IMG/VR virus record: IMGVR_UViG_3300021141_000706
Strand: one strand, 5' to 3'
Source: a virus
DNA: 64,000 nt
The notes beneath the pieces were generated by a model. It was not told the DNA's origin. It did not search any database and worked only from the letters and a program-made list of their open reading frames with translations. The position numbers and the translations under genes were made by a program. This document shows, one piece after another, positions 1-64,000 of the stretch. Positions within the stretch are counted from its first letter, which is position 1. Each line of letters opens with the position of its first letter.

Positions 1-1
1 G

Positions 2-277
2 AAAGTTTATTGTAAAAGAACTTGCTTTGAAAAGAATACAAATGCTTTTCCAGTAAATGGAAAAGAGTATGGTCAAGACTATGTTAAATGGGCTTGGGGT
101 AAGATATATGAATGTCACGAACCAAAAGATTATGAAAAATCGGCTACTTATTTAATAATAGAGTCTGAAGTAAAAGAATCTTGGTATCCAATAAGTGAGA
201 AGAATTTTAACAAACATTTTGAAACTTTAGAAGAAAATCGTAATAAGAAAATAGAAAAAATTTTAAAAAATGATTAA
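2..277 (+). CDS. 5'-truncated small hypothetical protein with C-terminal RxxKIxxIL tag
   Basis: Open frame from the window edge, KVYCKRT...WGKIYE...ENRNKKIEKILKND, TAA at 275-277; not in ORF track. Confidence 0.75.
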   Translation, partial: KVYCKRTCFEKNTNAFPVNGKEYGQDYVKWAWGKIYECHEPKDYEKSATYLIIESEVKESWYPISEKNFNKHFETLEENRNKKIEKILKND

Positions 278-779
278 AGAAATACCAAATTATTTAACCG
301 AACATGAATGTAGCATGTTGATTGGATTAGGAGAGTCTGGTCAATTAGATGCTGGTCGTGTATCTAATCATAAGTTGGCTTATAGAAAAGCCAGAGTTAC
401 TTGGTTAAAAACACAATCACCTTTAGTTGATAAAATTAAAAGTGATGTTGCTGAATTAACAGGATATCCAGTTGAAAATCAAGAAGATTTTCACTTTGTT
501 AAATATAACACTGATGGTGAATACAAAGTACACACTGATGGTAAAGATAGACCAAAAACTGCTTTAGTTTATTTAAATGATGGATTTGTTGGTGGTGAAA
601 CTGAGTTTCCAAAATTAAATACTATCATAAAGCCAGAAATTGGAAAGTTAGTGATATGGGACAATACTTTAGAAGATGGATCAAGTGATCCTAATAGTTT
701 ACATGCTGGATTGCCTGTAATTGTTGGTACTAAATACATTGGTGTTATTTGGATAAGAGGGGAAAAATATAAAAAATGA
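270..779 (+). CDS. 2OG-Fe(II) oxygenase, prolyl 4-hydroxylase-like
   Basis: HTD...H iron triad, YLND..GGETEFP, LHAGLPV..GTKY motifs. Confidence 0.85.
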   Translation: MIKEIPNYLTEHECSMLIGLGESGQLDAGRVSNHKLAYRKARVTWLKTQSPLVDKIKSDVAELTGYPVENQEDFHFVKYNTDGEYKVHTDGKDRPKTALVYLNDGFVGGETEFPKLNTIIKPEIGKLVIWDNTLEDGSSDPNSLHAGLPVIVGTKYIGVIWIRGEKYKK

Positions 780-1519
780 AATATTTATCAGATACAGAAA
801 TCCTTAACTGGAACAGAAGATTAGAAAGAAGTGATTACGCAGTTTATCCACTTTCCAATGTTAGATCAGGTCATCCTGACATCATCTTTAGACAAAAAAT
901 CAATAATGGTTATAGTCCTATGGGTGAACAACTTGTTGAAACAATTGATCCATTTATTCGATATGACTTTACATTCTCAGTAGCTTCTAACAGGAAAGAA
1001 ACATTTCATGACTTATTTGAAAAACTATCAAAAGATCCATTTGGTACTAAATCTATTTATAGAGATCAGAAAAGTGAGAAGATAATGGATATTACTTTTA
1101 ATGATACTGTTATTGAAAGTAAAGAAGTAAATACACACTTAGTTTTTGAAAAAGAGTATATTAGATTTACCATACATTTTGCTGGTAAGTTAGGATCTAT
1201 AATGGCTTATGTTTCTTATTTAGAAGATACTATTAATTTCTTCTCTGAGATTTGGGGTTATAATGAAGATGGTTCAGAAGTTTGTTTATTAAAATATCCA
1301 ATTGGTACAATTGTTTCTTTACCTAAAGATAAGTCTACTGATTATTTAGTTTTAGAATATAAGTATAGAAAATTAGATGATAAGTATTTTATCGATTTTA
1401 TTGCTAGTGAAATGTTAAATAATAAAGGTTCGGTTATAACTTATGGTGAGATTTATACATTTAGAGAATCAGAATTATGTTACAGTCGTAATTCAAGAAT
1501 TGATGATATTTTAAATTAA
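776..1519 (+). CDS. hypothetical protein with C-terminal tag
   Basis: 247 aa ORF with ATGA overlap; ends SRNSRIDDILN. Confidence 0.75.
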   Translation: MKYLSDTEILNWNRRLERSDYAVYPLSNVRSGHPDIIFRQKINNGYSPMGEQLVETIDPFIRYDFTFSVASNRKETFHDLFEKLSKDPFGTKSIYRDQKSEKIMDITFNDTVIESKEVNTHLVFEKEYIRFTIHFAGKLGSIMAYVSYLEDTINFFSEIWGYNEDGSEVCLLKYPIGTIVSLPKDKSTDYLVLEYKYRKLDDKYFIDFIASEMLNNKGSVITYGEIYTFRESELCYSRNSRIDDILN

Positions 1520-1527
1520 TAATTGAA

Positions 1528-2493
1528 ATGAAAGATTTAATAATAGTAACCGCCTATTGTAAAACTGAAGAGCAAGAAAGGTGTTTAGAAAAATGTATTG
1601 ATTCAGTAATTAAATCAGATGCTCACGTTGCTCTTATTTCACACTCACATGCTCCAATACATATTCAGAAAAAGTGTCAATATTATTTTTATGATTATCT
1701 AAATGATATTTCAGATGATTACAAACTACTGGGTTTAAAGTATTTCTCATTTAATAATAATGTTAATAATGTGATTCAATCTATATTTTTTGAAAAATAT
1801 TTTTATGGATTTGCCATTTATAGAATGTTTTCAATTGCTAGTCAAATAGCTATAAATTTTGGTTATCAAAATATTCATCATATTGAATATGACTGTGAGC
1901 TTTTAGATGTAAATCTTATAAACGAACACAGTAATTTACTTGAAGAATGTGATTCAGTAATTTATACAAACACTGGTAAAGAAGATGGTTTTCTTTATGG
2001 ATCATTCAAGTCATTTAAAGTTAGCTCACTTCCAGATAATTTCAAAAATTATAATCGTGAATTTATTAAAAATGAAATTTCAAAAATGAATCCAGCCGCT
2101 TTGGAGTTTTTAACAAAAAGAATTTTTATGAATTCCGGAAAAGTTTTATTTAAAAATACAAATGGATTGTATAATAGATTTAAGGGTGGTGAGCATTTTT
2201 ATAATAGAAATCTACACTATACTTTTTATTATAATCCTGATGACGGATCATTAAATTTATTTTATAAAGGTTTTGATTTTGAAGAAAAAATAACTGTTAT
2301 TGTTAATAAACAAAAAGTTATTAATTTGGATGTTAAACCAAATCATTGGTATGTAAGACCATTAGGTACATTTGATGAAATAGATAATGTTAGAATTGAT
2401 AACTCTGTTAAAATTTTATTTGAAAAGAATTTTGACCAAATCGAAAGAGAAATCTATAAAAATAAATCATTTATTTGTGAACAAAATAATTAA
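1528..2493 (+). CDS. hypothetical protein, possibly glycosyltransferase-like
   Basis: GT-A-like start (LIIVTAY...LEKCIDSV) and HIEYD acidic motif; sits in a glycan-related operon. Confidence 0.5.
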   Translation: MKDLIIVTAYCKTEEQERCLEKCIDSVIKSDAHVALISHSHAPIHIQKKCQYYFYDYLNDISDDYKLLGLKYFSFNNNVNNVIQSIFFEKYFYGFAIYRMFSIASQIAINFGYQNIHHIEYDCELLDVNLINEHSNLLEECDSVIYTNTGKEDGFLYGSFKSFKVSSLPDNFKNYNREFIKNEISKMNPAALEFLTKRIFMNSGKVLFKNTNGLYNRFKGGEHFYNRNLHYTFYYNPDDGSLNLFYKGFDFEEKITVIVNKQKVINLDVKPNHWYVRPLGTFDEIDNVRIDNSVKILFEKNFDQIEREIYKNKSFICEQNN

Positions 2494-3304
2494 TTTTACT
2501 CCAACTGGTACACAAACCACAAGAGATAATTCGTATGCTCCTTTGATTCCAAATGAGATAATTGAGTCTGTACATGAGGCTAATGAATTAGGTATATCTA
2601 TAGTTCATTTACACGCAAGAGATGAGATTACATTAGAGAATACTTATAAGAAAGAAGTATATCAAAAGATAATAGAGGGTATAAAAAAATATTGTCCTGA
2701 GTTATTGATTTGTGTTTCTTTAACGGGTAGAAATTTTCCTGAATTAGAGAAAAGATCAGAAGTGTTACAGTTACTACCTGATATGGGTTCACTAACTATG
2801 TCTTCTTTAAATTTTCCATCAGGTGCCTCAGTTAATCAACCTAATATGATTCTATCTTTGATAGATGAAATGAATAAATATGGAGTACAGCCAGAGATAG
2901 AATGTTTTGATACAGGTATGTTGAATTATACTAATTATCTTATATCAAAAGGTAAATTAAATCCACCGTATCACATTAATATAATCTTAGGTAATATATA
3001 CAACGGTCAGTGTGATTTAAGTAATTTATCATCGATTAAGACCAATCTACCATCTAATTCATATACTTGTTTAGGTGGTATAGGCTCTCAACAATTAAAT
3101 AGTAACTTATATGGTTTATTAGATTTTGATGGCGTTAGAATTGGACTTGAGGATAATTTATATCTTAAAGAAAAGAAAAAAACAACAAATAGTGAACTAT
3201 TAAAAAGATTACATAGAATAATGAATGAGTTAGATATAACTCATTATACATCAAAAGAATTAAAACAATTAGGATATGGAAACAAAATTATTAATAATAG
3301 GTAA
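2477..3304 (+). CDS. 3-keto-5-aminohexanoate cleavage (BKACE/DUF849) family protein
   Basis: FTPTG, SIVHLHARD, PEIECFD, GVRIGLEDN motifs; start moved to GTG at 2477. Confidence 0.85.
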   Translation: MNKIINFTPTGTQTTRDNSYAPLIPNEIIESVHEANELGISIVHLHARDEITLENTYKKEVYQKIIEGIKKYCPELLICVSLTGRNFPELEKRSEVLQLLPDMGSLTMSSLNFPSGASVNQPNMILSLIDEMNKYGVQPEIECFDTGMLNYTNYLISKGKLNPPYHINIILGNIYNGQCDLSNLSSIKTNLPSNSYTCLGGIGSQQLNSNLYGLLDFDGVRIGLEDNLYLKEKKKTTNSELLKRLHRIMNELDITHYTSKELKQLGYGNKIINNR

Positions 3305-3914
3305 AGGAGATAATATTATAACAATGATATTAGATAATTTATATTCTAATAAGAGTACACCAGAAATTCACATATACAATAATCTAAAACTTCCTATACT
3401 GAACACATTTGAACATGATGAATTTGATATAAAAGTATTAGAGGATTTAGACCTAAATGAATATGATAAAATGACTCTGGGTGTTTATCAACCTCAACAT
3501 AAAATAAAAATAATAGAATCATTAAAGCCTGATGTGAATAAATTTACTAATATTATACATAGTGGTTTAGATATATCTAAAATGAGTAAAATAGGAAGAG
3601 GAGTTTTAATCAATTCAAAAGTATCAATTGCTGCTCATACAACAATTGGTGATTTTGTTTCAATTAATAGACACGTTTCTATAGGACATCATACTATAAT
3701 AGAAGATTATTGCTCTATTAATCCAGGTGTTAATATTGCTGGAAATGTTGTAATAGGCGAAGGCACAACAATTGGAATGGGTACAAACATTCTTCATCAA
3801 GTTAAGATAGGTAAAAATTCAATTATTGGAGCTGGTTCAGTTGTTACAAAAGATATACCTGATAATGTTGTAGCATATGGATCACCGTGTAAAATAATCA
3901 GAAATATTATTTGA
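3276..3914 (+). CDS. NeuD/PglD-like sugar acyltransferase (hexapeptide repeats)
   Basis: Left-handed beta-helix repeats; IGAGSVVTKDIPDNVVAYGSPCK. Confidence 0.9.
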   Translation: METKLLIIGKGDNIITMILDNLYSNKSTPEIHIYNNLKLPILNTFEHDEFDIKVLEDLDLNEYDKMTLGVYQPQHKIKIIESLKPDVNKFTNIIHSGLDISKMSKIGRGVLINSKVSIAAHTTIGDFVSINRHVSIGHHTIIEDYCSINPGVNIAGNVVIGEGTTIGMGTNILHQVKIGKNSIIGAGSVVTKDIPDNVVAYGSPCKIIRNII

Positions 3915-3940
3915 CAATTCAAAAAGTTTTACTATCTTTG
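3910..3940 (+). promoter_or_regulatory. Bacteroidota sigma70-type (early) promoter for the tRNA-CUA operon
   Basis: TTTG-N19-TATCTTTG. Confidence 0.8.
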
Positions 3941-3951
3941 TAAAACAAATT

Positions 3952-4031
3952 GCGAGTAGAGTCTAATGCGGCGTGGAAGTCGCGGGCGCCTCTAAAACGT
4001 CTAACACCGGGTTCAAATCCTGCTACTCGCA
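3952..4031 (+). tRNA. tRNA-like gene with CUA (amber suppressor) anticodon and atypical fold
   Basis: GCGAGTAG/CTACTCGC acceptor stem, GGTTCAAATCC T-arm, CTCTAAA anticodon loop; no encoded CCA. Confidence 0.7.
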
Positions 4032-4044
4032 CTAATTTTTTATT

Positions 4045-4221
4045 ATGAAATATATTCTTGTTGCCCTATTATCTATTGCTCTTTTTTCTTGTAAAACACA
4101 AAAGACATCTTGTGATGCTTATTCCGTAAATCAAAGTGATACTACTTTTATCACACCCAATCATTATCATATAGAGTCAGAATATAAATGTGTTTGGTTG
4201 GATACGGCAGTTAGAAAATGA
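4045..4221 (+). CDS. small lipoprotein (58 aa)
   Basis: MKYILVALLSIALFSC signal with lipobox, then KTQKTSCDAY; below the ORF-track cutoff. Confidence 0.75.
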   Translation: MKYILVALLSIALFSCKTQKTSCDAYSVNQSDTTFITPNHYHIESEYKCVWLDTAVRK

Positions 4222-4508
4222 TAGTTCAAACTAAATTTCTTTGTAAAACAGGTAGCAGAACCGCACCGAGAGGTCCACTTGATGGTATTAAATGGCAAGA
4301 TAGATTCATTGAAGATAAGTGGTATGATGGTGAGTATGAAACTTGGTCTTGGGAAGATGGCTATAGAATAAATAGTGGATGGAGAAGATATTGGGTTATA
4401 AATGAACAAGGTGAGAAAGAAGAAATATCAAAACCAATGTTCAGATTACTTTTTGAAACTGATACACAACAATTAAGAGATAGAAAAATAGAAGACTTAA
4501 TAAAATAA
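4218..4508 (+). CDS. hypothetical protein with C-terminal tag
   Basis: Ends QLRDRKIEDLIK. Confidence 0.75.
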   Translation: MIVQTKFLCKTGSRTAPRGPLDGIKWQDRFIEDKWYDGEYETWSWEDGYRINSGWRRYWVINEQGEKEEISKPMFRLLFETDTQQLRDRKIEDLIK

Positions 4509-4514
4509 AATAAT

Positions 4515-4916
4515 ATGTACGATAACGAATCAACCAAAGAGAACCAAATTCATGTTTCAAATGAGTTTGTTGATATATTCTCAAACTTCAACGTTGTAAC
4601 ACAAGTTGAAAAAATGAAACAACTTACTAAGCGTGAGTTGTATTTACTTCTAACCGTTTGCTTAGATAAATTCTCTGATGAAGATCCTGTTGTTAAACAC
4701 AACTTACTTCCTTTCAAAGAAGAAATTATGAATATCTTTGATGTTCAAGATGATAAAGATGCTATTGACTCAGTGCTGATTGATTTAATCACTGAATCTG
4801 GTGATAAATACATTGAAACTGATAACATCGTTTATAATGACGACCAAAAGTTACCAGAGCCTTTAACCAAAGACCAAGTTCGTGATGCTAAAATTAATAT
4901 CATCAACGAGAACTAA
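4515..4916 (+). CDS. hypothetical protein with C-terminal tag
   Basis: Ends QVRDAKINIINEN. Confidence 0.75.
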   Translation: MYDNESTKENQIHVSNEFVDIFSNFNVVTQVEKMKQLTKRELYLLLTVCLDKFSDEDPVVKHNLLPFKEEIMNIFDVQDDKDAIDSVLIDLITESGDKYIETDNIVYNDDQKLPEPLTKDQVRDAKINIINEN

Positions 4917-4933
4917 TTCTAAATTATTTTTAC

Positions 4934-4941
4934 TATATTTG
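4934..4941 (+). promoter_or_regulatory. early promoter -7 element
   Basis: Intergenic TATATTTG upstream of 4960. Confidence 0.6.
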
Positions 4942-4959
4942 TAATCTAAATAAAAATTC

Positions 4960-6759
4960 ATGGAAGAAACATTAAATACTGAACAAGAAGTGAAACAACC
5001 TGTAATTGGTGAGTTCAAACCTAAGCGCAAGTTCTTAAACTTTGTATCGGCTGTAAACGGAGCAAGAATTCGTTTCATCCGTGATATCGCATTTGTAAAA
5101 GGCGAGAAACTATCTGGCACCTTAGAAGGTGTCGTTTTCAAAATCACAATCTGTGATGAAGGTACAATTAACTTTGAAGAAGTTGATACTACTGTAACTG
5201 ATGCGGCTCAACGTAAACGTCTTATTGATGATATTGATTCAACTGATGTTACAGGTTACGCTCAGAAATTTGTAGTTGCTGGTATTCAGTTTGCTGATGT
5301 TAATGGTGACCTTTGCTATCTTGAAGTAGAACAAATGAAACCAATTGATAAATTGAAATCTATCTTTGACGATGAAGAAACTCCTTCTTTGTCTAATAAA
5401 GGTATGAGTTTTCTTGATGATTTACTAAGTGGTTCTAATGAAGTTGAAACATTAGAATTGTCTGAAAAAGATGCTGAGATTTTTGTTGAAGCTATTGAAA
5501 ATCCACCATCACCAAATGAAAAATTAATCAAAGCTTCTGAGTCTTATTTGGAACAACAATTCCGTAAGATGAATGAAGATAAAATTAATGAGTTAAAAAA
5601 CCGCATTGAGGATGCTGAGAAAGAGTCTGCTCGTTTAAGAAGAGAGATCTCTATGAATGAAACTAAGTTGAAGAAACAAACAGAAGATTTAGGTGTATTA
5701 GAAACTCGTTTAGATAGTTTCAATGCTAATGATGAATCTACGGGTTATGTATTCTTCGTTTCGGAAGAACAAAAGCCAGAAGAAATTGGATTAACAGAAG
5801 ATAACAGAGCAATGGCTGATAAGATTGCGGATATCGTTGGTCTTAAAAAAGATGTTCTTTTCAAAATGTTAACAGAAGGTCACTACAAAATTCGTATTGC
5901 TGAGAAATCAGATATGACTGCTGAGAAAGTAAAAGTTACTAATGATATCTTAGAAAAGATGAAGGCTTTGGTTAATGGTGATAGTTCACTTGAAGCTAAA
6001 GTAACTATGACTGAACCAGGTCAGTTTGAGTATCGTGGTAGTATGACTTGGCATCAAATTGTTGGTAAGATGATTCGTAAAGGATTTGAACAAGAGCCAG
6101 AGTTTGATAAGATTTGTCAATCTAACTCTTACGATTCTAAAGAAGAGGTTAAAGATGAAATGTCTGATATGAAATCAGACATTCAAAAAATGGCTGATGG
6201 TTTAGGTCTTGGTAAAGTTGATTTTGGTAAAGACGGAATTTCAGTAGAAGGTGAGACAAAAACACCTTCAATTGAGATTAAATCAAAAACTGTAAGAACA
6301 TACAAAGAAGAAACTACATTAGTAGTTGTAGGTACAATCGACCACGAGGATAACCGTGATGTTGAAATCACTGACGACTATACCGGATTTGAAGTTTATG
6401 TTGGTAATAAAAAGATGAAGGGTGGTTATGAGTCCGATGGATTTATTTCAATTATGACTTTAACAGAGTTTGCTAAATGGCAAAAACAATACCCAGATGC
6501 TATGACTGATGGTGGTGGTATAGGTTCATTCTTATTACCTAACTTCAAAGGAACTATTGGAGTAACTGCTATGTATGATGTAGGTGAATTCACAAATGAA
6601 TTTGATTTGGATGATTACATTCTACACCAAGATGGAATGGAAGATGCTTATGTGTCCTTGACTCTACCAGAAGGAACTCAAATTATGAAGATGGATGATT
6701 ATCATCAAGTTCCAGTTGCCGCAATGAGAGATATTAAAATCAATAAAATAATTAAGTAA
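4960..6759 (+). CDS. hypothetical coiled-coil protein with C-terminal tag
   Basis: 599 aa, central heptad region; ends AMRDIKINKIIK. Confidence 0.8.
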   Translation: MEETLNTEQEVKQPVIGEFKPKRKFLNFVSAVNGARIRFIRDIAFVKGEKLSGTLEGVVFKITICDEGTINFEEVDTTVTDAAQRKRLIDDIDSTDVTGYAQKFVVAGIQFADVNGDLCYLEVEQMKPIDKLKSIFDDEETPSLSNKGMSFLDDLLSGSNEVETLELSEKDAEIFVEAIENPPSPNEKLIKASESYLEQQFRKMNEDKINELKNRIEDAEKESARLRREISMNETKLKKQTEDLGVLETRLDSFNANDESTGYVFFVSEEQKPEEIGLTEDNRAMADKIADIVGLKKDVLFKMLTEGHYKIRIAEKSDMTAEKVKVTNDILEKMKALVNGDSSLEAKVTMTEPGQFEYRGSMTWHQIVGKMIRKGFEQEPEFDKICQSNSYDSKEEVKDEMSDMKSDIQKMADGLGLGKVDFGKDGISVEGETKTPSIEIKSKTVRTYKEETTLVVVGTIDHEDNRDVEITDDYTGFEVYVGNKKMKGGYESDGFISIMTLTEFAKWQKQYPDAMTDGGGIGSFLLPNFKGTIGVTAMYDVGEFTNEFDLDDYILHQDGMEDAYVSLTLPEGTQIMKMDDYHQVPVAAMRDIKINKIIK

Positions 6760-7229
6760 TGACTAATATAAAGAAATTAAAGTACAAGTATTTACGTCTA
6801 AGAGTTAAATGGCGTAATTTTAGAAATTCGATCGATGATAAAATGGTCGCTGAGAAATCTAAACTAACCCCATATGAAGAAAAAGCCATTAGACTTTGGA
6901 AGATTCTTCTAAGAGACGAAGACACTAAAATGTCGTATAATACTTACGGTGTTCGTCAAATTGAAAAGAATAATGTATTTATGACTTTTCAATCTGGCGG
7001 TAATAACGATTATATAATGACACTTATTGACATCACTGATGAAAGAAGAAGTTTATATGAGTTACATATTCCACTTAAACACGCTGATGTTGTATCAGAT
7101 CACTTTGACTATGAGTTAGAGAAAAGAATGAAAAGAGCTGAGACTAATAAAAGAGCAATTATTGAAACAGATATTGATAAGTTATTAGAACAAGAAGAGA
7201 AAATTCTTTTAAGTAGAATAAAGAAATAA
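6759..7229 (+). CDS. hypothetical protein
   Basis: 156 aa ORF, TAATG coupling to upstream gene. Confidence 0.75.
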   Translation: MTNIKKLKYKYLRLRVKWRNFRNSIDDKMVAEKSKLTPYEEKAIRLWKILLRDEDTKMSYNTYGVRQIEKNNVFMTFQSGGNNDYIMTLIDITDERRSLYELHIPLKHADVVSDHFDYELEKRMKRAETNKRAIIETDIDKLLEQEEKILLSRIKK

Positions 7230-7260
7230 TTTGCCAATTAAAAATAAATACATATCTTTG
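7230..7260 (+). promoter_or_regulatory. early promoter
   Basis: TTTG-N19-TATCTTTG. Confidence 0.8.
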
Positions 7261-7282
7261 TAAAAAGAAATAAATAATAACT

Positions 7283-8848
7283 ATGGTATTAAAGAATATA
7301 CACGAAAAACTATTATCAGGTATCCAGACGATGTTGATTGATACTAAGATTAACCTACCTTACTACGGTGAGTTTAACTTACATATTAACTTCATAGAGC
7401 AAGACTCTGTTGGTACTTGTGGTGTCAACGTATCGTCTAAGGGTATGAACTTTTTCTACTCTCCAAAGTTCTTGGAAGATATGTCACAAAAAGAAGTGAA
7501 TTTCATTACTCTTCACGAGGATTTCCACTTATTGTTTAATCACCCAAAACGTACAGTTACTGGTCAATACGACCATAAGATGTCTAACATCGCCCAAGAT
7601 ATGATTATCAATCACGTTATCTGGGAAGATATTCCACACGCTTTCGTTGAAATTCCTAAGAACAAAGATGGTAAGAATATGGCTTTATTCGTTCCGAAAG
7701 AGTACACTGGTAAACTTATCTTTGAAGAGTTGTACGAGTGGTTGAAAGACGAGAAAGAAAAATGGCAGAAAGAGCAAAAGAAAAACTCTGAATGTAAATC
7801 TTGTGGTGGTTCTGGTAAGAAAGACCAAGGTCAAGGTCAACAAGACCAAAAACAAAAAGGTCAAGGTCAACAACCAGGTGATGGTCAAGGCGAAGGCGAG
7901 AAACAAGAAGGTCAAGGCAAAGGTCAACAACCAGGCGAAGGTCAAGGTCAAGGTGAAAGCCAAGACAAACAAGACGGTCAAGGAAAAGGCGAAGGTCAAG
8001 GTCAACAAGGTGGTGGTTCTGGTGAAGGTGAAAGTTGTCCAGACTGTCAAGGTACTGGTAACGAAGGTGGTAAAGACTCAAGTGGTAAACCATCTTACGG
8101 ACCTTACGGAAAGAACCCATCTAAAGATGGTGAGTCTTTAGATACTTGGTCTAAAGAGCAAATCTTCCAAGATATGGAAAATGGTAACGGAGAATACATG
8201 GACAAACACATGGGAGACGATGTTCCAGAAGAAATGCGTGAAGCAATGGTTAAAGACGTTATGGAGCGTTTAGCGGCTCGTGGTTTATCTGCGGGTAATG
8301 TTGAGACTACTCTTAACAAACTTCGTAAGAAACGTAAAGATTATCTTCGTGAAATCAAACGTGCTGTATCAAATATGATTTTCGGTACTGTAAAACAAAA
8401 AACGATTGTTAAACCTAACCGTAGACAAATCGCTGGTTTGAAAGGTAACCGTAAAGTTAAAAACAAAATCAATTGTATCTTAGATACATCTGGTTCAATG
8501 GGTGGTACTTTTGAAAGAGTTCTTTCTTACATCTACCGTAATGATATTGAAATCAACTTGATTGAGGCTGATACTGAAGTTAAGTGGATTGAGAACATCA
8601 AGAACAAACGCAAGTTGGAAACAATGGTGATTAAAGGTCTTGGTGGTACTATCTTACAACCTGCTATCGACTTGGTAGCTGACCAGTTCAATGAGTTCAA
8701 CACTGTTGTCTTAACAGACGGATATTGTGACTCTCTTGACTTGTCAAAAATCAAAGGCAAAGTATTAATGGTTTCAATTGGAGTGAAAGTTCCAATCTCA
8801 AGAAGTAATGGTAAGGTAAAACAAATTATGGTTGAGAAAGAAAGCTAA
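7283..8848 (+). CDS. DUF2201-like metallopeptidase-VWA protein (typical MoxR partner)
   Basis: HEDFH (HExxH), NIAQDMIIN, MIDAS DTSGSM, GLGGT, VLTDG; GQ-rich linker. Confidence 0.85.
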   Translation: MVLKNIHEKLLSGIQTMLIDTKINLPYYGEFNLHINFIEQDSVGTCGVNVSSKGMNFFYSPKFLEDMSQKEVNFITLHEDFHLLFNHPKRTVTGQYDHKMSNIAQDMIINHVIWEDIPHAFVEIPKNKDGKNMALFVPKEYTGKLIFEELYEWLKDEKEKWQKEQKKNSECKSCGGSGKKDQGQGQQDQKQKGQGQQPGDGQGEGEKQEGQGKGQQPGEGQGQGESQDKQDGQGKGEGQGQQGGGSGEGESCPDCQGTGNEGGKDSSGKPSYGPYGKNPSKDGESLDTWSKEQIFQDMENGNGEYMDKHMGDDVPEEMREAMVKDVMERLAARGLSAGNVETTLNKLRKKRKDYLREIKRAVSNMIFGTVKQKTIVKPNRRQIAGLKGNRKVKNKINCILDTSGSMGGTFERVLSYIYRNDIEINLIEADTEVKWIENIKNKRKLETMVIKGLGGTILQPAIDLVADQFNEFNTVVLTDGYCDSLDLSKIKGKVLMVSIGVKVPISRSNGKVKQIMVEKES

Positions 8849-8853
8849 AAAAG

Positions 8854-8874
8854 AGTCCCGAAAGGGACTTTTTT
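8854..8874 (+). terminator. intrinsic terminator
   Basis: AGTCCC-GAAA-GGGACT followed by a T run. Confidence 0.85.
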
Positions 8875-8891
8875 ATTTTAAAAACTTTCCG

Positions 8892-8899
8892 TATATTTG
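8892..8899 (+). promoter_or_regulatory. early promoter -7 element
   Basis: TATATTTG ending 5 nt before ATG 8904. Confidence 0.65.
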
Positions 8900-8903
8900 T
8901 CAA

Positions 8904-9170
8904 ATGACTGAATGTGATATTTGGATAAAAGTATTTGATAAATTGGGATTTAAGTTTATAGAAGAATATTCCTCTCAAAGTAAGATAAACTTTTTAGTTT
9001 ATCGCAATGATGATGGTGACTATAACTTATACTTTAATAGAGAAACCGATGAAGTTTTATCTTTATTTATCAGAAATAGTAAAACTGAAAATCAAACTAC
9101 TAAACAGTTATTTATAGAAGAAAATAAAAATCTATTCAGGGATGTAAAACTTGAATTAATGAATATATAA
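8904..9170 (+). CDS. hypothetical protein with C-terminal tag
   Basis: Start moved to ATG 8904 (after terminator and promoter); ends LFRDVKLELMNI. Confidence 0.7.
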   Translation: MTECDIWIKVFDKLGFKFIEEYSSQSKINFLVYRNDDGDYNLYFNRETDEVLSLFIRNSKTENQTTKQLFIEENKNLFRDVKLELMNI

Positions 9171-9174
9171 TAAG

Positions 9175-9738
9175 ATGAAAGTAATATTTTTAGATAATGA
9201 TGGTGTTGTTTGCTTGTCTACCGAATGGGGTGGACGAGGCAAAAAGAAATCTAAGTACTTGAAAGAATTTCCAGGTACTGAAGATACTATGCCTGCTTGG
9301 GTAAAAATGGATAACTTCAATGATAAAGCTGTTAAGATTCTTAATTCAATCTTATTAGAAACTGATGCTGAAATTGTTGTTAGTTCTGATTGGAAGTTAT
9401 ATTGTACTTTAGATGAACTAAAAGAAATGTTTACTAAGTATGGTGTTATCAAACAACCAATTGATACTACTCCTAGTATTCCTTTGAAGTATGATAAAAA
9501 CTATTACACTGCTGGAGAATTAGCTGACTATAGAATAAGTGAAGTTAATAAGTGGTTAAAAGAACATCCAGAAGTAACTCACTGGGTTGCTGTTGATGAT
9601 TTGCCTTTAGGTGAATTATATGGTCCAATCTCTGGTAACTTTCTTGGTGGTTTGAAGAACTTTGTCTTAACACCAAAGAGTTCCGAAGGTATTAAACAAA
9701 GTGGCATTAAAGAAAAAATATTAAAATTCTTACTGTGA
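9175..9738 (+). CDS. HAD phosphatase, Swiss-Army-Knife RNA-repair type
   Basis: IFLDNDGV, IVVSSDWK, WVAVDD motifs. Confidence 0.8.
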   Translation: MKVIFLDNDGVVCLSTEWGGRGKKKSKYLKEFPGTEDTMPAWVKMDNFNDKAVKILNSILLETDAEIVVSSDWKLYCTLDELKEMFTKYGVIKQPIDTTPSIPLKYDKNYYTAGELADYRISEVNKWLKEHPEVTHWVAVDDLPLGELYGPISGNFLGGLKNFVLTPKSSEGIKQSGIKEKILKFLL

Positions 9739-10202
9739 TATACAGATTAGATTTCGGCAATCTTTATGAGTGGAATAATTGTAATTCTGCTAACTCTAAG
9801 TTACTTGAAATGGTTCATAACTTAGTGCTAGATTCTTTATTACTATATCGTTACAAGGTTAAGAAATCTATTGTTAATAGGTATGGTGTTAGTGATCCTG
9901 AAAAGATTAACTTTGATTTGATTAAACATAAATCAATTATTGTTTATCATTTAGATATCTACAAAGAAAAGCCTACTTTAATAAATGATTTAATTAAATT
10001 CTGCTTAAAAACAGATAGAGATTTGTTTATACCTACCCAAAGAGAAAGATACTGGGGTAAAGATGATGTTTATAGAAAAAAACACGAGTATAGATTTGAT
10101 ATAGCACTTGAGTTAGACACTTATGATTATCAATACTATGATATGAATAAAGATAGCTCTTTAGTACAATTAAAAAGAGAGCTAATAATTAGCTCTCTTT
10201 AA
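9735..10202 (+). CDS. hypothetical protein with degenerate C-terminal tag
   Basis: GTG start; ends QLKRELIISSL. Confidence 0.7.
   Translation: MIYRLDFGNLYEWNNCNSANSKLLEMVHNLVLDSLLLYRYKVKKSIVNRYGVSDPEKINFDLIKHKSIIVYHLDIYKEKPTLINDLIKFCLKTDRDLFIPTQRERYWGKDDVYRKKHEYRFDIALELDTYDYQYYDMNKDSSLVQLKRELIISSL
10174..10200. terminator. hairpin, probable bidirectional terminator within a gene end
   Basis: AAAGAGAGCTAAT-A-ATTAGCTCTCTTT between converging genes. Confidence 0.65.
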
Positions 10203-11618
10203 TTAAAATTTTATGTACCAAGCTTTAACTGGTATACCTAGTTGTAAAGCTACTGTAGTTCTTTTATGACCACCAACTAAATGATATGGTTTACCTTCTG
10301 TATTTTTCAAGTTGATTATAAATGGTGCTGGTTTAGATATTGATTTTTCTTTAACTAATTCATCATAAGTAAATAGGTATCTTTCCATATCTTTTGAATT
10401 TGGTGCTAAATCAGTTTTTAATCTACTTCTTAAATCCTCTATACCTTCTACTCCTGATTTGAAAGATATTTTACTTTTAAAACCTCCTTTACCAGAGTTA
10501 GGACCAAATACTTGAGTTAAATCACCCATATTACCAGTTTTTTTAACTTCATCTAAAGACCAGTCTTGTAGTTTACCTGATTTGATTAGGTTAAATACCT
10601 CTTTCTTAATATCTGCTGGTGTATTTTCTTTAAAACTTTCCATATCAGCACCTAAACCAATTTGGTCTGGATTTTTACCTACAACTAAACCTCTGATTTC
10701 TTCTTTATCAGTAGTTTCTTTCTTTAAGTATTTAGATACAATATAATGATATACACTTGGTAGTTTAGAATAAACTTTATCAAAGTTATCTTTAATAAAG
10801 AATAATTCTATATTATTAAGTAATTCATGCATTTCTTGATTAATCAATTCATCAGTTGGACCTTGCCAAGTTATTGAATACTTTTCATTAAAATTCTCAT
10901 AAAACTTTAAATATTTCATTTTATAATTGAATGACTCAGCTACCGAACCTTTTGAATTTTCAATAACTTCTTTACTTGTAGTTGTAAAGTAATAACCTTG
11001 TTTCATAAAGTCATTTCTATTAGCAACTTCAGCACCATTTTTACCTGGAAAAGCTGTCATAACAGAAAGAACTGATTTATCTCCTATTTTACCAAGTTTA
11101 GCACCAATGAAACTCAAGAAAGTAGTTTTTTCACCTTCACCTTCTTTTACTTTAATATTAAATTCATTACCTCTTGAATCTTTATAAGTATAAACATTCA
11201 TTGATTTGAATTCATCAGCATTTGGTTCTAATTTATGAACATTCTCAACACCAACATTTGTTTTAGAGTCTAAACCTAACCATTTGAACTTTTCAGCTTC
11301 TTCTGGATTAGTTACTTTAGATTCACTTGGTCCAAAACCTTTTGTCATTTCAGTTGGTTTATTATTTGAAACTAAACCAATAATTGCTTTTTTCAAATCA
11401 ACTCCTTTTTCAAATTTAGAACCAGGAATTGTCTCATCAACGTGAGCATCTGTGATGTGTGTTAAATCACCAAGTAGAAGAATAAAATCACCAGCTTCAA
11501 ATACTGTTGAGTTGTCAGCTTTTACTTTACCTTTTAAAAATTGATTATTATCAATCATACTTTGTATTTCTTGATAAAGTGTTTCATTTAAGTCTTCAAA
11601 CATTTTTAAGTGTTTCAT
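10203..11618 (-). CDS. putative internal virion protein with C-terminal ParB/Srx-like domain
   Basis: Begins MKHLKMFEDLNE; second MKYLKFYENFNE motif internally; LVGGHKRTTVALQLG near C-terminus. Confidence 0.65.
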   Translation of the reverse strand: MKHLKMFEDLNETLYQEIQSMIDNNQFLKGKVKADNSTVFEAGDFILLLGDLTHITDAHVDETIPGSKFEKGVDLKKAIIGLVSNNKPTEMTKGFGPSESKVTNPEEAEKFKWLGLDSKTNVGVENVHKLEPNADEFKSMNVYTYKDSRGNEFNIKVKEGEGEKTTFLSFIGAKLGKIGDKSVLSVMTAFPGKNGAEVANRNDFMKQGYYFTTTSKEVIENSKGSVAESFNYKMKYLKFYENFNEKYSITWQGPTDELINQEMHELLNNIELFFIKDNFDKVYSKLPSVYHYIVSKYLKKETTDKEEIRGLVVGKNPDQIGLGADMESFKENTPADIKKEVFNLIKSGKLQDWSLDEVKKTGNMGDLTQVFGPNSGKGGFKSKISFKSGVEGIEDLRSRLKTDLAPNSKDMERYLFTYDELVKEKSISKPAPFIINLKNTEGKPYHLVGGHKRTTVALQLGIPVKAWYIKF

Positions 11619-11619
11619 A

Positions 11620-11874
11620 TTAAAATTCTATTTTTTCAACGTCATTTAAATCGACATTGTATTGTTTTCCATCAATCTCAACGGTGATTAAGCCATCTTG
11701 ATCAATATCAATCGGAGTTATACCTTCTTCAGGTTTATTTTCAGGGAAATCATGAACAATAGTTGAATAAATAAGACCTCTATTTTTTATACACTTGATA
11801 ATATCATCTTGTGTTATAAGAGTTCCTTCCTCATTATTCTTCTTAAAATCCTCAAAAAGTTTCATCCATTTCAT
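11620..11874 (-). CDS. small hypothetical protein with N-terminal leader
   Basis: Start moved to MKWMKLFEDF, just after TTAATATATA. Confidence 0.7.
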   Translation of the reverse strand: MKWMKLFEDFKKNNEEGTLITQDDIIKCIKNRGLIYSTIVHDFPENKPEEGITPIDIDQDGLITVEIDGKQYNVDLNDVEKIEF

Positions 11875-11879
11875 GAATT

Positions 11880-11901
11880 TATATATTAAAAATAATATAT
11901 A
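11880..11901. promoter_or_regulatory. back-to-back putative late promoters
   Basis: TTAATATATA on - (11880-11889) and TAATATATA on + (11893-11901). Confidence 0.7.
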
Positions 11902-11920
11902 CATAAAATTACTTTATAAA

Positions 11921-13225
11921 ATGGCAGTAAGATGGAAAGGTGGGTGGTCCGGCTCCGGTTCACCTGAAACTAGTTTAATCACATATTATAACGGTGATTC
12001 TGTTTTATATGAAAACATAACATACACCGTCCAAACAAATGTATTGAGTGTACCTATTGGTTCACCTCCCCCACCAAGTGACATGGCTAATTGGGATGTT
12101 CTTGTTGCTGGTGGATCTGATGGTACTTCTGGATCTTCCGGTACAAGTGGATTATCAGGATCAAGTGGAACTTCAGGTTCTTCCGGATCAAGTGGCTCTG
12201 CTGGTACAAGTGGTTCATCTGGGTCTTCTGGTGCTTCAGGGTCAAGTGGTACTTCTGGATCTTCAGGTATTTCAGGTTTTAAAGATAACGATTGGTTATC
12301 CTTAATCCCCACTAGCGGAAGCATAGCTACTACGGGTAATGTGTTTGTTTTAAGTGGGACTACGACCTCGTATGGTGAGGTCTCCTATAACAATTCCACA
12401 GGAATAATTACCCTAGCATCCAATAAGACTTATAATATAAGAGCATCATTATCACTTGCTAATGATGTGCTCAATGCCGAAGTTCAATATCAATGGATAA
12501 ATGTAACATCAGGTAATACTACGATAGGAAATTCAGGAGGAGTTTTAGTAGTTTCCAGCACAGCAACAGCAGCTTGGCAACCTGTCGCAGAAGCTATCAT
12601 TACAACATCTGCTTCAACTCAAATTGCTTTAAAATCAAACTTTAGTAATTCATCCGGAAGTTTAAACTTTTACATGTGTTACTTTTTAGTCCAAGAGATA
12701 TACGGATATTCAGGATCGAGTGGATCATCTGGTACTTCTGGATCATCTGGTACATCAGCACCTGGTATAACATCTGGATCTTCTGGTACTTCAGGATCTT
12801 CTGGTTCATCAGGTAGTTCTGGAACAAGTGGTTCTTCGGGTACATCAGGATTGAGTGGTAATGTACCAGTCACGGGAAGTTGGACTTTATCTACAGGTGC
12901 CAATACTGTTAGTTTTACAGTTCCCAGTGCGAATTCATATGTTATGTGGGTGAACGGAAATATTCCAAATGGTATTGTTAATTGGAATGCCACGGTAACA
13001 TTATCAAACTCAAATGTGCCAGTAATAGGTTCGCAATATGGTTGGTACTATTCAGCAGGAAATGCTTTAGTTTTAACATCAATACCAAGTCAAATAGTTG
13101 GAACTCTAGGAAGTATTAGTACCTCAATGCCAGCAGTTTCAAATTCAAATACATTTACATTTGGTATAACAAATAACAGTGTTACATCACAAACAGTTTA
13201 TTACGGATATATTAAAGTAAGTTAG
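11921..13225 (+). CDS. fibre/decoration-like virion protein with Gly-X-Ser triplet repeats
   Basis: Start moved to MAVRWKGGW; CBM-like N-terminus, two (GSS/GTS)n tracts, beta-rich domains. Confidence 0.7.
   Translation: MAVRWKGGWSGSGSPETSLITYYNGDSVLYENITYTVQTNVLSVPIGSPPPPSDMANWDVLVAGGSDGTSGSSGTSGLSGSSGTSGSSGSSGSAGTSGSSGSSGASGSSGTSGSSGISGFKDNDWLSLIPTSGSIATTGNVFVLSGTTTSYGEVSYNNSTGIITLASNKTYNIRASLSLANDVLNAEVQYQWINVTSGNTTIGNSGGVLVVSSTATAAWQPVAEAIITTSASTQIALKSNFSNSSGSLNFYMCYFLVQEIYGYSGSSGSSGTSGSSGTSAPGITSGSSGTSGSSGSSGSSGTSGSSGTSGLSGNVPVTGSWTLSTGANTVSFTVPSANSYVMWVNGNIPNGIVNWNATVTLSNSNVPVIGSQYGWYYSAGNALVLTSIPSQIVGTLGSISTSMPAVSNSNTFTFGITNNSVTSQTVYYGYIKVS
12113..12277 (+). repeat. degenerate 9-bp coding repeat (G-S/T-S)n, tract 1
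   Basis: GGTACTTCT/GGATCTTCT-type units; boundaries approximate. Confidence 0.8.
12704..12858 (+). repeat. degenerate 9-bp coding repeat (G-S/T-S)n, tract 2
   Basis: Same unit type as tract 1; boundaries approximate. Confidence 0.8.
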
Positions 13226-13229
13226 AAAA

Positions 13230-13239
13230 TTAATATATA
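13230..13239 (+). promoter_or_regulatory. putative late promoter
   Basis: TTAATATATA just before ATG 13244. Confidence 0.7.
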
Positions 13240-13243
13240 ACAT

Positions 13244-14008
13244 ATGAAATACTTAAAAAGATTTAACGAAGAACTTAGACCAAGAACATATCTATCTGCT
13301 GCTAAAAAATTAACAGCTATTGGACATACTGATAGAGCTAACACCCTAAAAGATTGGGCTAATGAAACTGAAAAAAGAGAAGAAATTGCTAAATGGAAAG
13401 AACAACTTCAAAATTATTCACCATTTGGTATTTATAAAGTGAATGTTGTTAATCCAGAAAGTGGTGAAAAATTCACTGCTGATTTTGCGTTAGATTTAAG
13501 TTTTGATGAATTAGCATTTGAAGATAACTTTGAATATGAAAAACAAAAAGATCCAAACAATATTAGTGAAGTAAGTATTTTCTTTTTTGTTGGTTTAATT
13601 CCTACATCAGAAGAAGTTCTTAAAAAATGTGAAGAAGTAATGCCTGAACCTGAATTTGGTAACGGTATGTACTGGGGCATGTCTTGTGGTATAGATTTCA
13701 AAGTCGAAAATGGACAAGTTATACTTGATAAATTTGCCTTAGATGATTATGACGATAACTTATCTGGTAATGTTTCTTTTGCTGATAGAGCTTCTGCTGG
13801 TAAATTCAAAAACTTATTAAAAAGTATTTTTAGTAACCCTGACTTAAATTATCCAAGTGGATATACTGATGCTGATAGTATCTATCAGAAATTAGAACAA
13901 GTTATTTTAATTCAACAAGGATTCTCATCTGATTATGGATTTGAATTAAAAAATATTGCCGACTTTATTAACACTCAATCACCAAATACAATGTATAAAA
14001 CTATTTAA
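13244..14008 (+). CDS. putative internal virion protein, paralog 1 of 3
   Basis: MKYLKRFNEE leader; TYxSAAxKLxxxGH motif. Confidence 0.75.
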   Translation: MKYLKRFNEELRPRTYLSAAKKLTAIGHTDRANTLKDWANETEKREEIAKWKEQLQNYSPFGIYKVNVVNPESGEKFTADFALDLSFDELAFEDNFEYEKQKDPNNISEVSIFFFVGLIPTSEEVLKKCEEVMPEPEFGNGMYWGMSCGIDFKVENGQVILDKFALDDYDDNLSGNVSFADRASAGKFKNLLKSIFSNPDLNYPSGYTDADSIYQKLEQVILIQQGFSSDYGFELKNIADFINTQSPNTMYKTI

Positions 14009-14009
14009 T

Positions 14010-14837
14010 ATGAAACATCTAAAAAGTATTAATGAATTAAAATCTAGTACATATGCTTCTGCTGCTAATAAGTTGAAGAATATGGGTCATATTAGAAGAT
14101 CTGGTGAATTAGAACAATGGACTAAAGAAGTCCAAAATAAAGAAAAAGATGCTAGAGAATTAGAAAATTTTAATTCATTCAAACACGGTGTTCCTTTCAA
14201 AATTAACTTAGTTAAAGTTAAATATAATAGTGCTACTAAAAGTAGAGATCATGACATAATGGTTACAGGTAACTTTTATCTAAAGCCTTCTTTTGATTTT
14301 TCATGGGCTCAAGATCAATACAATGATAATGCTGATGAGAATGGAAATACTGAATACTCTTACTATATGCCTTTTGAAGTAGGTATAATGGCAGCAGATG
14401 AAGAAACAAAAGAGAAATTCAGATCAATTGAAGAAAATCTTTCTGATGAAGTATATGAAGGAGTTTATTGGTTACAAAGACTTTATTATAAAATAATTAA
14501 TGAAGGTTCTAAAGAAATAACTCCAACTGGTGAATTTTCTTGGGAATGTAGAGAAAGTGATGAAATAATGTTTGAAAATAGAGCCGAGGCTTTAAGATTC
14601 AAAAAGATGTTTGTTGATGCGGTTCACGGTAGAAATACTTTTGGTAATTCAAAATGGGTACCAAGTATGCATGAAGAATTAAAGAAATTCTTTTTAGGTG
14701 ATTGGTTACAGAGATATAATCGTGATACAAAATCATATGATAAAGTAGACAGACAAGAAGTATTTAACGAAGAAGCTTTCAAAAGATTCTTAGATTCAAC
14801 TAATAAAATGTCAATAAATCAATTATATAGAAACTAA
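14010..14837 (+). CDS. putative internal virion protein, paralog 2 of 3
   Basis: Start moved to MKHLKSINE; TYASAANKLKNMGH. Confidence 0.75.
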   Translation: MKHLKSINELKSSTYASAANKLKNMGHIRRSGELEQWTKEVQNKEKDARELENFNSFKHGVPFKINLVKVKYNSATKSRDHDIMVTGNFYLKPSFDFSWAQDQYNDNADENGNTEYSYYMPFEVGIMAADEETKEKFRSIEENLSDEVYEGVYWLQRLYYKIINEGSKEITPTGEFSWECRESDEIMFENRAEALRFKKMFVDAVHGRNTFGNSKWVPSMHEELKKFFLGDWLQRYNRDTKSYDKVDRQEVFNEEAFKRFLDSTNKMSINQLYRN

Positions 14838-15604
14838 TGAAGTATCTAAAGAAATATAATGAAGAGTTAAAGGCTGATACTTATAAATCAGCGGCTGATA
14901 AATTGGCTAAGATGGGTCATGTTAAAAGACCAGAAGAGTTAATGAAGTTTCATGTTGTGGCTAAAGAAAGAGAAAAAGAAGAAGCTAAAAGAAAAGCCAT
15001 TGAAGAAGCATCTGAATTAGGTACTTATAAAATGACCTTAAAAGGTCGTGGTGATATTAAATTCACTGGTGATTTCTATGTTTATTTTTACTGGAATAAT
15101 GATAATTTTGATGAAAGCTATGGAGATTGGAAATCATTTGATAGCAGTTCTCTTTGGTTACAATTTGACTTTTCTGTTTTACCAGCATCTGAAGAATCTA
15201 AAGAATTTACTCAAAATGTTCTTAATAAAGAAATAGGTCTTAATTATGACGGTAAATGTTATTTAGGTTCATTTGGTCTTAATCTAACACAAGGTGGTGC
15301 CTCTTATGATGAAAATGATAAACCAACATATGTTCTAAAACCTAATGGTGGATTCTATTTTGAGGAGTATGATAGTATAGCATGGTATATGGCTGATAGA
15401 GGATCTGCTCAGAAATTTAAGAAGATGCTTTATGATGTATTTGAGGGTAATATTGTTTGGAGAGAAACTCCACAATTACCTGGTGGTGTGAAAGAACAAA
15501 TCTTAGACTTCCTTTGTTCAGATATGGATCATACCTTAGAAGAGTTTGAAGAATTTATAGAATCTCTAAAACGAATAAGTGTAAATAAACTTTATAAAGA
15601 CTAG
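14837..15604 (+). CDS. putative internal virion protein, paralog 3 of 3
   Basis: MKYLKKYNEE; TYKSAADKLAKMGH. Confidence 0.75.
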   Translation: MKYLKKYNEELKADTYKSAADKLAKMGHVKRPEELMKFHVVAKEREKEEAKRKAIEEASELGTYKMTLKGRGDIKFTGDFYVYFYWNNDNFDESYGDWKSFDSSSLWLQFDFSVLPASEESKEFTQNVLNKEIGLNYDGKCYLGSFGLNLTQGGASYDENDKPTYVLKPNGGFYFEEYDSIAWYMADRGSAQKFKKMLYDVFEGNIVWRETPQLPGGVKEQILDFLCSDMDHTLEEFEEFIESLKRISVNKLYKD

Positions 15605-15972
15605 TGAAATATCTAAAAAGATTTAATGAATCCTCTGACTTTACTCCAGAAGAAATAATGAAAGAATTAACTCTTGGATTATTAGATGCTGGTTTACAAG
15701 TTAATGTTTATTCTGGTGAATATAAAAAATCAAATCACCCAAGATTTGAAGGTGAGTTACATGTTGAGATAACTGATAATAATAAAGTATTTTGTAAAAA
15801 CTATCCTGAAGATGATATGGATTGGTTATATGGTAAACCTGTTATTATGGATTTCTTTGATGAGCTAACAGACTTTGGTTTAATAAGAGATAAAGATTAC
15901 AAAGTATATGGTGGTGGATTAAATGTTAATTTAGTCTTCCAAAAAGAAGGACTTAATAAAGTTAAACTATAA
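15604..15972 (+). CDS. putative internal virion protein
   Basis: GTG start, MKYLKRFNES. Confidence 0.7.
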   Translation: MKYLKRFNESSDFTPEEIMKELTLGLLDAGLQVNVYSGEYKKSNHPRFEGELHVEITDNNKVFCKNYPEDDMDWLYGKPVIMDFFDELTDFGLIRDKDYKVYGGGLNVNLVFQKEGLNKVKL

Positions 15973-15996
15973 CCTGAAACTCTTTCAGGTTTTTTT
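15971..15996 (+). terminator. intrinsic terminator
   Basis: AACCTGAAA-CTC-TTTCAGGTT followed by a T run. Confidence 0.8.
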
Positions 15997-15998
15997 AT

Positions 15999-16017
15999 TA
16001 TATTTGTAGAATATATA
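15999..16017 (+). promoter_or_regulatory. adjacent early (-7) and late-type promoter elements upstream of cca
   Basis: TATATTTG at 15999-16006 then AATATATA at 16010-16017. Confidence 0.6.
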
Positions 16018-16022
16018 CACAT

Positions 16023-17192
16023 ATGAAATTAAAAAGATATAATCAATTTTTAGAATCTAAATCTGATATGTGGGATATCATTCCACAATCAGTGAAAGAG
16101 TTACACGAACTATTTCAATCAGCAGGTAAGAAACTTTACTTAGTTGGTGGTTCAGTGCGTGACTTCTTAACTGGTGATAAACCAAAAGATTTTGACTTAG
16201 CAACCGATGCTCTTCCAGATGAAGTTTTGGAAATTGTCGGAGATAAATTTAGAACTAACCTTCAAGGTAAAGCCTTCGGAGTTGTTGTAGTTTACACTAA
16301 AGAAGTTCCAGAAGGAATGGAAATTGCTACATTCAGAGAAGATGTTTCAAAAGGTCGTAACCCAGAAGTTAAATTGGGTGTTACTATTGAAGATGATGTT
16401 AAGCGTAGAGACTTAACTTACAACTCTCTTTTCTATGATTTAGATACAAGACAAATCGTTGACTTAGTTGGTGGTAAAGAAGATTTACAATCTGGTATTA
16501 CGAGAATGGTTGGTGATCCTATTGAAAGATTTGATGAAGATTCATTAAGAATTTTAAGAGCATTTAGATTTGCTTCAAGATATGAACATCCTTTACATAA
16601 AGATACTGAAAGTGCTATTGAGAAAAGAAAACAACTTCAAAACATTGATCCAGAGACTGGTGAAATGAAAAGAATTTCTCAAGAAAGAGTTTGGGAAGAA
16701 ATGAAGAAAGCTTGGAAACAAGCCAAAGATTACAGATACTACTTATCATTCTTTACTAAGTTTGATATGTGGGATGAAGTATTTCCTGTTGCTAACATCA
16801 ATACTAATTTAGTTGATTCAAAAGACTTTATAGTTGTTGTTGCTAACTTATTTAAGAACGAATCCACTTTAGGTTTGACTGATAGACTAGCTCAAGAATA
16901 TAAGATTGAATTAGAAACAGCTACTAAAGTAACTTTCTTACTTTCGTTATTAAATTTCAAAGTAGAAGATGTATTTGATATTTACAAGAAAAGACAACAA
17001 TGTGCTATCACTGATGCTACTATTTTAGAGTGGTTAAAAGTCGAAGGTATTGATACTGATACTTTAGTTAAGTTTGTTGAATACAAACCAAGTGTATCTG
17101 CTCAAGAACTTATGTCTCAAGGATTCAAGGGTAAAGATCTTGGTGATGAAATCAAAAGATTAGAGATAGAAAAATTTAAACAAATGCTATGA
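16023..17192 (+). CDS. cca: CCA-adding tRNA nucleotidyltransferase (class II)
   Basis: LVGGSVRD..KDFDLAT, EIATFR, RRDLTYN, EDSLRILRAFRF, SQERVWEE. Confidence 0.9.
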   Translation: MKLKRYNQFLESKSDMWDIIPQSVKELHELFQSAGKKLYLVGGSVRDFLTGDKPKDFDLATDALPDEVLEIVGDKFRTNLQGKAFGVVVVYTKEVPEGMEIATFREDVSKGRNPEVKLGVTIEDDVKRRDLTYNSLFYDLDTRQIVDLVGGKEDLQSGITRMVGDPIERFDEDSLRILRAFRFASRYEHPLHKDTESAIEKRKQLQNIDPETGEMKRISQERVWEEMKKAWKQAKDYRYYLSFFTKFDMWDEVFPVANINTNLVDSKDFIVVVANLFKNESTLGLTDRLAQEYKIELETATKVTFLLSLLNFKVEDVFDIYKKRQQCAITDATILEWLKVEGIDTDTLVKFVEYKPSVSAQELMSQGFKGKDLGDEIKRLEIEKFKQML

Positions 17193-17653
17193 CACATAAA
17201 TTAACTTATTTAAAAGATGCGGTTGGGAATAATTATGTTGGAATTAATATTCCAAATGAAGTTGTCGAACCACATTTAGAAAAACTAAAAGAAATTTTAG
17301 GTGAAGAAGATTTTGAAATCTTTACACAAAATCAAAAGACGAGAGATCACGGACACTATCACATTACTGTTATTAATGTAATGGATTGTAACCGACTTTC
17401 TAAAGAAATGGGAATGGCTAACTTTGTTAAATCAGTTGAATTAGCATTTGATTATACTGTAGAAGATTTAGAACTATTAGGTGTTGGCATGGCTTCTAAG
17501 AATGCCAATACCGCTTACTTTATAGTTTGCTCATCTGATAGTTTAGATGCCGTTAGAACTCGTTTTAACTTACCTAAACAAGACTTTCATGTTACACTTG
17601 GTTTCAATACTAAAGATGTGTTTGGTGTTCCAAAAAATTTGGTAATAAATTAA
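17189..17653 (+). CDS. 2H phosphoesterase (candidate cyclic phosphodiesterase)
   Basis: Two HxT motifs, YHITV and FHVTLGF; ATGA-coupled to cca. Confidence 0.85.
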   Translation: MTHKLTYLKDAVGNNYVGINIPNEVVEPHLEKLKEILGEEDFEIFTQNQKTRDHGHYHITVINVMDCNRLSKEMGMANFVKSVELAFDYTVEDLELLGVGMASKNANTAYFIVCSSDSLDAVRTRFNLPKQDFHVTLGFNTKDVFGVPKNLVIN

Positions 17654-17704
17654 AACTTTTTTTAATTTCTAAATAAGAAAGAAACAATTATAAATAAATT
17701 TAAA

Positions 17705-17980
17705 ATGGAACTATTTAATTATTACAGCATGGACGAGTGTCCAGAAAGAAAAGTGATCAAAAAAAGACTTACTCAATTAGAAGAAGAAGGCAAAATCGAT
17801 TTTGATATCGATGGAGACATTCTTAAAATATCAGACTTAGATTTAGATGAAGATGAGGTTGCTGAGTTAGTAGAAATGTTTGATAAATATGATGTCTTTC
17901 CTTATCCTGATTATGAAGAAGGAATAGATGATGAAGAAGATGATTACTATGATGGTTTTGACGAAGAAGACGATTATTAA
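17705..17980 (+). CDS. small highly acidic protein
   Basis: About 36 of 91 residues are D/E. Confidence 0.75.
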   Translation: MELFNYYSMDECPERKVIKKRLTQLEEEGKIDFDIDGDILKISDLDLDEDEVAELVEMFDKYDVFPYPDYEEGIDDEEDDYYDGFDEEDDY

Positions 17981-18007
17981 TATCAAATTGAATCAATAAG
18001 ACCTAAT

Positions 18008-18038
18008 AAAAAAACCCAATCATTTGATTGGGTTTTTT
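18008..18038. terminator. bidirectional intrinsic terminator
   Basis: A7-CCCAATCA-TT-TGATTGGG-T6 between converging genes. Confidence 0.85.
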
Positions 18039-18040
18039 AT

Positions 18041-20854
18041 TTAGAATGTATATTTAACTGAGGCTGATATTGTTTGACCAAAGTTTATGTTTTGCCAATT
18101 GTTATCACCTTTATCATACTTTTGATTACCGTTCAAGTCTTGGAAGTAAACTAAGTCTTGAGCTAAGATATCTTTTATATTAAGTTTTGTTTCAAAGTGT
18201 TTACCAAACTTTTTAGATACTTGAAAGTCTATAACATTTCTTCCATTTTCCCAAACTGAAGGCTCTTGAATATTACCTACAATGTAAATTCTTTGACCAA
18301 TTACATTATAAGATAAAGTTACTGTCATATCTTTCTTAGGTGTATTATAGAATATACCAGAGTTTATAATGTAAGGTGACTGACCTTGTAGTGGTCTGTT
18401 CTCACCAGAACCAATGAAGTGACTCATATCAACTGTTGACTTTATTAAAGACAGGTTTGAATAAACTGTTATGTTATCCCATACTTTACTTTCTTTCTTA
18501 CAGAATGTTCCTAAGTTATATCTAATTTCAAATTCAGCACCGATATTTGTTACTTTATTTACATTAGCGTAGTAAAGTTCAGGTGCTCCTGATGTACCAG
18601 TTCTATTGATTAACTCAATTGGATTCTCAAATGTTTTATAGAAACCAGATACAGATATGATTTGACCTTTACCAGGATACATTTCCCATCTAACATCAAA
18701 GTTATCTATGGTAGCTCTTTTCAAATTAGGGTTACCACTTACTATATTATCAATAACAAAGTTATAGAAACTAAATGGTGCTAACTCTCTAAACTCTGGA
18801 CGAGAAACTGTTCTATAATAAGAACCTCTTACTTTCATCTTTTTGTTTAACGAATAAACTATATTAACTGATGGTAAGAAATCAACAACTGTTGTATCAA
18901 TATGTTTATTTTCGTTAGAACCAAACTCAATATAATTAAATTGTTGATTATATGACTCTATTCTTAAACCACCAATGATTCTAAACTTCTCACCAATCTT
19001 TGTATCTGTCATTGCGAAAGCCGCATTTAGAAAAGAGTTGGCTTGATAACTATCATCAACATTTGTAGCTTCATCTAATTTGAAACCTCCTTGACCATTT
19101 GATAAAAGACCCATATTTTCTTGAGAGAATATCTCATCTGGTCCTAATAGTAGTAAGTTACTATTGAATGTGCTACCTGTTGGTTTGTATTGAGAGAACC
19201 CTAAGTTTCTTGATGAGAAATCACGAGTTCTGTATTGATGCCATCCACCTATCTTAAATTCATTTTCTATTTTATTAAAAGTAAAAGGAATAGACCAATC
19301 ATAATTAGCACTGTAGATTTTCTCAGATGATTTAGACCAAAACATATTACCAGCCGCAGTTGGAATAGTTCCATTTTGTTGAATAATAGCTGTCCATTGT
19401 TGAGTTGTATCATCTTCAAGTAATGAATACTTACGATAAACTAATCTTCTAAGATTTGGAATATCTCTTTTAACATCACTGAATCCTAAATTCCAGTTCA
19501 ATTTAGTTTTCTTAATCTCATGTTTACCATATAGTTGTTGAGTTAATAAATTGTTTTGTGTATACCAGAAGTTTGTTGATCTTTCCCATTGACGAGGATC
19601 ATTATCCATCTCTCTAACACCGTTTCTAATATTTACTTTATCTTCTGAATTGATAGAATAAAGATTTTTGAATCTAATTATGTTCTTATCATTAATCTGA
19701 TAAGCAAAGTTTAACATAGCACTATTCAAAATAGTTTGAGTAAATACAGAATCTTTCAATTCCATTTTTTGAACAACACCTGCTGATTGTTCTTCAAAGT
19801 CTCTTCTTACTGAGTTATTCATAGTAGAAGCACTTTGATAACTATAAGCGAAAGTTATACCAAGTGAGTTATCTTTTTTGAATTTGATATATCTACCAAT
19901 CGAGTATTGTAAACTACCAATTGGTAAAGCCAATCTTGATTTAGTTGACCAAGAAGTGTTAATCATTTTTGATAAATCCGCCTTATCTGACTTATTTAGA
20001 GTAGAAAAGTCTAAAGTACTTGGCATTGATTCAGGTAAACTTCTATAGTTAGAACCAAACCCTAAGAAGTCAGTAGAACTTCCTTGATAAGTTTTGAAGT
20101 TTTGAAATGTAGATATCGCATTGAATCCTAAACCATACTGAATACTTTGAAACTTAGAATCTTTTGGTTCAGATGTGCTGATATTAATAACACCACCAGC
20201 AAACTCACCTGGCATATCTGGTGAACCAGACTTCATAACAATTAGATTATCTAACATATTAGAAGGAAAGATATCAAATGAGAAAGCTTTTCTATCTGAT
20301 TCTGAACTTGGTAGTGGAGAACCATTTATTAGAGCGAAGTTGTATCTATCATTTAGACCACGAATAACTACAAACTTATTATCTTGTACAGAAGCACCAC
20401 TCACTCTTTTGAATACATCTGATACTTTCGTATCTGGTGTTTTCTTAAAAGTTTCAGCATTAACACCATCTTGAACGACAGCACTGTTGCTTTGTTGTTT
20501 AACTAAATCAACTGTTGATTCTTTATTAGCTTTAGCTTTAACTGTAACAGTTCCTATGTCTAAAGTTTTTTCCTTTAACTTTATATTTAAAGTGTCTTTT
20601 GATGTCGCTTTAATGAATTGTGAATGATAACCCATGTATCTAAATTCTAAAGAGTAAGTAGGTTTATCTAAACCTTTCAATTCAAATTTACCATTTATGT
20701 CAGTTGTGGTTCCTTTTCCGGACTCACCTTGAATTAGTATCAACACGCCAATGACTGGCTCGTTTGAAATCGAGTCAGTCACTGTGCCTGATATTTGTGA
20801 AAATGCTGTAAGTGTCGATATTAAGAATGTAAATATCAGTAAGAGTTTTTTCAT
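18041..20854 (-). CDS. TonB-dependent outer-membrane receptor
   Basis: Signal peptide, CarboxypepD_reg-like N-domain, plug (IRGLNDRYN...GEFAGG), beta-barrel ending in terminal Phe (VKYTF). Confidence 0.9.
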   Translation of the reverse strand: MKKLLLIFTFLISTLTAFSQISGTVTDSISNEPVIGVLILIQGESGKGTTTDINGKFELKGLDKPTYSLEFRYMGYHSQFIKATSKDTLNIKLKEKTLDIGTVTVKAKANKESTVDLVKQQSNSAVVQDGVNAETFKKTPDTKVSDVFKRVSGASVQDNKFVVIRGLNDRYNFALINGSPLPSSESDRKAFSFDIFPSNMLDNLIVMKSGSPDMPGEFAGGVINISTSEPKDSKFQSIQYGLGFNAISTFQNFKTYQGSSTDFLGFGSNYRSLPESMPSTLDFSTLNKSDKADLSKMINTSWSTKSRLALPIGSLQYSIGRYIKFKKDNSLGITFAYSYQSASTMNNSVRRDFEEQSAGVVQKMELKDSVFTQTILNSAMLNFAYQINDKNIIRFKNLYSINSEDKVNIRNGVREMDNDPRQWERSTNFWYTQNNLLTQQLYGKHEIKKTKLNWNLGFSDVKRDIPNLRRLVYRKYSLLEDDTTQQWTAIIQQNGTIPTAAGNMFWSKSSEKIYSANYDWSIPFTFNKIENEFKIGGWHQYRTRDFSSRNLGFSQYKPTGSTFNSNLLLLGPDEIFSQENMGLLSNGQGGFKLDEATNVDDSYQANSFLNAAFAMTDTKIGEKFRIIGGLRIESYNQQFNYIEFGSNENKHIDTTVVDFLPSVNIVYSLNKKMKVRGSYYRTVSRPEFRELAPFSFYNFVIDNIVSGNPNLKRATIDNFDVRWEMYPGKGQIISVSGFYKTFENPIELINRTGTSGAPELYYANVNKVTNIGAEFEIRYNLGTFCKKESKVWDNITVYSNLSLIKSTVDMSHFIGSGENRPLQGQSPYIINSGIFYNTPKKDMTVTLSYNVIGQRIYIVGNIQEPSVWENGRNVIDFQVSKKFGKHFETKLNIKDILAQDLVYFQDLNGNQKYDKGDNNWQNINFGQTISASVKYTF

Positions 20855-20860
20855 ATAGAA

Positions 20861-22444
20861 TTATTTTCTAACTATAATCTTTTTTGTTGTATTATCAACT
20901 TGTAAGAAATAGATACCATTCGTAAGTGTACTAACATCTAAACTAAGATTTCCTGATACTGTTTGAGTATTAATTACTCTACCCATACCATCGATTAAAG
21001 TTACTTGTACTAATCTATCAGTTGTGATGTTTACATTGTTTGTAGCAGGGTTAGGGTAGATAGATACGTTTGTAGTTTTAGTAATCTCATTTACACTAAC
21101 AAATCCACCAACAAATTTAGAGTTTGTGAAATCAGCTCCTGTTGCTACTAATGAAGTAGAATCTAATCTACAGTCAGGTGTAGTTCCTAATGTTGGAAAA
21201 GCATTGACCCAATTGATTTGAGATACTGAAGTTGTTGTATCATTTACTGAAGCAACTGTTGTAAAGAAAGTTGGTGTGGCAGTTACATAACTAGCACCTA
21301 AAGGTAGTTCAGTTAAAACATTGTTTGAGAAAACTAATGTTCCAGATGTTACGTTATTCTCACAAGAAGGACCTTCGATTGATAATCCTTTTTCCCAACC
21401 AACTACTAAAGAGTTGAATACTGAGATAGAAGAGTTTCTTCTAATTCTAAAAGCTTTTTCAAATTTTTCACCAACTGGTAAAGATAAAGAACCATTTCCT
21501 TTAGCTCCAATAATTGTTAAGTTTGAGAATATTGCTGCTGTTTGTGGTGTGTTAGCTGAACCAGCCGCATCGTTATCTGATTCTAAACCGTTTGAGTCAC
21601 CAGCCGCATCATACATAGTATTATCACGAATGATTAAACCAAATTGAATTCTACCTCTGTAACCAAAATCAGTATCGAAGTCATCATCAATTCCTCTGTA
21701 AGCGATTAGATGTTTACAATCAACTGTGCCACCAAACCATTCGTAAGAGTCATCACCTGAGAAAGAAACTTGTATAAAGTCTACTTGAGTTCCTCTACCA
21801 ACTGAACCAAAAGTAATACCGTTGATTTCTTTGTTTGGTTCTAAAGCGATACCAGCAAATTCAATTCTTACATATTTTAATGAACCTGAGTTATCATTGT
21901 CATCTGATCCACCATATTGTGTATTAGCAGTTGGTACAATACCTTCAATGTTAGCAACACCACCTGGTTGATTATTTGTAGCTTGACCTAAGATAACTAA
22001 ACCACCCCAGTCACCTTCAGCTCTATTACCAACTGATTCATTTGAAGTGAAAACGATTGGTAAGTTTTGTGTACCTTCAGCTATTATTTTACAACCTTTA
22101 GTAACGATTAAAGTTGCTTGTGTTGCTTTGTCACCTCTGATAATTGTACCAGGTAAGATAGTTAATGTAGCTCCGTTAGTTACATAGATTTTATTTTGTA
22201 ATAAAACATTACCACCGATTGTTGTGTTTGTTGTAATGTCTGAGTTAAGTGTAGAAGTAGTTGAAGGATAGTTAGTGTTTTCTGGGTCGAAATTTGACCA
22301 TCCATATGTCCAGTTTGTACCTGGTGTTCCATCAGTTACAGGGAATGCTCCTTTGTAAGATGTTGCTGTCCAAAATGTAGACTGTGCGTTTAGACTAAGA
22401 TTAAGACCAAGTCCGATTAAAATAAGAGTAAATAATTTTCTCAT
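20861..22444 (-). CDS. secreted beta-helix-like protein with T9SS type A C-terminal sorting domain
   Basis: Signal peptide; GDWGGL, DDNSG.LKYVRIEFAG, DDDFDTDFGY; CTD IYPNPA...GIYFLQV...KKIIVRK. Confidence 0.85.
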   Translation of the reverse strand: MRKLFTLILIGLGLNLSLNAQSTFWTATSYKGAFPVTDGTPGTNWTYGWSNFDPENTNYPSTTSTLNSDITTNTTIGGNVLLQNKIYVTNGATLTILPGTIIRGDKATQATLIVTKGCKIIAEGTQNLPIVFTSNESVGNRAEGDWGGLVILGQATNNQPGGVANIEGIVPTANTQYGGSDDNDNSGSLKYVRIEFAGIALEPNKEINGITFGSVGRGTQVDFIQVSFSGDDSYEWFGGTVDCKHLIAYRGIDDDFDTDFGYRGRIQFGLIIRDNTMYDAAGDSNGLESDNDAAGSANTPQTAAIFSNLTIIGAKGNGSLSLPVGEKFEKAFRIRRNSSISVFNSLVVGWEKGLSIEGPSCENNVTSGTLVFSNNVLTELPLGASYVTATPTFFTTVASVNDTTTSVSQINWVNAFPTLGTTPDCRLDSTSLVATGADFTNSKFVGGFVSVNEITKTTNVSIYPNPATNNVNITTDRLVQVTLIDGMGRVINTQTVSGNLSLDVSTLTNGIYFLQVDNTTKKIIVRK

Positions 22445-22551
22445 GTTTGTTTTTTGTTGTTTTTTGTTTGTTTTAATGTATATATGAATGGAGTCTGAAT
22501 TGGAAAGTGTCTAAAAAAATTAAAAAATCCTACAACATAGAGCCAGTCTAA

Positions 22552-22602
22552 TGTTCTGTCTTTATTAACTAATTGTTAATTTTTGGTTGATCTATTGTAA
22601 AT
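22552..22602. promoter_or_regulatory. 11-bp-periodic direct repeats, OmpR/PhoB-type box candidate
   Basis: TGTTCTG/TATTAAC/TGTTAAT/GGTTGAT/TGTAAAT at 22552, 22563, 22574, 22585, 22596. Confidence 0.5.
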
Positions 22603-22606
22603 TTAA

Positions 22607-22730
22607 TTTGGTGTAATATAAAATCTTCCGTATCTTTGTATTCACAAAGGAAGAGAAAGATTAAGAGATAAAAAAAAATAAAAAAATCTCTAAAAAAGTT
22701 TGACAAAACGAAAAAGTCTCCTTATCTTTG
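22607..22730 (+). promoter_or_regulatory. two tandem early promoters
   Basis: TTTG-N20-TATCTTTG at 22607-22638 and 22699-22730. Confidence 0.8.
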
Positions 22731-22770
22731 TAAAACAAATAAGATAAATCACTACTTAAAAAAAGAAAAT

Positions 22771-23391
22771 ATGGCAAATCTATTCGCAAAAGCAAAGAAA
22801 TCAGCACCAGCTAAAACAACTAAAGCTAAAGACGAGAAAGTTCGTATAGCTATTGAAGACAAAACCTTCTTCGATAAAATCGAAAAGTTAGAAGTACTAC
22901 AAGACCAAATGAAAGTTGCGAAAGCGAAAGCAGATATGATTTCTGACGAGCTTCGTGACCTTGGTAAATCAGAGTGGGCTAAACTTTATGACCAAACAGG
23001 TAAAAATCCTGGCTCTGTAATGTTAGAGCAAGTTAATGCTGAAGATGTTGCTCAATTGATGTTTATCCCTACTGATAAATACATCACAATCACTCCAGAA
23101 AGAGCTGAAGAATTACAAGAAACATACGGTGCTGAAATCGTTGAAGAAGAAACTACTTTCTCTTTTGACTCTGCTATGATTGAGAAATATGGTGAAATCC
23201 TTTCTCGTCTTATCGAAGAGTCTGATGAAATCAAAGACACTGATAAAGAAAAAATCATCAAAGCTACTACTAAGTACTCTGTAGCTAAAGGTACAATCGA
23301 CAAGTTTGCTACCTACGGTGATGTAAACGAAGTGATGGATGCTGTAAAGCCAGTAGTAGCACTTAAAAACGTAGAAATTATCAAAGGATAA
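22771..23391 (+). CDS. hypothetical protein, probably abundant early product
   Basis: 206 aa, basic N-terminus, TTC/ATC/GAC codon bias, double promoter. Confidence 0.8.
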   Translation: MANLFAKAKKSAPAKTTKAKDEKVRIAIEDKTFFDKIEKLEVLQDQMKVAKAKADMISDELRDLGKSEWAKLYDQTGKNPGSVMLEQVNAEDVAQLMFIPTDKYITITPERAEELQETYGAEIVEEETTFSFDSAMIEKYGEILSRLIEESDEIKDTDKEKIIKATTKYSVAKGTIDKFATYGDVNEVMDAVKPVVALKNVEIIKG

Positions 23392-23440
23392 TATAAACTT
23401 TCTGAAAGTGAGTACATATATAATGAACTCACTTTCACTT

Positions 23441-23525
23441 GGTCGGGTGGTGGAATAGGTAGACACGAGGGACTTAAAATCCCTTGCCCCTAAAGGGCGT
23501 GCGGGTTCGATTCCCGCCTCGACTA
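23441..23525 (+). tRNA. tRNA-Leu(TAA)
   Basis: Cloverleaf with AGGGA-CTTAAAA-TCCCT arm, long variable arm, GGTTCGATTCC; no CCA. Confidence 0.95.
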
Positions 23526-23533
23526 CAAATATT

Positions 23534-23607
23534 GGTTGCGTAGCTCAGCTGGATAGAGCAACTCACTTCTAATGAGTAGGTCACAGGTTCGAATCCTGTC
23601 GCGATCA
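23534..23607 (+). tRNA. tRNA-Arg(TCT)
   Basis: ACTCA-CTTCTAA-TGAGT anticodon arm, GGTTCGAATCC; no CCA. Confidence 0.95.
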
Positions 23608-23620
23608 CAAATCAAATAAA

Positions 23621-23878
23621 ATGAGAACATCAATACTATCAGTGGCTGCTTTAGGAATTCTATCAATTGGTTTTATGTTTGGTTCAGTTGTATCAAACGG
23701 TAAACGTGAGAAGATAGAACAGTCTTATCAAAGTAAAATTGACTCACTAGGTCTTATAATTGAAGATAAAGACTGGCAAATTGAAGAATTAGAAAAAGAA
23801 ATCTCTTTTAGAGAATCAGAAATTAGCTACTGGGGTCAAAAGTACGATTCGCTTCGATTCGAAGAAAATTGGCCCTAA
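23621..23878 (+). CDS. small membrane-anchored coiled-coil protein
   Basis: N-terminal hydrophobic helix followed by heptads. Confidence 0.7.
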   Translation: MRTSILSVAALGILSIGFMFGSVVSNGKREKIEQSYQSKIDSLGLIIEDKDWQIEELEKEISFRESEISYWGQKYDSLRFEENWP

Positions 23879-23961
23879 TAAAGTAGCCCTTGGGCCTCGT
23901 TAAGCCTCTTACCCTAGTGGTAACGTAACGAGTGGGAGTAGGGTAACACCGACGCCTCCCA
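23871..23961 (+). ncRNA. candidate structured RNA of unknown class
   Basis: GC-rich intergenic island with three hairpins and 8-nt loop-loop complementarity; strand assumed from flanking tRNAs. Confidence 0.45.
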
Positions 23962-23966
23962 AATTT

Positions 23967-24040
23967 GGTCCTGTAGCTCAGTTGGTTAGAGCAACTGACT
24001 CATAATCAGTAGGTCCACGGTTCGAGCCCGTGCGGGACCA
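23967..24040 (+). tRNA. tRNA with CAT anticodon (Ile2 more likely than Met)
   Basis: ACTGA-CTCATAA-TCAGT arm, GGTCCTG/CGGGACC stem; lacks initiator features; no CCA. Confidence 0.9.
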
Positions 24041-24057
24041 CTAAAAAAGAAAAGAAT

Positions 24058-24240
24058 ATGAATATGAATTTTATAAATGAAAACATCGAAGTTCTAACTC
24101 AGTTAGAAAAAGAATTTCCAAATAATATGGAGTTTGGAAATGCTATTAGAAGTAGATTTATGGATGAAGAGTTCGTAAGAAGTCTACCCAATGACCAAGA
24201 GTTTGGTAAAGAAGTTAGAAAAATAATTAAAAATATCTAA
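24058..24240 (+). CDS. small protein with internal duplication
   Basis: FPNNMEFGNAIR and LPNDQEFGKEVR. Confidence 0.7.
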   Translation: MNMNFINENIEVLTQLEKEFPNNMEFGNAIRSRFMDEEFVRSLPNDQEFGKEVRKIIKNI

Positions 24241-24247
24241 AATAAAT

Positions 24248-24278
24248 TTTGTCGGTTCGAAAAAAGTTCCTACATTTG
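24248..24278 (+). promoter_or_regulatory. early promoter
   Basis: TTTG-N19-TACATTTG. Confidence 0.8.
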
Positions 24279-24310
24279 TATAAATAATTAAAAAACATAA
24301 AAAATAAGAT

Positions 24311-25450
24311 ATGGCTGAAATGACACAAAAATCCACAATGCCTCAATCAGTGATTGAGAATCTTTCAAAGTTAACCGAGAAAGAGCGTAAATACTTTGCC
24401 GTGATGTGGGCAAAATATGGTGTATTGAATATTACATCTAAACCAGGCGTTGCGAAGTCTGCTATTGGTAAATCAATTGCCGATAAAATGAACTTCCGAT
24501 ATATGGATATTCGTTTGTCAATGGTTGACGAAACTGACGTGGGTTTGTATCCATCTATCAACGAAATTGAAGTTGATGGTAAGATGGTTAAGTGTTTGGA
24601 CTTCGTTGTTCCTCGTTGGGCAGTTGAAGCTAACAAGCAACCAACGATTATCCACTTTGAAGAGTTGAACCGTGCTTCTCAGCAAGTTCGTAATGCCGCT
24701 CTTCAAATCCTACTTGAGCGTCAGATTGGTACTGACTTCAAATTCAACGATAGCGTACTTATGATGTCTTCTGGTAACTTAGGTGACGAAGACGGAACAG
24801 ACGTTGAAGAGTTTGACTCTGCCTTGAACAACCGTTTGGTTCACATCAACCATACATTGTCAGTTGACGAGTGGATTAAAGACTTCGCGATGGATAACTG
24901 TCACAAGTTAATCACCTCTTTCATCAAAGCTCACCCAGAGCAAATGTACAAAGGTGCCACTGAGAACACAAAGGCTTACGCTACTCCACGTTCTTGGACT
25001 ATGATGTCTAAGTTCATCACCGAAAACTTCGGTCAAGATGCTTCACCTCGTGAGTTCTTGCCTTTGTTGAAAGAGGTGGCAAGTGGTTACTTAGGTAACT
25101 CTGCTGTGAAGTTCGTTCAATACTGCGAAGATATGTTGAATATTTCTATCAACGATGTAATCAACAACTACGACGGTATCAAGAAAGACCTTGAGAAGTA
25201 CAACCGTGATAAGAACTCTGAATTGATTCAATCATTGAAAGAGATCGATATCACCAAGTTGAATAAGAAACAACTTGACAACGTTGTAAAGTTCTTGAAC
25301 AACGTGGGTGATGATGAGAAAACCGCTTACTTGCTTTACATCTTAGATAACATCGCCGATGTAACGAACCCAACCTTGAAGACTTTCTTGCTTCAGTTCG
25401 AAGACCTTCTTCGTACTATCAAGAAAATCAACAAGCCTGGTAGTAAGTAA
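24311..25450 (+). CDS. MoxR-like AAA+ ATPase
   Basis: Variant Walker A SKPGVAKS, Walker B IHFEELNRA, DSALNNRL, TPRSW. Confidence 0.85.
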   Translation: MAEMTQKSTMPQSVIENLSKLTEKERKYFAVMWAKYGVLNITSKPGVAKSAIGKSIADKMNFRYMDIRLSMVDETDVGLYPSINEIEVDGKMVKCLDFVVPRWAVEANKQPTIIHFEELNRASQQVRNAALQILLERQIGTDFKFNDSVLMMSSGNLGDEDGTDVEEFDSALNNRLVHINHTLSVDEWIKDFAMDNCHKLITSFIKAHPEQMYKGATENTKAYATPRSWTMMSKFITENFGQDASPREFLPLLKEVASGYLGNSAVKFVQYCEDMLNISINDVINNYDGIKKDLEKYNRDKNSELIQSLKEIDITKLNKKQLDNVVKFLNNVGDDEKTAYLLYILDNIADVTNPTLKTFLLQFEDLLRTIKKINKPGSK

Positions 25451-25471
25451 TCAGAACCAGCCAATCTGATT

Positions 25472-25507
25472 AAAAAGGGGATGTCAGTATTGATATCCCC
25501 TTTTTTT
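25472..25507 (+). terminator. intrinsic terminator
   Basis: GGGGATGTCA-GTAT-TGATATCCCC followed by T7. Confidence 0.85.
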
Positions 25508-25509
25508 CT

Positions 25510-25537
25510 AAACAAATTATTCATAAATAGATATAAT
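25510..25537 (+). promoter_or_regulatory. putative middle promoter
   Basis: AAAC-N18-TATAAT. Confidence 0.55.
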
Positions 25538-25542
25538 CTACA

Positions 25543-25809
25543 ATGGAAACATATCAAGTACAACTGGTTCTAATAAATAAATTCGGTGAGTTCAAAGGAA
25601 AACCAGCGGATATTGACGAAGAAAAATATGACAATTTAATTAAAATGTCTAGAACATTTTATGCCAGTGGTGGATTTGAATTAACATGTGAAGATGATTC
25701 ATATGCTATATTTCCACCAAACATTGTAGAAGAATCTATATTAATAATAAATAAAAAAATCATAACTGATATAACATCAGAAGAAGGAGAAGAAAATGTA
25801 CAAGAGTAA
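25543..25809 (+). CDS. hypothetical protein
   Basis: 88 aa ORF at head of operon. Confidence 0.7.
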   Translation: METYQVQLVLINKFGEFKGKPADIDEEKYDNLIKMSRTFYASGGFELTCEDDSYAIFPPNIVEESILIINKKIITDITSEEGEENVQE

Positions 25810-26446
25810 GTTTAAACGTTTTGGAGGTGAATATATTCCAGACATAATAGAATACCTAAAGGACTATCTAAAAGATGATCCTACTGCTACGATTACAGTT
25901 GGTTGCGACTCTATTCAAAAGAGACGTAGAACTGTTTATGCTGTTACGATTATGATGTATAATACAGATTTAAGAAATGGTGCTCACGTTATTTTCTTCC
26001 GTGAATCTTGTGATAAGATTAGAGATAATCAAGAAAGACTTTATAAAGAAGCTCAATATCTTCATGATGTTGGTGTTTATCTTGATGAAGAATTATCTAA
26101 TTTTTATGAAAGAAAAGACTTAACTGAAATAGAAAGAAAAAGATATAAGTTTCACTTAGCCAAGTGTAATCACGAATATTCTCATGTACCACTACATCTT
26201 GAAGAAGGTGTAATGAATGCTATGAACTTAGTACCTGCTGATAGAATGTACTTTAGATTAGTTGATATTCATATTGACTTTAATCCAAATGAAGGAACTA
26301 AGAATGAAAGAGGTGTTAGTAAGAATAAGTCTTATGCTGCCTATAAAGCTTATGTGCCTTGGTTAAGAGGTATGGGATTCAGAACTTGGGCTAAGCCGCT
26401 TGCCTTTGGAGCCACAACAGCGGCAGATCTTTTACTTCAAGACTAA
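25796..26446 (+). CDS. RNase H-like YkuK/DUF458 family protein
   Basis: ITVGCDS, IHIDFN, KPLAFGATTAAD. Confidence 0.8.
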   Translation: MYKSKFKRFGGEYIPDIIEYLKDYLKDDPTATITVGCDSIQKRRRTVYAVTIMMYNTDLRNGAHVIFFRESCDKIRDNQERLYKEAQYLHDVGVYLDEELSNFYERKDLTEIERKRYKFHLAKCNHEYSHVPLHLEEGVMNAMNLVPADRMYFRLVDIHIDFNPNEGTKNERGVSKNKSYAAYKAYVPWLRGMGFRTWAKPLAFGATTAADLLLQD

Positions 26447-26447
26447 T

Positions 26448-26759
26448 ATGTTTCAAATAAATTCAATGCTATTAAGAAAAATGGGGTGGACTGATCACAG
26501 TTCACCTACATTTAATAGTCCTAGATTTGATGATAATGACTTGGTTAGATTTTATATCAGACCAGAAACAATTTATTTTTTTATAAAAGAACTTTCAGAA
26601 GAAGAAAAACAAATATCAAAAAATTCATATAAATTTGTAATTGGTAAAAGAGAAATTCAATTTGATTCTAATATAGAATTAATTAGATTAATAATTGAAA
26701 ATGAAGCTTGTAACGAAGATTATAAAAGGCACTTTAAATTAAATAAAATATTAAGATGA
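26448..26759 (+). CDS. hypothetical protein with C-terminal tag
   Basis: Start moved to ATG 26448; ends YKRHFKLNKILR. Confidence 0.7.
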   Translation: MFQINSMLLRKMGWTDHSSPTFNSPRFDDNDLVRFYIRPETIYFFIKELSEEEKQISKNSYKFVIGKREIQFDSNIELIRLIIENEACNEDYKRHFKLNKILR

Positions 26760-27358
26760 AAAAAGAAGTAAAAGTATTAGGTTTATCCTACAGTCAATCA
26801 CAGTCAGGATCTTATGTTGTTGTTCTTTCTGAAAAGAAAGGCAAACGTAAATTACCTATCGTAATTAAACCATCAGACGCGCAACAAATCGCTTTGAAGA
26901 TTGAAGGAGTTAAATCACCTAGACCTTTGACTCACGACTTGTTCAAAACAATCACAGATTCCTATCAAATTGATATTCAAGAAGTTTATATCTATGCTAT
27001 CTTAGAAGGTATCTTCTATACTAAATTAATCACTTCAAATGGAGTTGAAGAAGCTGAGATTGATTGTACAGCGGGTGATGGTATTGCTTTATCTATTGTT
27101 TATGGTTGTCCTTTATATGCTTCTAAGGAAGTTTTAGATTTATCTGGTGTTTACATCAATGACGATGGAAGTACTCTGGATAATTCAAATATCGAAGACA
27201 TTGATGATTACGAAGAAGACATTGAAGAAACTCCAAAAAGAGTTGTTTCTATTGAAGACTTAGAACATATGATTGAAGATGCTATCAGAAATGAAGAGTA
27301 TGAAATTGCGGCTGAAATTCGTGATAGAATTGAAAAATTAAAAAAAGAAGGTAACTAA
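26756..27358 (+). CDS. bifunctional nuclease (DUF151/BFN) with UVR domain
   Basis: LPIVI..AQQIA, PRPLTHDL, EEYEIAAEIRD. Confidence 0.9.
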   Translation: MKKEVKVLGLSYSQSQSGSYVVVLSEKKGKRKLPIVIKPSDAQQIALKIEGVKSPRPLTHDLFKTITDSYQIDIQEVYIYAILEGIFYTKLITSNGVEEAEIDCTAGDGIALSIVYGCPLYASKEVLDLSGVYINDDGSTLDNSNIEDIDDYEEDIEETPKRVVSIEDLEHMIEDAIRNEEYEIAAEIRDRIEKLKKEGN

Positions 27359-27359
27359 T

Positions 27360-28196
27360 ATGGCATTATCGTATATCGGTGGTAAATCGAAAATCGGAAC
27401 TTGGATTAGAAATTACATTCCAAACAATATTGAAACTTATGTAGAACCATTCTCAGGGATGTTCTGGGTATTCTTTAAGTTGAATACACCAAGTTTCAAA
27501 AATCTTAAAACTGTTGTTTACAATGACGTAAACCCGTTAAATGTAAACTTATATCTTTGTCTTAAAGATTATAAGAAGTTTTGGGATATGACTCAAAACA
27601 CACCAATTGAAAACAAAGAGTTATTCAATAAATGTAAATCAGATTTATTTGATACTGAGTTTGTATTAGATATGAATAACCCTAACTTTGATATTGCTAT
27701 CAAGTATGCTTATGTTTTAAGTCAAGTTTGGTCTGGTACCGATCCTAAAAAAGGTAACCTAATCTTAAAAGGTGGTTATGAAGGTAAAGATGGTGTTTAT
27801 AAATCTAAGTTTGAAATCTTTAGAAGTAAACTAATTGATCCTAAATGGCACAGATACTTTGATGCTATTACGAACATTGAGAATCTTGATTTTGAAGAAG
27901 TTATTAAGAAATATGATTCACCTACAACTTACTTCTATTGTGATCCACCATACTTCAAAACCGAAGACTATTATATCAATCATGACTTTGGTATTCAAAC
28001 ACACGAAAGATTGGCTAATGCTTTGAAGGCTATGGAAGGTAGATTCTCATTAAGTTACTATCATTTTGATTTATTAGATGATTGGTTTCCAAGAGAAGAA
28101 TACACTTGGAAAGATAAAGAGTTTGCTAAGACCGCAATGGCTGTTCCTGGTAAGGCACAGACTAAAGGTACCGAGATTCTAATAATGAACTACTAA
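27360..28196 (+). CDS. DNA adenine methyltransferase (Dam/D12 class)
   Basis: YIGGKS, YVEPFSG, YNDVN, DPPY, EILIMNY. Confidence 0.9.
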   Translation: MALSYIGGKSKIGTWIRNYIPNNIETYVEPFSGMFWVFFKLNTPSFKNLKTVVYNDVNPLNVNLYLCLKDYKKFWDMTQNTPIENKELFNKCKSDLFDTEFVLDMNNPNFDIAIKYAYVLSQVWSGTDPKKGNLILKGGYEGKDGVYKSKFEIFRSKLIDPKWHRYFDAITNIENLDFEEVIKKYDSPTTYFYCDPPYFKTEDYYINHDFGIQTHERLANALKAMEGRFSLSYYHFDLLDDWFPREEYTWKDKEFAKTAMAVPGKAQTKGTEILIMNY

Positions 28197-28197
28197 G

Positions 28198-28536
28198 ATG
28201 ATTATACTTACTTGTCAGTTAATCTTTGATAAAGGCGGTGAAAGAATACTTACCTCAGTTGTTTATGATGATATTACTGATAGATTTGTTAGAACGGCTC
28301 AAAAAATATCACCTGAATTAGTACAGGATTTAAATTCTAACAACCCTATGGTTGATATTAATGATGTTGTTAGTTTAGATTATATTGATTATGTATTAGA
28401 TGATGAAGAGTTAGAAGAAGTTATTGAAATGGTTGAAGATGGACCTGACAATGATATAATTAAAAAAGCAAAAGAATTTATTGTCTTCTATAAAAGAGAT
28501 AAAAAAATAAAAAATATAATAGATGAAAAAGATTAA
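28198..28536 (+). CDS. hypothetical protein with C-terminal tag
   Basis: Ends YKRDKKIKNIIDEKD. Confidence 0.75.
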   Translation: MIILTCQLIFDKGGERILTSVVYDDITDRFVRTAQKISPELVQDLNSNNPMVDINDVVSLDYIDYVLDDEELEEVIEMVEDGPDNDIIKKAKEFIVFYKRDKKIKNIIDEKD

Positions 28537-29113
28537 GTCAGTTTTAATATCAGTTTTTGATAAAGAAGGATTAGAACCATTAGTTAGAATATTAAATGAT
28601 AATGGTGTAAGAATTTACTCAACCGGTGGTACAGAAAAATTTATTAATGACTTAGGGGTTAATGTTATTTCTGTTGAAACAGTTACTGACTATCCATCTA
28701 TCTTAGGTGGTAGAGTTAAAACTTTACATCCAAAAGTATTTGGTGGTATCTTAAATCGTAGAGAAAATGAAAAAGACCAATTAGAAATTTCAGCATTTGG
28801 AATTCCAGAAATTGATATGGTAATTGTTGATCTTTATCCTTTCTCAGAAACAGTTAAGAATGAATCATCAACACATCAAGATATAATTGAGAAGATTGAT
28901 ATTGGTGGTGTTTCTTTAATCAGAGCCGCTGGTAAAAACTATAAAGATGTTCTTATTGTTTCAAATAAGGACCAATATTCTGATGTTTGTGAAATTTTAA
29001 GTACCCAAGAAGTCTCAACGTCATTAGAACAAAGAATGAAGTTTGCTGGTAAGTCATTTGAGTTAACTACTAAATATGATTCTGAAATAGCAGAATATTT
29101 TTATGAAATATAA
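28523..29113 (+). CDS. purH: stand-alone IMP cyclohydrolase (PurH N-terminal domain)
   Basis: LISVFDK, STGGT, GGRVKTLHP, IDIGG..IRAAGKN, YDSEIA; only 196 aa. Confidence 0.9.
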   Translation: MKKIKSVLISVFDKEGLEPLVRILNDNGVRIYSTGGTEKFINDLGVNVISVETVTDYPSILGGRVKTLHPKVFGGILNRRENEKDQLEISAFGIPEIDMVIVDLYPFSETVKNESSTHQDIIEKIDIGGVSLIRAAGKNYKDVLIVSNKDQYSDVCEILSTQEVSTSLEQRMKFAGKSFELTTKYDSEIAEYFYEI

Positions 29114-29420
29114 GAAGATAATTAAAGAGTGGAAAGAAGCAACACCACAAGAAGTCTGGGAAGGAGTTAAAGATAACTTTCTTTTTGGATTTATTGGAGC
29201 TACTTTAGTTGTCTTCATTGCCACAAAAACAGACTTAGCTGTTTTGATTGGTTATATGGCTTACTATATGTTTATGGGTAAGATTGTTAATAGACCTAAG
29301 TATGTAACTGATTTAGGTAGAATGATTGTATTCCCTATCCCGTCTGCGTTAGGTGCTTTCACTGGTTATAAACTATCATATTTAATGATAGAACTTTTAA
29401 ATCAATTGATGGGAAGTTAA
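29103..29420 (+). CDS. small membrane protein
   Basis: Two to three hydrophobic segments. Confidence 0.7.
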   Translation: MKYKKIIKEWKEATPQEVWEGVKDNFLFGFIGATLVVFIATKTDLAVLIGYMAYYMFMGKIVNRPKYVTDLGRMIVFPIPSALGAFTGYKLSYLMIELLNQLMGS

Positions 29421-29457
29421 AAACTTTAATAAATAAGATATAAAAATATCTTTATTA

Positions 29458-29688
29458 ATGAAGTATAAACCCGGAGATGTCGTAATAAAAACCACTGGTG
29501 GAAATAAAATGACTGTCTTTGATAAAGTTAATGATAGTTATAAATGTCTTTGGTTTGTTGAAAGTTCAATGAATGAATCTGAGTTCAAAGAAGAAGAGAT
29601 AGTCTCTCTAAATGAATATAAACGATTTCTAAAGACAGAAGAAAGAGAAGATAAGATTAACCAACTTCTTAATTCTTTTACCAATTAA
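29458..29688 (+). CDS. YodC/DUF2158-like protein with C-terminal tag
   Basis: KPGDVV...GGNKMTV...CLWF then EEREDKINQLLN. Confidence 0.75.
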   Translation: MKYKPGDVVIKTTGGNKMTVFDKVNDSYKCLWFVESSMNESEFKEEEIVSLNEYKRFLKTEEREDKINQLLNSFTN

Positions 29689-30439
29689 TATTTACTACTT
29701 CTGGATTTGAATAAAGTGATTTAGAATAATAGTTATCAAATATATTTCTATACTTTTGTTGCCAAATCTCTACATCTGGAATATTCATTTCAGTCATTTT
29801 TCTACCTAAACCAGTTGACATATAAGCTTGTAACTCATCTGGTAAAACGTGGTCAGCATAACCATATTCAGTAATACACTTATACATCATATCTTTTACC
29901 GTAGGATCACACTCATCATTCATTTTAGACATTTCTGCCTTATATTCAGGTAAAGTAAACCACATAGCGTGAGCAAATTCGTGTTCAAGTAAGCTATTTG
30001 ATAACTCATCAACACCTAAAAGATAGTAGTTATGATCACCTTCTATTTCTTTAATTGTATTAATAGTTGATAACATTAATTTATCCCAGTTGTTTATTTC
30101 ATCTTCTGGTATATTAAACATACACTCTTCTAATATATTTGAAGGAATGTTAAATCCAGACCAATCAGAACCATATGTAAACTGTTGTTTACCATAGTGT
30201 TGTTTGTAGATATTTACAAAGTCTGTTACCTTAAATTGTTTACCAATAATTTCTTCAAATGAAGATTCATAAAACTCTTGAGGTCTCATAAACATTAATG
30301 CTCTAGTGTGAGAGTCTGGAGCCTTTATTGCCCAAATATGATCACCACAATGATACAATTCAATTTGAGCTGAAAAAAGATCTATCTCAGGTCTCATATT
30401 TAATTCTTCTAAGAACAGTTTATACTTTTTAATAATCAT
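29678..30439 (-). CDS. putative zincin-like (HExxH) protein with N-terminal leader
   Basis: MIIKKYKLFLEE; HEFAH and downstream DELQAY. Confidence 0.65.
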   Translation of the reverse strand: MIIKKYKLFLEELNMRPEIDLFSAQIELYHCGDHIWAIKAPDSHTRALMFMRPQEFYESSFEEIIGKQFKVTDFVNIYKQHYGKQQFTYGSDWSGFNIPSNILEECMFNIPEDEINNWDKLMLSTINTIKEIEGDHNYYLLGVDELSNSLLEHEFAHAMWFTLPEYKAEMSKMNDECDPTVKDMMYKCITEYGYADHVLPDELQAYMSTGLGRKMTEMNIPDVEIWQQKYRNIFDNYYSKSLYSNPEVVNINW

Positions 30440-30443
30440 AGTA

Positions 30444-31481
30444 TTATTTAATTTTTAACGAGTAAAGTTTTAGTATATTTCTTTGTATTCTATTACCAGC
30501 TCTATTGATTCTCTTTTGAATGAATGCTAAAAACTTATCAACTGACATAGCTTTAACAGATTCACCCGATAAAGTAGGTTTGTCTTCTTCTCTACTAATA
30601 GAGCCCTCTCTATTTTTTATTAACTCATTAGCAAATCCATTTTTAACTCTTCTCAACATCATTTCAACATCAGCATCTGGATAAACACTTAGTATCTTAT
30701 CAGTCATTTTTTGTTTGAACTGATTAGCATCAAACTCTATCATCTTTGTAGCAAACTTCCAAGATGGTGCTTTTTCTTTTACTTCTTCTATATCATATCT
30801 TTTAACATAAGGATAAGCATCTTGAGTCATTGCGTTAATTTCATGAAGTTCACTCCAGTAAACATAAAACCCAATCTCATCATACCAAATCTTCCAAATA
30901 TCTTTTCTAATCTTAGCTCTATTAGCATCTAAAGCCCAAGTAACATCAGTTGATACTTGACCTTTACCTTTTCTCATTCTATTCCAACCCTCATAACCGT
31001 GATTTAATTCGTGTGTTATAGAAGATTCAATCTCAAGAGATAATCCTTCTCTATCATTAAGAACATCGCTTACAATAGCACCAATCTCAAGTACTAAATG
31101 AAGAGTAGCATCTGATCTATCATCAATTGCTGGTTTGATTGCTGAACCACCTTCTTCACCAATATTATAACAAGCACCAGTACCAATATATTTCTTTTTT
31201 GATGTTGGAAATCTTTTAATAAAATCTTCATCAGTCATTGTTTTAAGTGTGTAATTAACAGACATTGATGAGATAGGATATTTGGACCAAATATCATTTT
31301 GAATAAATTGAGTTAAATCTTCTTGACTATATTCTTGAATGTGTGAATAATCTTTTTCACCGGATTCTAAAGCGATATCACAATACTTATTGAACTCATC
31401 TAATAAGAACTGATTGTAGATAAGAGTAGCTTCTGCTACACCGTGTGCTTCAAATAATTGATATGATTTTAAGTGTTTCAT
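30444..31481 (-). CDS. putative zincin-like (HExxH) protein with N-terminal leader
   Basis: MKHLKSYQLFEA; THELNH and downstream EINA. Confidence 0.65.
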   Translation of the reverse strand: MKHLKSYQLFEAHGVAEATLIYNQFLLDEFNKYCDIALESGEKDYSHIQEYSQEDLTQFIQNDIWSKYPISSMSVNYTLKTMTDEDFIKRFPTSKKKYIGTGACYNIGEEGGSAIKPAIDDRSDATLHLVLEIGAIVSDVLNDREGLSLEIESSITHELNHGYEGWNRMRKGKGQVSTDVTWALDANRAKIRKDIWKIWYDEIGFYVYWSELHEINAMTQDAYPYVKRYDIEEVKEKAPSWKFATKMIEFDANQFKQKMTDKILSVYPDADVEMMLRRVKNGFANELIKNREGSISREEDKPTLSGESVKAMSVDKFLAFIQKRINRAGNRIQRNILKLYSLKIK

Positions 31482-31485
31482 TTCG

Positions 31486-31959
31486 TTATATATTAAAATA
31501 GACTAAGAACTTAACAGGTTTGTATTGTCCGTGACTAGCATTCAAATCCATTTTAACATCATATCCGGATTCTATTAGTCTTGAATTAGCGGTTAACATA
31601 TCATCAAATAATCTAATACCTTCATTACCAATTACAGTAGAACCAAATTCATTTGATTCACCAGGTAGTTTAATATCAACGATGATACAAACTTTATCTA
31701 ACTTCTTTGACTTAGTTCCTAATTCAGAAGTTGATATAATTACTGGTAATTGATAATCTAAAAATCTATTTACATCACCTCTTTTTGGATCGAAACTAAT
31801 ATATCCACCTCTTTCAAATCCAGGAGATACCATAGAGTATGATATAATACCCATATCTTCAAAATCTAAAAATACTTCTCTCACTTCAAGAAACTTACTT
31901 GAAATAATTTCTTTAGAATTACTTGTATTTTCATTAAAAGTAGACCAACGTTTAATCAT
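31486..31959 (-). CDS. putative internal virion protein
   Basis: Start moved to MIKRWSTFNEN. Confidence 0.7.
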   Translation of the reverse strand: MIKRWSTFNENTSNSKEIISSKFLEVREVFLDFEDMGIISYSMVSPGFERGGYISFDPKRGDVNRFLDYQLPVIISTSELGTKSKKLDKVCIIVDIKLPGESNEFGSTVIGNEGIRLFDDMLTANSRLIESGYDVKMDLNASHGQYKPVKFLVYFNI

Positions 31960-31960
31960 A

Positions 31961-31972
31961 TAATATATATTA
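31961..31972. promoter_or_regulatory. palindromic bidirectional late-type promoter
   Basis: TAATATATATTA in the 16-bp gap between divergent starts. Confidence 0.65.
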
Positions 31973-31975
31973 AAT

Positions 31976-32320
31976 ATGAAACTCGATATCAATGAAGTTT
32001 ACCACAATTATATAGTTAGAATAGTAATATTTGCTCTTTTTACTTTCAAAAGACAGATAAGACAACCAAATATTTATAAGATTTCTGTTATAACTTTCAC
32101 TATTAAAAGATTGCCTTGGAAAATTAATTTAGTAATTGATACTGGATTGAAATTAAATAAAGAAGATGAAAGAGAAATACTACTTAATGAATTATTAGAG
32201 GGTATTGAAACAGATTATTTATCAACAGTTGTTGTTACATTTGTGACACCATTAAAAGAAGTTACGATGAGTATTGATTTAAGTGATGAAGAAAAGTATG
32301 AACACTATCTTTATTCTTAA
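31976..32320 (+). CDS. hypothetical protein
   Basis: 114 aa; internal tag-like EREILLNELL. Confidence 0.6.
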   Translation: MKLDINEVYHNYIVRIVIFALFTFKRQIRQPNIYKISVITFTIKRLPWKINLVIDTGLKLNKEDEREILLNELLEGIETDYLSTVVVTFVTPLKEVTMSIDLSDEEKYEHYLYS

Positions 32321-33609
32321 TATTCAAATATTACTTCAGCTCTTCTGTAGTTTAAGTCATATGAACTAAATCCAAAGATATCACAGATTCTTTCAAATTT
32401 ATCATCACAACTTTCTTCAGATGGTAATTCACCATCATAAGCATAAGAACTAAATTCTAATTTTGTTTCATAATCACCTATTCTTATACTTTCAACTCTG
32501 AATCCTAACTTTTCAACTTCTTCTCTTAACTCATCTTCATCAGGCAATTCGAATTTATCATTTTCAATATCTGTCTTACTAAATTCAAAAAATACCCAAT
32601 CAATTTTAACTTCTTTACCTTTTCCACTAGTTTCACTACGCCAAGCACCATCAGATCCTGCTCTAAAAGTAGAAAGAACCCAACCATCTTCACCTAATCT
32701 ACCAATTGTGGATTGCATGTTATCAAGCACTACCATTAAGTTATTATAACTACCATCTTTAGGTGAATAAACAATAGTAAATTTACTAACCGTTTTATTT
32801 TTAGATACAAGAACTGGTTTGAAGTTTTGATACCTTGTATTCTTCTCAAGATAATCTGTATAAGTCATTTCACCAGTAGATGATTTGAATGTTATCTTTT
32901 CACCTTCATCAATAAAGTCTAACATAGTATCAACTATCTTATCAACTTCATTTTCAATACCGTGTGATTCTCTTAAAAAAGAAACATACTTATCTACTTT
33001 TCTTTTCTTTAACTCACCATTATCAAATTTATAGTATTTATAATTACCATCTTTATTAAGAACAACATAGAAAGCATCTGGTTTAACATATTTCAAATAA
33101 CTTTTTGTAGTTTGTAGTTGAGTTGAGTAGACATGGTCGATATAATCATCATCTGCCGTATGACCACCCGTCATTCCTCTTTTTTTGTTTTGTGACTTAG
33201 CAGTCTCAACATCAATTAAAATTAAGATAAACATTATCTTATATCCTAATTTTTGAGCGTCTTTTGTAATTTCAAAAACATTTATATCATTTGAGCCAGT
33301 TGTGTCATAGATAAAGTTTTGACCGCTTTTCATATAATGTTTTAATGAAGTAATATTTAATTCAGAAGCTCCTTTGTAATAGTCAGACTTGTCTTTAGTA
33401 AACAAATAAGAAACATCATCTGTTGAAAATGTTTTGATATTTGAATTATGAGGAACAATGAATCTATTGGCAAATGTAGACTTACCAGAACCAGGTAGAC
33501 CTAAAAGAACAATGCCAAGTTTTTCTTTCATCCTATTGATTTCAGGAATAGGATCATTCTTAGAATACTCTTCATTTACAAAACCACTGAAATTGTTAAT
33601 AACTTTCAT
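32317..33609 (-). CDS. P-loop kinase (AAA_33/zeta/PNK-like) fused to an unknown domain, with leader
   Basis: MKVINNFSGFVNEE; GLPGSGKST, STDD, IYDTT. Confidence 0.75.
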   Translation of the reverse strand: MKVINNFSGFVNEEYSKNDPIPEINRMKEKLGIVLLGLPGSGKSTFANRFIVPHNSNIKTFSTDDVSYLFTKDKSDYYKGASELNITSLKHYMKSGQNFIYDTTGSNDINVFEITKDAQKLGYKIMFILILIDVETAKSQNKKRGMTGGHTADDDYIDHVYSTQLQTTKSYLKYVKPDAFYVVLNKDGNYKYYKFDNGELKKRKVDKYVSFLRESHGIENEVDKIVDTMLDFIDEGEKITFKSSTGEMTYTDYLEKNTRYQNFKPVLVSKNKTVSKFTIVYSPKDGSYNNLMVVLDNMQSTIGRLGEDGWVLSTFRAGSDGAWRSETSGKGKEVKIDWVFFEFSKTDIENDKFELPDEDELREEVEKLGFRVESIRIGDYETKLEFSSYAYDGELPSEESCDDKFERICDIFGFSSYDLNYRRAEVIFEY

Positions 33610-33615
33610 ATTTTT

Positions 33616-33671
33616 TATATATTAAATTTTCAATAATCATTTTGTTTATCAAGAAAAGTTTCCTATATTTG
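33616..33671. promoter_or_regulatory. divergent late (-) and early (+) promoters
   Basis: TTAATATATA on - (33616-33625); TTTG-N19-TATATTTG on + (33641-33671). Confidence 0.75.
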
Positions 33672-33688
33672 TAGAAACAATTTTATAT

Positions 33689-34543
33689 ATGAAAGGCTTT
33701 AGAAACTACAACAAAACAGAACTCTTCAACACAATCGATAAAATTTCCATTGAAAAGGTTGGAAGTCAGGTTGTCACTAAATTTGACAATCGTGTTATAA
33801 ACACATCAAATGTCTCTAATCGTTATGAGATTTTTGATATTGTTAAGTATCTAAAAGACAAGATTGAACTTATTGAGAAAAACTTTACCATCACTAAATA
33901 TAATTTTAGATTGACAAGAGGTCAACAATCACTTACACTTGTTTCCGATAGTGTTGAGATTGGTGGTGTTGAATTCCATAAATCATTTTACATACTAAAC
34001 TCAACTGATAAATCAAGACGTTTGAGTTTCAATGCTGGTCTGAAATCAGATAACTTCTATACCATCGGTATGAACAATGTTGGAATGAATAAGAAACACC
34101 TTACTGGTGTTACACAAGCCGCAGAAGATGCTTCAGTTGGTTTGAACGGTGAAACATTTGACGAACAAATTGAATCTTTACAATCTTTAGTAGGACATCG
34201 TATACATTTTTCTAAACTTCGTCAGATTATTCTTGGTGATAAAGAAGAAATTCCACAAATCAATCACCGTAAGTTTGATGCGTTTAAGAACACAGTTCGT
34301 TATGCTAGTTCTGACCGTAAAATTAACTTAACATCTGAGCAACATAAGCAATTGTTTCAAAATTCTGAAGCAATGAAAGAAGTTGAGCACGATTTTTACT
34401 TAGATGCTTTCTGGTCTTTTCAAATGTATTTGAGATTGTTTAATAAGCAAGATTCTCACATTATTAAGAATGAGACAGAACGAATTATGAAAATGACTCA
34501 GTGGGCTGTTCGTAATTCAGTTTTGGAAGCTTTAGGAATTTAA
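33689..34543 (+). CDS. hypothetical protein, weakly DUF932-like
   Basis: SNRYE, ILNSTDKSRRLSFNAGL; ends AVRNSVLEALGI (degenerate tag). Confidence 0.6.
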   Translation: MKGFRNYNKTELFNTIDKISIEKVGSQVVTKFDNRVINTSNVSNRYEIFDIVKYLKDKIELIEKNFTITKYNFRLTRGQQSLTLVSDSVEIGGVEFHKSFYILNSTDKSRRLSFNAGLKSDNFYTIGMNNVGMNKKHLTGVTQAAEDASVGLNGETFDEQIESLQSLVGHRIHFSKLRQIILGDKEEIPQINHRKFDAFKNTVRYASSDRKINLTSEQHKQLFQNSEAMKEVEHDFYLDAFWSFQMYLRLFNKQDSHIIKNETERIMKMTQWAVRNSVLEALGI

Positions 34544-34552
34544 TTATATTTG
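34522..34552 (+). promoter_or_regulatory. early promoter
   Basis: TTTG-N19-TATATTTG. Confidence 0.7.
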
Positions 34553-34565
34553 TAAAAAGAAAAAT

Positions 34566-35072
34566 ATGTTAAGAGAAGATAATTCAGGATTTGTTAATTT
34601 TCCTATACCAGGTAAAGTTTTCAATCGTTTAGAGACTGGTAAGACATTTGTATATCTTGTTGCGTTTGATTCTGAGGATGTATCAAACAAAGCATATGAG
34701 TTATCTAATCTTAGATTAATATCTACTGGTACTTTCATTGCTGATGATATCAGTATGAGAGCCAGACCAAAGACATCTGGTAAAATGTCTATTGATGAAC
34801 TTATTAAGAATAAGTTAAAAGATGATGAATATGATAATCTTTATTTTCCAAACTCTGGTGATAAAGACGATCTTAAAAAGTTAATGTCTATTCCTTTAAC
34901 AACTTGTATTTGTATGGGTTGGTCTGATTATACTTTTGATGTAAAAGATGATTTAGGATTTTGGAATGCTTCGTTCAGAGACTTAACAAATGAAGGTAGA
35001 AAACTTTACTACTCAATAAAAAAGTTACACAATAATAAAGAAGTTAGAATTTTAACTTTTAACAATATTTAA
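34566..35072 (+). CDS. hypothetical protein
   Basis: 168 aa ORF following a promoter. Confidence 0.75.
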   Translation: MLREDNSGFVNFPIPGKVFNRLETGKTFVYLVAFDSEDVSNKAYELSNLRLISTGTFIADDISMRARPKTSGKMSIDELIKNKLKDDEYDNLYFPNSGDKDDLKKLMSIPLTTCICMGWSDYTFDVKDDLGFWNASFRDLTNEGRKLYYSIKKLHNNKEVRILTFNNI

Positions 35073-35104
35073 TTTGTGTTAGTCAAAAATAAAAACTAAA
35101 TTTG
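35073..35104 (+). promoter_or_regulatory. early promoter
   Basis: TTTG-N20-TAAATTTG. Confidence 0.7.
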
Positions 35105-35120
35105 TATAAAAAATAACCAT

Positions 35121-36506
35121 ATGGCATACGAAAGAAAAACATTTGATTTAATCATATCAGAAGAGTTAAAAGCCGTGTTATCAGAAATTGAATCTGATTC
35201 ACAGGTAGCAAGATTGTTACTAAAGAAAAGACATGATAAAGAAGACTTGGTTGATGATCCAATCAATTTCATTTCTGTTGCTCAAGATAAAACTAAAGTT
35301 TCTTATCTAACTACAGATAGGATTGCTAAAATTGAAGACCCTTCTTTATACTGGTCTTCTTCTCGTAGATTTGCCGTAAAACCGGGTGGATTTATTTCTA
35401 AATTATTCAAAGACATTCCGGCTAAAGAGGTAGAGAAATTCTCTAACCTTTATCGTGCTCAGTCTAACAAGGCTAAGTTCACATTCAAAATAGTTGATGG
35501 TGATTATATCAAAACTTACTACCATATCAACTCATATGCTCAAGAGCGTGGTACGCTTGGTGCTTCTTGTATGAAGTATGACAACTGCCAAGATTATTTT
35601 GGTATCTATACAGAGAACACTGACAAAGTAAAATTGTTAGTTATGTTAAACGAAGATGGTGGTCTTATGGGTCGTGCTCTTCTATGGGACTTTGATACTA
35701 ATAAGATTATGGATCGTATTTATACGATTGTTGATGAAGAGTTTGTATTCCAATTCAAAAAATGGGCAACTGATAACGGTTACCTTTATAAATCAGAGCA
35801 AAACTGGTATAATACTTTGTTCTTTGAAAACCTTTCAACTGAAAAGAAAGAGTTAAAACTTTCTATCAAGTTAGATAACTCAAAGTTTAGACGTTATCCT
35901 TATGTTGATACATTCAAATTCTTCGATGAAGAAAAAGGATTGTTATTGAACTATATGGAGGGTCATGAGTTCAGAACACTTTGTGCTTCTGATGGTGGTA
36001 AATACGGCTCAGACTATTTAGCATTTGATGATATTGACCGTGTTCTTCGTCATAGAGGTGATTCAGTTTATGTTCGTTACTTAGACATCAGAACTTCTCA
36101 TAATAATGTTAACTACTCTGAAATTCATGATCAATACATTCTTTGTAGAGACGCTAGATATGATGAAGAAATTGGTGAATATCTTTTCAATGAAGAGAAT
36201 GATAGATTCAACAACACTGAGAGAATCAATGAGAGAAGAGAATATCTTAGAAAGAGAAGAGAAGAAAAAGAAAAAACTCCTCGTAAAAAGAAATCTACAT
36301 CTTCTTGGATTGAATCTCTTATGGGTAGCTCTGGTTTAACTGAAGATACTATTAACGAAGTGTATCAAAGAATAACTCAACAAACTGGTATTCCTCAAGG
36401 TTACTTTAGTTTGGATTATGATTATGCTAATACTGTAGCGAGAGACAACTACACTGTTGTTCCACAAGATGAAGAACCTGTTCCAGTACCAGAACCTGAA
36501 CAATAA
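35121..36506 (+). CDS. conserved phage protein (SCM...GRALLW...MDRIY motif family)
   Basis: GASCMKY, GRALLW, IMDRIY, YPYVDT; function unknown. Confidence 0.7.
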   Translation: MAYERKTFDLIISEELKAVLSEIESDSQVARLLLKKRHDKEDLVDDPINFISVAQDKTKVSYLTTDRIAKIEDPSLYWSSSRRFAVKPGGFISKLFKDIPAKEVEKFSNLYRAQSNKAKFTFKIVDGDYIKTYYHINSYAQERGTLGASCMKYDNCQDYFGIYTENTDKVKLLVMLNEDGGLMGRALLWDFDTNKIMDRIYTIVDEEFVFQFKKWATDNGYLYKSEQNWYNTLFFENLSTEKKELKLSIKLDNSKFRRYPYVDTFKFFDEEKGLLLNYMEGHEFRTLCASDGGKYGSDYLAFDDIDRVLRHRGDSVYVRYLDIRTSHNNVNYSEIHDQYILCRDARYDEEIGEYLFNEENDRFNNTERINERREYLRKRREEKEKTPRKKKSTSSWIESLMGSSGLTEDTINEVYQRITQQTGIPQGYFSLDYDYANTVARDNYTVVPQDEEPVPVPEPEQ

Positions 36507-36511
36507 TACAC

Positions 36512-36535
36512 AAACCCTCGTCAAGAGGGTTTTTT
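36512..36535 (+). terminator. intrinsic terminator
   Basis: AAACCCTC-GTCAA-GAGGGTTT followed by a T run. Confidence 0.85.
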
Positions 36536-36589
36536 ATTTTAAACTTTATCACTATTTCCGTATAAAACATAAAAATATAGTGATGATAG

Positions 36590-37342
36590 ATGATAGAATT
36601 GCTTCGCAATCAACTAGACTGTTTTGAGGATATTAAATTTGAATTTGACCCGGTAGCTCACCGATACACATATGAAGGTGAACCTTTTATTTCTGTAACA
36701 AGATTCATACAACAATTTCATAAACCGTTTGAACAAGACTACTGGTCTAAAAAGAAAGCCGAACAAGCCGGAGTTCCACAAGATTGGATTTTAGCCGAGT
36801 GGAAAAAATTAAATGATTATGCCAACGAAGTTGGTACAGATACTCACCAATGGATTGAAGATTACTTTAATCAAATATGGAAACCACTTCCAAATAACTT
36901 AGATGTTATACATCGCATAAATAAATTCAATAAGATTTATGCTAAACAATTATTCAAGTTAGAACCATTGAAGTTCGAGGTAAGAGTATTCTCACCAAAG
37001 TGGAAAATAGCTGGAATGATTGACTCTTTATTTTTATATAGAGGTAAGATTTACATTCTTGACTGGAAAACTAATAAAGATTTTACAGATGATAATCATC
37101 CTAAAGGAATCTATGAGAAATTACTTGCTCCTTTTCAAGACCATTTCAAAAATCATCTTAATGAATACTCAATACAACTTTCACTTTACTCACTTATCTT
37201 AGAAGAGTGGGGCTTTCAAGTAGGTGGTGCTTACATTGTTCACATTGGACCAGGAGATGAAGATGCTGAATTATATAAAGTAGTTGATATGAGAGACAAT
37301 CTAAAATTATTCTTAAATGGATCTATACAAGAGTCTAATTAA
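36590..37342 (+). CDS. PD-(D/E)XK exonuclease
   Basis: SVT, GTDTH, AGMIDSL, ILDWKT, YSIQLSLY. Confidence 0.85.
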   Translation: MIELLRNQLDCFEDIKFEFDPVAHRYTYEGEPFISVTRFIQQFHKPFEQDYWSKKKAEQAGVPQDWILAEWKKLNDYANEVGTDTHQWIEDYFNQIWKPLPNNLDVIHRINKFNKIYAKQLFKLEPLKFEVRVFSPKWKIAGMIDSLFLYRGKIYILDWKTNKDFTDDNHPKGIYEKLLAPFQDHFKNHLNEYSIQLSLYSLILEEWGFQVGGAYIVHIGPGDEDAELYKVVDMRDNLKLFLNGSIQESN

Positions 37343-37622
37343 TGACGATGAATTCTTAGATTACTTCTGTGATGTCTTAGAGGATAACATTTCCGAAAAA
37401 GCAAAATATAAAGTTAGTATTGGTTTTAAGAAACATGACATGTCTATATTCTTTTTTATAGATGGTTCATCTATATTACAGGTTATGCCTGATAAGGATT
37501 TACAATACACATATGCTAATGTTCCTTCTTATGAAGATGAAATACAACATTCGATTAATATTATTGAGAAACAATATAAACGAGATAAAACGATAGAAGA
37601 TATCATAAAAAAAGAGAGTTAA
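37317..37622 (+). CDS. hypothetical protein with C-terminal tag
   Basis: Ends YKRDKTIEDIIKKES. Confidence 0.7.
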   Translation: MDLYKSLINDDEFLDYFCDVLEDNISEKAKYKVSIGFKKHDMSIFFFIDGSSILQVMPDKDLQYTYANVPSYEDEIQHSINIIEKQYKRDKTIEDIIKKES

Positions 37623-37640
37623 ATATTTAACTCTCTTTTT
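37609..37640. terminator. bidirectional terminator (perfect 32-bp palindrome)
   Basis: AAAAAGAGAGTTAAATATTTAACTCTCTTTTT between converging genes. Confidence 0.8.
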
Positions 37641-37660
37641 GTTTATAGATATTTTACAGA

Positions 37661-38149
37661 TTAGATTTGTGGACCTACAGCTTCACCTGAAACAGTTTCA
37701 ACTTCAGTGTAGTACACACCTTTTTCTTTAATAACTTCTAAGATTTGCTCAGTAGCATCGATGTTATCTGTATTAAAAATAACTTCCATTTTACCCATAA
37801 CCAAATTGATTGAATTAGCAGTAGCCCATTCTTCAACAATAACTGCTAGTTGTTCAAAAACATTTGTATTTAATTCATCAGACATTTCTTTAAGTTTTCT
37901 TTTAAAGTCTTGGTCTAATTTCATTAATTTGTCTTGGATTTGTCTAAATGCTTCCATATCTCTTTTTTGAGATGCTTCATCCAGTACTAAATCTGATTGA
38001 GATCTTTTAATGATAGTTTCCATTTCCTTTTTATCAGGATCTATACTTTCTAACATTTTTCTTTTTTCAGATTCGATTTGTTTGTAACCTTCAACATATG
38101 GTTGAAAGTTTCTTGTTAAAACTTCAAAGTCTATTACTCTTAATTCCAT
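37661..38149 (-). CDS. OmpH/Skp-like chaperone lacking a signal peptide
   Basis: RVIDFEVL beta-strand, long coiled coil, WATANSINLV, IDATEQIL. Confidence 0.7.
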   Translation of the reverse strand: MELRVIDFEVLTRNFQPYVEGYKQIESEKRKMLESIDPDKKEMETIIKRSQSDLVLDEASQKRDMEAFRQIQDKLMKLDQDFKRKLKEMSDELNTNVFEQLAVIVEEWATANSINLVMGKMEVIFNTDNIDATEQILEVIKEKGVYYTEVETVSGEAVGPQI

Positions 38150-38166
38150 TTAAAATATTTTTTCTT

Positions 38167-38194
38167 ATTATAGATTAAATAGGTAAAAATGTTT
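38167..38194 (-). promoter_or_regulatory. putative middle promoter
   Basis: AAAC-N18-TATAAT on - strand. Confidence 0.55.
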
Positions 38195-38203
38195 AATGAT
38201 TAT

Positions 38204-38755
38204 TTAAGAAAGAAGATAGTCAATAGCCACTTTATATCTATTAACTAGATTAGTTTCCTCTGATGCTTGAGGATTTTCAATATTTACTATTACACTTGAT
38301 GTTGCTCCAAGCTTAGTAACTTCTAAATAAGTAACTCTTGTACCAATCAATTTAGCGTATTGTTTATTTTGTAAATAATATTTAGCGTCTTCTGAGAGTT
38401 GATCCATTTCTAGAATCTTACCAAGATTCTGATTATTATTATCTCTGAAAATATTAAATCCCATTTGATAAACACCCTTTGTATCTAAAGCTTTTTTAAT
38501 TTTTTTAGAAACGGGTGTGTTTGTTTGAAATAATATCTCTTCCCAAGTTTTATTTTTAACATCTGCTATACTAGAATAATCTTTTATGTCAATTTGATAA
38601 CTATAAAATAAAGTTAATTCAAGGTAATTATAATCACCTTTAGAGATTAAATCATCTATTATTTTATGATACTCATAGATTTGTTCTCTACCTTTTGTAG
38701 CTAACTTATCTATTTGATTAAATATCTTTTGAATTTTCTTTTTATCTGGACTCAT
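38204..38755 (-). CDS. hypothetical late protein
   Basis: 183 aa; TTAATATATA at 38760-38769. Confidence 0.7.
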   Translation of the reverse strand: MSPDKKKIQKIFNQIDKLATKGREQIYEYHKIIDDLISKGDYNYLELTLFYSYQIDIKDYSSIADVKNKTWEEILFQTNTPVSKKIKKALDTKGVYQMGFNIFRDNNNQNLGKILEMDQLSEDAKYYLQNKQYAKLIGTRVTYLEVTKLGATSSVIVNIENPQASEETNLVNRYKVAIDYLLS

Positions 38756-38765
38756 AATTTATATA

Positions 38766-39197
38766 TTAATCTTCTACTCCGTCTTCATCATGACTAGAGT
38801 GTTGTATATGACAAACGATAGAAAACATAGAAGATTCAGCAAATGAAAACTCTGGTTCAAATCCTACTGTATATCCCATTGAGTTTAGTCTTTCTTTAAT
38901 ATCATCTAGTAATGAAAATAAATTAGTCATCTCTTTACTCATTGCTAGTAAATCGGTACAACCCCAAGTATTACCAGCGTCAATCCAACCAAATGAATTT
39001 TGAGATTCTTTCTTTAAATCAAAGTGGTATTTACCATAGTTACCCAAAGTGTTTGAGCCGTTGCTATAAAACTTATCAATATATCCTAGGTCAAAAACTT
39101 CAATAAATATTTCCTTTATATCTTCTACACTTAGATATTCAACTTTAGATTCAAATGTTTTGAAGTCTAATATATTACGCTCCTGCTGCTGCTTCAC
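38766..39197 (-). CDS. putative internal virion protein
   Basis: Likely GTG start at 39197 giving MKQQQERNILDFKTFES. Confidence 0.65.
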   Translation of the reverse strand: MKQQQERNILDFKTFESKVEYLSVEDIKEIFIEVFDLGYIDKFYSNGSNTLGNYGKYHFDLKKESQNSFGWIDAGNTWGCTDLLAMSKEMTNLFSLLDDIKERLNSMGYTVGFEPEFSFAESSMFSIVCHIQHSSHDEDGVED

Positions 39198-40299
39198 CGC
39201 CACCAATTATTTTATCAATCTCGGCAACTTTGTCTTTGTTAGCTTCATCGGAAATAAAGTCAACGAAAGTTCCTACTTTCTTTATGTTTTCCGGGTTCTT
39301 GGTTTTTAAATCACCTAGTTTTTTAACTAAGTCTTCTTGACCTTCTGCTTTTACTTCTTCAGTCTTCATAAGTATATCACCCATTGTCTTAGTAAAATCA
39401 GCTCCTTCAAATGATACTTTATCTCCTTCTATTTTAGAAATCTTTTTAATACCAATTGCTTCAGCCTGAAGTTCTTTCATCTTACCTTCATTTGGTTTCT
39501 TCTTATCATCATCTGTTAAGGCATCCCATTTAGCTTGGTCAAACTTCTCTCTTTTATAAACTACATTATCTCCTACTTTATATCCACCTTCTGGACCAGC
39601 CTCAGGTACCGGTATTTTTCTAGATTCTAAATTTTTATTAACCTCTTCCTCTGTAATAGCATCTGCGAATTTATCAAGTTGAGGAAAAAGTGTTTTCTCA
39701 CACCAGTTAACAATAGCATCTTTTTTCTTTTTACCATCAGTAGCAGCAGTTAATAACTTTTTAACATCTGGTAAGTGAGTCATATCTTTCAAATCAATAT
39801 TAATTTTCTTAGGATCTACTTTACCATCTGTTGATGCTCCGAATTTATATTGAACAATAGCCTTGGTTCTAATTGTGTTAAAGAAATATTCAAATGTTGC
39901 GTACTGAGAGCTTGCTGGTTCACCTTCTTGTGGTGGATAAGCTTTCTTCAAAGTTTCGTAAAGTGGAGCTAATCCTTGTTTACCTAAAACTCCAGTTTCT
40001 GGATTTAAGATACTATCAACTAATGTTAATGCGTCTTGATCATTTGCCTCTGGTTTCTTTTTGAACTCATCCATAACATTCTTGAATAAGTAGTTATTAT
40101 CGGCTGGGTTAAACGGATTATCAGCAATCCAATCTTTAACCTCTGTTGTATCAGGATCTTCTCCTAATTTTTTCAACTCCTCCATTGCTTTAGTCCACAA
40201 ACCTTTAAAAAAGTTTATAACACCACCTAACAACTCTTCATTAATAGGTTCTAAATTTTTAGATGTTCTGTGTGATTCAAATGTTTTTACATATTTCAT
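39175..40299 (-). CDS. putative internal virion protein
   Basis: Start moved to MKYVKTFES...PINEE; TAATATATA at 40324-40332. Confidence 0.75.
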   Translation of the reverse strand: MKYVKTFESHRTSKNLEPINEELLGGVINFFKGLWTKAMEELKKLGEDPDTTEVKDWIADNPFNPADNNYLFKNVMDEFKKKPEANDQDALTLVDSILNPETGVLGKQGLAPLYETLKKAYPPQEGEPASSQYATFEYFFNTIRTKAIVQYKFGASTDGKVDPKKINIDLKDMTHLPDVKKLLTAATDGKKKKDAIVNWCEKTLFPQLDKFADAITEEEVNKNLESRKIPVPEAGPEGGYKVGDNVVYKREKFDQAKWDALTDDDKKKPNEGKMKELQAEAIGIKKISKIEGDKVSFEGADFTKTMGDILMKTEEVKAEGQEDLVKKLGDLKTKNPENIKKVGTFVDFISDEANKDKVAEIDKIIGGGEAAAGA

Positions 40300-40353
40300 A
40301 ATATACAATTTATTTCTATGATTTATATATTATTTTTTCATTTTCATTTTATT

Positions 40354-40381
40354 AAACCAAATACCTAAATTTTCATATAAA
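40354..40381 (+). promoter_or_regulatory. putative middle promoter
   Basis: AAAC-N18-TATAAA. Confidence 0.55.
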
Positions 40382-40401
40382 CTTCAAATAATTAAATTAT
40401 A

Positions 40402-40878
40402 ATGGAAAAAATCGATTCACTCAATCAAGTTGCTGAATTTCACAGAACTTTTAACGCACCAATCTTAGACACACCTCAAATCCCATCTGAACAAAGATGT
40501 CAACTTCGTGTATCTCTTTTACAAGAAGAGTTAGACGAATTAGCTCAAGCTCTTAAAGACAAAGATATTGTTGAAGTTGCTGATGCTCTTTGTGATATTC
40601 AATATGTACTTTCTGGTGCTGTATTGGAATTTGGCTTAGGAGATAAATTCGTAGACTTATTCAATGAGGTTCAAAGAAGTAATATGTCTAAAGCTTGTTC
40701 AACTGAAGAAGAAGCTCAAAAAACTTTAGAACATTACAAACAAAAAGATGGTACAGAAGGCTACTATAAAGAAATAAATGGTAAGTGGTTAGTTTACAGA
40801 ACATCAGATGATAAAGTTCTTAAATCTATCAACTACTCACCAGCTGACTTGATTTGGCAATTAAAAAAATATATTTAA
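40402..40878 (+). CDS. MazG-like NTP pyrophosphohydrolase
   Basis: LQEELDEL, EVADALCDIQYV, EVQRSNMSK, KVLKS. Confidence 0.9.
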   Translation: MEKIDSLNQVAEFHRTFNAPILDTPQIPSEQRCQLRVSLLQEELDELAQALKDKDIVEVADALCDIQYVLSGAVLEFGLGDKFVDLFNEVQRSNMSKACSTEEEAQKTLEHYKQKDGTEGYYKEINGKWLVYRTSDDKVLKSINYSPADLIWQLKKYI

Positions 40879-40879
40879 A

Positions 40880-41902
40880 ATGAAAACAATTTTAATAACA
40901 GGAGGAGCAGGGTATATTGGATCACACACAGTTGTAGAACTGCTAAAAAATCCTGAGTATGATGTTATTATAATTGATAACTTTTCAAACTCAAATCCTG
41001 AAATCATTAATCGACTTTATGACTTAGTAAAAAGACCAATTAAAATCTATCATAGAGATTGTAGAGATCAGATGGATGATATTTTATCTGAACACAAAGT
41101 AGATTCTATTATTCACTTTGCTGCTTATAAAGCTGTTGGTGAATCAGTTGAAAGTCCTATTCAATACTATGATAATAATATCAATTCTTTATTGAATATG
41201 TTAGATACGGCTAAACATTTCGGTATTAAAAACTTTGTATTCTCTTCTTCTTGTTCACTTTATGGTAATCTAAAAGAACTACCCGCAACTGAAGAATCTT
41301 CTTTATCTGAACCAGAATCACCTTATGCTTATACTAAATTAATAGGTGAACAAATTCTTAAAGACTTCTCAAAAGTTAATCCTGACTTTAAGATTGTTTC
41401 TTTAAGATACTTTAATCCAGTTGGTGCTCACGAATCTGGTTTGATTGGTGAATCACCGATTAACAAACCAAATAACATCTTGCCTGTAATTTGTAACTCT
41501 GCTGAAACTGGTGAAGAGATGATGGTATTTGGTAGTGATTATGAAACAAGAGATGGTTCTTGTATTAGAGATTATGTTCATGTTTCTGATATCGCTGAAG
41601 CTCATGTTAAAGCATTTGAATATTTAATAAGTGATAACTCTTTAAGTTATGATGTTTATAACTTAGGATTAGGAATAGGTAATAGATTTGAATCTAATGG
41701 ATTGTCTGTACTTGAAGTTATTAATGCCTTTGAAAGAGTTAATAATGTTAAAGTTAATTATAAAATAGGTGATAGAAGAAGTGGTGATGTTGTTGAAATA
41801 TACTCTAACTCAACTAAAGCCAGAAAAATAGGATGGAAGCCAGTAAGAACAGTTGATGATATGGTATCAAGTGCTTGGAAGTGGCATAAAAATAAAATAT
41901 AA
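40880..41902 (+). CDS. galE: UDP-glucose 4-epimerase
   Basis: TGGAGYIGSH, HFAAYKAVGES, YxxxK, LRYFNPVGAH, RDYVHV. Confidence 0.95.
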   Translation: MKTILITGGAGYIGSHTVVELLKNPEYDVIIIDNFSNSNPEIINRLYDLVKRPIKIYHRDCRDQMDDILSEHKVDSIIHFAAYKAVGESVESPIQYYDNNINSLLNMLDTAKHFGIKNFVFSSSCSLYGNLKELPATEESSLSEPESPYAYTKLIGEQILKDFSKVNPDFKIVSLRYFNPVGAHESGLIGESPINKPNNILPVICNSAETGEEMMVFGSDYETRDGSCIRDYVHVSDIAEAHVKAFEYLISDNSLSYDVYNLGLGIGNRFESNGLSVLEVINAFERVNNVKVNYKIGDRRSGDVVEIYSNSTKARKIGWKPVRTVDDMVSSAWKWHKNKI

Positions 41903-41905
41903 AAT

Positions 41906-42751
41906 ATGAATATTGGAATTATAGGACAAGGATTTGTCGGTAGTGCTGTATATGAAGGAATGAAAAATTACTTTGAAACTTACACATTTGATTTAAATGG
42001 AAAATGTACAGAACAATCATTGTTTAGTTTAATAGAAAAATCTGATATGACTTTTCTTTGTTTACCAACACCAATGAGAAAAACAGGAGAATGTGATTTA
42101 TCAATTGTTAGAAATTGTCTCTCTCAAATAGATTTGATTGTTAAATCATTAGATAAAAAAGATTTTATTGTTATTATAAAATCAACAGTTCCACCTGGGA
42201 CAACAGAATTACTAAATAAGGAAAATGAAAACATACATATTGTTTTCAATCCAGAATTCTTAACAGAAGCTAATGCGGTTGAGGATTATAAGAATCAAAA
42301 TAGAATTATTGTTGGTGGTGATAGACCATATACATCTAAAGTAAAAAATGTATTTGAGAAAGCTTTTCCACAAGTTACAATTGTTAAAACAAGTTCTACA
42401 ATTGCTGAGATGATTAAGTATGTAACAAATACTTTCTTAGCAACTAAAGTTTCTTTTGCTAATGAGATGTATCAAATTTGTCAAGGATTGGATATTGATT
42501 ATGATAAAGTAATTGAATATGCTCGTTATGATAACCGATTAGGAAATTCACATTGGTCAGTACCAGGACCAGATGGTGACTTTGGATATGGTGGTCATTG
42601 TTTCCCTAAAGACATTGCGGCTTTACAATATGTAGCTAAAGAAATGAATGTTTCTACTACTGTGTTAAATGCTTCAATTGAAAAGAATAAAGAAGTTAGA
42701 ACTGATAAAGATTGGGAAAAACAAATCGGAAGAGCTGTCTCAGAAGATTAA
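41906..42751 (+). CDS. ugd: UDP-glucose/GDP-mannose dehydrogenase family protein (no C-terminal domain)
   Basis: GQGFVG, KSTVPPGT, NPEFL, GYGGHCFPKD. Confidence 0.85.
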   Translation: MNIGIIGQGFVGSAVYEGMKNYFETYTFDLNGKCTEQSLFSLIEKSDMTFLCLPTPMRKTGECDLSIVRNCLSQIDLIVKSLDKKDFIVIIKSTVPPGTTELLNKENENIHIVFNPEFLTEANAVEDYKNQNRIIVGGDRPYTSKVKNVFEKAFPQVTIVKTSSTIAEMIKYVTNTFLATKVSFANEMYQICQGLDIDYDKVIEYARYDNRLGNSHWSVPGPDGDFGYGGHCFPKDIAALQYVAKEMNVSTTVLNASIEKNKEVRTDKDWEKQIGRAVSED

Positions 42752-42752
42752 T

Positions 42753-42784
42753 TTTGGCTAAAATAAAAATTGTTTGTATATTTG
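42753..42784 (+). promoter_or_regulatory. early promoter
   Basis: TTTG-N20-TATATTTG ending 5 nt before ATG 42789. Confidence 0.75.
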
Positions 42785-42788
42785 TAAC

Positions 42789-43151
42789 ATGAACATTTCC
42801 AACCACGAGAAGAAAAGACGACAACATGAGAAAGAGTTGAAGTCTTTTAGAAATAAAATGGGTAAACATATTGTTTGGTTTGATTCTTTATCAAAGACCA
42901 AGCAATATGATTTGCTATTTGGTTGGAAAAGAGAGAAGAATTCTAACAAGTTACAAGCACCGGAAGAGAAAACAATCCTGAGACCTGCTTATGTTGGTTA
43001 TAGAAGAAAGATGGTAAAACAAAAAATTACTTCTTATCCATCATCACTTAAACACTTTATAGTTAAGTGTAGAGTGAATCCTCAATTTCAACCACATAGA
43101 ACAAGAGTTAGGGATGCGGCTATTGATATACTTTTAAATAGTAAAAAATAA
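42789..43151 (+). CDS. basic hypothetical protein with C-terminal tag
   Basis: Start moved to ATG 42789; ends RVRDAAIDILLNSKK. Confidence 0.7.
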   Translation: MNISNHEKKRRQHEKELKSFRNKMGKHIVWFDSLSKTKQYDLLFGWKREKNSNKLQAPEEKTILRPAYVGYRRKMVKQKITSYPSSLKHFIVKCRVNPQFQPHRTRVRDAAIDILLNSKK

Positions 43152-43166
43152 TAAAAAACAACATAT

Positions 43167-44129
43167 ATGAAAATTTTCAGCGGATCATCAAGTCAAGAAT
43201 TAACAAACCAGATTTGTCAAATTCTAAACAAAGAACAACAACGTTTCTCTTCAATGGGTATTGTTGAACAAGAAATTATCCCAGGTAAATTAAAAATTGA
43301 TAAATTCTCAGATGGTGAAATTCTACCATTATTTCAAGAATCTGTCAGAGACGAAGATGTCTTCCTTGTACAAACAACAAACAGTTCAGATAACATAATG
43401 GAAACATTATTAGTTATTGATGCTGCTAAAAGAGCTGGTTGTAAATCATTTACATTAGTTGCTCCTTTTCAAGCTTACTCTCGTCAAGATAAAACAGACC
43501 ATCTTCGTTCTTCAATTGGCTCTAAAGTATTAGCCGATATTTTAACCACGGCTGGTATGACACGAGTAATGACTATTGACTTACACGCTTCTGCTATTCA
43601 AGGTTTTTATAATGTGCCTGTTATTCACTTGAATGGTAACAAAATCTTTATTGATTACATCAAAGAACATCAAATTGAAGACCTAACAATTGTTGCTCCC
43701 GACCAAGGTGCTGTTAAAAGAGCTTCTGACTTCTGTAAAGCTTTCCCAGATGCTTCATTCGCAATGATTAATAAGAAAAGAATTAAACCAAATGAGATTC
43801 ATTCAATGGAACTTGTTGGTGATGTCACTGGTCGTAATGTTATCATTGTTGATGATATGGCTGATACCTTAGGAACTATGTGTAAAGCCGCTGAACTTCT
43901 TATGGAGAAAGGTGCGAAGTCTGTTAGAGCGATTGCTACTCACGGTATTCTAAGTGGTAAGGCTTATACAAACTTAGAGTCTTCAGTTTTAACTGAGTTA
44001 TTAGTATCTGATTCTATTCCAGCAAAATTGTCACCTAAGTTGAAAGTTATTTCTTGTGATAACATTATTGCTAGGTCTATCTGGGGTTTAGTTAACAAGA
44101 AAAGTATCCACGAATTAAACTCAATCTAA
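43167..44129 (+). CDS. prs: ribose-phosphate pyrophosphokinase
   Basis: FSDGE, YSRQDK, DLH..IQGF, APDQG, IVDDMADTLGT, THG. Confidence 0.95.
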   Translation: MKIFSGSSSQELTNQICQILNKEQQRFSSMGIVEQEIIPGKLKIDKFSDGEILPLFQESVRDEDVFLVQTTNSSDNIMETLLVIDAAKRAGCKSFTLVAPFQAYSRQDKTDHLRSSIGSKVLADILTTAGMTRVMTIDLHASAIQGFYNVPVIHLNGNKIFIDYIKEHQIEDLTIVAPDQGAVKRASDFCKAFPDASFAMINKKRIKPNEIHSMELVGDVTGRNVIIVDDMADTLGTMCKAAELLMEKGAKSVRAIATHGILSGKAYTNLESSVLTELLVSDSIPAKLSPKLKVISCDNIIARSIWGLVNKKSIHELNSI

Positions 44130-44458
44130 TGTTAGACGATACAGATAATTATATAAAAGATAATCTTCAAAATATCATTGATGGTAAGTTTGATGATAAG
44201 TTTTCAAAAGAACAATTAAAGATGATGTTAGAAATGTCATTTTTATATAATCATATTAGTGTTGAAAATGATTCAGTTATATTTGAGTATGATAGTCAGG
44301 AATTAAAAATCTCAGGTATTAATGACCTTGTACATTCAATACCAACCGGTATAGATTATAAAAATCAAATATTTTCAACGATTAAAAGTGATGTAGTTTT
44401 CAAATCGGCTCTTACTCAATTTTTGAGAGATAAAAAAATTAATGAAATATTAGAATGA
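44129..44458 (+). CDS. hypothetical protein with C-terminal tag
   Basis: Ends FLRDKKINEILE. Confidence 0.75.
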   Translation: MLDDTDNYIKDNLQNIIDGKFDDKFSKEQLKMMLEMSFLYNHISVENDSVIFEYDSQELKISGINDLVHSIPTGIDYKNQIFSTIKSDVVFKSALTQFLRDKKINEILE

Positions 44459-44823
44459 AAGTATTTTTAATAGACATAGACGGAACTTGTTGTGATGATA
44501 TAATGAACGAAGATGCTCATTTATATCCAACAGCTAAAGTGATTGAAGGATCACTTGAACAAATTAATAAGTGGTATGAAGAAGGTAATCATATCACTTT
44601 CTTTACTGCTCGAGAATCAAAAGATAGAGAAGTTACAATCAAATGGTTAGATGATAACGGTTTTAAGTACCATGGTTTGGTAACTGATAAACCAAGATGT
44701 ATAAACCCAGAAGATGAATATGTTTGGGTTGATAATAGAAAAGTAAGAGGTATTACATATAATTCAGTTTGGGGCGATCTCAAAGAAGTGAATAAAAAAA
44801 TTTTAACATTTGGAGATGAATGA
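44455..44823 (+). CDS. small HAD phosphatase (PNKP 3'-phosphatase-like)
   Basis: LIDIDGT, FTAR, KP, WVDN. Confidence 0.8.
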   Translation: MKVFLIDIDGTCCDDIMNEDAHLYPTAKVIEGSLEQINKWYEEGNHITFFTARESKDREVTIKWLDDNGFKYHGLVTDKPRCINPEDEYVWVDNRKVRGITYNSVWGDLKEVNKKILTFGDE

Positions 44824-45469
44824 TTTTAAAAATTTAGGAATTAAATACGGTACAGATAAAGTAAATCCGCATGGTTATAACTTTTTCTACCCTAGATACT
44901 TAGAGCCTTTTAGAGGTGATGAATTTAACATGCTTGAAATTGGATATCTAAAAGGTCATTCTTGTAGAATGTGGCAAGAATATTTTCCTAAAGCAAATAT
45001 ATTCGCAATGGACATAAATATAGAAGGTAGATTTGAAAATCATACAGTATTTAAAGGTGACCAATCAAATATAAATGACTTAAATAGAGTCTCTAATGAA
45101 ATAGGTTCAGCTAAATTTATTATTGATGATGGTAGCCATCAACCCACACATCAAATAGAAACCTTTAATTTTTTATTTAAGAATCTATTAGAACCAGGTG
45201 GTGTTTATATAATCGAGGATATTGAGTGTAACTATTGGGATGAGGAATCTTCAATATATGGATATAAAATAGGTTTATTCAATGCCATCGATTATACAAA
45301 AAAACTAATAGATTATGTGAATAGTGAGTTTTCAAAAAAAGAAAATAAACTAAAAATATCGTCAATTACTTATGCTCAAAATTGTATAATAATCACAAAA
45401 CAAACCAAAGAAGAAGAAATCTATTTCAATAGAAATTATAGATTCTCAAACTGTCTAAAATATAACTAA
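44810..45469 (+). CDS. class I SAM-dependent methyltransferase (sugar O-methyltransferase-like)
   Basis: YGTDK, LEIG, IIDDGSH, PGGVYIIEDI. Confidence 0.85.
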   Translation: MEMNDFKNLGIKYGTDKVNPHGYNFFYPRYLEPFRGDEFNMLEIGYLKGHSCRMWQEYFPKANIFAMDINIEGRFENHTVFKGDQSNINDLNRVSNEIGSAKFIIDDGSHQPTHQIETFNFLFKNLLEPGGVYIIEDIECNYWDEESSIYGYKIGLFNAIDYTKKLIDYVNSEFSKKENKLKISSITYAQNCIIITKQTKEEEIYFNRNYRFSNCLKYN

Positions 45470-46110
45470 TGAGTTACTTAAATGAAATAAAAGCTTATAT
45501 GAGAGATATCAATCTTGACATCCTAATGAATTGTCCGGATGTCAAGATTGATATTTCCAAAAGATACTATAATAAGTTTAGACTTTTTTACCCAAGTCGT
45601 AAGCTTATTAAATACACTACCGAAATTGGTGGTGTCTTGGTTGGATCAAGAGCAATTCGTTGCTTTACAATTGATGGTAAGCCAATTCTTGAGAGAAGAG
45701 TAAATGATTGGGATTTTATTGTTACTCTTGATATGGCATTTAAGATTTGTGATGATATGGGAATTGAAGAAATTCCACAAATTGATGGTGTGATAAGTGT
45801 TAAGAATCAAAGAAGATGGGCTCACCCAGACTATCAAAGTGCTTACAGAGTTGGACCAGTTGATGTTCAGTTGATTGTAAAAGAAGAACTGCCTGATTAT
45901 ACAGAGGTTGATGGGGTTAGAATTGCTAACTTTGGTTATTCTGTTTCACAAAAGATTGGATTGACTACTGATTTACAAAGTAAATTGAGTGGTAAAACTC
46001 CAAACCATAGAGTACCTGAAAGTATAGATGAGCAATATCACAAACACATTTCTGATATGAAAGAAATGATTATAAAATTTAATAGTTTAAAATGGAAACA
46101 ACCAGCTTAG
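45469..46110 (+). CDS. putative Pol-beta-superfamily nucleotidyltransferase
   Basis: LVGSRA...DWDF...VDV. Confidence 0.6.
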   Translation: MSYLNEIKAYMRDINLDILMNCPDVKIDISKRYYNKFRLFYPSRKLIKYTTEIGGVLVGSRAIRCFTIDGKPILERRVNDWDFIVTLDMAFKICDDMGIEEIPQIDGVISVKNQRRWAHPDYQSAYRVGPVDVQLIVKEELPDYTEVDGVRIANFGYSVSQKIGLTTDLQSKLSGKTPNHRVPESIDEQYHKHISDMKEMIIKFNSLKWKQPA

Positions 46111-47003
46111 CAAATATATTAGACGGTAAATTAGTATCTAATCACATACTCACAGGAGTTAAAGAAAAGATAGATAAACACGTTGATGAATCTAAAGAAA
46201 GATTAGGATATACAATTGCTAAACCAAGTATGGCTATTGTTCTTGTTGGTAATAATCCTGCTTCTGAATCTTATGTCAAAGGTAAATTAAAAGCCTGTGA
46301 GAAAGCCGGTATCAATCATCATTTAATTAGATTTGACGAATCTATATCTGCGTTTGATTTATTAACAGAAGTTAAGAATCTAAACAAATCTTCTTATGAT
46401 GGTTTTATAGTTCAACTTCCTTTACCTGCTCATATTAAACCTGATCCTATTATCAATGAGATCAGTGCTTACAAAGATATTGATGGGTTTCATCCACTTA
46501 ACTTTGGTAAGATGGCTTTAGGTCAAAAGGCTATGAGACCAGCAACTGCTTATGGTATTCTAAAGTTGTTAGAGTATTATCAAATTGAAACAAAAGGCAA
46601 ACATGTAGTTGTGATTGGTCGTTCAAATATTGTCGGTAAACCTATTTCTATTATGCTAGGTAATGACTTTAACATCGGACGAGCTACTGTTACCTCATGT
46701 GATATTAACACTCCCAAATCGCTCCTAAATGAAGAATGTCAAAAAGCAGATATCGTTATTGTTGCTGTTGGTAAACCTTGTTTAGTAACTGCTGATATGA
46801 TTAAAGAAGGCGCGGTTGTTATTGATGTGGGTATTAATAAATTAGATACTGGTAAGTTAGTTGGTGACTGTGACTTTGGTGCTATTGCTGAGAAAGCAAG
46901 TTGGGTTACTCCTGTACCAGGTGGTGTTGGACCAATGACTATATCTGGTTTGATTCTAAATACTTATGAGGCTTGGAAGATGAAAAACTTTATTCAGGAA
47001 TGA
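46092..47003 (+). CDS. folD: methylenetetrahydrofolate dehydrogenase/cyclohydrolase
   Basis: YVKGK, VQLPLP, KDIDGFHP, GRSNIVGKP, TPVPGGVGPMT. Confidence 0.95.
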   Translation: METTSLANILDGKLVSNHILTGVKEKIDKHVDESKERLGYTIAKPSMAIVLVGNNPASESYVKGKLKACEKAGINHHLIRFDESISAFDLLTEVKNLNKSSYDGFIVQLPLPAHIKPDPIINEISAYKDIDGFHPLNFGKMALGQKAMRPATAYGILKLLEYYQIETKGKHVVVIGRSNIVGKPISIMLGNDFNIGRATVTSCDINTPKSLLNEECQKADIVIVAVGKPCLVTADMIKEGAVVIDVGINKLDTGKLVGDCDFGAIAEKASWVTPVPGGVGPMTISGLILNTYEAWKMKNFIQE

Positions 47004-47260
47004 AAGTAAAGTGTTTGAATATCAGTAAATACAATCAATATGATAGACTACCTCTAACAGTAGGTAAAGTATATGATGTGATAGAGGTTACACATATTCC
47101 TTTCAATTCCAGGAGGTATGATGATTATACAGGACCTTTCTATAAACTAGTTAATGATAATGGTGAATTATCAGGTTACACAGATGAATGTGTTAGAGTT
47201 CTTACTTTAGATGAAAAGAGAGAATTAAAAATTGAAGATTTACTTAATGGAGTTCTATAA
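47000..47260 (+). CDS. small hypothetical protein with C-terminal tag
   Basis: Start moved to MKVKCL; LTVGKVYDV; ends EKRELKIEDLLNGVL. Confidence 0.75.
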   Translation: MKVKCLNISKYNQYDRLPLTVGKVYDVIEVTHIPFNSRRYDDYTGPFYKLVNDNGELSGYTDECVRVLTLDEKRELKIEDLLNGVL

Positions 47261-47540
47261 CTTATTTAAGATAGTATTTTCAATTGTAATTTACATTATA
47301 CTATCACCAGTCATTATTCCTATTTTATTAATCAATGAAGTAAGATGGAATAAAGGTGTTTGTAGAAAGTGTAACTCTGATAGATATTATTTAGATTTCA
47401 GACCAGATAAGTTTATTAATCATCACTATGTTTGTAAGAAGTGTGGATATAGATTCTTATCATCAAGACATAGAATTCAACCAAGTGATAACCAATTAAA
47501 AACTCTTATAAGAGGTAATAAGATAAATAAAATATTATAA
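47247..47540 (+). CDS. membrane-anchored Zn-ribbon protein with C-terminal tag
   Basis: TM helix, CRKC...CKKC, ends LIRGNKINKIL. Confidence 0.7.
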   Translation: MEFYNLFKIVFSIVIYIILSPVIIPILLINEVRWNKGVCRKCNSDRYYLDFRPDKFINHHYVCKKCGYRFLSSRHRIQPSDNQLKTLIRGNKINKIL

Positions 47541-47541
47541 A

Positions 47542-47829
47542 ATGATTTATCCATCAAGAATAAAAGGTCAGGAATATCCTCTTAGTAAGGGGGATATTGT
47601 TGTTTGTATAACTGAGAGTTTTCAAGAGTTCACTTATGGTAAGCAATATCAACTTTATTGTGATTTCGATTTAAACGTTTCGGTGACACACCGTTATTCA
47701 ACTCTTCCAATTAACTCTGACTTAGGAAATCAACCTTTACCTGCTTATTACTCACCAACTGGTTATTACTTTCTACCTCTTCATATTTGGAGAGAATTGA
47801 AAATAAACAAAGTATTGGAAAATGAATAG
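47542..47829 (+). CDS. small hypothetical protein with C-terminal tag
   Basis: KGDIVVC..FTYGKQY; ends IWRELKINKVLENE. Confidence 0.75.
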   Translation: MIYPSRIKGQEYPLSKGDIVVCITESFQEFTYGKQYQLYCDFDLNVSVTHRYSTLPINSDLGNQPLPAYYSPTGYYFLPLHIWRELKINKVLENE

Positions 47830-48076
47830 AATATTGAAAATTGGAGACAGAGTTAGGAATGTAAGAGTAGGTGTTTATAAAGATGAACCTATTGTTATAG
47901 TTGGTGAATCTGACAATAACAATTCACTTAAAATTAAATTTAACAGATATCATATTAAATATCTAAATGTTTTTACTGTTAGTGGTGATAATATGATGTC
48001 TTGGGTAGATGAAAGTGATATAGTTTTAGATATAGAATATTATAGAAACGAAAAATTAAATAAGATATTAGAATGA
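47822..48076 (+). CDS. small hypothetical protein with C-terminal tag
   Basis: KIGDRVR; ends YYRNEKLNKILE. Confidence 0.75.
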   Translation: MNRILKIGDRVRNVRVGVYKDEPIVIVGESDNNNSLKIKFNRYHIKYLNVFTVSGDNMMSWVDESDIVLDIEYYRNEKLNKILE

Positions 48077-48942
48077 TTGCTATATGTTCATTAGTTAGAA
48101 AACCTTTTAATTTTGATACCTGGGTTAATTATCATATAAGTATAGGCGTTTCTAAATTTCTTTTAAGTGTTGAAGACACACCAGAACTTAAAGAGGTGAT
48201 TGATAGTTATGGTGAATTGATAGAAGCTGAATACATTTCAATGGATTCTAAGGATAAGTTTTATGATAGAAACTATTGGACTCTAATGGATAGACAAAAG
48301 ACTTTTGTTACCAAATCAATAGAAAGATGTAAAGAGTTATCAATTGAATGGTTGATACATGTTGACACTGATGAACTTTTATGGTGTGGTGATTCTGTAT
48401 TAGATTTAGTAAATAATGTAAGTAAAGATGTTGATTATATAACTGTCAAAAATTATGAAGCTGTTTATACATCAGATGATTTAGAAAATCCTTTTCTACA
48501 AACTAATACATTTATCAGCTCAAATATGACCGCATATGATAGTGGTAAAAGTATAGGTAGAATTTCACCAAATTTAGAATTCAGAGGAGCTCATGCTTTC
48601 ACTGGACAACACCAAAATATAGAAACTAAAAAGGCAGTTGTTTTACATTTTGAATCTGCTACATTTGAAAAATGGTTTGAGAAATTCAACAATATAACTA
48701 ATTCATATAATTTTTCAGATACTCAAGGGATGGGAGAGTATATGATAGATGATATGAAAAATGAAATAAAAGAAGTTCCTATAACTTTTTATCGAGATTC
48801 ATCAAGACTTGTACGATCAGGTGACATAAAAAAGTGTAGAGAGTATTATAACAAAATGAAAGTTTCTAGATATAACCCTCATACTTGGAAGTTATACTGG
48901 ACACCATTACTACCAGAAAAAAATAGCCACTGGTTAAGATAA
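48073..48942 (+). CDS. glycosyltransferase (GT2/GT92-like)
   Basis: WVNYH..IG, WLIHVDTDE, GKSI, VLHF. Confidence 0.8.
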   Translation: MIAICSLVRKPFNFDTWVNYHISIGVSKFLLSVEDTPELKEVIDSYGELIEAEYISMDSKDKFYDRNYWTLMDRQKTFVTKSIERCKELSIEWLIHVDTDELLWCGDSVLDLVNNVSKDVDYITVKNYEAVYTSDDLENPFLQTNTFISSNMTAYDSGKSIGRISPNLEFRGAHAFTGQHQNIETKKAVVLHFESATFEKWFEKFNNITNSYNFSDTQGMGEYMIDDMKNEIKEVPITFYRDSSRLVRSGDIKKCREYYNKMKVSRYNPHTWKLYWTPLLPEKNSHWLR

Positions 48943-48952
48943 ATAATAAATT

Positions 48953-49297
48953 ATGACAAAAATATATTTAGCAATTCCGTATTCAAGATACGAAGAAAAA
49001 AGTTTTAAGTTAGCCAATGAAATTGCGGCTCAATTAATTAATATGGGCCACGTTGTGTTCTCACCAATCAGTATGTCACATCCAATTGCGGTTCACGGTA
49101 ATCTAAAAGGTGACTGGGAAACTTGGAAAAGAATTGATTTTGAATTCATTAAATGGTGCGATGAGGTAGTAGTTGTAAACTTTGATGAAGAAGCTGTTGC
49201 TAACTCAACAGGTGTTCAAGGTGAATTAGAATTTGCTACAGAACTTGGTAAAAATATCAGATATTACTATGACAAGTCACGAGTGGAGAATAACTGA
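48953..49297 (+). CDS. DUF1937 / nucleoside 2-deoxyribosyltransferase-like protein
   Basis: IYLAIPYS, VFSPISMSH, STGVQGELEFA. Confidence 0.75.
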   Translation: MTKIYLAIPYSRYEEKSFKLANEIAAQLINMGHVVFSPISMSHPIAVHGNLKGDWETWKRIDFEFIKWCDEVVVVNFDEEAVANSTGVQGELEFATELGKNIRYYYDKSRVENN

Positions 49298-49556
49298 TAT
49301 GATTGAAAAGGGATTAGTCAGCTATGTCAAAGGTGAAAAGGTTGTACTATTCCGTAGAAAATCAAATGGTTATCCAAAAGGAATTAAAGACGGTGTTGAA
49401 TATACTATAAGAGGAATCTATGGTGAAGGTATTGAAGTTGCCTTAAATTCTTCTAATGGTATTGGTTTGTTACAATCAATAAAAGTACACAGAAGTTATA
49501 TGATTCCAAAATATGCTCTACGAGATATCAATCTTAAAAAACTTCTTAATAGTTAA
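49269..49556 (+). CDS. small hypothetical protein with C-terminal tag
   Basis: Start moved to ATG 49269; ends ALRDINLKKLLNS. Confidence 0.7.
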   Translation: MTSHEWRITDMIEKGLVSYVKGEKVVLFRRKSNGYPKGIKDGVEYTIRGIYGEGIEVALNSSNGIGLLQSIKVHRSYMIPKYALRDINLKKLLNS

Positions 49557-49566
49557 ATACTATAAT
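49539..49566 (+). promoter_or_regulatory. putative middle promoter
   Basis: AAAC-N18-TATAAT. Confidence 0.55.
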
Positions 49567-49585
49567 AAAAAACAAAAAAGAATAA

Positions 49586-50764
49586 ATGGGAAAATTAGCC
49601 TTAAACTTTATCTGTAAAGATGAATCACATGTAATTGGTAAAATGCTTGAAAGTTGTAAAACTATCACTGACTTAATCGTAGTTAATGATACTGGATCAA
49701 CTGACGGTACACAAGATATAATCAGAAAATTCGGTGAAGAAAATAACATACCAACGTATGTTTTTGAAAGACCTTTCGATGACTTTGAAAAAAGTAGAAC
49801 TCACGCAATGGAAAAACTTCGTGATGTTGTTAAAGAATTAGGTTGGGATCCAAACAAAGTTCATGGATATTGGTTTGACTGTGATGAGACTTTAATAATT
49901 GATCCTAAGTTTAGTAAAGACCAATTTGTTAATGACCTTTATATGATCAACACTTTCATTGGTCAGATGAAATACACTCGTAATACTTTCTTCAAAGTTT
50001 CTAAACCTTTTAGATGGTATGGTCCAATTCACGAATTTATTGTTTGTGATGAACAAAATATCACATCTGGTTTAGCTGAAAATATTCACGTTGATGTTAA
50101 GATGACTGGTGCTTCTTGGCAAGGTGATATCCCAACTAAATATAAGAATCACGCTTTTGTATTAGAAAAATATATTGATGCTAATCGTCAAGATCCTCGT
50201 TGGATTTTTTATACAGCTCAATCATATCATGATTCTGCTTCTATGCCTGATAATAAAGAAGAAAATGAAGAAAGATTGCGTAGAGCACTGAAGTACTATA
50301 AAGAAAGAGTTAATAGAACTGACGGATATGCTGAAGAGATTTATTATTCTCAGTTTCGTATTGGAACTATTATGAGAAGTTTAGAAGAACCTTGGAACCT
50401 AACACATCAAGAGTTATTAAAAGCTTACAATATGGATCCGACGAGAGGCGAATCTATTAAAATCATCATTGATTACTATCTACAAATGAATGAGTGGAAT
50501 ATGGCTTATCTTTACTCTAAGTTTGCTAAAGTAAATTTTCACGGTAAGAATCCTTATCCTAATAGATTATTATTCGTTGATGAAGCACTTTATATCTGGA
50601 AGTTTGCTGAAGCTCATGCTGCCACTTGTTTCTACACAGGTAGAATGGACGAGGCTAAGGCTACATACCAAGAGATAGTTAATATTTCTAAAACATCACC
50701 ACAATACTTTACTCCAGAAGACTTTGCTAAACTACAACAAAATGCTCAATTCTTCAATAGATAA
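49586..50764 (+). CDS. GT2 glycosyltransferase with TPR domain
   Basis: ICKDE, DTGSTDGT, FDCDE, GPIHE, helical repeats. Confidence 0.85.
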   Translation: MGKLALNFICKDESHVIGKMLESCKTITDLIVVNDTGSTDGTQDIIRKFGEENNIPTYVFERPFDDFEKSRTHAMEKLRDVVKELGWDPNKVHGYWFDCDETLIIDPKFSKDQFVNDLYMINTFIGQMKYTRNTFFKVSKPFRWYGPIHEFIVCDEQNITSGLAENIHVDVKMTGASWQGDIPTKYKNHAFVLEKYIDANRQDPRWIFYTAQSYHDSASMPDNKEENEERLRRALKYYKERVNRTDGYAEEIYYSQFRIGTIMRSLEEPWNLTHQELLKAYNMDPTRGESIKIIIDYYLQMNEWNMAYLYSKFAKVNFHGKNPYPNRLLFVDEALYIWKFAEAHAATCFYTGRMDEAKATYQEIVNISKTSPQYFTPEDFAKLQQNAQFFNR

Positions 50765-50766
50765 AG

Positions 50767-51246
50767 ATGATAAAGATAATAGTAGCAACATCAAAGAATA
50801 AAGTTATTGGTAACAATAATGAATTGATATGGAAACTATCATCTGATCTTAAACGATTCAAAGAATTAACTACTGGTCATCCAGTTGTGATGGGTAGAAA
50901 AACTTATGAATCAATTGGTAAACCTCTTCCTAATAGAAGAAACATAATCATAACGAGAAACTTAGAATACGAAGTTAATGGTTGTGAGGTAGTTTCTTCT
51001 TTAGAAGAGGCTTTACTTTTAACAAACAATGATTGTTTTATTATCGGTGGTGGTGAAATCTACAAACAATCATTAGAAGTAGCTGATAAAATTTATCTAA
51101 CACTTGTTCATAAAGACTTTGAAGGTGATACAACATTCCCTGAATTAGGTAAAGAGTGGGCTACAATTGATACTAAAGACTTTGACGCTGATGAAAAAAA
51201 CGAATATAACTATTCATTTATAGAATATGACAGATATGAATTCTAA
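50767..51246 (+). CDS. folA: dihydrofolate reductase
   Basis: DLKRFK, MGRKTYESIGKPLPNR, IGGGEIY, GDTTFP. Confidence 0.95.
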   Translation: MIKIIVATSKNKVIGNNNELIWKLSSDLKRFKELTTGHPVVMGRKTYESIGKPLPNRRNIIITRNLEYEVNGCEVVSSLEEALLLTNNDCFIIGGGEIYKQSLEVADKIYLTLVHKDFEGDTTFPELGKEWATIDTKDFDADEKNEYNYSFIEYDRYEF

Positions 51247-51802
51247 GAAAGGTAAATTAATTATGGTAATGGGTCCACCTGCTAGTGGTAAAAGTACATT
51301 AGCCGCTGAAGTTCATACAGAACTAAAGAAGAAAGGAATCAATTCTGCTTTCGTTAGTGAAGCAGCAACCGATTATATTGCTGAGTATGGAGTTCCTAAC
51401 TCACCGTCAGATCAGATGGTGATTTTCTATAAACAGTTAAACAGAGAGAAGATGTTTTTAGAGTCAAAAGATTATATTATCTGCGACTCTAGTTCTATTC
51501 TTAATTACTTTTACTTTAGATCTTTATTTTCAACAGAACTTACTAATAAAGATATTGCTTCTATCAATCATATTCAAAAGGAAATTCTAAAACATATCAA
51601 TACAATCGATATGGTGTTCTATGTACCACCGATCGATACAGATACTAATGATGGTATCAGATTTCACCAGGGAGATGAAATAAAGAGACTTGGTGTCTTA
51701 ATTAAGTCTTACTTAGAGATGGAGAATATTACTCACCAAGATTTAACAACGGTTGATATGAAAGACCGTGTTGATTACATAATCAAATCTATTTTAAAAT
51801 AA
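51227..51802 (+). CDS. AAA_28/NadR-like P-loop kinase
   Basis: GPPASGKST, VSEAA, IICDSS, DGIR. Confidence 0.75.
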   Translation: MTDMNSKKGKLIMVMGPPASGKSTLAAEVHTELKKKGINSAFVSEAATDYIAEYGVPNSPSDQMVIFYKQLNREKMFLESKDYIICDSSSILNYFYFRSLFSTELTNKDIASINHIQKEILKHINTIDMVFYVPPIDTDTNDGIRFHQGDEIKRLGVLIKSYLEMENITHQDLTTVDMKDRVDYIIKSILK

Positions 51803-51864
51803 GAAACCCATTCATTTCTGAATGGGTCTGTCAAGGGATGCTATCCCAAGAGGGGTTCTTATTT
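51797..51864. other. structured intergenic element between converging genes
   Basis: Hairpins ACCCATTCA/TGAATGGGT and GGGAT/ATCCC enclosed by AAATAAGAA/TTCTTATTT. Confidence 0.55.
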
Positions 51865-52902
51865 ATATGATTTTATAATAGAAGAAATCTCAGCTTTAAT
51901 TTTACCTAACTCTTCATATCCAAATTCTTTAGGGAATTTATTACCTACTTTCTTAACACCAACATAGTCAGATCTAAACATTACCTGACCGATATGTTCA
52001 TCACAACAATGAATTTCAAAGTCATCTCCTGTTTGTTTTACTTTACAATCTTTTTGAGATGTAACTAAATCTTTAACTTTCTTTCTGAAAGAATCTTTCT
52101 TATCAGCTTTTACTTCTGTGTGTTTGTCTTTAGTTCTTACTGATTTCTCAGCAACACCTTCACCTAACCAACTTGGTTTACCCATACCATCTTGCCAACC
52201 GCCTTCTGATCCAGAGTCATCATATCTTTCATCATCTCTTGGGTACATTCCATCTGGATCTTCTTTTTGAGATCTTCTTATTCTCTTTTCTCTTTTCTCA
52301 GCATCTTCTTTAGCTTTATGTGGAAAATTAGAGATTTCTGTTTTTTCTGATGGAGATAATTCCTCATCAGATTCATTAAGAGATTCAACAATTAAATCAT
52401 CTAATTCATCTAATTTATATTTACCTATTGATTTAGAAATTTTATAATCAGATATCTTTTTCAATAACCATTCTAAATCTTCTTTCTTCTTTTCATCAGT
52501 TGCTTTGGCAAAACTTTTTTCAACACTTTCAATTAATTTATTTTTAACCTCACTGAACTTAAATCCATTAGGATATTCTTTTTTGAACTTTTCAACTTTC
52601 TTTTCTAATTCTCTTCTTTCATTTGGTGTTAAATCCGAATTCTCTTTAGCTAGTTTCTTTTTAACTTCTTCAATATCTAATGCTAACTTAACAACATTAT
52701 CTAAAACAGCTTTAACAACCCTCCATTTATTCTCAATTGAAATAGTTTTACCAATTACTTTTAATAAAAGTGGAACTAATGGCTTCAATAAGAAACCAAC
52801 TATTTTGAATGGTAGTTTAAGTATATCACCAATTAGTCCTTCGTTAATCATTTCTTGATTATAAGACTCATTAAATTTTTCCCAGTTTTGGATATTTTTC
52901 AT
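51859..52902 (-). CDS. putative internal virion protein
   Basis: MKNIQNWEKFNES..MINE; TTATATATA at 52925-52933. Confidence 0.7.
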   Translation of the reverse strand: MKNIQNWEKFNESYNQEMINEGLIGDILKLPFKIVGFLLKPLVPLLLKVIGKTISIENKWRVVKAVLDNVVKLALDIEEVKKKLAKENSDLTPNERRELEKKVEKFKKEYPNGFKFSEVKNKLIESVEKSFAKATDEKKKEDLEWLLKKISDYKISKSIGKYKLDELDDLIVESLNESDEELSPSEKTEISNFPHKAKEDAEKREKRIRRSQKEDPDGMYPRDDERYDDSGSEGGWQDGMGKPSWLGEGVAEKSVRTKDKHTEVKADKKDSFRKKVKDLVTSQKDCKVKQTGDDFEIHCCDEHIGQVMFRSDYVGVKKVGNKFPKEFGYEELGKIKAEISSIIKSYK

Positions 52903-52945
52903 AAATAGATTTTATTTTATAGTGTATATATAAAATTATAAGCAC

Positions 52946-52970
52946 AAAAAAAACTCACCGAAGTGAGTTT
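52946..52970 (-). terminator. intrinsic terminator
   Basis: AAACTCAC-TTCG-GTGAGTTT plus T run on - strand. Confidence 0.85.
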
Positions 52971-52988
52971 CTTAAATATTATTTGAAA

Positions 52989-53642
52989 TTATTTACTTAA
53001 TAATCTGATTAAGTCTTCAGTGATTTTAGTAATCATCTTCTTACCTTCAACTTCTACTAATGGAATATTTTTAACCATTGAATATTTATCATTACCATCT
53101 ACACTAATTTTAGAAATAGCTTCAATAAACTTAGCATCTTTACCATATTTCTTAGTGTAATATCCTTTTAACTCATTAACGAATTTAGACAAATCAACAC
53201 CTTCTTTAACGTTATATTTAACCATTTGAAGTTCGTTGTCTTGTTTTTCAACCATAATATACCAAATAGACTTCTTAGAAACTTTAACATTCTCAAGAAA
53301 GTTATAAGCTTTAGATGCTTTAGTGTTTTTAGGGAATTTAGCAACTTTACCAAAAGTTTCTACTTTACCTTCATGAGTTTTATCACCAGTTTCATCAATA
53401 TCATTTTCAAATTCATCTTCGTCAGAAGGTAAATCTACTGTTTGGTCTTGAGGTATCAAGTTTTTTCTTGAAGCTGGTTTTTCAATTTTCTTAGAATCTC
53501 TAGACAAATTAGGATTTGCCGGCAAATCTGAATCAGTCATAGGTTTAACATCCAATGAAGGATTAACCTCTTCTATCTTTGATTTACCTTTGATATCAGA
53601 GAATTTCTTGAACCCAACAATCTTTTTATTTTCTTCTGCCAT
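52989..53642 (-). CDS. hypothetical late protein
   Basis: KKIVGFKKFSD leader-like start; TTAATATATA at 53667-53676. Confidence 0.7.
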   Translation of the reverse strand: MAEENKKIVGFKKFSDIKGKSKIEEVNPSLDVKPMTDSDLPANPNLSRDSKKIEKPASRKNLIPQDQTVDLPSDEDEFENDIDETGDKTHEGKVETFGKVAKFPKNTKASKAYNFLENVKVSKKSIWYIMVEKQDNELQMVKYNVKEGVDLSKFVNELKGYYTKKYGKDAKFIEAISKISVDGNDKYSMVKNIPLVEVEGKKMITKITEDLIRLLSK

Positions 53643-53706
53643 TTGATTTTATTACGTTTTGTCTATTATATATTAAATAATTTATTTAGTTTTTCGATTT
53701 TTGAAA

Positions 53707-53961
53707 TTATCTTTGTTTCCAATGATATTTATCTACCATATAGTTCTTAAAGTTCTTTATAATATTCATTTGGTCAAACATTATAGAAACTAAGGGTTGC
53801 ATTCTTTTCAACCAAGTATTCATTACATCATTCTCAAACATATGAGGCGATAAAGTTTTATCAAGTATTGTCTCATCATATCTAATATACTTATCATTAT
53901 CATCATCGTGTAGATGCTTCATATGAATCATTTCAGGTAACTGTCTTTCTTCGTATAACAT
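53707..53961 (-). CDS. small protein, probably baseplate-associated
   Basis: Immediately downstream of the gp6-like gene. Confidence 0.6.
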   Translation of the reverse strand: MLYEERQLPEMIHMKHLHDDDNDKYIRYDETILDKTLSPHMFENDVMNTWLKRMQPLVSIMFDQMNIIKNFKNYMVDKYHWKQR

Positions 53962-53963
53962 AA

Positions 53964-55685
53964 TTAAATTGGTCTATTTTTTCCGTCAACTGAGCCTTTT
54001 TTGATAATATTAACAGATTTTAAACCGTTACCATCAATATCATCTGAGTAATAAAGACCATTTCTATCAAACCAACCACCTCTAATAATAGGAATTTCAT
54101 TTGGCTCAAATACAATATCACCTAAAATAGAATCTAATCCTTTAGTTTCTGTTGGAATATAGTCAGGATTTATTGTTGATACTGATATATCATTTTGATA
54201 ACTTGAATTATATTTATTCAATTTATTTTGAGCATCAGTCATTGCGCTCTTGTGATAGTCTTCGTTCTTTTTTGCTACAAATTGAACATCAACTGAGTGT
54301 ATATCTTTAATAGTTGAAAGATTTCTAATAATATCTAATTTAGGTATTCTATCAATTCTCGATAAGTCTAAGAAATAGTTAGAAATAACTTCTAAAATTT
54401 GAGAGTTAACTGAATCATCTAAAGCATCTGCGTATGGTATAACATAAACATTCATAACATAATAAGATAAGTCTGGTGATTTGATTCTATACTTTTTAGT
54501 TAATTGTAAATTACCACCAGTCTTCAAATACTTATCAATTTTTGATATCTCATAAGAATCTAAGCTAAATGCTTTAATATCAATTGTAAAGTAATCAGAA
54601 TCTGAACTTTTGAATAATTTAATATTTGGTGTTGCCATTATGAAAATAGTACCACTTCTTTCATAAGCGTTAACGTGCGAAAATACACCTAACTTTTTAA
54701 TTTCATAAGCATATTGTTGAGGTAAACCTAATACAAAGTTATTAGAAGCAATAGGAAGAATGTTTTTAGTAAACATTAAATCTTCTTTATCAGCACCAAA
54801 ATTAATATCTGTATAAATATCAATATCAAATACTTTTGTTATATCTAAAGTATCTCCATTTCCGTCGAATACATCATCTAAGAATTTCCAATCATTTCTA
54901 GTTCTTCTGTAAATATTTCCATTAGCACCATCAGTTTTTATATAACTTATAAATATTCTTGAACTAATTTCAGGAATAGCACCAAAACCACCGTTTCCGA
55001 ATATAACATCAATACCACCATTAAATCCTGTTCTAACTACACAAGCTTTTTCCTCTGGTATCATTTCCCAAATGTGTTTTTTAATTGACCAGTATTCACC
55101 ATTAACTAAAACTTCTACATTAAAGTTTTCAACATCTTTAACTGAACTTTCCGAAAAGTTAAATGTTTGTAATTGAGTACCATCACCTGTTCTTGAGTTT
55201 TCATTCCATTCACCTTGAATGATAGGTATAAAAAATTGATAGTTAGGAGTTATTTTATGACTAACTCTCTCAACACCTGTATTAAGCATGTAGTATAAAC
55301 TATTTGTTTCATTTTTTATTTTAGTTCTATTGACAATTAAAATTCTACCACCAGGTATTTCTTTATCTAAATCAATATTACTTTTTAATGTAAATCTTAA
55401 TGTACCTGTAGCACTTATGCCTCTACCTGGATTATGACCAGCAAATATAGCAGCATTTCTTATAATTCTTTCATTTAGTGAGTTGTTATCACCTAAATCA
55501 AATTGATTAATAGCATTTTTCAAATATAAAAAAGACATTTGGTGTAGATTCTCTAATACTGAAAGAATCTGACCATAAGGTGAAGCAGGGCTGAAAAGAA
55601 TCTGACCTTTATTATGTTGTTCTCTCAGATAAACCTCAATCTGATATTTGATATTTGTATAAGTAATCTCTATAAAATTTGCCAT
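53964..55685 (-). CDS. baseplate wedge subunit (T4 gp6-like)
   Basis: GHNPGRGISATG, FGNGGFGAIP, YIKTDGANGN, FGADKE. Confidence 0.8.
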   Translation of the reverse strand: MANFIEITYTNIKYQIEVYLREQHNKGQILFSPASPYGQILSVLENLHQMSFLYLKNAINQFDLGDNNSLNERIIRNAAIFAGHNPGRGISATGTLRFTLKSNIDLDKEIPGGRILIVNRTKIKNETNSLYYMLNTGVERVSHKITPNYQFFIPIIQGEWNENSRTGDGTQLQTFNFSESSVKDVENFNVEVLVNGEYWSIKKHIWEMIPEEKACVVRTGFNGGIDVIFGNGGFGAIPEISSRIFISYIKTDGANGNIYRRTRNDWKFLDDVFDGNGDTLDITKVFDIDIYTDINFGADKEDLMFTKNILPIASNNFVLGLPQQYAYEIKKLGVFSHVNAYERSGTIFIMATPNIKLFKSSDSDYFTIDIKAFSLDSYEISKIDKYLKTGGNLQLTKKYRIKSPDLSYYVMNVYVIPYADALDDSVNSQILEVISNYFLDLSRIDRIPKLDIIRNLSTIKDIHSVDVQFVAKKNEDYHKSAMTDAQNKLNKYNSSYQNDISVSTINPDYIPTETKGLDSILGDIVFEPNEIPIIRGGWFDRNGLYYSDDIDGNGLKSVNIIKKGSVDGKNRPI

Positions 55686-55696
55686 ATAGCTATTTA

Positions 55697-56029
55697 TTAT
55701 TTATTTAATTCGTTTAAGTACTCTTCAGAGAATCTATTTTTTTCAAAAATCTCTTTAACATCAGATGTTAAATCATCTATGCTTGAAAATCTATCAACAA
55801 AATCAGCACTTTCATTAAGTGGATTTTCTGAATAAGACCAATTGAAACTATAGTTTTCCAATTCTTTTTTAGATACTACCATCTTAACTTCTTTACCTTC
55901 ATTGATAATAGAAACTTCAATGTAGTTACCAAGTTTTAAATTTGATTTTTCTTCTATTTTAATCTCTGAATTTAGAAACTGTGAAAGAAGGTCACCGTGA
56001 ATCTTATTGATATTATATTTAAAGTCCAT
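55697..56029 (-). CDS. hypothetical late protein
   Basis: 110 aa; TTAATATATA at 56050-56059. Confidence 0.7.
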   Translation of the reverse strand: MDFKYNINKIHGDLLSQFLNSEIKIEEKSNLKLGNYIEVSIINEGKEVKMVVSKKELENYSFNWSYSENPLNESADFVDRFSSIDDLTSDVKEIFEKNRFSEEYLNELNK

Positions 56030-56150
56030 TTTTTTGAATTTATTTTATTTATATATTAAATTAGACCTACTACTTATCATATTTTTAGACAAAATTAAAA
56101 TTGGTAGTTTTTATAATAAATATATACCTTATAAAATATAGAAAATAGAA

Positions 56151-56870
56151 ATGGGTTTAACAGACATAGCATCAATTATGGAGAAATATGGTTTCAAAGG
56201 ATCCATATTTGTTATATTTGTGTTTTTGATAATATCAATGCTTAAAAGTAGTTGGTTTAGTGGCGTTTTGAGTAAACTATCTGATAGTTTTGTCGAAAAA
56301 TTTATGAGAAGTAAAGTAAAAGATGTTAACTCTCATGTTAAAGCAATTGCTGACTCTGATATTACTAATCACGATATCTTTAACTATATTGACTTCTGGA
56401 CCTACTCTAAAGTTCCTACAATTCAATTCTCAACTGAATACAGAACTGCTGTATTTAGAAAATACCTAACAATTTATCTTAAATCTTATAAAAGAAAAAT
56501 ATCTGAGTTTGTTAATTCCAAAGAGTATCAAGAGATGGATGATGCTAAAGTTTGGAAAGCACTTCTTAACTTAATTAATAGCATAGTTTATGATTATGAA
56601 AAAGAAATGATTGAGTCTGGTTTACCTAAGATTGTTGTTGATAAGATGAAAGCTAAAAACAATGATACAATCACTTTAACGATTGATTTGATTGAAGGTA
56701 TTTGTAATTCTCAATTTTATGATTCAGAAAAGAACTTCTTAAAAGTTTATTCTATTCTTAATATCTTATTATCTGTATTGGAAAATACAATCTCTAATTC
56801 AGAGAATGTTTGTAACTCTATTAATGGTCAATTGAAAGGTCTAAAATTTGACGGTAAGGTAGAACCTTAA
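56151..56870 (+). CDS. single-pass membrane protein (holin-like topology possible)
   Basis: One N-terminal TM segment; AAATATATA at 56118-56126. Confidence 0.55.
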   Translation: MGLTDIASIMEKYGFKGSIFVIFVFLIISMLKSSWFSGVLSKLSDSFVEKFMRSKVKDVNSHVKAIADSDITNHDIFNYIDFWTYSKVPTIQFSTEYRTAVFRKYLTIYLKSYKRKISEFVNSKEYQEMDDAKVWKALLNLINSIVYDYEKEMIESGLPKIVVDKMKAKNNDTITLTIDLIEGICNSQFYDSEKNFLKVYSILNILLSVLENTISNSENVCNSINGQLKGLKFDGKVEP

Positions 56871-57412
56871 TCCATTAAATCATAAACATCATCTGAAGAA
56901 AATTCATGATCAGTAATCTTCAAGTCATAATCTTTATATTCTTGAAAATCAATATCATCAGCATCTAATCTTCTGCTTATTGAATCATTTTTATCTTGTC
57001 TACCTAAAAGTCTTGATTCTCTTACTCGTCTATCAATATCTAAGTAAACTACAAAACATCCTTTTCTCATTTCAGGTGTTAGATTATTAAACTCACCTGG
57101 TGTCATTATAAATACCTGTGATTCATTGAACTCTTGTAAAGTTACTCCGTAGTACCAAGTCTCTGGTTCTCTACCTTCTGGAGTAACATTAAATGTTTGA
57201 TAAGTTAAAAATTTATTTTCGTTGATTGATTCTGTGAATTGTTCATCGCTAACAAAGTTATAAGTAATACCTTGTTGTTCGTGCTTTCTTTGAGGTCTTG
57301 TTGTCCATTTTAGACATCCTTTTAATCCTCTTTCTACAAGTTTTCTCATTAAGTAATCTTTTCCACTTCCGGATTTTCCTAAGATAATTACTTTTTCATT
57401 CTTAACAATCAT
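56867..57412 (-). CDS. gmk: guanylate kinase-like protein
   Basis: GKSGSGKD, TTRPQRKHEQQGITYNFV, WYYG. Confidence 0.85.
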   Translation of the reverse strand: MIVKNEKVIILGKSGSGKDYLMRKLVERGLKGCLKWTTRPQRKHEQQGITYNFVSDEQFTESINENKFLTYQTFNVTPEGREPETWYYGVTLQEFNESQVFIMTPGEFNNLTPEMRKGCFVVYLDIDRRVRESRLLGRQDKNDSISRRLDADDIDFQEYKDYDLKITDHEFSSDDVYDLMD

Positions 57413-57431
57413 TTAGTTAATAAATTTATTA

Positions 57432-57482
57432 GTTATAATTTGGAATTATTAAAAAGTTTAAGTATAGTTATTTTAATATATA
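57432..57482. promoter_or_regulatory. divergent middle (-) and late (+) promoters
   Basis: AAAC-N18-TATAAC on - (57432-57459); TTAATATATA on + (57473-57482). Confidence 0.6.
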
Positions 57483-57504
57483 ACCAAAATAGAAATATAA
57501 TAAT

Positions 57505-58587
57505 ATGTCGGGGAAATATCTTACTGCTTTCACTAATGGTGTTCCAATACCAGGATTTGAAAATATAGGAAAAATAGCGGTTGATACTGAACCAGGATCA
57601 GGTGACTACTCACTTGGTAATTTTGTTGGTGGTGTTTCAAACTCTTATGATACCAATGGATATATTATTATATCAGATACAACTACAGCTGGTATAGCCG
57701 GAAGATCAACTGGTGGTAATACAACAGGAACAGCATCTGCTAACCAACCAACCTTTTGGGTATCTACTCAAAAAACAGATAGTAGCTTTTTAGATTTAGT
57801 TAATAATTTACCAGCAAGATCAGGACAATCAGCTTTTGATAATGCTACAAGTGGTGCGGTTGAGGCGAGTACTTGGTTATCATCAAATGGTTACTGGACT
57901 TCATATGTAGCTCCTGTTCTATCTTTAGATGCTGGTAATACAGCAAGTTATCCAGGAACTGGAACAGTTTGGACAGATTTGGTAGATGGTAAAGAATTTA
58001 ATTTACTTGGAGCGCCAAGCTCAGGAGTACCAACATATCAATCGGGAGATGGTGGTAAAATTCTTTTCTATGCGGCTGGTGGTCACTATGCTGTTTGTAA
58101 TACAAGTTTACCATCAATGACTAAATTCACATTATCAATTTGGCATTATTGGAATGGTGGTAATAGTGGTGGTCTTCCTTGTATAATATCAGAAATCTAT
58201 CCGGGTACTAATGGAAAAATTAATTATTTCTTAGGTAATTTACAAGGTAATGGTTTAAGAGGTGGGTATTTTAATGGAGGATTTCAAATGTCTTCTGTAA
58301 TTCCTGAAGCCGTTAACATAACTACTAATAATTGGTATCATATAGTTGTTACCTGTGACTCAAGCCAAGTTGTTAAAATTTATTTAAATAATACGTTAAT
58401 TTCTCAAAATCAAACATCGGGAGATCAACCAACATCAAGTAATGGTGGAATACATTTAATGAGAAGATGGGATAATGCTGAGTTTTGGGATGGTTACCTG
58501 GCTAAAGTTGATATCTATAATAAAGATCTTAGTCAAGCACAAATTACTGAAATTTGGGATTCAAACAGATCAAGATTTGGATTGTAA
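57505..58587 (+). CDS. LamG/concanavalin A-like virion protein
   Basis: LDAGNTASYPGTGTVWTDL, WYHIVVT, IYNKDLS..I. Confidence 0.85.
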   Translation: MSGKYLTAFTNGVPIPGFENIGKIAVDTEPGSGDYSLGNFVGGVSNSYDTNGYIIISDTTTAGIAGRSTGGNTTGTASANQPTFWVSTQKTDSSFLDLVNNLPARSGQSAFDNATSGAVEASTWLSSNGYWTSYVAPVLSLDAGNTASYPGTGTVWTDLVDGKEFNLLGAPSSGVPTYQSGDGGKILFYAAGGHYAVCNTSLPSMTKFTLSIWHYWNGGNSGGLPCIISEIYPGTNGKINYFLGNLQGNGLRGGYFNGGFQMSSVIPEAVNITTNNWYHIVVTCDSSQVVKIYLNNTLISQNQTSGDQPTSSNGGIHLMRRWDNAEFWDGYLAKVDIYNKDLSQAQITEIWDSNRSRFGL

Positions 58588-58833
58588 TTATCTAATTGGT
58601 TTGTAATTAGGAATAGCACCTTTGTAATTGTTGTTACTTTTTCTGATTTCTTCGTGTTCAGCTTCTGCTGCCGCTTGATATTCAGGATCATTCTTTTCGT
58701 CTTGTTTACAAGTCATACAGATGACATCTTCGTTAAACATAGACATTGTAGTAACACCATTAGTCGGTTCACCACATCTATCACAGATAGATTTATTCAT
58801 TCCAAAAGATTCGTATGTTTTTAAGTGTTTCAT
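58588..58833 (-). CDS. small Zn-finger protein with N-terminal leader
   Basis: MKHLKTYESF then CDRC...MSMFNEDVICMTC. Confidence 0.75.
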   Translation of the reverse strand: MKHLKTYESFGMNKSICDRCGEPTNGVTTMSMFNEDVICMTCKQDEKNDPEYQAAAEAEHEEIRKSNNNYKGAIPNYKPIR

Positions 58834-58834
58834 A

Positions 58835-59338
58835 TTATTTCTTAATAGTGTTTACATCAGTCTTTTGGAAGTTATCAAAGTTCATAACTTTCTTTTCACC
58901 GTTCTTAGTTTGACCTGCGGTAAAGTCTTGTCTTTTAGCAAAAACATTTTTAAGAGCCTTCAAATCTAATTTCTTTTCTCTGGACTTTTTACCAGTTCTA
59001 GCACCATGATTAGAACCCATCACAGGAATCTTTTGAAACATTCTATTAGATCCACCTGGGTTATAAGGAACAGAGACATCACCTGATCCAGCCTTACCAC
59101 CACCTGATGCCCAACTTGTACCAATTGTTTGTCCTGCTAAACCTGAAGGTTGAGCATTAACAACAGCACCCATACCACCCACTGAACCAGCAGGTCCGCC
59201 GGTAGCTGAAGTATTTTCAATTAATAATTCTCTTTGGGATATTTTCTCACAAAGTTTCAAATATCCTTCTTCAGAAGAAAGATTTTCTTGTTCCATTTTC
59301 TCTTTTAAGAGATATAATTGATGTAATGACATTTTCAT
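58835..59338 (-). CDS. Gly-rich hypothetical late protein
   Basis: YLLKE and LLIE potential cleavage sites; TTAATATATA at 59343-59352. Confidence 0.7.
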   Translation of the reverse strand: MKMSLHQLYLLKEKMEQENLSSEEGYLKLCEKISQRELLIENTSATGGPAGSVGGMGAVVNAQPSGLAGQTIGTSWASGGGKAGSGDVSVPYNPGGSNRMFQKIPVMGSNHGARTGKKSREKKLDLKALKNVFAKRQDFTAGQTKNGEKKVMNFDNFQKTDVNTIKK

Positions 59339-59352
59339 ATTGTATATATTAA

Positions 59353-59655
59353 TTAGTGATTTCTATTTAAATCGAATGTTATTTCATACCCGTTTTTTTC
59401 AGACCATTCTCTAACAACATCTATCTTATCACCTAATTTAAATGGAAGATTAAGTTCTTCTAATTTTATTTCAGAATAAATCTTCATATCAGTGATGACA
59501 TTTTTAACTTGTGTATAATAAATATGTAATTCAAACTTCTTAGACTTTCCTAAGAACCAACTTTTATGATAGCCTTCTATAGCTAAATGATTCATAAATC
59601 TTCTTATGTTTGAACCACCCATAAATTCATTAAAATTTTTTATTTTATTACTCAT
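59353..59655 (-). CDS. putative internal virion protein
   Basis: MSNKIKNFNEF leader. Confidence 0.7.
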   Translation of the reverse strand: MSNKIKNFNEFMGGSNIRRFMNHLAIEGYHKSWFLGKSKKFELHIYYTQVKNVITDMKIYSEIKLEELNLPFKLGDKIDVVREWSEKNGYEITFDLNRNH

Positions 59656-59717
59656 AAATATCCGAACAAATAACTGTTTGTATTATATATAATTTATCAA
59701 ATTCGGAAAAACAATCA

Positions 59718-60350
59718 ATGAATAAATTAAAGCAACTTGAAATAAAAAAATTAATGAAGGAATTAGACTTCGTTGAGTCCGATTTTACATATAAAAACGA
59801 GATAGTACATGAAGCTGATAGTAACTTTATAAAAAGTGTTAATGATTTATTAGAACAACATCCTTTATTGAAAGACGTATTTGATAAAAAGATTAATAAT
59901 AAAATAGATAATATCTTTCAAAGAAGAACTGAAGAGTTAAAAGATAAAATAGAAACTATAAATGAATCATATCAAGAGGATTCAATTGAGGAAGAAGTTA
60001 TAGTTGAAAAGATTATTGATAAAAAAGTTAGAAAGTTATACAGAGAAATAGCCAAAATAACACATCCAGATAGAATTGATAATAGAAAATTAAATGACCT
60101 TTATATTAAGGCAACTATTTATTATAACAATAATGATATTGCTGGTACTTATTCAATATGTAACGAATTAGATATAGAGTATGAGCCAGATGATTCTGAT
60201 AATCAATTAATATCTGGTAAAATAAATGGTCTTAAAAGTAGAATATCATTTATGGAATCAACATTAACTTGGGTTTGGTATCACTCAACAGATGATAAGG
60301 AAAAAGAACAAATGATTTTAGGATATATTAAGAATCAATTAGATAATTGA
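59718..60350 (+). CDS. J-domain-like co-chaperone
   Basis: VRKLYREIAKITHPDR (HPD motif). Confidence 0.7.
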   Translation: MNKLKQLEIKKLMKELDFVESDFTYKNEIVHEADSNFIKSVNDLLEQHPLLKDVFDKKINNKIDNIFQRRTEELKDKIETINESYQEDSIEEEVIVEKIIDKKVRKLYREIAKITHPDRIDNRKLNDLYIKATIYYNNNDIAGTYSICNELDIEYEPDDSDNQLISGKINGLKSRISFMESTLTWVWYHSTDDKEKEQMILGYIKNQLDN

Positions 60351-60971
60351 TACTGTGACTTTTCTGTCGTTTAATAAAGATTGAAGTTCATCTTTTCTAA
60401 AGAATCTTTTGTAGACATCATTTTCTTTATCAAGATTCTGAAGCTCCCAAGTATTACCATCAGATGTAACATAGATATAGTTCCCATCACCATCAGTTAC
60501 TTCAATTGTTTTAGATGATAGTTTATCATAGAACTTTTTAACATCACCATTTATCTTAAAAAACTTAACATCTTCCCATTCTTTATTAGTTTCATTCCAA
60601 ACTTGAAAAGTAATGTAAAGAGGATTTTCTAACTCATTTGAGCTAATATCATAAATAAACATCCATTTACAAGGTTTGTTAACAAATGTTTGATACTCTT
60701 CTGTGTTTTGAACTGGTGATTTCTTTAGACCTAAAGAAGATAATGAGTTAATGAATTCAATATTATCTGATAAGAAGTCTAAACTTAATCGTCCATCATA
60801 AAAATCTTTAGGTAGTTTCAAAGTATCAAAGATATCTTTCTCTTCTGCTGAAATTGCTGATAGAAGTACATCATGCCATATATTCATTGATTCTAATATA
60901 TCAACTGACATAACCATAAGGTCAATCACCAATGACTCTTTGAACTTATTATATGATTTTATTACTCTCAT
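60339..60971 (-). CDS. putative internal virion protein
   Basis: MRVIKSYNKFKES leader. Confidence 0.7.
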   Translation of the reverse strand: MRVIKSYNKFKESLVIDLMVMSVDILESMNIWHDVLLSAISAEEKDIFDTLKLPKDFYDGRLSLDFLSDNIEFINSLSSLGLKKSPVQNTEEYQTFVNKPCKWMFIYDISSNELENPLYITFQVWNETNKEWEDVKFFKINGDVKKFYDKLSSKTIEVTDGDGNYIYVTSDGNTWELQNLDKENDVYKRFFRKDELQSLLNDRKVTVSII

Positions 60972-60991
60972 TTCAAAAAAGAATTAATTAA

Positions 60992-61009
60992 TTTAATATA
61001 TATATTAAA
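60992..61009. promoter_or_regulatory. palindromic bidirectional late-type promoter
   Basis: Perfect palindrome TTTAATATATATATTAAA between divergent genes. Confidence 0.7.
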
Positions 61010-61028
61010 ATACTACAACACAAATCTA

Positions 61029-62408
61029 ATGAAATGGCTAAGAGATTATAAATTATTCAAGGAAGCAAGACAAGAGAAGGTTTCTTATAAGAACCTAGTT
61101 GGAGAAATCTGTACTGCGATGGTTTTGTTAAACAACGAATTCCTTGATAATATATTAGATAGAGGTTTGAAAGCTAGATATTCTGAAAATTCAGAAATAT
61201 TTATCACAGACTTAAAGAATCTTCTTCTAGCTAAGAACAGATTAAACTTAGGTAGATTTGAAGGTGATACTTGTGTTACTGATGATGAGATATCTAAAGC
61301 TAGCCTATTATTTGATTCAATTGAATTTGACATTGAAAAAGATTGGGATAAATTAGTTGCTGCTAGAACAACTGCTAGAAATATTATTGATAAATTATTA
61401 TTAGATTCTAAATTAAAACCTGAGATGATTAAAAACATTTTCTGGATTGGTCCTAATAAAGATTCTGATCATCAAGAGGATATAGTTGTTGAAGATAAAG
61501 ATGGTAATCAATATAGTTTTTACTTAAACAAAAACTTAGCAACTCAAAAGTCTGCTTCATTTAATTTATTTGCGGATGAGTTAATTGGTGCTGATATTGA
61601 TAGATTATACAAAGAAGATTATTTATCTAAATGGGATAAACTAACTCAAGAGTGGATTAGATTAATTTATGAAAATGCTAATAAAAATATTCAACAGTTG
61701 ATTGAGAAGTTTATTGATGCTAAAAGAATTGATACTATTGGTTATTTTGAATACTTTGATATAAGACACAAAGATCCTAAGTTCAAACATTTAGGTGAAT
61801 TCATACAAGAATATGATAAAAACATTCTTAAATTCTCTGACTTAATGAATGAGATTTGGAAAAGTAAAGAAAATAGCTTTATGGATTCTGAAAGAGTTAC
61901 CAAAGAGTGGATGGAAATTAAAATAGTTATTCTTAACTCTAAAATTCTTGAAAATCTTTTAACATCAAGTCTTAAATCAAATCACACAGATGATATCCAA
62001 AAAGCTGAAGATGGTTGGAAACTTGCTGGTGGTACAGTTAAGATGAAATTATTTAAGACTTTAGTTGAGAAGATGGGTTGTTTAGAAAGACCTATTTACT
62101 TCTTAGGTAAAAATGGTGATATCTTTAATTTAGTTCCTTCAAGAGAATTCTTTAGAGAACATTATGATGACTTAAAAATCAAATTTGATTATCATGTTAA
62201 TTTTGAAGTTAGTGAAGAAGAAGAGAATAATGATTTTACAATAAAAATAAAATTAGAGTTAGACGATACTACTTTAATTGATATGTTTATTATTGTTAAG
62301 TTCTCTGGTGGTGAGATGTCTGGTAAGTTATCTGCTAAATATAAATTTGATATTGCCGACAACTTCAACTATTTAATTTCAAAAAAACAGTCTAATCAGT
62401 CAGAATAA
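61029..62408 (+). CDS. putative internal virion protein
   Basis: MKWLRDYKLFKEA leader, 459 aa. Confidence 0.7.
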   Translation: MKWLRDYKLFKEARQEKVSYKNLVGEICTAMVLLNNEFLDNILDRGLKARYSENSEIFITDLKNLLLAKNRLNLGRFEGDTCVTDDEISKASLLFDSIEFDIEKDWDKLVAARTTARNIIDKLLLDSKLKPEMIKNIFWIGPNKDSDHQEDIVVEDKDGNQYSFYLNKNLATQKSASFNLFADELIGADIDRLYKEDYLSKWDKLTQEWIRLIYENANKNIQQLIEKFIDAKRIDTIGYFEYFDIRHKDPKFKHLGEFIQEYDKNILKFSDLMNEIWKSKENSFMDSERVTKEWMEIKIVILNSKILENLLTSSLKSNHTDDIQKAEDGWKLAGGTVKMKLFKTLVEKMGCLERPIYFLGKNGDIFNLVPSREFFREHYDDLKIKFDYHVNFEVSEEEENNDFTIKIKLELDDTTLIDMFIIVKFSGGEMSGKLSAKYKFDIADNFNYLISKKQSNQSE

Positions 62409-62459
62409 CTTTTAGGAATACATGATATAAAAATATATATCTAAAATCTTAAAAATTAA

Positions 62460-64000
62460 ATGGCTTTACCAGGATTATTTCCAATTTACCCAGATCCAGT
62501 TCCAATGTTGTATCAGGTTTCGCTATCATTGCCGATGCCTGAACCAAGTAAGATAGCCTTATCTGTTGGTGTAACATCATCTAATCCATTTTTAGTTCCA
62601 AATGTAGATTTCCTACAAAGTTTCATCAAAGGTGATATTGGTATCAGTGATAAGATGATGAAAGAAGCAATGTTTAAGAATTTTAATAGTCCTATTGCTC
62701 AGAAAGATGAAAAAGTATTCAAACAATTTGCTAAAGTAACAAATTTTGATATACCAGATGTTAATAAATATAAAAAAGATGGTAAGATTAAACTTCCAAA
62801 AGAAGATGTTAATTTACCACCAATGGATGGTATTGGTTTTAAAGGTTTTGAAAAAACAATGCTAACATCAATGTTTGAAACTCAAAAGCCTTACTTTGAA
62901 GTTGCTAAATTAGTAATTGGTAATATTGCTAAGATAGAAGACATTATTGCTAGAGTTATGCCTTTATTGGGTGTTCCATTATCAACAAAGTCGTTAAAAC
63001 CTGTTGGTAATATTGGAGTTAATGATGGTAGACCAAAAGCAATTGGATATCAAAATGCTAAAGAAATAAAAGTTGCTCTTGCTAAGTTACAAGAGTTCTC
63101 TAAAAGTGGTTCTAGAGTAAAGATTGATAAGTATGGTAATGCTGAAAGAATTAAAGATCCAATTGGACCAACTGCTAGTGCTGCCGGCCCTGGTTCAAAT
63201 CAAGATGCTAGCGGTAATAAAACTTGGGAAATAGTATCAACTGTTTATTCAACTGGTGTTTTCAAGCCAGATATTGAGTACAAATATATTTATGTTGACT
63301 TACCACCTGAAAAAGAAAAGCCAGAAGAAGTAACTGATTTAAATTTAGAAGATGATGACCCATACAACAAATATAAACCTGAAAGAATTATCTTAGGTAT
63401 ATTTAGAGCTGATGGTACACCACTTAATCCTAATGAAATACTTAAAACTGTTGGATTAGATTCAAACTTTAATTTAACCTATGTTAATACACCATTCAAA
63501 AGAGCTGATTGGATGTTAAGATCACCAAAGTGGCAAATGGATAATCTTTATCCAAATAATGAAATAACACTAGCAGAGCCTGTCAGAAATGCTTGGCCCT
63601 CTTTAGGTTCTCCAACATTTACTTGGGAAAGATATGCTGGTGTAGATAAACAAAATAGTAAAACTAAACCAAATCATAATAATCCTGGTCAAGAGTGGCA
63701 ATTGAAAAAGTATAAAAAGGGTGACAAGAATTTAATAAACAATGAAGACGCTATTGAAGGTTCTCCAGTTATTGTTAGTTTTGATTTAACTGATACTGAT
63801 TCACATAAGTCATTTTTTACTGATATTGTTAAGTATAAAATGTATCAACAAGAAGAGGTTGCTGATTTTTCAGTAGAACCTAAATTACACACAGAAAGAA
63901 TTGAAAAGGATAAAGTAGCTAGTGTTATAATTAATAATTTTAATGTTCCGGCCCACGTTCAGAATGTTTATTTATATGGACAAGCTAAAGCTTCTGTTTA
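62460..64000 (+). CDS. large late protein, 3'-truncated by the window
   Basis: MALPGLFPIYP... frame open to the window end; AAATATATA at 62431-62439; not in ORF track. Confidence 0.8.
   Translation, partial: MALPGLFPIYPDPVPMLYQVSLSLPMPEPSKIALSVGVTSSNPFLVPNVDFLQSFIKGDIGISDKMMKEAMFKNFNSPIAQKDEKVFKQFAKVTNFDIPDVNKYKKDGKIKLPKEDVNLPPMDGIGFKGFEKTMLTSMFETQKPYFEVAKLVIGNIAKIEDIIARVMPLLGVPLSTKSLKPVGNIGVNDGRPKAIGYQNAKEIKVALAKLQEFSKSGSRVKIDKYGNAERIKDPIGPTASAAGPGSNQDASGNKTWEIVSTVYSTGVFKPDIEYKYIYVDLPPEKEKPEEVTDLNLEDDDPYNKYKPERIILGIFRADGTPLNPNEILKTVGLDSNFNLTYVNTPFKRADWMLRSPKWQMDNLYPNNEITLAEPVRNAWPSLGSPTFTWERYAGVDKQNSKTKPNHNNPGQEWQLKKYKKGDKNLINNEDAIEGSPVIVSFDLTDTDSHKSFFTDIVKYKMYQQEEVADFSVEPKLHTERIEKDKVASVIINNFNVPAHVQNVYLYGQAKASV

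Follow-up and report, generated by a model that had tools for sequence, protein, structure and literature searches.

A shared C-terminal tag on unrelated, mostly early-like proteins of huge freshwater phages and its putative common reader

In the window, a stretch of 64,000 nucleotides from the IMG/VR virus record IMGVR_UViG_3300021141_000706, nineteen proteins with unrelated bodies had been predicted to end in variants of one short peptide. The question is whether these tails arose by chance, serve the nucleic acid or address their carriers to a common partner. The phage itself is a giant lake phage. All nineteen tails are found where the original prediction had placed them, 0-5 residues from the end of open reading frames of 76-599 amino acids (Table 1). 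Fifteen of the nineteen fit R-x-x-x-[IL]-x-x-[ILVM]-[ILM] and nine fit the strict pattern R-[DEN]-x-K-[IL]-x-x-[ILV]-[ILM]. The window holds nine strict matches, each at most five residues from the stop and none internal (0/9). Four tails are looser (RDAKINII, stop at 4916; RDVKLELM, 9170; RNSVLEAL-GI, 34543; RELIISSL, 10202), and the first three named by form, RDAKINII, RDVKLELM and RNSVLEAL-GI, keep that form in orthologues.

Table 1. Tag copies, promoter boxes and candidate readers in the window
Feature	Position	Strand	Context
RNKKIEKIL	239..265	+	ORF 2-277, 3 residues before stop; kept in orthologues
RNSRIDDIL	1487..1513	+	ORF 776-1519 (247 aa); 8/9 residues identical in LR745206.1
RDRKIEDLI	4476..4502	+	ORF 4218-4508 (96 aa); family alignment A2; predicted at end of C-terminal helix (low-confidence model)
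RDAKINIIN, variant tag	4881..4907	+	ORF 4515-4916 (133 aa); same form in L001, L002, LR745206.1
RDIKINKII	6727..6753	+	ORF 4960-6759 (599 aa), largest tagged protein; orthologues compared
RDVKLELMN, loose tag, weaker match	9138..9164	+	ORF 8832-9170
RELIISSL, weakest candidate	10176..10199	+	ORF 9735-10202, last gene of unit; RELVISSL and RELVLNSL in orthologues
RHFKLNKIL	26727..26753	+	ORF 26400-26759; pattern match and orthologue comparison
RDKKIKNII	28495..28521	+	ORF 28198-28536; pattern match
REDKINQLL, behind DUF2158 domain	29644..29670	+	ORF 29458-29688 (76 aa), last gene of unit
RNSVLEALG(I), Gly variant	34511..34537	+	ORF 33689-34543 (284 aa); variant dominant in G005
RDKTIEDII	37581..37607	+	ORF 37317-37622, last gene of unit; pattern match
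RDAAIDILL	43110..43136	+	ORF 42774-43151; pattern match and orthologue comparison
RDKKINEIL	44426..44452	+	ORF 44129-44458; pattern match
RDINLDILM, tag-like, near N-terminus	45502..45528	+	residues 12-20 of ORF 45469-46110; conserved in LR745206.1 orthologue
RELKIEDLL	47219..47245	+	ORF 46973-47260; pattern match
RGNKINKIL	47511..47537	+	ORF 47232-47540, directly before stop; pattern match
RELKINKVL	47791..47817	+	ORF 47542-47829; pattern match
RNEKLNKIL	48044..48070	+	ORF 47822-48076; pattern match
RDINLKKLL	49521..49547	+	ORF 49233-49556; pattern match and orthologue comparison
TAnnTTTG box (host-type, early-like)	42749..42756	+	heads unit 42774-49556 with eight C-terminally tagged genes
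Further TAnnTTTG boxes	3933, 4934, 7253, 24271, 33664, 35097		each upstream of tagged genes
Metallopeptidase and vWA protein (DUF2201_N/DUF2201), candidate reader	7283..8848	+	Pfam
MoxR-like AAA+ ATPase, candidate reader	24311..25450	+	weak AAA_3/AAA_5 matches on orthologue

When the 17 C-terminal residues of all proteins were permuted, 0.02 strict matches were expected in the window as opposed to the nine observed. In LR745206.1, a 635-kb relative syntenic with the window, 76 strict C-terminal matches stand against 0.20 expected. Random internal windows, used as a further control, gave 0.0 and 0.63 strict matches, respectively. Therefore the tag is real and chance is excluded as its source; the enrichment over shuffled termini, which the original prediction had named as a check, is found in both sequences. 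The shuffle control indicates that the order of the residues matters and not their composition alone. A looser pattern is present on 14-18% of the open reading frames. That all carriers lie on the plus strand is correct for the window but not for LR745206.1 (83 plus, 60 minus).

The tag opens with a hydrophobic residue ahead of an invariant Arg; next come Asp/Glu/Asn, one free position, Lys and Ile/Leu, then a variable pair, a second Ile/Leu and, at its end, Leu/Ile/Phe or Gly-Ile. The invariance of the Arg is partly set by the method, as the search patterns themselves fix it. Asp/Glu/Asn directly follows the Arg in 77-90% of the copies, Phe occupies the last tag position in 12-15%, and the tag helix often contains acidic or amide residues. 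The core is followed by 0-8 polar residues, and the distance from tag to stop is 0 to 8 residues overall.

Selection on the tag acts on the protein, given the background-like use of Arg codons and the retention of 96% of key tag positions between orthologue pairs of about 50% overall identity. The underlying DNA differs, as had been claimed: the Arg is encoded by AGA (71%), AGG (16%), CGT (7%) or CGA (5%), which matches genome-wide usage, and the Ile/Leu positions use 6-8 codons. A signal at the RNA or DNA level (translational coupling, promoter or mobile cassette) was rejected because the tag uses codons as the rest of the genome does. Dependence on the downstream gene was rejected as well, because 26% of the tagged genes of 60-150 residues are the last of their unit compared with 29% of the untagged ones.

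The latter figures also weigh against the view that the tag has no reader, being instead an intrinsic cap or stabiliser of the helix, an amphipathic helix that binds membranes, or a side effect of A-rich sequence before the next start. This view could draw on the many tagged genes which overlap or abut the next start, and on the Asn/Asp-Gly, or Gly and a hydrophobic end, often found after the tag as in a helix C-cap. We nevertheless regard it as very unlikely: residue order matters beyond composition, similar AT-rich relatives lack the tag, the carrier bodies are unrelated folds, and neither a cap nor lipid binding needs an invariant Arg with a conserved acidic or amide neighbour. These conserved positions lead us away from plain membrane binding, one of the partner types considered in the original prediction. 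A membrane-targeting helix of the MinD/FtsA type is basic and hydrophobic and does not depend on particular polar residues. It was rejected, as the ClpC-linked family (A3) is invariant at the tag Arg and at no other column, and as this Arg is so regularly followed by Asp/Glu/Asn.

The carriers are mostly early-like ORFans of 60-150 residues; among their bodies are a DUF2158 domain, an Hcp-like beta domain and SF2 helicases, and many others show neither mutual nor Pfam similarity. Since these bodies are unrelated folds and not homologous, the carriers were judged not to be one expanded set of paralogues that share a helix cap. The DUF2158 assignment of ORF 29458-29688 holds, and its tag is kept in 120 of 120 homologues among the matches listed. 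The absence of the tag from recognisable enzymes was borne out for all scanned proteins with a recognisable enzyme domain; the enzymes interleaved with tagged genes in the same operons are untagged.

The tag is modular and tolerates other positions. Two helicases have an internal tag segment which tag-bearing relatives retain. The UvsW-like helicase has it inside an insertion that is missing from the orthologue of the tag-free genome G003, and the helicase tag insertion was seen only in tag-bearing genomes. Together with the N-terminal copy in Table 1 this means that a free C-terminus is not required, and free-end degrons (ssrA-type tags and ligands of PDZ or tail-specific proteases), which depend on a free carboxylate at the very C-terminus, were rejected on account of the variable end distance and the conserved internal and N-terminal copies. 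In an AlphaFold2 model of one tagged family the body reaches a pLDDT above 90 and the tag helix about 57. The view of the tag as a short amphipathic helix that stands by itself belongs to the docking explanation given below and shares its joint grade of slightly better than even.

Judged by the promoter classes, which were inferred from motifs (TAnnTTTG as host-type box, ATATATA as phage late box), the tag is tied to the early class. All 17 assignable tagged genes of the window lie behind a TAnnTTTG box and none in a unit headed by ATATATA. In LR745206.1 64 tagged genes are early and 27 late, compared with 199 early and 393 late untagged genes; a quarter of the classified tagged genes there belong to the late-like class.

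These classes bear on the idea that the tag is a packaging signal which loads proteins into the capsid for injection. The T4 capsid-targeting sequence is N-terminal, occurs on late packaged proteins and is removed by the prohead protease, while the encapsulin cargo-loading peptide is C-terminal, rich in Gly, Ser and Leu, and attaches to the inside of an HK97-fold shell, the type of shell that takes up the cargo in both cases. Like these peptides, the tag is modular and terminal and is found on unrelated, here small, proteins, and a T4-type major capsid protein is encoded by the phage. However, the tag shares with the encapsulin peptide its position and not its consensus, and most tagged genes follow the host-type box rather than the late box which precedes the capsid gene. 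A separate N-terminal motif, MK[YH]LKx[FY]N/E, is found on 63 LR745206.1 proteins (54 late, 9 unclassified, 0 early), only two of which also have the C-terminal tag; it fits packaging better and is the better candidate for such a signal. Packaging by the tag is therefore highly improbable, and a T4-type capsid-targeting sequence was rejected, given the C-terminal position of the tag and its enrichment in early-like units. The observations also make a late role in a scaffold or the capsid less likely.

The tag-bearing clade consists of huge freshwater phages related to 'Mahaphages', in which about one protein in six is tagged. LR745206.1, G005, G007 and G009 have 13-91 strict C-terminal matches each, and none was found in G001-G004, G010 and G012-G014 (for G004 in the 200 of 349 kb scanned). 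Similar AT-rich huge phages do without the tag; the G+C content of tag-free G001-G003 is 30-35%. The consensus is R-E-x-[KR]-L-x-E-[LI]-G-I in G005 and W-R-[ED]-x-Q-I-D-x-I-L in G008, the tag of G006 is more basic, and G011 has a weak variant and lacks the clade-specific ClpC form. The tag is clade-specific with a consensus drifting in concert within each lineage, which would fit one co-evolving reader.

This drift is relevant for the alternative that a host protein (protease, chaperone, polymerase or clamp) reads the tag as a hijacking motif of host-takeover proteins. Small early ORFans, the majority of the carriers, usually act on the host, and two helicases are tagged. The PIP-box, Q-x-x-[ILM]-x-x-[FY]-[FY] or a related peptide, binds the sliding clamp. 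With it and with LxxLL helical motifs the tag shares the spacing of one polar (here acidic or amide) and three hydrophobic positions and the occurrence at either end or internally; it differs from the PIP-box in mostly lacking Gln and aromatic residues, in its Arg four residues before the first hydrophobic one and in its far larger number of carriers. About 150 clients are many for a clamp, and no gp45-type clamp was detected with Pfam PF09116. The consensus also differs between close phage lineages, which suits a fast-evolving reader better than a conserved host hub. We consider a host reader rather unlikely.

The candidates from the phages themselves are a MoxR-like ATPase with a vWA-metallopeptidase, Hsp70, and a ClpC without N-domain; among the genomes compared, the first two and the ClpC with its tagged partner occur only in the tag-bearing clade. 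Full-length orthologues of the vWA-metallopeptidase exist in tag-bearing G005, G007, G009 and LR745206.1 and in none of four tag-free genomes which are complete or nearly so (96-100%). The MoxR-like ATPase, whose tblastn matches are annotated as such, is present in G005 and G007 and absent from G001-G004. For this pair of jumbo phages roles in virion assembly and structural-protein processing were proposed, and a shared tail is not mentioned (Iyer et al. 2021, PMC7824862). In the window the pair and the tagged genes lie in early-like units, which differs from the proposed assembly role. The co-occurrence of the three machines with the tag may be explained by shared ancestry: as the tag-bearing genomes form one clade and about 109 LR745206.1 genes show the same presence pattern, it singles out no reader. 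LR756501.1 has Hsp70 and a DUF2201 homologue, with no such tag in the 41-kb region around the latter's gene.

A narrower alternative makes the tag a degron or tether for the phage ClpC-ClpP, either for the scheduled clearance of early proteins or for tagged adaptors delivering the targets they hold. The SspB tail binds ClpX and the Pup helix binds Mpa. LR745206.1 encodes two ClpP and a ClpC-type ATPase with a VGF ClpP-docking loop, a UVR middle domain and no Clp_N domain. In the tag-bearing clade ClpC begins with a conserved short peptide and an acidic run, and a small protein is tightly coupled upstream, the most conserved part of which is the tag; its body is weakly similar to Hcp and tail-tube proteins, a fold that forms six-membered rings. 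Against this, tag-free relatives also encode ClpC and ClpP, including N-domain-less forms in G003, G012 and G013, the tagged gene adjoining ClpP in LR745206.1 is not conserved elsewhere, and internal and N-terminal tags are tolerated, unlike in free-end degrons. A Clp-specific tag is thus unlikely. Tails read by an AAA+ protease are known from ssrA and other ClpX degron classes (PMC12723719), and an adaptor-like protein of phage SPO1 acts on ClpCP (PMC6873191). The likeness lies in short peptides on unrelated proteins, one unfoldase as reader and matching machinery in the phage; however, the sequences are not alike, the tag is a helix, needs no free end and covers about 15% of the proteome, and the Clp link is hypothetical.

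We therefore favour, with confidence slightly above even, the explanation that the tag is a docking or recognition handle for a common reader, possibly one of the clade's phage proteostasis machines. This keeps part of the originally predicted docking helix, namely a modular tag which is selected as protein, linked to the early class and drifting in concert; the partner we infer. The reader might, at a guess, be the MoxR-like ATPase with the vWA-metallopeptidase, Hsp70, or the N-domain-less ClpC with ClpP. A single reader would contact Arg0 and Lys3 as well as the hydrophobic face formed by positions 4, 7 and 8, and the tagged proteins would be handled as a single cohort in early infection, with remodelling or the timed removal of tagged proteins, or of targets held by them, as the outcome.

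A bolder version, which we rate as distinctly unlikely, is a virus-encoded programmable protein-handling system: more than 100 fast-evolving early 'receptors' would each capture a host or rival target of their own and dock, all by way of the tag helix, on one phage AAA+ machine (MoxR/vWA-peptidase or N-domain-less ClpC-ClpP) that remodels or destroys it. PRANC is a folded C-terminal F-box-like domain of about 40 residues in poxvirus ankyrin proteins, which binds host Skp1. Here, too, a large and variable set of viral proteins would reach one machine through a docking module common to their C-termini, although the tag is a helix of 9-13 residues with a putative reader and not a folded domain. 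If true, such a system would give bacterial viruses an equivalent of the F-box or PRANC receptor families.

The literature searched holds no description of the shared tail and its putative common reader, or of a two-label organisation of the proteome for any phage. Our data suggest such an organisation, with the C-terminal tag and the N-terminal late motif as address labels tied to two promoter classes. If about 150 proteins indeed converge on one reader, the complete early effector repertoire of the largest known phages, otherwise mostly unannotatable, could be recognised by the tag in the sequence alone, and tag and reader would provide a portable pair for Bacteroidota.

All 19 of the tails R-[DEN]-x-K-[IL]-x-x-[IL]-[LI] that the original prediction had reported for the window were found in place. 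With the strict pattern R-[DEN]-x-K-[IL]-x-x-[ILV]-[ILM] the 89 ORFs of the window yield nine matches, each at most five residues from the stop, and the looser pattern R-x-x-x-[IL]-x-x-[ILVM]-[ILM] adds six C-terminal matches and six at other positions. Shuffling the last 17 residues of each protein gives 0.02 strict matches on average, random internal windows give none. Genome-wide counts were taken from relatives of the window, of which the 634,780-bp uncultured phage LR745206.1 (syntenic with the window at positions 505,958-562,893) was read whole. It comprises 76 C-terminal and 14 internal strict matches vs 0.20 for shuffled tails, and 143 of its 995 ORFs match the loose pattern, 175 if a Gly variant is counted. 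The C-terminal enrichment over shuffled tails, proposed originally as a check, is therefore present in the window as well as in LR745206.1.

Counted from the Arg (position 0), the logo of LR745206.1 extends the motif upstream: position -4 is preferably Lys, Ile or Leu, -3 Ser or Gln, and -1 hydrophobic. It then reads Arg, Asp/Glu/Asn, x, Lys, Ile/Leu, Asn/Asp/Lys, x, Ile/Leu/Val, Leu/Ile/Phe and closes with up to eight polar residues. Small proteins are the main carriers: of the 60-150-residue ORFs of this phage a quarter are tagged, vs 0-4% of those above 250 residues. Two loose matches were discarded. The match of the DNA polymerase in LR745206.1 and in the tag-bearing genome G009 is regarded as due to chance, since its tail can be aligned with the ordinary tail of the polymerase in the tag-free genome G003, and the matching C-terminus of ClpP is the normal conserved end of that protein. 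A literature search for this tag found no description in the papers covered.

Further relatives of the window are LR756502.1, LR756504.1 and many IMG/VR contigs. We take LR745206.1 and its relatives to be 'Mahaphages' (Al-Shayeb et al. 2020), which infect Bacteroidota; the T9SS sorting-domain protein, the TonB-dependent receptor and the OmpH-like gene of the window fit such a host. The window has a G+C content of about 30% and three tRNA genes, near which it encodes RNA-repair components of the 'Swiss Army Knife' kind; it also encodes a protein with collagen repeats and a P-loop kinase resembling zeta toxin.

That the tag is conserved at the protein level, as had been claimed, is borne out by codon usage and by orthologues. 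The Arg codons at the tag track genome-wide usage, each hydrophobic position is encoded by six to eight different codons, and in ten tagged orthologue pairs of window and LR745206.1 the five key positions are 96% kept, the aligned regions being on average 49.5% identical. In the DUF2158 protein the tag is kept in 120 of the 120 homologues listed. A coupling signal failed the direct test, since 26% of the tagged small genes vs 29% of the untagged ones are last in their transcription unit; after three tagged genes of the window an opposite-strand gene comes next.

The carrier bodies proved as unrelated as predicted, including the DUF2158 domain, a beta-rich Hcp/tail-tube-like domain and many ORFans, so that a single expanded gene family fails to explain the tag. 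A free-end degron fails as well, because conserved internal and near-N-terminal copies exist. In four tag-bearing lineages the tag is found inside an XPD/DinG-like helicase, in a UvsW-like helicase it sits within an insertion missing from the orthologue in tag-free G003, and one ORF of the window holds a conserved copy at residues 12-20. One internally tagged protein has an orthologue that ends directly behind the tag, suggesting that two genes were fused. A plain membrane helix did not withstand direct testing either. In the best AlphaFold2 model of a tagged family (pLDDT 84) the body exceeds 90 and the tag helix reaches only about 57, and therefore the helix is not confidently packed on the body. 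The fold of a tagged 99-residue protein (pLDDT 55) is too uncertain to use and suggests only a C-terminal helix.

Intergenic DNA is dominated by the motifs [AT]ATATATA and TAnnTTTG, two promoter-like classes that divide the genes. The former precedes the T4-type capsid gene of LR745206.1; the latter presumably corresponds to the -7 box of Bacteroidota primary-sigma promoters. Naming units headed by TAnnTTTG early and those headed by ATATATA late, by motif, we found all 17 assignable tagged genes of the window behind a TAnnTTTG box, none in an ATATATA-headed unit and none on the minus strand. The tagged genes of LR745206.1 divide into 64 early, 27 late and 47 unassigned, the untagged into 199, 393 and 213. 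A late packaging role for the tag fails this test, the tagged genes being mainly early-class. Recognisable enzymes of the same operons (PRPP synthetase, FolD, DHFR, glycosyltransferases, Dam methylase, nucleases, RNA-repair domains) are devoid of the tag, in agreement with the claim that metabolic enzymes lack it.

Another end motif, the N-terminal MK[YH]LKx[FY]N/E, occurs on 63 proteins of LR745206.1 (54 late, 9 unclassified, 0 early), only two of which also have the C-terminal tag, and on unrelated proteins of the window. It may serve as a signal for capsid targeting or for late translation. Two adjoining paralogues of the window have a common tail S-[IV]-N-[QK]-L-Y-[RK]-[ND], which is kept in their LR745206.1 orthologues.

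Positions of tag-related and accompanying features
Feature	Sequence	Position (strand)	Remark
CYTH-like protein, ~200-residue protein, tagged Hcp/tail-tube-like ~125-residue protein, N-domain-less ClpC	L020	4529-8109	conserved operon; same order in compared loci L017-L055
XPD/DinG-like helicase	LR745206.1 (L008)	235077-236744	internal tag
UvsW-like helicase	LR745206.1 (L006)	120830-122440	internal tag
ORF with near-N-terminal tag	window	45469-46110	
tRNA-Leu, tRNA-Arg, tRNA-Met	window	23441-24041	
HAD_SAK_2; CCA-adding/poly(A) polymerase head; 2H phosphoesterase	window	9175-9738; 16023-17192; 17189-17653	RNA repair
TonB-dependent receptor; T9SS C-terminal sorting-domain protein; OmpH-like chaperone	window	18041-20854 (-); 20861-22444 (-); 37661-38149 (-)	host-like outer-membrane genes
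Collagen-repeat protein; zeta-toxin-like P-loop kinase	window	11795-13225; 32317-33609 (-)	
MK[YH]LKx[FY]N/E proteins	window	13244-14008, 14837-15604, 61029-62408 (+)	
MK[YH]LKx[FY]N/E proteins	window	10203-11618, 58588-58833, 60339-60971 (-)	
Paralogues with common tail	window	13956-14837; 14837-15604	
ATATATA-type sites	window	13232, 16010, 56119, 62432	intergenic, examples
TAnnTTTG-type sites	window	3933, 4934, 24271, 42749	intergenic, examples
DPYGEENW or SYGEEEW tails	LR756501.1 (L176)	1585-1752, 2711-3073, 36124-37710	

Among huge-phage genomes picked for a common ClpC homologue (G001-G004, G010, G012-G014; of the 349-kb G004, 200 kb were read) there are no strict C-terminal matches and about 1% loose ones, vs 13-91 strict and 9-18% loose in LR745206.1, G005, G007 and G009; G006 and G008 are intermediate. 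Since the tag-free G001-G003 are AT-rich too (G+C 30-35%), the tag is not a composition effect.

The original observation is thus confirmed and extended; its interpretation as a docking helix for a common partner is kept as the best reading, and the search for that partner, the reader, did not identify it. Candidates in LR745206.1 are a ClpC-type ATPase without Clp_N domain but with a UVR middle domain and a VGF loop (two ClpP genes are present), an Hsp70, and a MoxR-like ATPase and a metallopeptidase-vWA protein, both also encoded in the window. The latter pair is already known from jumbo phages (PMC7824862). Within the tag-bearing clade the N-terminus of ClpC is a conserved short peptide followed by an acidic run, and ClpC is preceded by a coupled small protein whose sole invariant column is the tag Arg. 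However, ClpC and ClpP are also encoded by tag-free genomes, which counts against them as tag-specific readers. Of the tag-bearing genomes, the better-covered ones have Hsp70, vWA-peptidase and MoxR-like ATPase, and all four tag-free genomes that are near-complete or complete (96-100%) lack them; in tag-bearing G009 (84% complete) no MoxR-like gene was found.

By phyletic profiling, 109 genes of LR745206.1 recur in tag-bearing G005 but in none of three tag-free genomes, a list which fragmentary contigs did not usefully narrow. About 100 other genes show the presence pattern of the candidates, as the tag-bearing genomes all belong to one clade. A complex prediction for the ClpC-like ATPase and the unlinked tagged 99-residue protein of the same contig scored 0.00, which counts neither way on binding. 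The profile of the ClpC-linked family matched no solved structure, the tagged neighbours of the LR745206.1 ClpP genes are not conserved in other tag-bearing genomes, and scanning with a single sequence for distant vWA-peptidase loci returned close relatives only. These proteins stay candidate readers, none being singled out by co-occurrence within one clade.

In LR756501.1, a 735-kb relative, the tag was not found in 41 kb around a diverged vWA-peptidase gene, although Hsp70 and vWA-peptidase are encoded. Three of its proteins share a different tail, DPYGEENW or SYGEEEW, which may represent a switch of tag between lineages. Where the tag is present, its consensus shifts as a set from lineage to lineage: G005 prefers Glu at +1 and +6 and ends the tag in Gly-Ile, Trp at -1 and Gln at +3 are seen in G008, Asn at +3 in G011, and the tag of G006 is more basic. 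Gene conversion is unlikely to have caused this concerted shift because the tag codons are not homogenised, and its simplest account would be co-evolution with one shared reader.

Follow-up and report, generated by a model that had tools for sequence, protein, structure and literature searches.

Do the short peptides found at the ends of many proteins of this phage form a two-address sorting system, and is each tied to its own class of promoter? The question was raised by a first-pass annotation of the window, the whole 64,000-nucleotide stretch of viral DNA analysed here, whose source is a T4-like lake megaphage with Bacteroidetes-type hosts. About one third of its proteins bore one of two short end-tags, here called the N-leader and the C-tag. 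The earlier observation was confirmed and its interpretation partly supported. The window gene set comprised 87 called genes and was compared with LR745206, a complete relative of 634,780 bp, with LR756504, and with LR756501, a sister phage with a 735-kb genome. Every statistic is based on gene calls made within the present analysis.

Terminal tags and their carriers

The N-leader, with consensus M-K-[HY]-L-K-x-[FY]-[NE]-E-F-x-E, started at residue 1 on otherwise unrelated proteins, 15 of the 87 called genes in the window. At 8 bits or more by HMM it was present on 152 of 1030 called N-termini versus 6 of 3046 internal-Met peptides. Position 4 was L/I in 80% and position 7 F/Y in 82% of 216 leaders. 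All seven related genomes examined (7/7) contained it.

The C-tag, with consensus R-x-x-K-[IL]-x-x-[IL]-L, was located 0-8 residues before the stop, with 0-2 residues following in 75% of 310 tags. At 8 bits or more it was found at 197 of 1029 C-termini versus 0-5 at inward-shifted control positions. The window carriers were 16 called genes and a cut ORF; among the related genomes examined, the tag was limited to LR745206 and LR756504. The statement that C-tag genes all lie on the + strand held within the window and failed in LR745206 (105 on +, 75 on -).

N-leader genes sit behind the AATATATA motif, and C-tag genes behind host-type TAnnTTTG or AAAC-N17/18-TATAA. The labels "late" and "early" were assigned from promoter type, their sole basis. 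N-leader and late features of the window are as follows (bits, leader HMM).

10203-11874 (-): late unit of two N-leader genes, AATATATA at 11880-11887, 5 nt from first ATG
11620-11874 (-): N-leader gene, MKWMKLFEDF start, 15.7 bits
10203-11618 (-): N-leader gene, MKHLKMFEDL start, 471 aa, 18.9 bits
13232-15972 (+): late operon of four N-leader genes, AATATATA at 13232-13239, 4 nt from ATG
13244-14008, 14010-14837, 14837-15604, 15604-15972 (+): its N-leader genes, MK[YH]LK starts, 20.6-24.5 bits
16023-17192 (+): N-leader on a CCA-adding/poly(A) polymerase-family enzyme, start MKLKRYNQFLES, 11.3 bits
15999-16006, 16010-16017 (+): dual promoters of this gene, host-type TATATTTG and late AATATATA
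29678-31494 (-): late unit of two N-leader genes, AATATATA at 31487-31494
30444-31481 (-): N-leader gene, start MKHLKSYQLFEA, 21.8 bits
29678-30439 (-): N-leader gene, start MIIKKYKLFLEE, 9.9 bits
31486-33623 (-): region of two sub-threshold leader-like genes, each with its own AATATATA
31486-31959 (-): sub-threshold gene, MIKRWSTFNEN start, 6.1 bits
32317-33609 (-): sub-threshold gene, start MKVINNFSGFVNEE, 7.0 bits; zeta-toxin/AAA_33-type kinase from residue 28
39175-40299 (-): N-leader gene, MKYVKTFESH start, 18.3 bits
40324-40331 (-): AATATATA of this gene, 24 nt from ATG
52989-53642; unit 55697-56029 / 53964-55685; 56151-56870; 57505-58587: untagged late genes behind AATATATA, the last with a Laminin_G_3 lectin fold
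58588-58833 (-): N-leader gene, MKHLKTYESF start, 81 aa, CxxC, 22.0 bits; second gene of a late unit headed by AATATATA at 59343-59350 (-)
59353-59655 (-): N-leader gene, MSNKIKNFNEF start, behind variant TTATATATA, 9.2 bits
60339-60971 (-): N-leader gene of a divergent pair, start MRVIKSYNKFKES, 15.0 bits
61029-62408 (+): N-leader gene of the same pair, start MKWLRDYKLFKE, 17.5 bits
60995-61006: overlapping back-to-back AATATATA motifs between the pair

None of the four N-leader genes of 13232-15972 matched a Pfam family, and those of 58588-59655 had no Pfam match either. A Zn-finger family had been listed among recruits of the N-leader; Pfam gave no match, and the CxxC motif is all that is visible. 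The untagged genes behind AATATATA in 52989-58587 indicate that the late promoter is not confined to leader genes.

The C-tag features of the window are as follows.

2-277 (+): cut ORF, C-tag end RNKKIEKILKND, promoter beyond the window
776-1519 (+): C-tag gene, RNSRIDDILN end, promoter beyond the window
3933-3940, 4934-4941 (+): host-type promoters TATCTTTG and TATATTTG, heading C-tag genes to 6759
4218-4508 (+): C-tag gene, RDRKIEDLIK
4515-4916 (+): C-tag gene, RDAKINIINEN
4960-6759 (+): C-tag gene, RDIKINKIIK, 599 aa
25510-29688 (+): operon behind AAAC-N18-TATAA (25510-25536)
26481-26759, 28198-28536, 29458-29688 (+): its C-tag genes, with a Dam-type methylase and an IMP cyclohydrolase fragment among them
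29103-29420 (+): doubtful N-leader gene in this operon, start MKYKKIIKEWKE
35097-37622 (+): operon with host-type promoter TAAATTTG at 35097-35104
37317-37622 (+): its third gene, C-tag end RDKTIEDIIKKES
42777-49556 (+): long operon with seven C-tag genes, host-type TATATTTG at 42777-42784
42858-43151, 44129-44458, 46973-47260, 47247-47540 (+): its first four C-tag genes
47542-47829, 47822-48076, 49269-49556 (+): its last three C-tag genes
49539-51802 (+): operon behind AAAC-N18-TATAA (49539-49565), with a glycosyltransferase-like gene, DHFR and an AAA_28 kinase
51227-51802 (+): the AAA_28 kinase, weak C-tag, 9.0 bits

C-tag scores were 14.2-20.6 bits for the three genes of 3933-6759 and 13.1-22.3 bits in the 42777-49556 operon, where PRPP synthetase and FolD lie among the C-tag genes. 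The gene 9735-10202, previously singled out as a C-tag exception, has no C-tag (score -3.3). In the 76-residue protein of 29458-29688 the DUF2158 domain spans residues 6-47 and the C-tag residues 62-70, outside the folded domain.

Tags follow promoter class

Promoter classes were counted as L:H, the AATATATA class versus host-type TAnnTTTG or AAAC-N17/18-TATAA. In the window the ratio was 11:1 for N-leader genes and 0:15 for C-tag genes (p=9e-7). A genome-wide contingency test of the proposed link gave 115:6 versus 27:106 in LR745206 (p=2e-37), and in LR756504 41 L to 7 H+M versus 12 L to 85 H+M (p=3.5e-18), so that tracking of promoter class was upheld. The link was robust to family-level, operon-level and circular-shift controls; circular shifts of gene order matched the observed concordance in 0/77, 0/933 and 0/911 cases, and in 0/996 for LR756501. 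A late motif was missing from 6 to 12 percent of N-leader genes, and the late-headed units of LR745206 included 15-28 C-tag genes.

Of the 20 AATATATA copies in the window, 18 were correctly oriented and closely preceded a start codon. The motif also heads the portal gene, the prohead protease-plus-capsid unit and the sheath unit, which supports its assignment as the virion-gene class (portal, protease, capsid, sheath). The Bacteroidetes sigma-A promoter has the consensus -33 TTTG / -7 TAnnTTTG. The host-type motif has this form, with TTTG about 20 nt upstream and an intergenic position before genes: T-T-T-G was enriched 24-21 nt upstream of 93 TAnnTTTG sites, and TAnnTTTGTA occurred 19 times in the window versus 9.2 expected. 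AAAC-N17/18-TATAA is a genuine third motif; intergenic copies in LR745206 numbered 33 of 60 at N17 and 16 of 40 at N18, versus 2-8 at other spacings. Genes for DHFR, FolD, PRPP synthetase and Dam lie in operons headed by host-type or AAAC motifs.

T4 has host-sigma early, activator-dependent middle and gp55-dependent late TATAAATA promoters. The present phage likewise has three classes, defined by motif and not by timing: AAAC-N17/18-TATAA is of the upstream-box plus -10 type, and one A/T-rich 8-mer near the start site heads virion genes. The motif sequences themselves differ from those of T4.

Tags exclude each other

The claim that no protein carries both tags was largely borne out by the larger genomes. 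Double-tagged proteins numbered 1 versus 26.3 expected in LR745206 (p=6e-13) and 0 versus 7.9 in LR756504 (p=1.7e-4); the window alone was marginal (0 versus 2.8, p=0.035). Given promoter class, 0.4 were expected in the window, so that promoter class accounts for all of its exclusivity. In LR745206 the conditional expectation was still 13.2, and 0 of 20,000 permutations were as low as observed. LR756501 carries a different C-terminal tag, D-P-Y-G-E-E-N-W, on 45 proteins, and this occurred together with a leader-like N-terminus in 6 proteins versus 2.4 expected. Exclusivity is therefore not general for C-terminal tags of this phage family.

Portability and selection of the tags

Among 889 LR745206 families unrelated by BLAST, the N-leader occurred on 111 and the C-tag on 179. 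Synonymous codons within the tags matched genome usage; the invariant Arg of the C-tag was encoded by AGA 130 times versus 138 expected, by AGG 29 times and by CGT 11 times. These data support the conclusion that the tags are portable and selected at the protein level. Tagged genes also turned over fast, about 2-5% having orthologues between megaphages versus about 24% of untagged genes.

Recruitment of new genes by tag gain, as suggested earlier for the CCA enzyme and the DUF2158 protein, is plausible. The PF01743 match in the 16023-17192 protein begins at residue 38, and solved CCA enzymes align only from its residue 16-32, past the leader, which is therefore an N-terminal addition. Distant DUF2158 homologues have no C-tag tail, and 42 diverged clusters have one.

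Two further readings were weighed. In one, sorting is absent and the tags are baggage of gene-birth or shuffling cassettes (a promoter with first codons, or last codons with the next start) and track promoters merely through joint copying. T4-type phage genes are shuffled by mobile promoter cassettes (PMC2839356, PMC4122927), the gap between late motif and ATG is 0-9 nt in about half of cases, and the fast turnover of tagged genes would fit. However, the residues stay constant and their synonymous codons vary as in the genome at large; in LR745206, 69 of 137 leader genes and 139 of 181 C-tag genes are internal to operons and lack a separate promoter; the distance from tag to stop ranges from 0 to 8 residues; and leader conservation spans Sphingomonas phage PAU to the megaphages. 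We regard this origin as very unlikely. In the other, the tag codons are translation-initiation regions, namely the A/T-rich starts of coding regions in leaderless late mRNAs and the A-rich gene ends serving the next start codon. Lys, Asn and Ile codons are indeed frequent in the tags, and C-tag positions 8-9 lean slightly to ATA and TTA; against this, particular residues recur at constant spacing, codon choice for Arg, Lys, Glu, Phe and Tyr matches that of the genome, and the motifs are absent at internal-Met and shifted-position peptides. Codon usage and control peptides thus gave an RNA signal no support, and we consider it barely credible.

The N-leader as a putative capsid-targeting sequence

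Most likely, the N-leader is this family's counterpart of the capsid-targeting sequence (CTS) of T4. The T4 leader has the sequence MKTYQEFIAE. Like the CTS of IPI-III and Alt, which is cleaved by gp21, the N-leader is a 10-12-residue N-terminal peptide on unrelated cargo, and its positions 4 and 7 are hydrophobic or aromatic. A hydrophobic-x-Glu motif near its end is a candidate counterpart of the prohead-protease site (L/I-x-E in T4). Between residues 6 and 16, 87% of leader proteins had such a motif versus 25% of others, the hydrophobic residue often being F or Y. A putative late promoter, recognized by its motif, is common to the leader and head genes, which would match late expression in T4, and the head genes of the phage are of gp20, gp21 and gp23 type. 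Head-gene profile matches in LR745206 (T4-type portal, capsid) were PF07068 at 88.7 bits and PF07230 at 194.7 bits; PF03420 (Peptidase_S77) scored 20.1 bits there, below the Pfam cut-off, and exceeded it in 4 of 5 other relatives. The window itself contained no T4-type portal, capsid or S77 protease gene. Unlike the T4 CTS, the N-leader reads MK[HY]LKx[FY][NE]E, its residue before Glu is often aromatic, and it is carried by 15% of all LR745206 genes (137), as judged from sequence, versus a handful in T4. To our knowledge, 137 head-cargo species would be far above any known phage, which counts against head loading. Targeting by the T4 CTS depends on its residues 4 and 7, and processing is directed by residues 8 and 10 (PMC9026906).

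PAU provides a second comparison. It has a gp23-type capsid protein (25% identity), a Peptidase_S77 protease and a leader of this kind, MKTLTQLYEA, with L-Y-E at its end. Its annotated internal capsid proteins gp142 and gp154, scaffold gp152 and seven neighbours (GenBank annotation) have MKT[LI][ST]xLYE starts. The leader has been kept from PAU through to the megaphages. In PAU the carriers number 21, of which 15 lie in the head module, and the C-tag is absent. Maturation of the PAU capsid protein from 585 to 520 aa (PMC5646251) implies a cut after L-M-E; at the aligned position LR745206 has I-N-E and LR756504 has I-H-E.

It is also conceivable, though unlikely, that the N-leader is a general handle of late proteins, for a chaperone or for tail or other virion assembly, and resembles the T4 CTS by chance. 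The very many carriers (137 in LR745206), their scatter across at least 65 units and the lack of a leader on major structural proteins would suit a handle. That the PAU scaffold and annotated internal capsid proteins share the leader beside portal, protease and capsid genes, that the conserved hydrophobic positions are the T4 targeting positions 4 and 7 (PMC9026906), and that hydrophobic-x-Glu is enriched after the leader all argue for the capsid-targeting reading. The first-pass annotation had late cargo sent to the capsid; the likeness of the leader to the T4 CTS and the PAU scaffold and internal capsid proteins support this half of its scheme, whereas for the C-tag half "sorting" is our inference.

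A two-fate model and candidate C-tag reader

On balance we favour a model in which fast-turnover accessory proteins are labelled with one of two portable peptides and so committed to two incompatible fates. N-leader proteins would be made from the late AATATATA promoter along with head genes. Their leader would most likely dock cargo on the prohead scaffolding core via hydrophobic positions 4 and 7 and be cut after hydrophobic-x-Glu, most likely by a T4-type prohead protease; cargo such as the CCA-adding enzyme or the zeta-type kinase would stay in the head and be delivered with the DNA. C-tag proteins, which are small, would be synthesized ahead of the late phase, their genes being transcribed from host-type and AAAC-N17/18-TATAA promoters. 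Their tag may form a short amphipathic helix with R1, K4, I/L5, I/L8 and L9 on one face, most likely docking them to one common reader. Exclusivity would arise if a head-bound protein must avoid capture or consumption at the other site. In this model the tags, their spread over unrelated families, selection on the peptide, exclusivity and the tie to promoters are demonstrated by the sequence data, and timing, head loading, cleavage and a C-tag reader are inferred.

The C-tag might be a proteolysis tether or degron for a phage AAA+ machine consisting of PrkA and a DUF444/YeaH-type vWA partner, with C-tag proteins acting as adaptors that bring targets or as early proteins cleared at the late switch; head cargo must be stable, and exclusivity would therefore follow. 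SspB has a C-terminal ClpX-binding (XB) peptide, and this and AAA+ C-terminal degrons are read by one machine. Like these, the C-tag is short, conserved, at the extreme C-terminus (75% end 0-2 residues from it) and outside the folded domain, with a putative reader; unlike them, it is borne by about 190 unrelated proteins and has no sequence likeness to them. PrkA (640 aa, 65% identical between the two C-tag genomes) and DUF444 occur in 2/2 C-tag genomes and 0/5 related genomes without the tag, topping a list of just 27 genes with a C-tag-like distribution. E. coli YeaG drives bulk proteolysis during starvation (PMC13684143). However, the two positive genomes may represent one evolutionary event, 25 other genes have the same distribution, and PrkA could be a mere metabolic takeover gene; we judge a tether or degron improbable. 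Hsp70 does not share the distribution of the C-tag, being present also in LR756501, which has no such tag.

Beyond the two-fate model, we offer tentatively, as a minor possibility, a proteome-wide peptide address code. An ancient N-label would load more than 100 cargo proteins into the head, and a lineage-specific C-label would plug about 190 small "baits" into one phage-encoded machine, for which the PrkA/DUF444 proteolytic pair would be the leading candidate. The C-label would be replaceable, with R-x-x-K-I-x-x-I-L serving in two genomes and D-P-Y-G-E-E-N-W in the one of 735 kb. If true, such a code would constitute a viral adaptor-hub system for host takeover.

Two portable terminal peptides

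The closest database relatives of the window, a stretch of about 30% G+C with dense coding and three tRNA genes, were the uncultured "huge phages" LR745206 (634,780 bp), LR756502 and LR756504. Genome-wide tests were done on complete relatives rather than on the window's own genome, namely LR745206, LR756504, LR756501, LR756500 and the cultured phages PAU, MA9V-2 and pT24. Genes were called with our own codon-usage caller, which gave 87 genes in the window and 943 in LR745206 (coding 93-94%). Public metagenomes contained more than 100 near-identical variants (94-100% identity) of the protein encoded at 16023-17192, and the contigs bearing them reach 816,658 bp; the lineage is common, and assemblies longer than the published ones exist.

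The N-leader, a short N-terminal peptide, has the consensus M-K-[HY]-L-K-x-[FY]-[NE]-E-F-x-E. Scored with a small profile, 152 of 1030 N-termini reached 8 bits or more; of 3046 peptides beginning at an internal Met, 6 did so. The C-tag, R-[DEN]-x-K-[IL]-x-x-[IL]-[LI], ends 0-8 residues before the stop codon (0-2 residues in 75% of cases) and reached at least 8 bits at 197 of 1029 C-termini, against 0-5 at control positions shifted inward. Once the tags had been stripped, the LR745206 carriers fell into 111 (N-leader) and 179 (C-tag) families without mutual BLAST kinship, out of 889 families in total, which rules out paralogy as the source of the pattern. Synonymous codons within both tags matched genome usage; the invariant Arg of the C-tag was encoded by AGA 130 times (138 expected), by AGG 29 times and by CGT 11 times. 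Selection therefore acts on the peptide and not on the RNA, and an RNA-level signal is rejected. Among 59 orthologue pairs between the window and LR745206, tag state was mostly retained (8 C-tag pairs and 7 N-leader pairs) and one tag was never exchanged for the other.

Promoter classes

The motif AATATATA occurs in 304 copies in LR745206, 71% of them in the intergenic DNA that makes up 7% of the genome. Its distance to the start codon is either 0-9 nt or 15-29 nt, with hardly any copies at 10-14 nt, and 18 of the 20 copies in the window stand at such distances. Given this spacing, translation of about half of the presumed late genes may start on mRNAs that are leaderless or nearly so. The two-distance pattern was also noted at 13232-13243, 31487-31494 and other places in the window. 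Since AATATATA stands at the head of the portal gene and of the units for protease plus capsid and for the sheath, it marks the promoter class of virion genes (class L, the presumed late motif). TAnnTTTG sites (class H, host-type) carry TTTG about 20 nt upstream, which is the form of the Bacteroidetes sigma-A promoter. AAAC-N17/18-TATAA (class M) is a genuine third class: 33 of 60 copies with N17 and 16 of 40 with N18 were intergenic in LR745206, compared with 2-8 at other spacings. Operons of the two non-late classes in the window contain DHFR, FolD, PRPP synthetase, Dam and sugar enzymes.

Tags follow promoter class and exclude each other

Each gene was assigned to the nearest motif found walking up its same-strand gene run.

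Tags and promoter classes (genome and scoring; N-leader; C-tag; p)
Window, L:H; 11:1; 0:15; 9e-7
LR745206, L:H; 115:6; 27:106; 2e-37
LR745206, motif in own upstream region; 62 L, 2 H, 0 M; 0 L only, 29 H, 9 M; no p value
LR745206, one vote per family, L:H (leader scored with an earlier matrix, not the profile behind the first two rows); 94:5; 27:106; 3e-33
LR745206, one vote per operon, L:H (same earlier matrix); 65:4; 12:55; 4e-21
LR756504, L:(H+M); 41:7; 12:85; 3.5e-18

The first-pass annotation had proposed that the tags track promoter class. Genome-wide contingency tests on LR745206 and LR756504 confirmed this, far more strongly than the window could; in LR756504 the C-tag genes were mostly of class M. 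Operon clustering was ruled out as the cause of the link by the operon-level test and by circular shifts of gene order, none of which matched the observed concordance in the window, LR745206, LR756504 or LR756501. Two details of the proposal did not hold: the gene at 9735-10202, named as an exception among C-tag genes, has no C-tag (score -3.3), and C-tag genes, described as all on the + strand, occur on both strands of LR745206 (105 on +, 75 on -).

The window holds 15 N-leader genes and 16 C-tag genes, besides the cut ORF at 2-277, and no protein with both tags (2.8 expected, p=0.035). Only 0.4 such proteins are expected once promoter class is given, so the window by itself proves little on exclusivity. 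The complete genomes bore out the earlier statement that the tags do not share a protein: co-occurrence was rare in LR745206 (137 N-leader, 181 C-tag, 1 with both versus 26.3 expected, p=6e-13) and absent from LR756504 (capsid protein 53% identical; 64, 113 and 0 versus 7.9 expected, p=1.7e-4). When tags were shuffled within the promoter classes of LR745206, 13.2 proteins with both were expected, and 0 of 20,000 shuffles gave a count as low as 1.

The N-leader resembles a capsid-targeting sequence

A 10-residue N-terminal capsid-targeting sequence (CTS) loads internal proteins of phage T4 into the prohead core; its residues 4 and 7 are the targeting determinants, processing by the prohead protease gp21 is guided by residues 8 and 10, and it can load foreign proteins (PMC9026906, PMC3012670). 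The conserved hydrophobic positions of the N-leader are likewise 4 (L/I, 80%) and 7 (F/Y, 82%), and a hydrophobic-x-Glu site follows the leader in 87% of leader proteins versus 25% of others. The cultured relative PAU, a Sphingomonas phage, offers the decisive lead on the leader's identity. In its head module gp142 and gp154 (both annotated "internal capsid protein"), gp152 (annotated "scaffolding") and 7 neighbours start with MKT[LI][ST]xLYE[AS], and 15 of the 21 PAU leader genes lie at 100-121 kb, next to the genes for portal, protease and capsid. The PAU capsid protein is shortened from 585 to 520 residues on maturation (PMC5646251), so that cleavage would fall after L-M-E at residue 65; in the alignment the corresponding sites are I-N-E in LR745206 and I-H-E in LR756504. 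The leader was present in all 7 of 7 related genomes, on 7 to 137 genes each, and all seven have T4-type head genes.

Gain of the leader by the CCA protein at 16023-17192, as had been suggested, was judged by PDB alignments, the homologue search having returned only near-identical phage variants. Solved CCA enzymes start to match only at residue 16-32, so that the leader appears to be an add-on. The single-sequence AlphaFold2 model of one N-leader protein was too unreliable (pLDDT 58.5) to show more than a partly helical tag region.

The putative role of the N-leader as a head-loading signal is well supported by these homologies, and with it the capsid half of the two-address system put forward in the first-pass annotation; for the other half, we infer a separate address or destination for C-tag proteins. 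The N-leader would then be a known kind of signal, a CTS, used on an unprecedented scale.

In LR756500 (L108-L131, e.g. record 11706-15898), 11 proteins of mostly similar length end in N-A-D-D-F-G-[FLM]. Most of them begin with the N-leader as well, which makes both termini conserved and recalls T4 Alt, a protein trimmed at both ends. The set is probably one paralogue family rather than evidence of a further tag. Small genes that look like pieces of the major capsid protein or prohead protease were seen in LR745206. Of these, the 84-aa product has an N-leader, those of 243 aa and 66 aa have a C-tag, and the other is untagged:
93266-93520
207176-207907
291407-291880
460435-460635

The C-tag and its candidate readers

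Conserved residues 1, 4, 5, 8 and 9 of the C-tag fall on one helix face; the tag lies close to the free C-terminal end and is not part of the domain. Single-sequence AlphaFold2 models of one C-tag protein reached pLDDT 76.8 in one case and about 40 in the other four, too unreliable to show more than a partly helical tag region. In the protein at 29458-29688 the tag occupies residues 62-70, past DUF2158, whose last residue is 47. Across this YodC-like family, sampled as one representative for each 50%-identity cluster, the tag occurs in 42 of 58 and is missing from the most distant homologues, in agreement with the tag gain first suggested for it.

C-tag proteins are short, with a median length of 105 aa, and conservation of a carrier from one megaphage to another is very rare. 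Among the genomes examined, only LR745206, LR756504 and the window's phage had the R-x-x-K-I tag; it was not found in LR756500, LR756501, PAU, MA9V-2 or pT24. In LR756501 (L132-L168; 735,411 bp), 45 proteins (e.g. record 552409-556034, 499642-503452) instead carry another C-terminal tag, [ST]-x-L-D-P-Y-G-E-E-[ND]-W followed by about 2 residues; shifted control positions gave 1-4. Most of its carriers lie in host-type units, and on several it co-occurs with leader-like N-termini.

Only 27 genes were common to the two complete R-x-x-K-I genomes and absent from five others; the best conserved among them encode PrkA, an AAA+ protein, and its partner DUF444. The LR745206 genes considered were:
L027:13636-15510, full-length Hsp70/DnaK (PF00012, 832 bits)
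L028:112-2034, PrkA AAA+ protein (PF08298 and PF06798)
L028:2157-3419, DUF444/YeaH-type protein

PrkA with DUF444 was present only in the two tag genomes among those examined, and PrkA relatives act in ATP-dependent proteolysis (PMC9512850, PMC13684143). The pair is a lead as putative reader of the C-tag. The case for Hsp70 is weakened by its presence in LR756501, which lacks the tag.

Other genes were observed in the window:
7283-8848, metallopeptidase-vWA protein (DUF2201_N and DUF2201)
24311-25450, AAA+ ATPase (AAA_5/AAA_3 matches weak, under Pfam cut-offs)
4960-6759, C-tag protein of 599 aa just upstream of the vWA gene
18041-22444, - strand, two large genes

The first two resemble the MoxR-vWA pair of group 2.2 jumbo phages (PMC7824862). 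Judged by eye, each of the two large genes begins like a signal peptide, and the C-terminus of one resembles a type IX secretion sorting domain; upstream of them no promoter motif of the phage was recognised.

Significance

We found neither the C-tag nor the clean division of tags by promoter class described in the literature. The data suggest that head-cargo loading is scaled up about 30-fold relative to T4, and they expose an undescribed, putative C-terminal docking system with 27 candidate readers. The tag lists are concrete candidates for virion proteomics, and, as is already done with the T4 CTS, the tags might also be used as handles to load phage heads with foreign proteins. If this reading holds, the tags would tell proteins injected with the DNA from those acting earlier at another site, and for one third of the "dark" proteins of the largest phages known, fate would be readable from sequence alone.

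Follow-up and report, generated by a model that had tools for sequence, protein, structure and literature searches.

An amber-anticodon tRNA gene with an apparently rebuilt D-arm, kept at one locus among standard-code phages

Why would a phage that uses TAG as an ordinary stop codon keep a gene for a tRNA-like RNA with the amber anticodon, and is such a gene real when its fold departs from the cloverleaf? The question is raised by a tRNA-derived gene with the anticodon CUA, read from a 64,000-nt stretch of viral DNA (hereafter the window; Table 1). The window is best explained as part of a huge phage (about 0.3-0.5 Mb) of a Bacteroidota host. Its GC content is about 30%, and no close phage was found in INPHARED by megablast or blastn. 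Its predicted products include a baseplate wedge protein, a virion structural protein, a protein with the HAD_SAK_2 ("Swiss-army-knife") RNA-repair domain, a kinase-like ATPase, a TonB-dependent receptor and a protein with a type-IX-secretion sorting domain. Next to the tRNA lie a lipoprotein-like ORF and ORFs of no assigned family.

The hallmarks of a tRNA are present in the element: U33, a purine at position 37, a T-loop of the UUCRANY type, the elbow GG in the D hairpin loop (GUGGAA) and a 12-bp acceptor/T branch, made of 8+4 pairs or of 7+5 pairs with one mismatch. The anticodon stem GGCG/CGUC is closed by a C31·A39 apposition, so that nucleotides 3989-3997 (CCUCUAAAA) comprise this closing apposition and the 7-nt loop CUCUAAA with U33, A37 and the anticodon at 3992-3994. 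The first-pass annotation had proposed this amber loop (CTCTAAA in DNA), an 8-nt linker, a 5-bp D-stem and the C-A pair, and all of these agree with the sequence and with the minimum-free-energy fold, which is exactly the described structure (-28 kcal/mol, z = -1.7). For the variant in a 476-kb IMG/VR relative (G001; CheckV, 97% complete), folding by minimum free energy from the single sequence yields instead an alternative in which the anticodon stem is broken. The same annotation had offered two layouts of the long branch, an 8-bp acceptor stem with a 4-bp T-stem or 7/5 with a C-C mismatch. The 8/4 form and 7/5 with a 49·65 mismatch fit equally well, the eighth acceptor pair, G8-C65, which would make the 8/4 form, being invariant in all copies. 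C65 finds no partner at position 56 of the element (tRNA position 49), whether this is C, U or A.

Table 1. Coordinates of the amber-anticodon gene, its parts and associated features in the window
Feature	Position	Strand	Basis or remark
Non-canonical tRNA(CUA) gene, 80 nt	3952..4031	+	Fold, homologues, covariation
Acceptor stem, 5' strand, 8 nt (partner 4023-4030)	3952..3959	+	8-bp: GCGAGUAG with CUACUCGC
Single-stranded connector AGUCUAAU, 8 nt, from acceptor to D stem	3960..3967	+	Length kept in G019 (AACUUAAU)
Putative replacement D hairpin, 5-bp GCGGC/GUCGC, 6-nt loop GUGGAA	3968..3983	+	Pairs kept in G019
Anticodon arm, stem 3984-3988 with 3998-4002	3984..4002	+	4 of 5 stem pairs compensated in G019
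Short variable region, 5-6 nt	4003..4007	+	Varies more than any other part
T arm, 4-bp stem CGGG/CCUG, canonical T-loop UUCAAAU	4008..4022	+	Invariant in close homologues
Acceptor 3' strand and discriminator A73	4023..4031	+	CCA not encoded
Bacteroidota-type promoter, -33 TTTG, 19-nt spacer, -7 TAtcTTTG	3910..3940	+	Pattern search; ends 11 nt before the tRNA
Six-T run, possible weak terminator	4036..4041	+	Sequence reading
Small lipoprotein-like ORF, 58 aa, signal peptide ending LFSC	4045..4221	+	Starts 14 nt past the tRNA
Phage CCA-adding-type nucleotidyltransferase	16023..17192	+	Pfam PolyA_pol head domain, E = 5.5e-30

Standard tRNA models do not recognize the element. In the window, ARAGORN calls only three ordinary tRNAs at 23441-24041, which lie 19.4 kb off, close to the 19 kb noted before. 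The Rfam model RF00005 scores the element at 21.6 bits, under the gathering cut-off of 29, and handles the D region as a 21-nt insertion; the E-value of 0.028 comes from a 281-nt search and would not be significant window-wide. The copy in contig L001 reaches 24.6 bits, and the form found in a 281-kb relative (G019) gives no match at E ≤ 0.5. In place of the canonical 2-nt connector (positions 8-9) and 4-bp D stem, the element has an 8-nt connector and a 5-bp hairpin, as does the G019 form. The use of tRNA finders as a check, as had been proposed, is thus negative by score, yet homologues and covariation show a real gene. A decaying tRNA pseudogene, an attP-type fragment or a chance fold would account for the sub-threshold score and that E-value, and would suit the "provirus" label that IMG/VR gives to the 476-kb relative. 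It would not account for a full cloverleaf-like fold with both acceptor strands, for covariation and a conserved promoter (both described below), or for the finding that every stem substitution keeps pairing. Neither was any integrase-family match seen among the neighbouring ORFs scanned with Pfam and PHROGs. We rejected the attP fragment and the pseudogene since the fold is complete and covarying, and chance origin is excluded because homologues keep all pairs with compensation; the explanation as a whole is very improbable.

DNA-pattern scans of viral and metagenome contigs recovered 13 near-identical copies of the element, 8 of them distinct; many other matches from the metagenomes and IMG/VR were set aside, being either chance hits in GC-rich sequence or ordinary tRNAs. 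The 8 close variants differ only at acceptor pairs 4 and 5, at a single base of the D-loop and at positions 52, 53 and 56 of the variable region. The two acceptor pairs occur as A-U, G-U or G-C among homologues, and pairing is never lost. The tRNA is 97.5-100% identical among relatives, against 73-86% for adjacent DNA. The block of promoter plus tRNA (3908-4036) is a constant module between mosaic flanks: from 3908 onward it accompanies the tRNA unchanged in every close relative, whereas the DNA on either side differs. Directly upstream, a 2.4-kb insertion (1527-3907) is present in the window and two relatives and missing in most relatives, and the gene 3' of the tRNA differs from relative to relative.

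If the proposed stems are real, substitutions should be compensated across the pairs. Across nine distinct sequences, all 22 pairs are kept, and nine of them have changed on both sides (three in the D stem, four in the anticodon stem and two in the acceptor). None of 500 shuffles reached the observed level, slid partners were paired in only 35-50% of cases, and RNAalifold independently predicts the same structure. The retention of 22/22 pairs, the compensatory changes, the absence of an equal shuffle and the agreement with RNAalifold show that the unusual fold is real and under selection.

More diverged counterparts were found at the same place. The covariance model recovered a diverged copy in G019 (281 kb, 94% complete), likewise located upstream of the homologue of a 599-aa gene. 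All five pairs of its D hairpin (UUAGU/GCUAA) are altered yet paired, and the loop GG is retained; four of five anticodon-stem pairs are altered and all still pair. Its anticodon loop, A-UUCUAAC-C, has CUA with U33, A37 and a closing A·C apposition. The T-arm stem is identical to that of the window and the loop is one base off (UUCGAAU). Furthermore, a second model found a canonical tRNA(CUA) at the same locus in two more relatives: G006 (IMG/VR 3300032288_004964; 385 kb, 95% complete; tRNA at L106:901-973) and L116 (IMG/VR 3300041583_000385; 86 kb; tRNA at L116:1442-1513). ARAGORN calls both, and RF00005 scores them at 59.5 and 55.9 bits. In all four lineages the tRNA is 1-2 kb upstream of the 599-aa gene, whose protein is 50-62% identical, and U33-CUA-A37 is common to the window clade, G019, G006 and L116. 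Lack of anticodon conservation in related phages had been named as grounds for dropping the amber reading; CUA is instead retained in four diverged lineages at one locus. The 31·39 A/C apposition occurs in three of the four (C·A in the window, A·C in G019 and L116).

The canonical counterparts suggest how the odd fold may have arisen. In L116, AGUUUAAU spans A9, the 5' strand of the D-stem and the start of the D-loop, and 7 of its 8 positions match the connector of the window form. The connector is best read, from this alignment, as homologous to positions 9-16 of the ancestral D-arm. Given this near-match and the canonical tRNA(CUA) at the same locus, the odd fold is best read as derived from an old amber tRNA and since maintained: the 3' part of a canonical D-arm would have been swapped for a 16-nt GG hairpin, leaving the old 5' strand orphaned. 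Origin from another tRNA of the same phage was also considered and dropped, as no close match was found among the 53 tRNAs of G001. Two other near-complete relatives (483 and 313 kb) gave no homologue with model R2; the gene is therefore not essential to the whole phage family.

The element appears to have its own promoter. The Bacteroidota promoter consensus TTTG-N17-21-TAnnTTTG matches the window 17 times against 4.05 expected, mostly just before genes, and one match precedes the tRNA. The -7 motif TAnnTTTG also precedes the syntenic tRNAs of G019, G006 and L116, lying about 10 nt upstream in the last two. The early promoter assigned to the element by the first-pass annotation thus holds as a predicted host-type Bacteroidota motif conserved alongside the gene. 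A terminator scan found none at the tRNA, and the downstream T run is missing in the L001/L004-type context. The lipoprotein-like ORF may be co-transcribed with the tRNA; a small signal-peptide ORF also lies 3' of the syntenic tRNA in G019 and G006. The predicted CCA-adding-type enzyme of the window could supply the missing 3' CCA.

The question arises whether the phage has reassigned TAG to sense. This is not the case: the standard code is in use in each of the near-complete relatives of 476, 385 and 281 kb. Reading TAG as sense lengthens long ORFs no more than reading TGA as sense does (window, G001, G019 and G006), which agrees with the earlier view of a standard-code genome, and TAG makes up 7-10% of the stops of ORFs of at least 100 aa in G001, G019 and G006. 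As had been reported from the window alone, only four of its genes end in TAG (stops at 13225, 15604, 46110 and 47829) and none is interrupted by it. Each of these four stops is followed by another stop within 0-8 codons.

Isolated genes could still contain an in-frame UAG. ORFs of the window, G001, G019 and G006, read through TAG, were compared all against all. After filtering by coding score and by overlap against shadow frames, no in-frame TAG proved conserved and one credible lineage-specific case was left, a TGG-to-TAG change in G019 only that replaces a conserved Trp in one DUF7487 gene, which is likely dispensable. Of two apparently conserved TAG "leaders", one is a terminator hairpin and the other the end of a gene in a different frame. 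In G001, a codon-usage score found a single TAG with coding sequence on both sides, where the ATG of the next gene follows directly, marking a gene junction. Five in-frame TAG junctions considered as split genes in the same genome were all gene junctions or antisense frames, and six candidates from a looser screen translate as non-coding or antisense frames. The suggestion that the tRNA serves programmed read-through of genes elsewhere is therefore not borne out by the 476-, 385- and 281-kb relatives, in which no in-frame TAG is conserved.

These results also bear on a private switch, by which one or a few phage genes with an early or internal UAG would be made only once the tRNA is expressed. 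The G019 codon in place of a conserved Trp would suit such a switch, as would the few genes in which an ATG, 1-5 codons and TAG precede the ORF (2375 and 29076 in the window; 189320, 456492 and 466602 in G001). Nevertheless, the arrangement of ATG, 1-5 codons and stop before coding segments shows no enrichment of early TAG (TAG 7/86, TAA 16/373, TGA 4/82), nearly all early-TAG cases have an ATG a few codons past the TAG, and no case is conserved between genomes. The seven early-TAG candidate ORFs are mutually unrelated (LAGLIDADG, an L7/L12-like domain, an M28 peptidase and others). The G019 codon is unique to that genome and lies, as stated, in a gene that is likely dispensable, and a search of the 476-kb G001 for PTH2 (PF01981) gave no match at E ≤ 1. 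A private switch is, in our judgement, improbable. The amber tRNA thus serves this phage family neither for recoding nor, going by the search of G001, as a PTH2 switch.

The low GC content (about 30%), the TAA-dominated stops and the rarity of TAG match a proposed path to recoding, and phages of Bacteroidota hosts often recode TAG (bioRxiv 10.1101/2021.08.26.457843). Under such circumstances, the tRNA could be a leftover of, or a first step toward, TAG-to-sense recoding (code 15), with no present function; a recoding precursor or relic was among the options raised by the first-pass annotation. This fits poorly with a trait that is stable across diverged standard-code lineages. An amber tRNA is kept at one locus in four diverged lineages, the three of these that are near-complete all use the standard code, and this retention argues for a stable selected state. 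Moreover, compensatory evolution and conservation above the flanks indicate present-day constraint. A transitional state accordingly has little chance of being the right account.

If the RNA is charged, its acceptor/T branch may hint at the synthetase. In the species-genome collection, 13 loci match the 22 nt that run from the T-loop to A73; 12 were checked, and 11 of these are bacterial tRNA-Leu genes. In three of five further phage tRNAs this 3' part belongs to tRNA-Leu, and the phage tRNA-Leu(UAA) genes that match have an identical acceptor stem. Bacterial tRNA-Leu with the same 3' half also shows the 49·65 mismatch in the 7/5 frame. Thus a Leu-type acceptor/T arm and A73 are present, and the long variable arm is absent; the D-arm of the canonical tRNA in G006 is of class I. 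LeuRS recognizes its tRNA without reading the anticodon, and leucine is a candidate because of this indifference together with the Leu-like acceptor, T-arm and A73. For tRNAs with the CUA anticodon, glutamine is the usual outcome (bioRxiv 10.1101/2021.08.26.457843). From the sequences, the candidates for the inserted amino acid are leucine and glutamine. Relatives also carry 74-nt tRNA-Leu genes.

A phage-encoded synthetase or release factor had been suggested as something to look for, and the outcome is divided. Such companions are frequent, though not obligatory, with the suppressor tRNAs of recoded phages. GlnRS, GluRS and a mini-LeuRS are present in G001, and no release factor (RF-1 domain) was found there, G001 being the sole relative searched. 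GlnRS and GluRS also occur in G006 and are absent from G019. The LeuRS core of G001 (421 aa) has the HIGH and KMSKS motifs and no editing domain. A phage-private pair of LeuRS and tRNA is not supported, as G019 and G006 carry the amber tRNA without such a mini-LeuRS. Neither TyrRS nor TrpRS was found in G001.

We consider that the gene has about an even chance of encoding a working, probably weak, amber suppressor that is a stable trait of the phage family. The ancestor would have been an ordinary cloverleaf tRNA(CUA), whose D-arm 3' half was presumably replaced by the GG-loop hairpin in the window clade. Expression would be by host RNA polymerase from the tRNA's own -33/-7 promoter. RNase P and 3' nucleases would then trim the RNA, and the non-encoded CCA would be added, for which the phage CCA-adding-type enzyme may be available. 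Charging would require a synthetase that tolerates the CUA anticodon, either LeuRS, which ignores the anticodon, or GlnRS, which reads U35. With the 12-bp acceptor/T branch intact, EF-Tu could deliver the charged tRNA, which would read UAG in competition with RF1. The loop CUCUAAA is that of classical efficient amber suppressors. The 8-nt connector, the lost core contacts of the U8-A14 type and the 31·39 A/C apposition could, on the other hand, prevent charging or decoding.

The phage itself would be little affected by such a suppressor. It is not recoded; UAG would end about 5-10% of its genes, with a backup stop 0-8 codons on in the window. Because TAG stops are rare and backup stops are near, read-through should cost the phage little. 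The benefit is probably an effect on host translation termination, or a buffer against CAG- or TGG-to-TAG mutations in an AT-rich genome.

The same RNA might instead never decode. It could be an aminoacyl carrier that stays silent in translation, since no sense codon pairs with CUA; it could act as a decoy against host nucleases or modification enzymes that target tRNAs; or it could mark the 5' end of the downstream lipoprotein mRNA for processing by RNase P. Such roles would be consistent with the non-canonical core and its rejection by tRNA models, and with the lack of a UAG target in 1.1 Mb of relatives. The surroundings are suggestive as well: an ORF starts 5-15 nt past the tRNA in both context types, a small signal-peptide ORF comes after it in the window, G019 and G006, and the region holds genes of RNA-repair type (HAD_SAK_2, the CCA-adding-type enzyme and the kinase-like ATPase). 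However, a processing signal or decoy needs no retention of U33-CUA-A37 over four lineages while the stems change, and relatives have at this locus a tRNA that is canonical throughout. Furthermore, the parts preserved, namely the acceptor/T branch and the elbow of GG and T-loop, are those that EF-Tu and the ribosome need. We hold a non-decoding role to be unlikely, if far from negligible.

A working suppressor, by contrast, would have wider meaning. It is possible, albeit with more doubt than belief on our part, that the RNA is the first natural tRNA that still translates with its D-arm 3' half replaced and an 8-nt connector, and that megaphages keep constitutive UAG read-through as a tool and not as a step in code change; such a tool might disturb termination in the host or might carry an amino acid while remaining nearly silent in translation. 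If the activity is true, the tRNA core tolerates more natural remodelling than textbook rules allow. Some phage suppressor tRNAs are expected to be non-canonical and to be missed by detection tools (bioRxiv 10.1101/2021.08.26.457843), and the present case, silent in ARAGORN and sub-threshold in Rfam, implies that phage suppressor tRNAs are undercounted by tRNA finders.

The nearest functional parallel is the suppressor tRNA(CUA) of TAG-recoded phages (code 15; crAss-like, Lak and others). The two share an amber tRNA in a low-GC, TAA-rich phage with a Bacteroidota-type host, and both come from a genome part compatible with the standard code. Code-15 phages carry in-frame TAG, whereas the window and its three near-complete relatives have none in structural, lysis or other genes, the lineage-specific codon of G019 apart. 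The classical bacterial amber suppressors are supF (Tyr) and supP (Leu). They have in common with the window RNA the anticodon loop CUCUAAA, and the window RNA also has A73 and a GCG-type acceptor resembling tRNA-Leu. They are, however, point mutants of canonical tRNAs with normal cores and a long variable arm (Leu, Tyr), while the window RNA comes from a natural, conserved gene with what appears to be a rebuilt D region.

Identity as tRNA-Pyl or tRNA-Sec was rejected. The 3-nt variable loop and the 1-nt connector of the Pyl type are absent. Only the CUA anticodon is shared with tRNA-Pyl, and the label that ARAGORN gives to the relatives' tRNAs rests on that anticodon and not on pyrrolysine evidence. 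In the window RNA there is a GG of the G18G19 type, the T-loop is of the TΨC type, the variable region measures 5-6 nt and the connector is long; tRNA-Pyl is not known to have any of these features. Allo-tRNAs have 8/4 or 9/3 branches, some are nonsense suppressors and some occur in phages (Mukai et al., Nucleic Acids Res 2017, PMC5389517). The analogy with them drawn in the first-pass annotation stands for the possible 8/4 split of the 12-bp branch, which is the most the two share, and ends there. Allo-tRNAs are of the Ser type; their variable arm is long and their connector is of the normal, short kind, whereas the window RNA has a variable region of 5-6 nt, no long variable arm and an 8-nt connector.

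The closest relations are the canonical tRNAs of G006 and L116, which share with the window form their position, the -7 motif, U33-CUA-A37, A73 and a short variable loop. They are ordinary cloverleaves of 72-73 nt, in which a 2-nt connector leads to a D stem of 4 bp. The window form, with its 8-nt connector and putatively new 16-nt hairpin, scores below threshold. What appears to be new is the rebuilt D-arm architecture, documented by synteny with the canonical forms and by covariation. Together these genes make up a comparative series at one locus, with a canonical cloverleaf at one end and, at the other, a rebuilt D-arm whose pairing compensatory changes have preserved, and the pairs of canonical and remodelled forms are natural scaffolds for orthogonality tests in genetic-code expansion.

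The copy of the 80-nt non-canonical tRNA(CUA) gene in the 476-kb relative G001 has as its single-sequence optimum an alternative fold, in which the new D hairpin is enclosed by a helix between GUCU, from the old D-strand, and GGGC, from the anticodon stem. This alternative fold is probably not the functional one, because the diverged copy in the 281-kb relative G019 is unable to form it. The conserved and alternative folds of the G001 copy may be in competition.

Few genes of the window end in TAG, and in one of them, encoding a collagen-repeat protein, a TAA lies four codons past the TAG stop. A lone in-frame TAG was observed at 100179-100181 of G019 (L127:179-181), within the gene for a DUF7487 protein, which carries repeated aromatic-Gly-Val-Asp-Asn motifs. 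The position is occupied by a conserved Trp in the orthologues of G001 and of the 385-kb relative G006. This TAG is either a nonsense mutation tolerated in a suppressor-carrying phage or the mark of a pseudogene.

Besides an unassigned ORF, the insertion bordering the promoter-tRNA module contains genes for a beta-keto-acid cleavage enzyme (BKACE) and for a hexapeptide acyltransferase. The tRNA genes of the window have RNA-repair and tRNA-maturation genes nearby (HAD_SAK_2, the CCA-adding-type enzyme and the kinase-like ATPase). A TonB-dependent receptor and a protein with a type-IX sorting domain are both phage-encoded, on the minus strand. The DUF2201 protein and the phrog_1297 ATPase may conjecturally be a working pair, although their genes are 15 kb apart.

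Features of the window and of related phage genomes (L-numbers are loci of the relatives)
Feature	Location	Remark
2.4-kb insertion relative to most relatives	window 1527-3907	lies exactly upstream of promoter-tRNA module
DUF2201 metallopeptidase/VWA-like protein	window 7283-8848	
HAD_SAK_2	window 9175-9738	RNA repair/tRNA maturation
Collagen-repeat protein, 476 aa	window 11795-13225	gene ends in TAG
CCA-adding-type nucleotidyltransferase	window 16023-17192	RNA repair/tRNA maturation
TonB-dependent receptor, 937 aa (plug, barrel, CarboxypepD_reg domains)	within window 18041-22444	
527-aa protein with type-IX-secretion C-terminal sorting domain	within window 18041-22444	
phrog_1297 ATPase	window 24311-25450	
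Polynucleotide-kinase-like ATPase	window 32317-33609	RNA repair/tRNA maturation
G001 copy of the tRNA(CUA)	L004:5473-5552	
Leucyl-tRNA synthetase core, 421 aa	G001 258727-259989 (L019:18727-19989)	HIGH and KMSKS motifs
Long-arm class I tRNA copies (examples)	G001 (L017-L020) 219872-219959, 231626-231712, 257011-257097	
Long-arm class I tRNA copies (examples)	G002 7228-7316, 20374-20463	
Long-arm class I tRNA copy (example)	G006 245428-245513	
tRNAs with 8-nt or 6-nt anticodon loop	G001 257917-257989, 271550-271621	ARAGORN
tRNAs with 8-nt or 6-nt anticodon loop	G006 263450-263522, 281611-281696, 282845-282921	ARAGORN

Anticodon loops of 8 nt (acat, agta, attc) or 6 nt were predicted by ARAGORN in the tRNA arrays of G001 and G006, and could represent frameshift-type tRNAs or mispredictions. 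A 30-tRNA array, the last member of which is tRNA-Leu(CAA), immediately precedes the leucyl-tRNA synthetase core of G001. This core has neither a CP1 editing domain nor the Leu-specific insertion, and its C-terminal tRNA-binding part is mostly missing. A core of this type is not present in G006 or G019.

Class I tRNAs for Lys, Glu, Asn, Ile, Thr, Met, Gln and Pro occur in G001, G006 and another phage record, G002, as additional copies of 81-90 nt, every one with a long, hairpin-forming variable arm, which adjoin normal copies of 72-75 nt. The same phages carry tRNA-Leu genes of 74 nt without the long arm. Class I and class II tRNA architectures appear to be systematically swapped in these phages.
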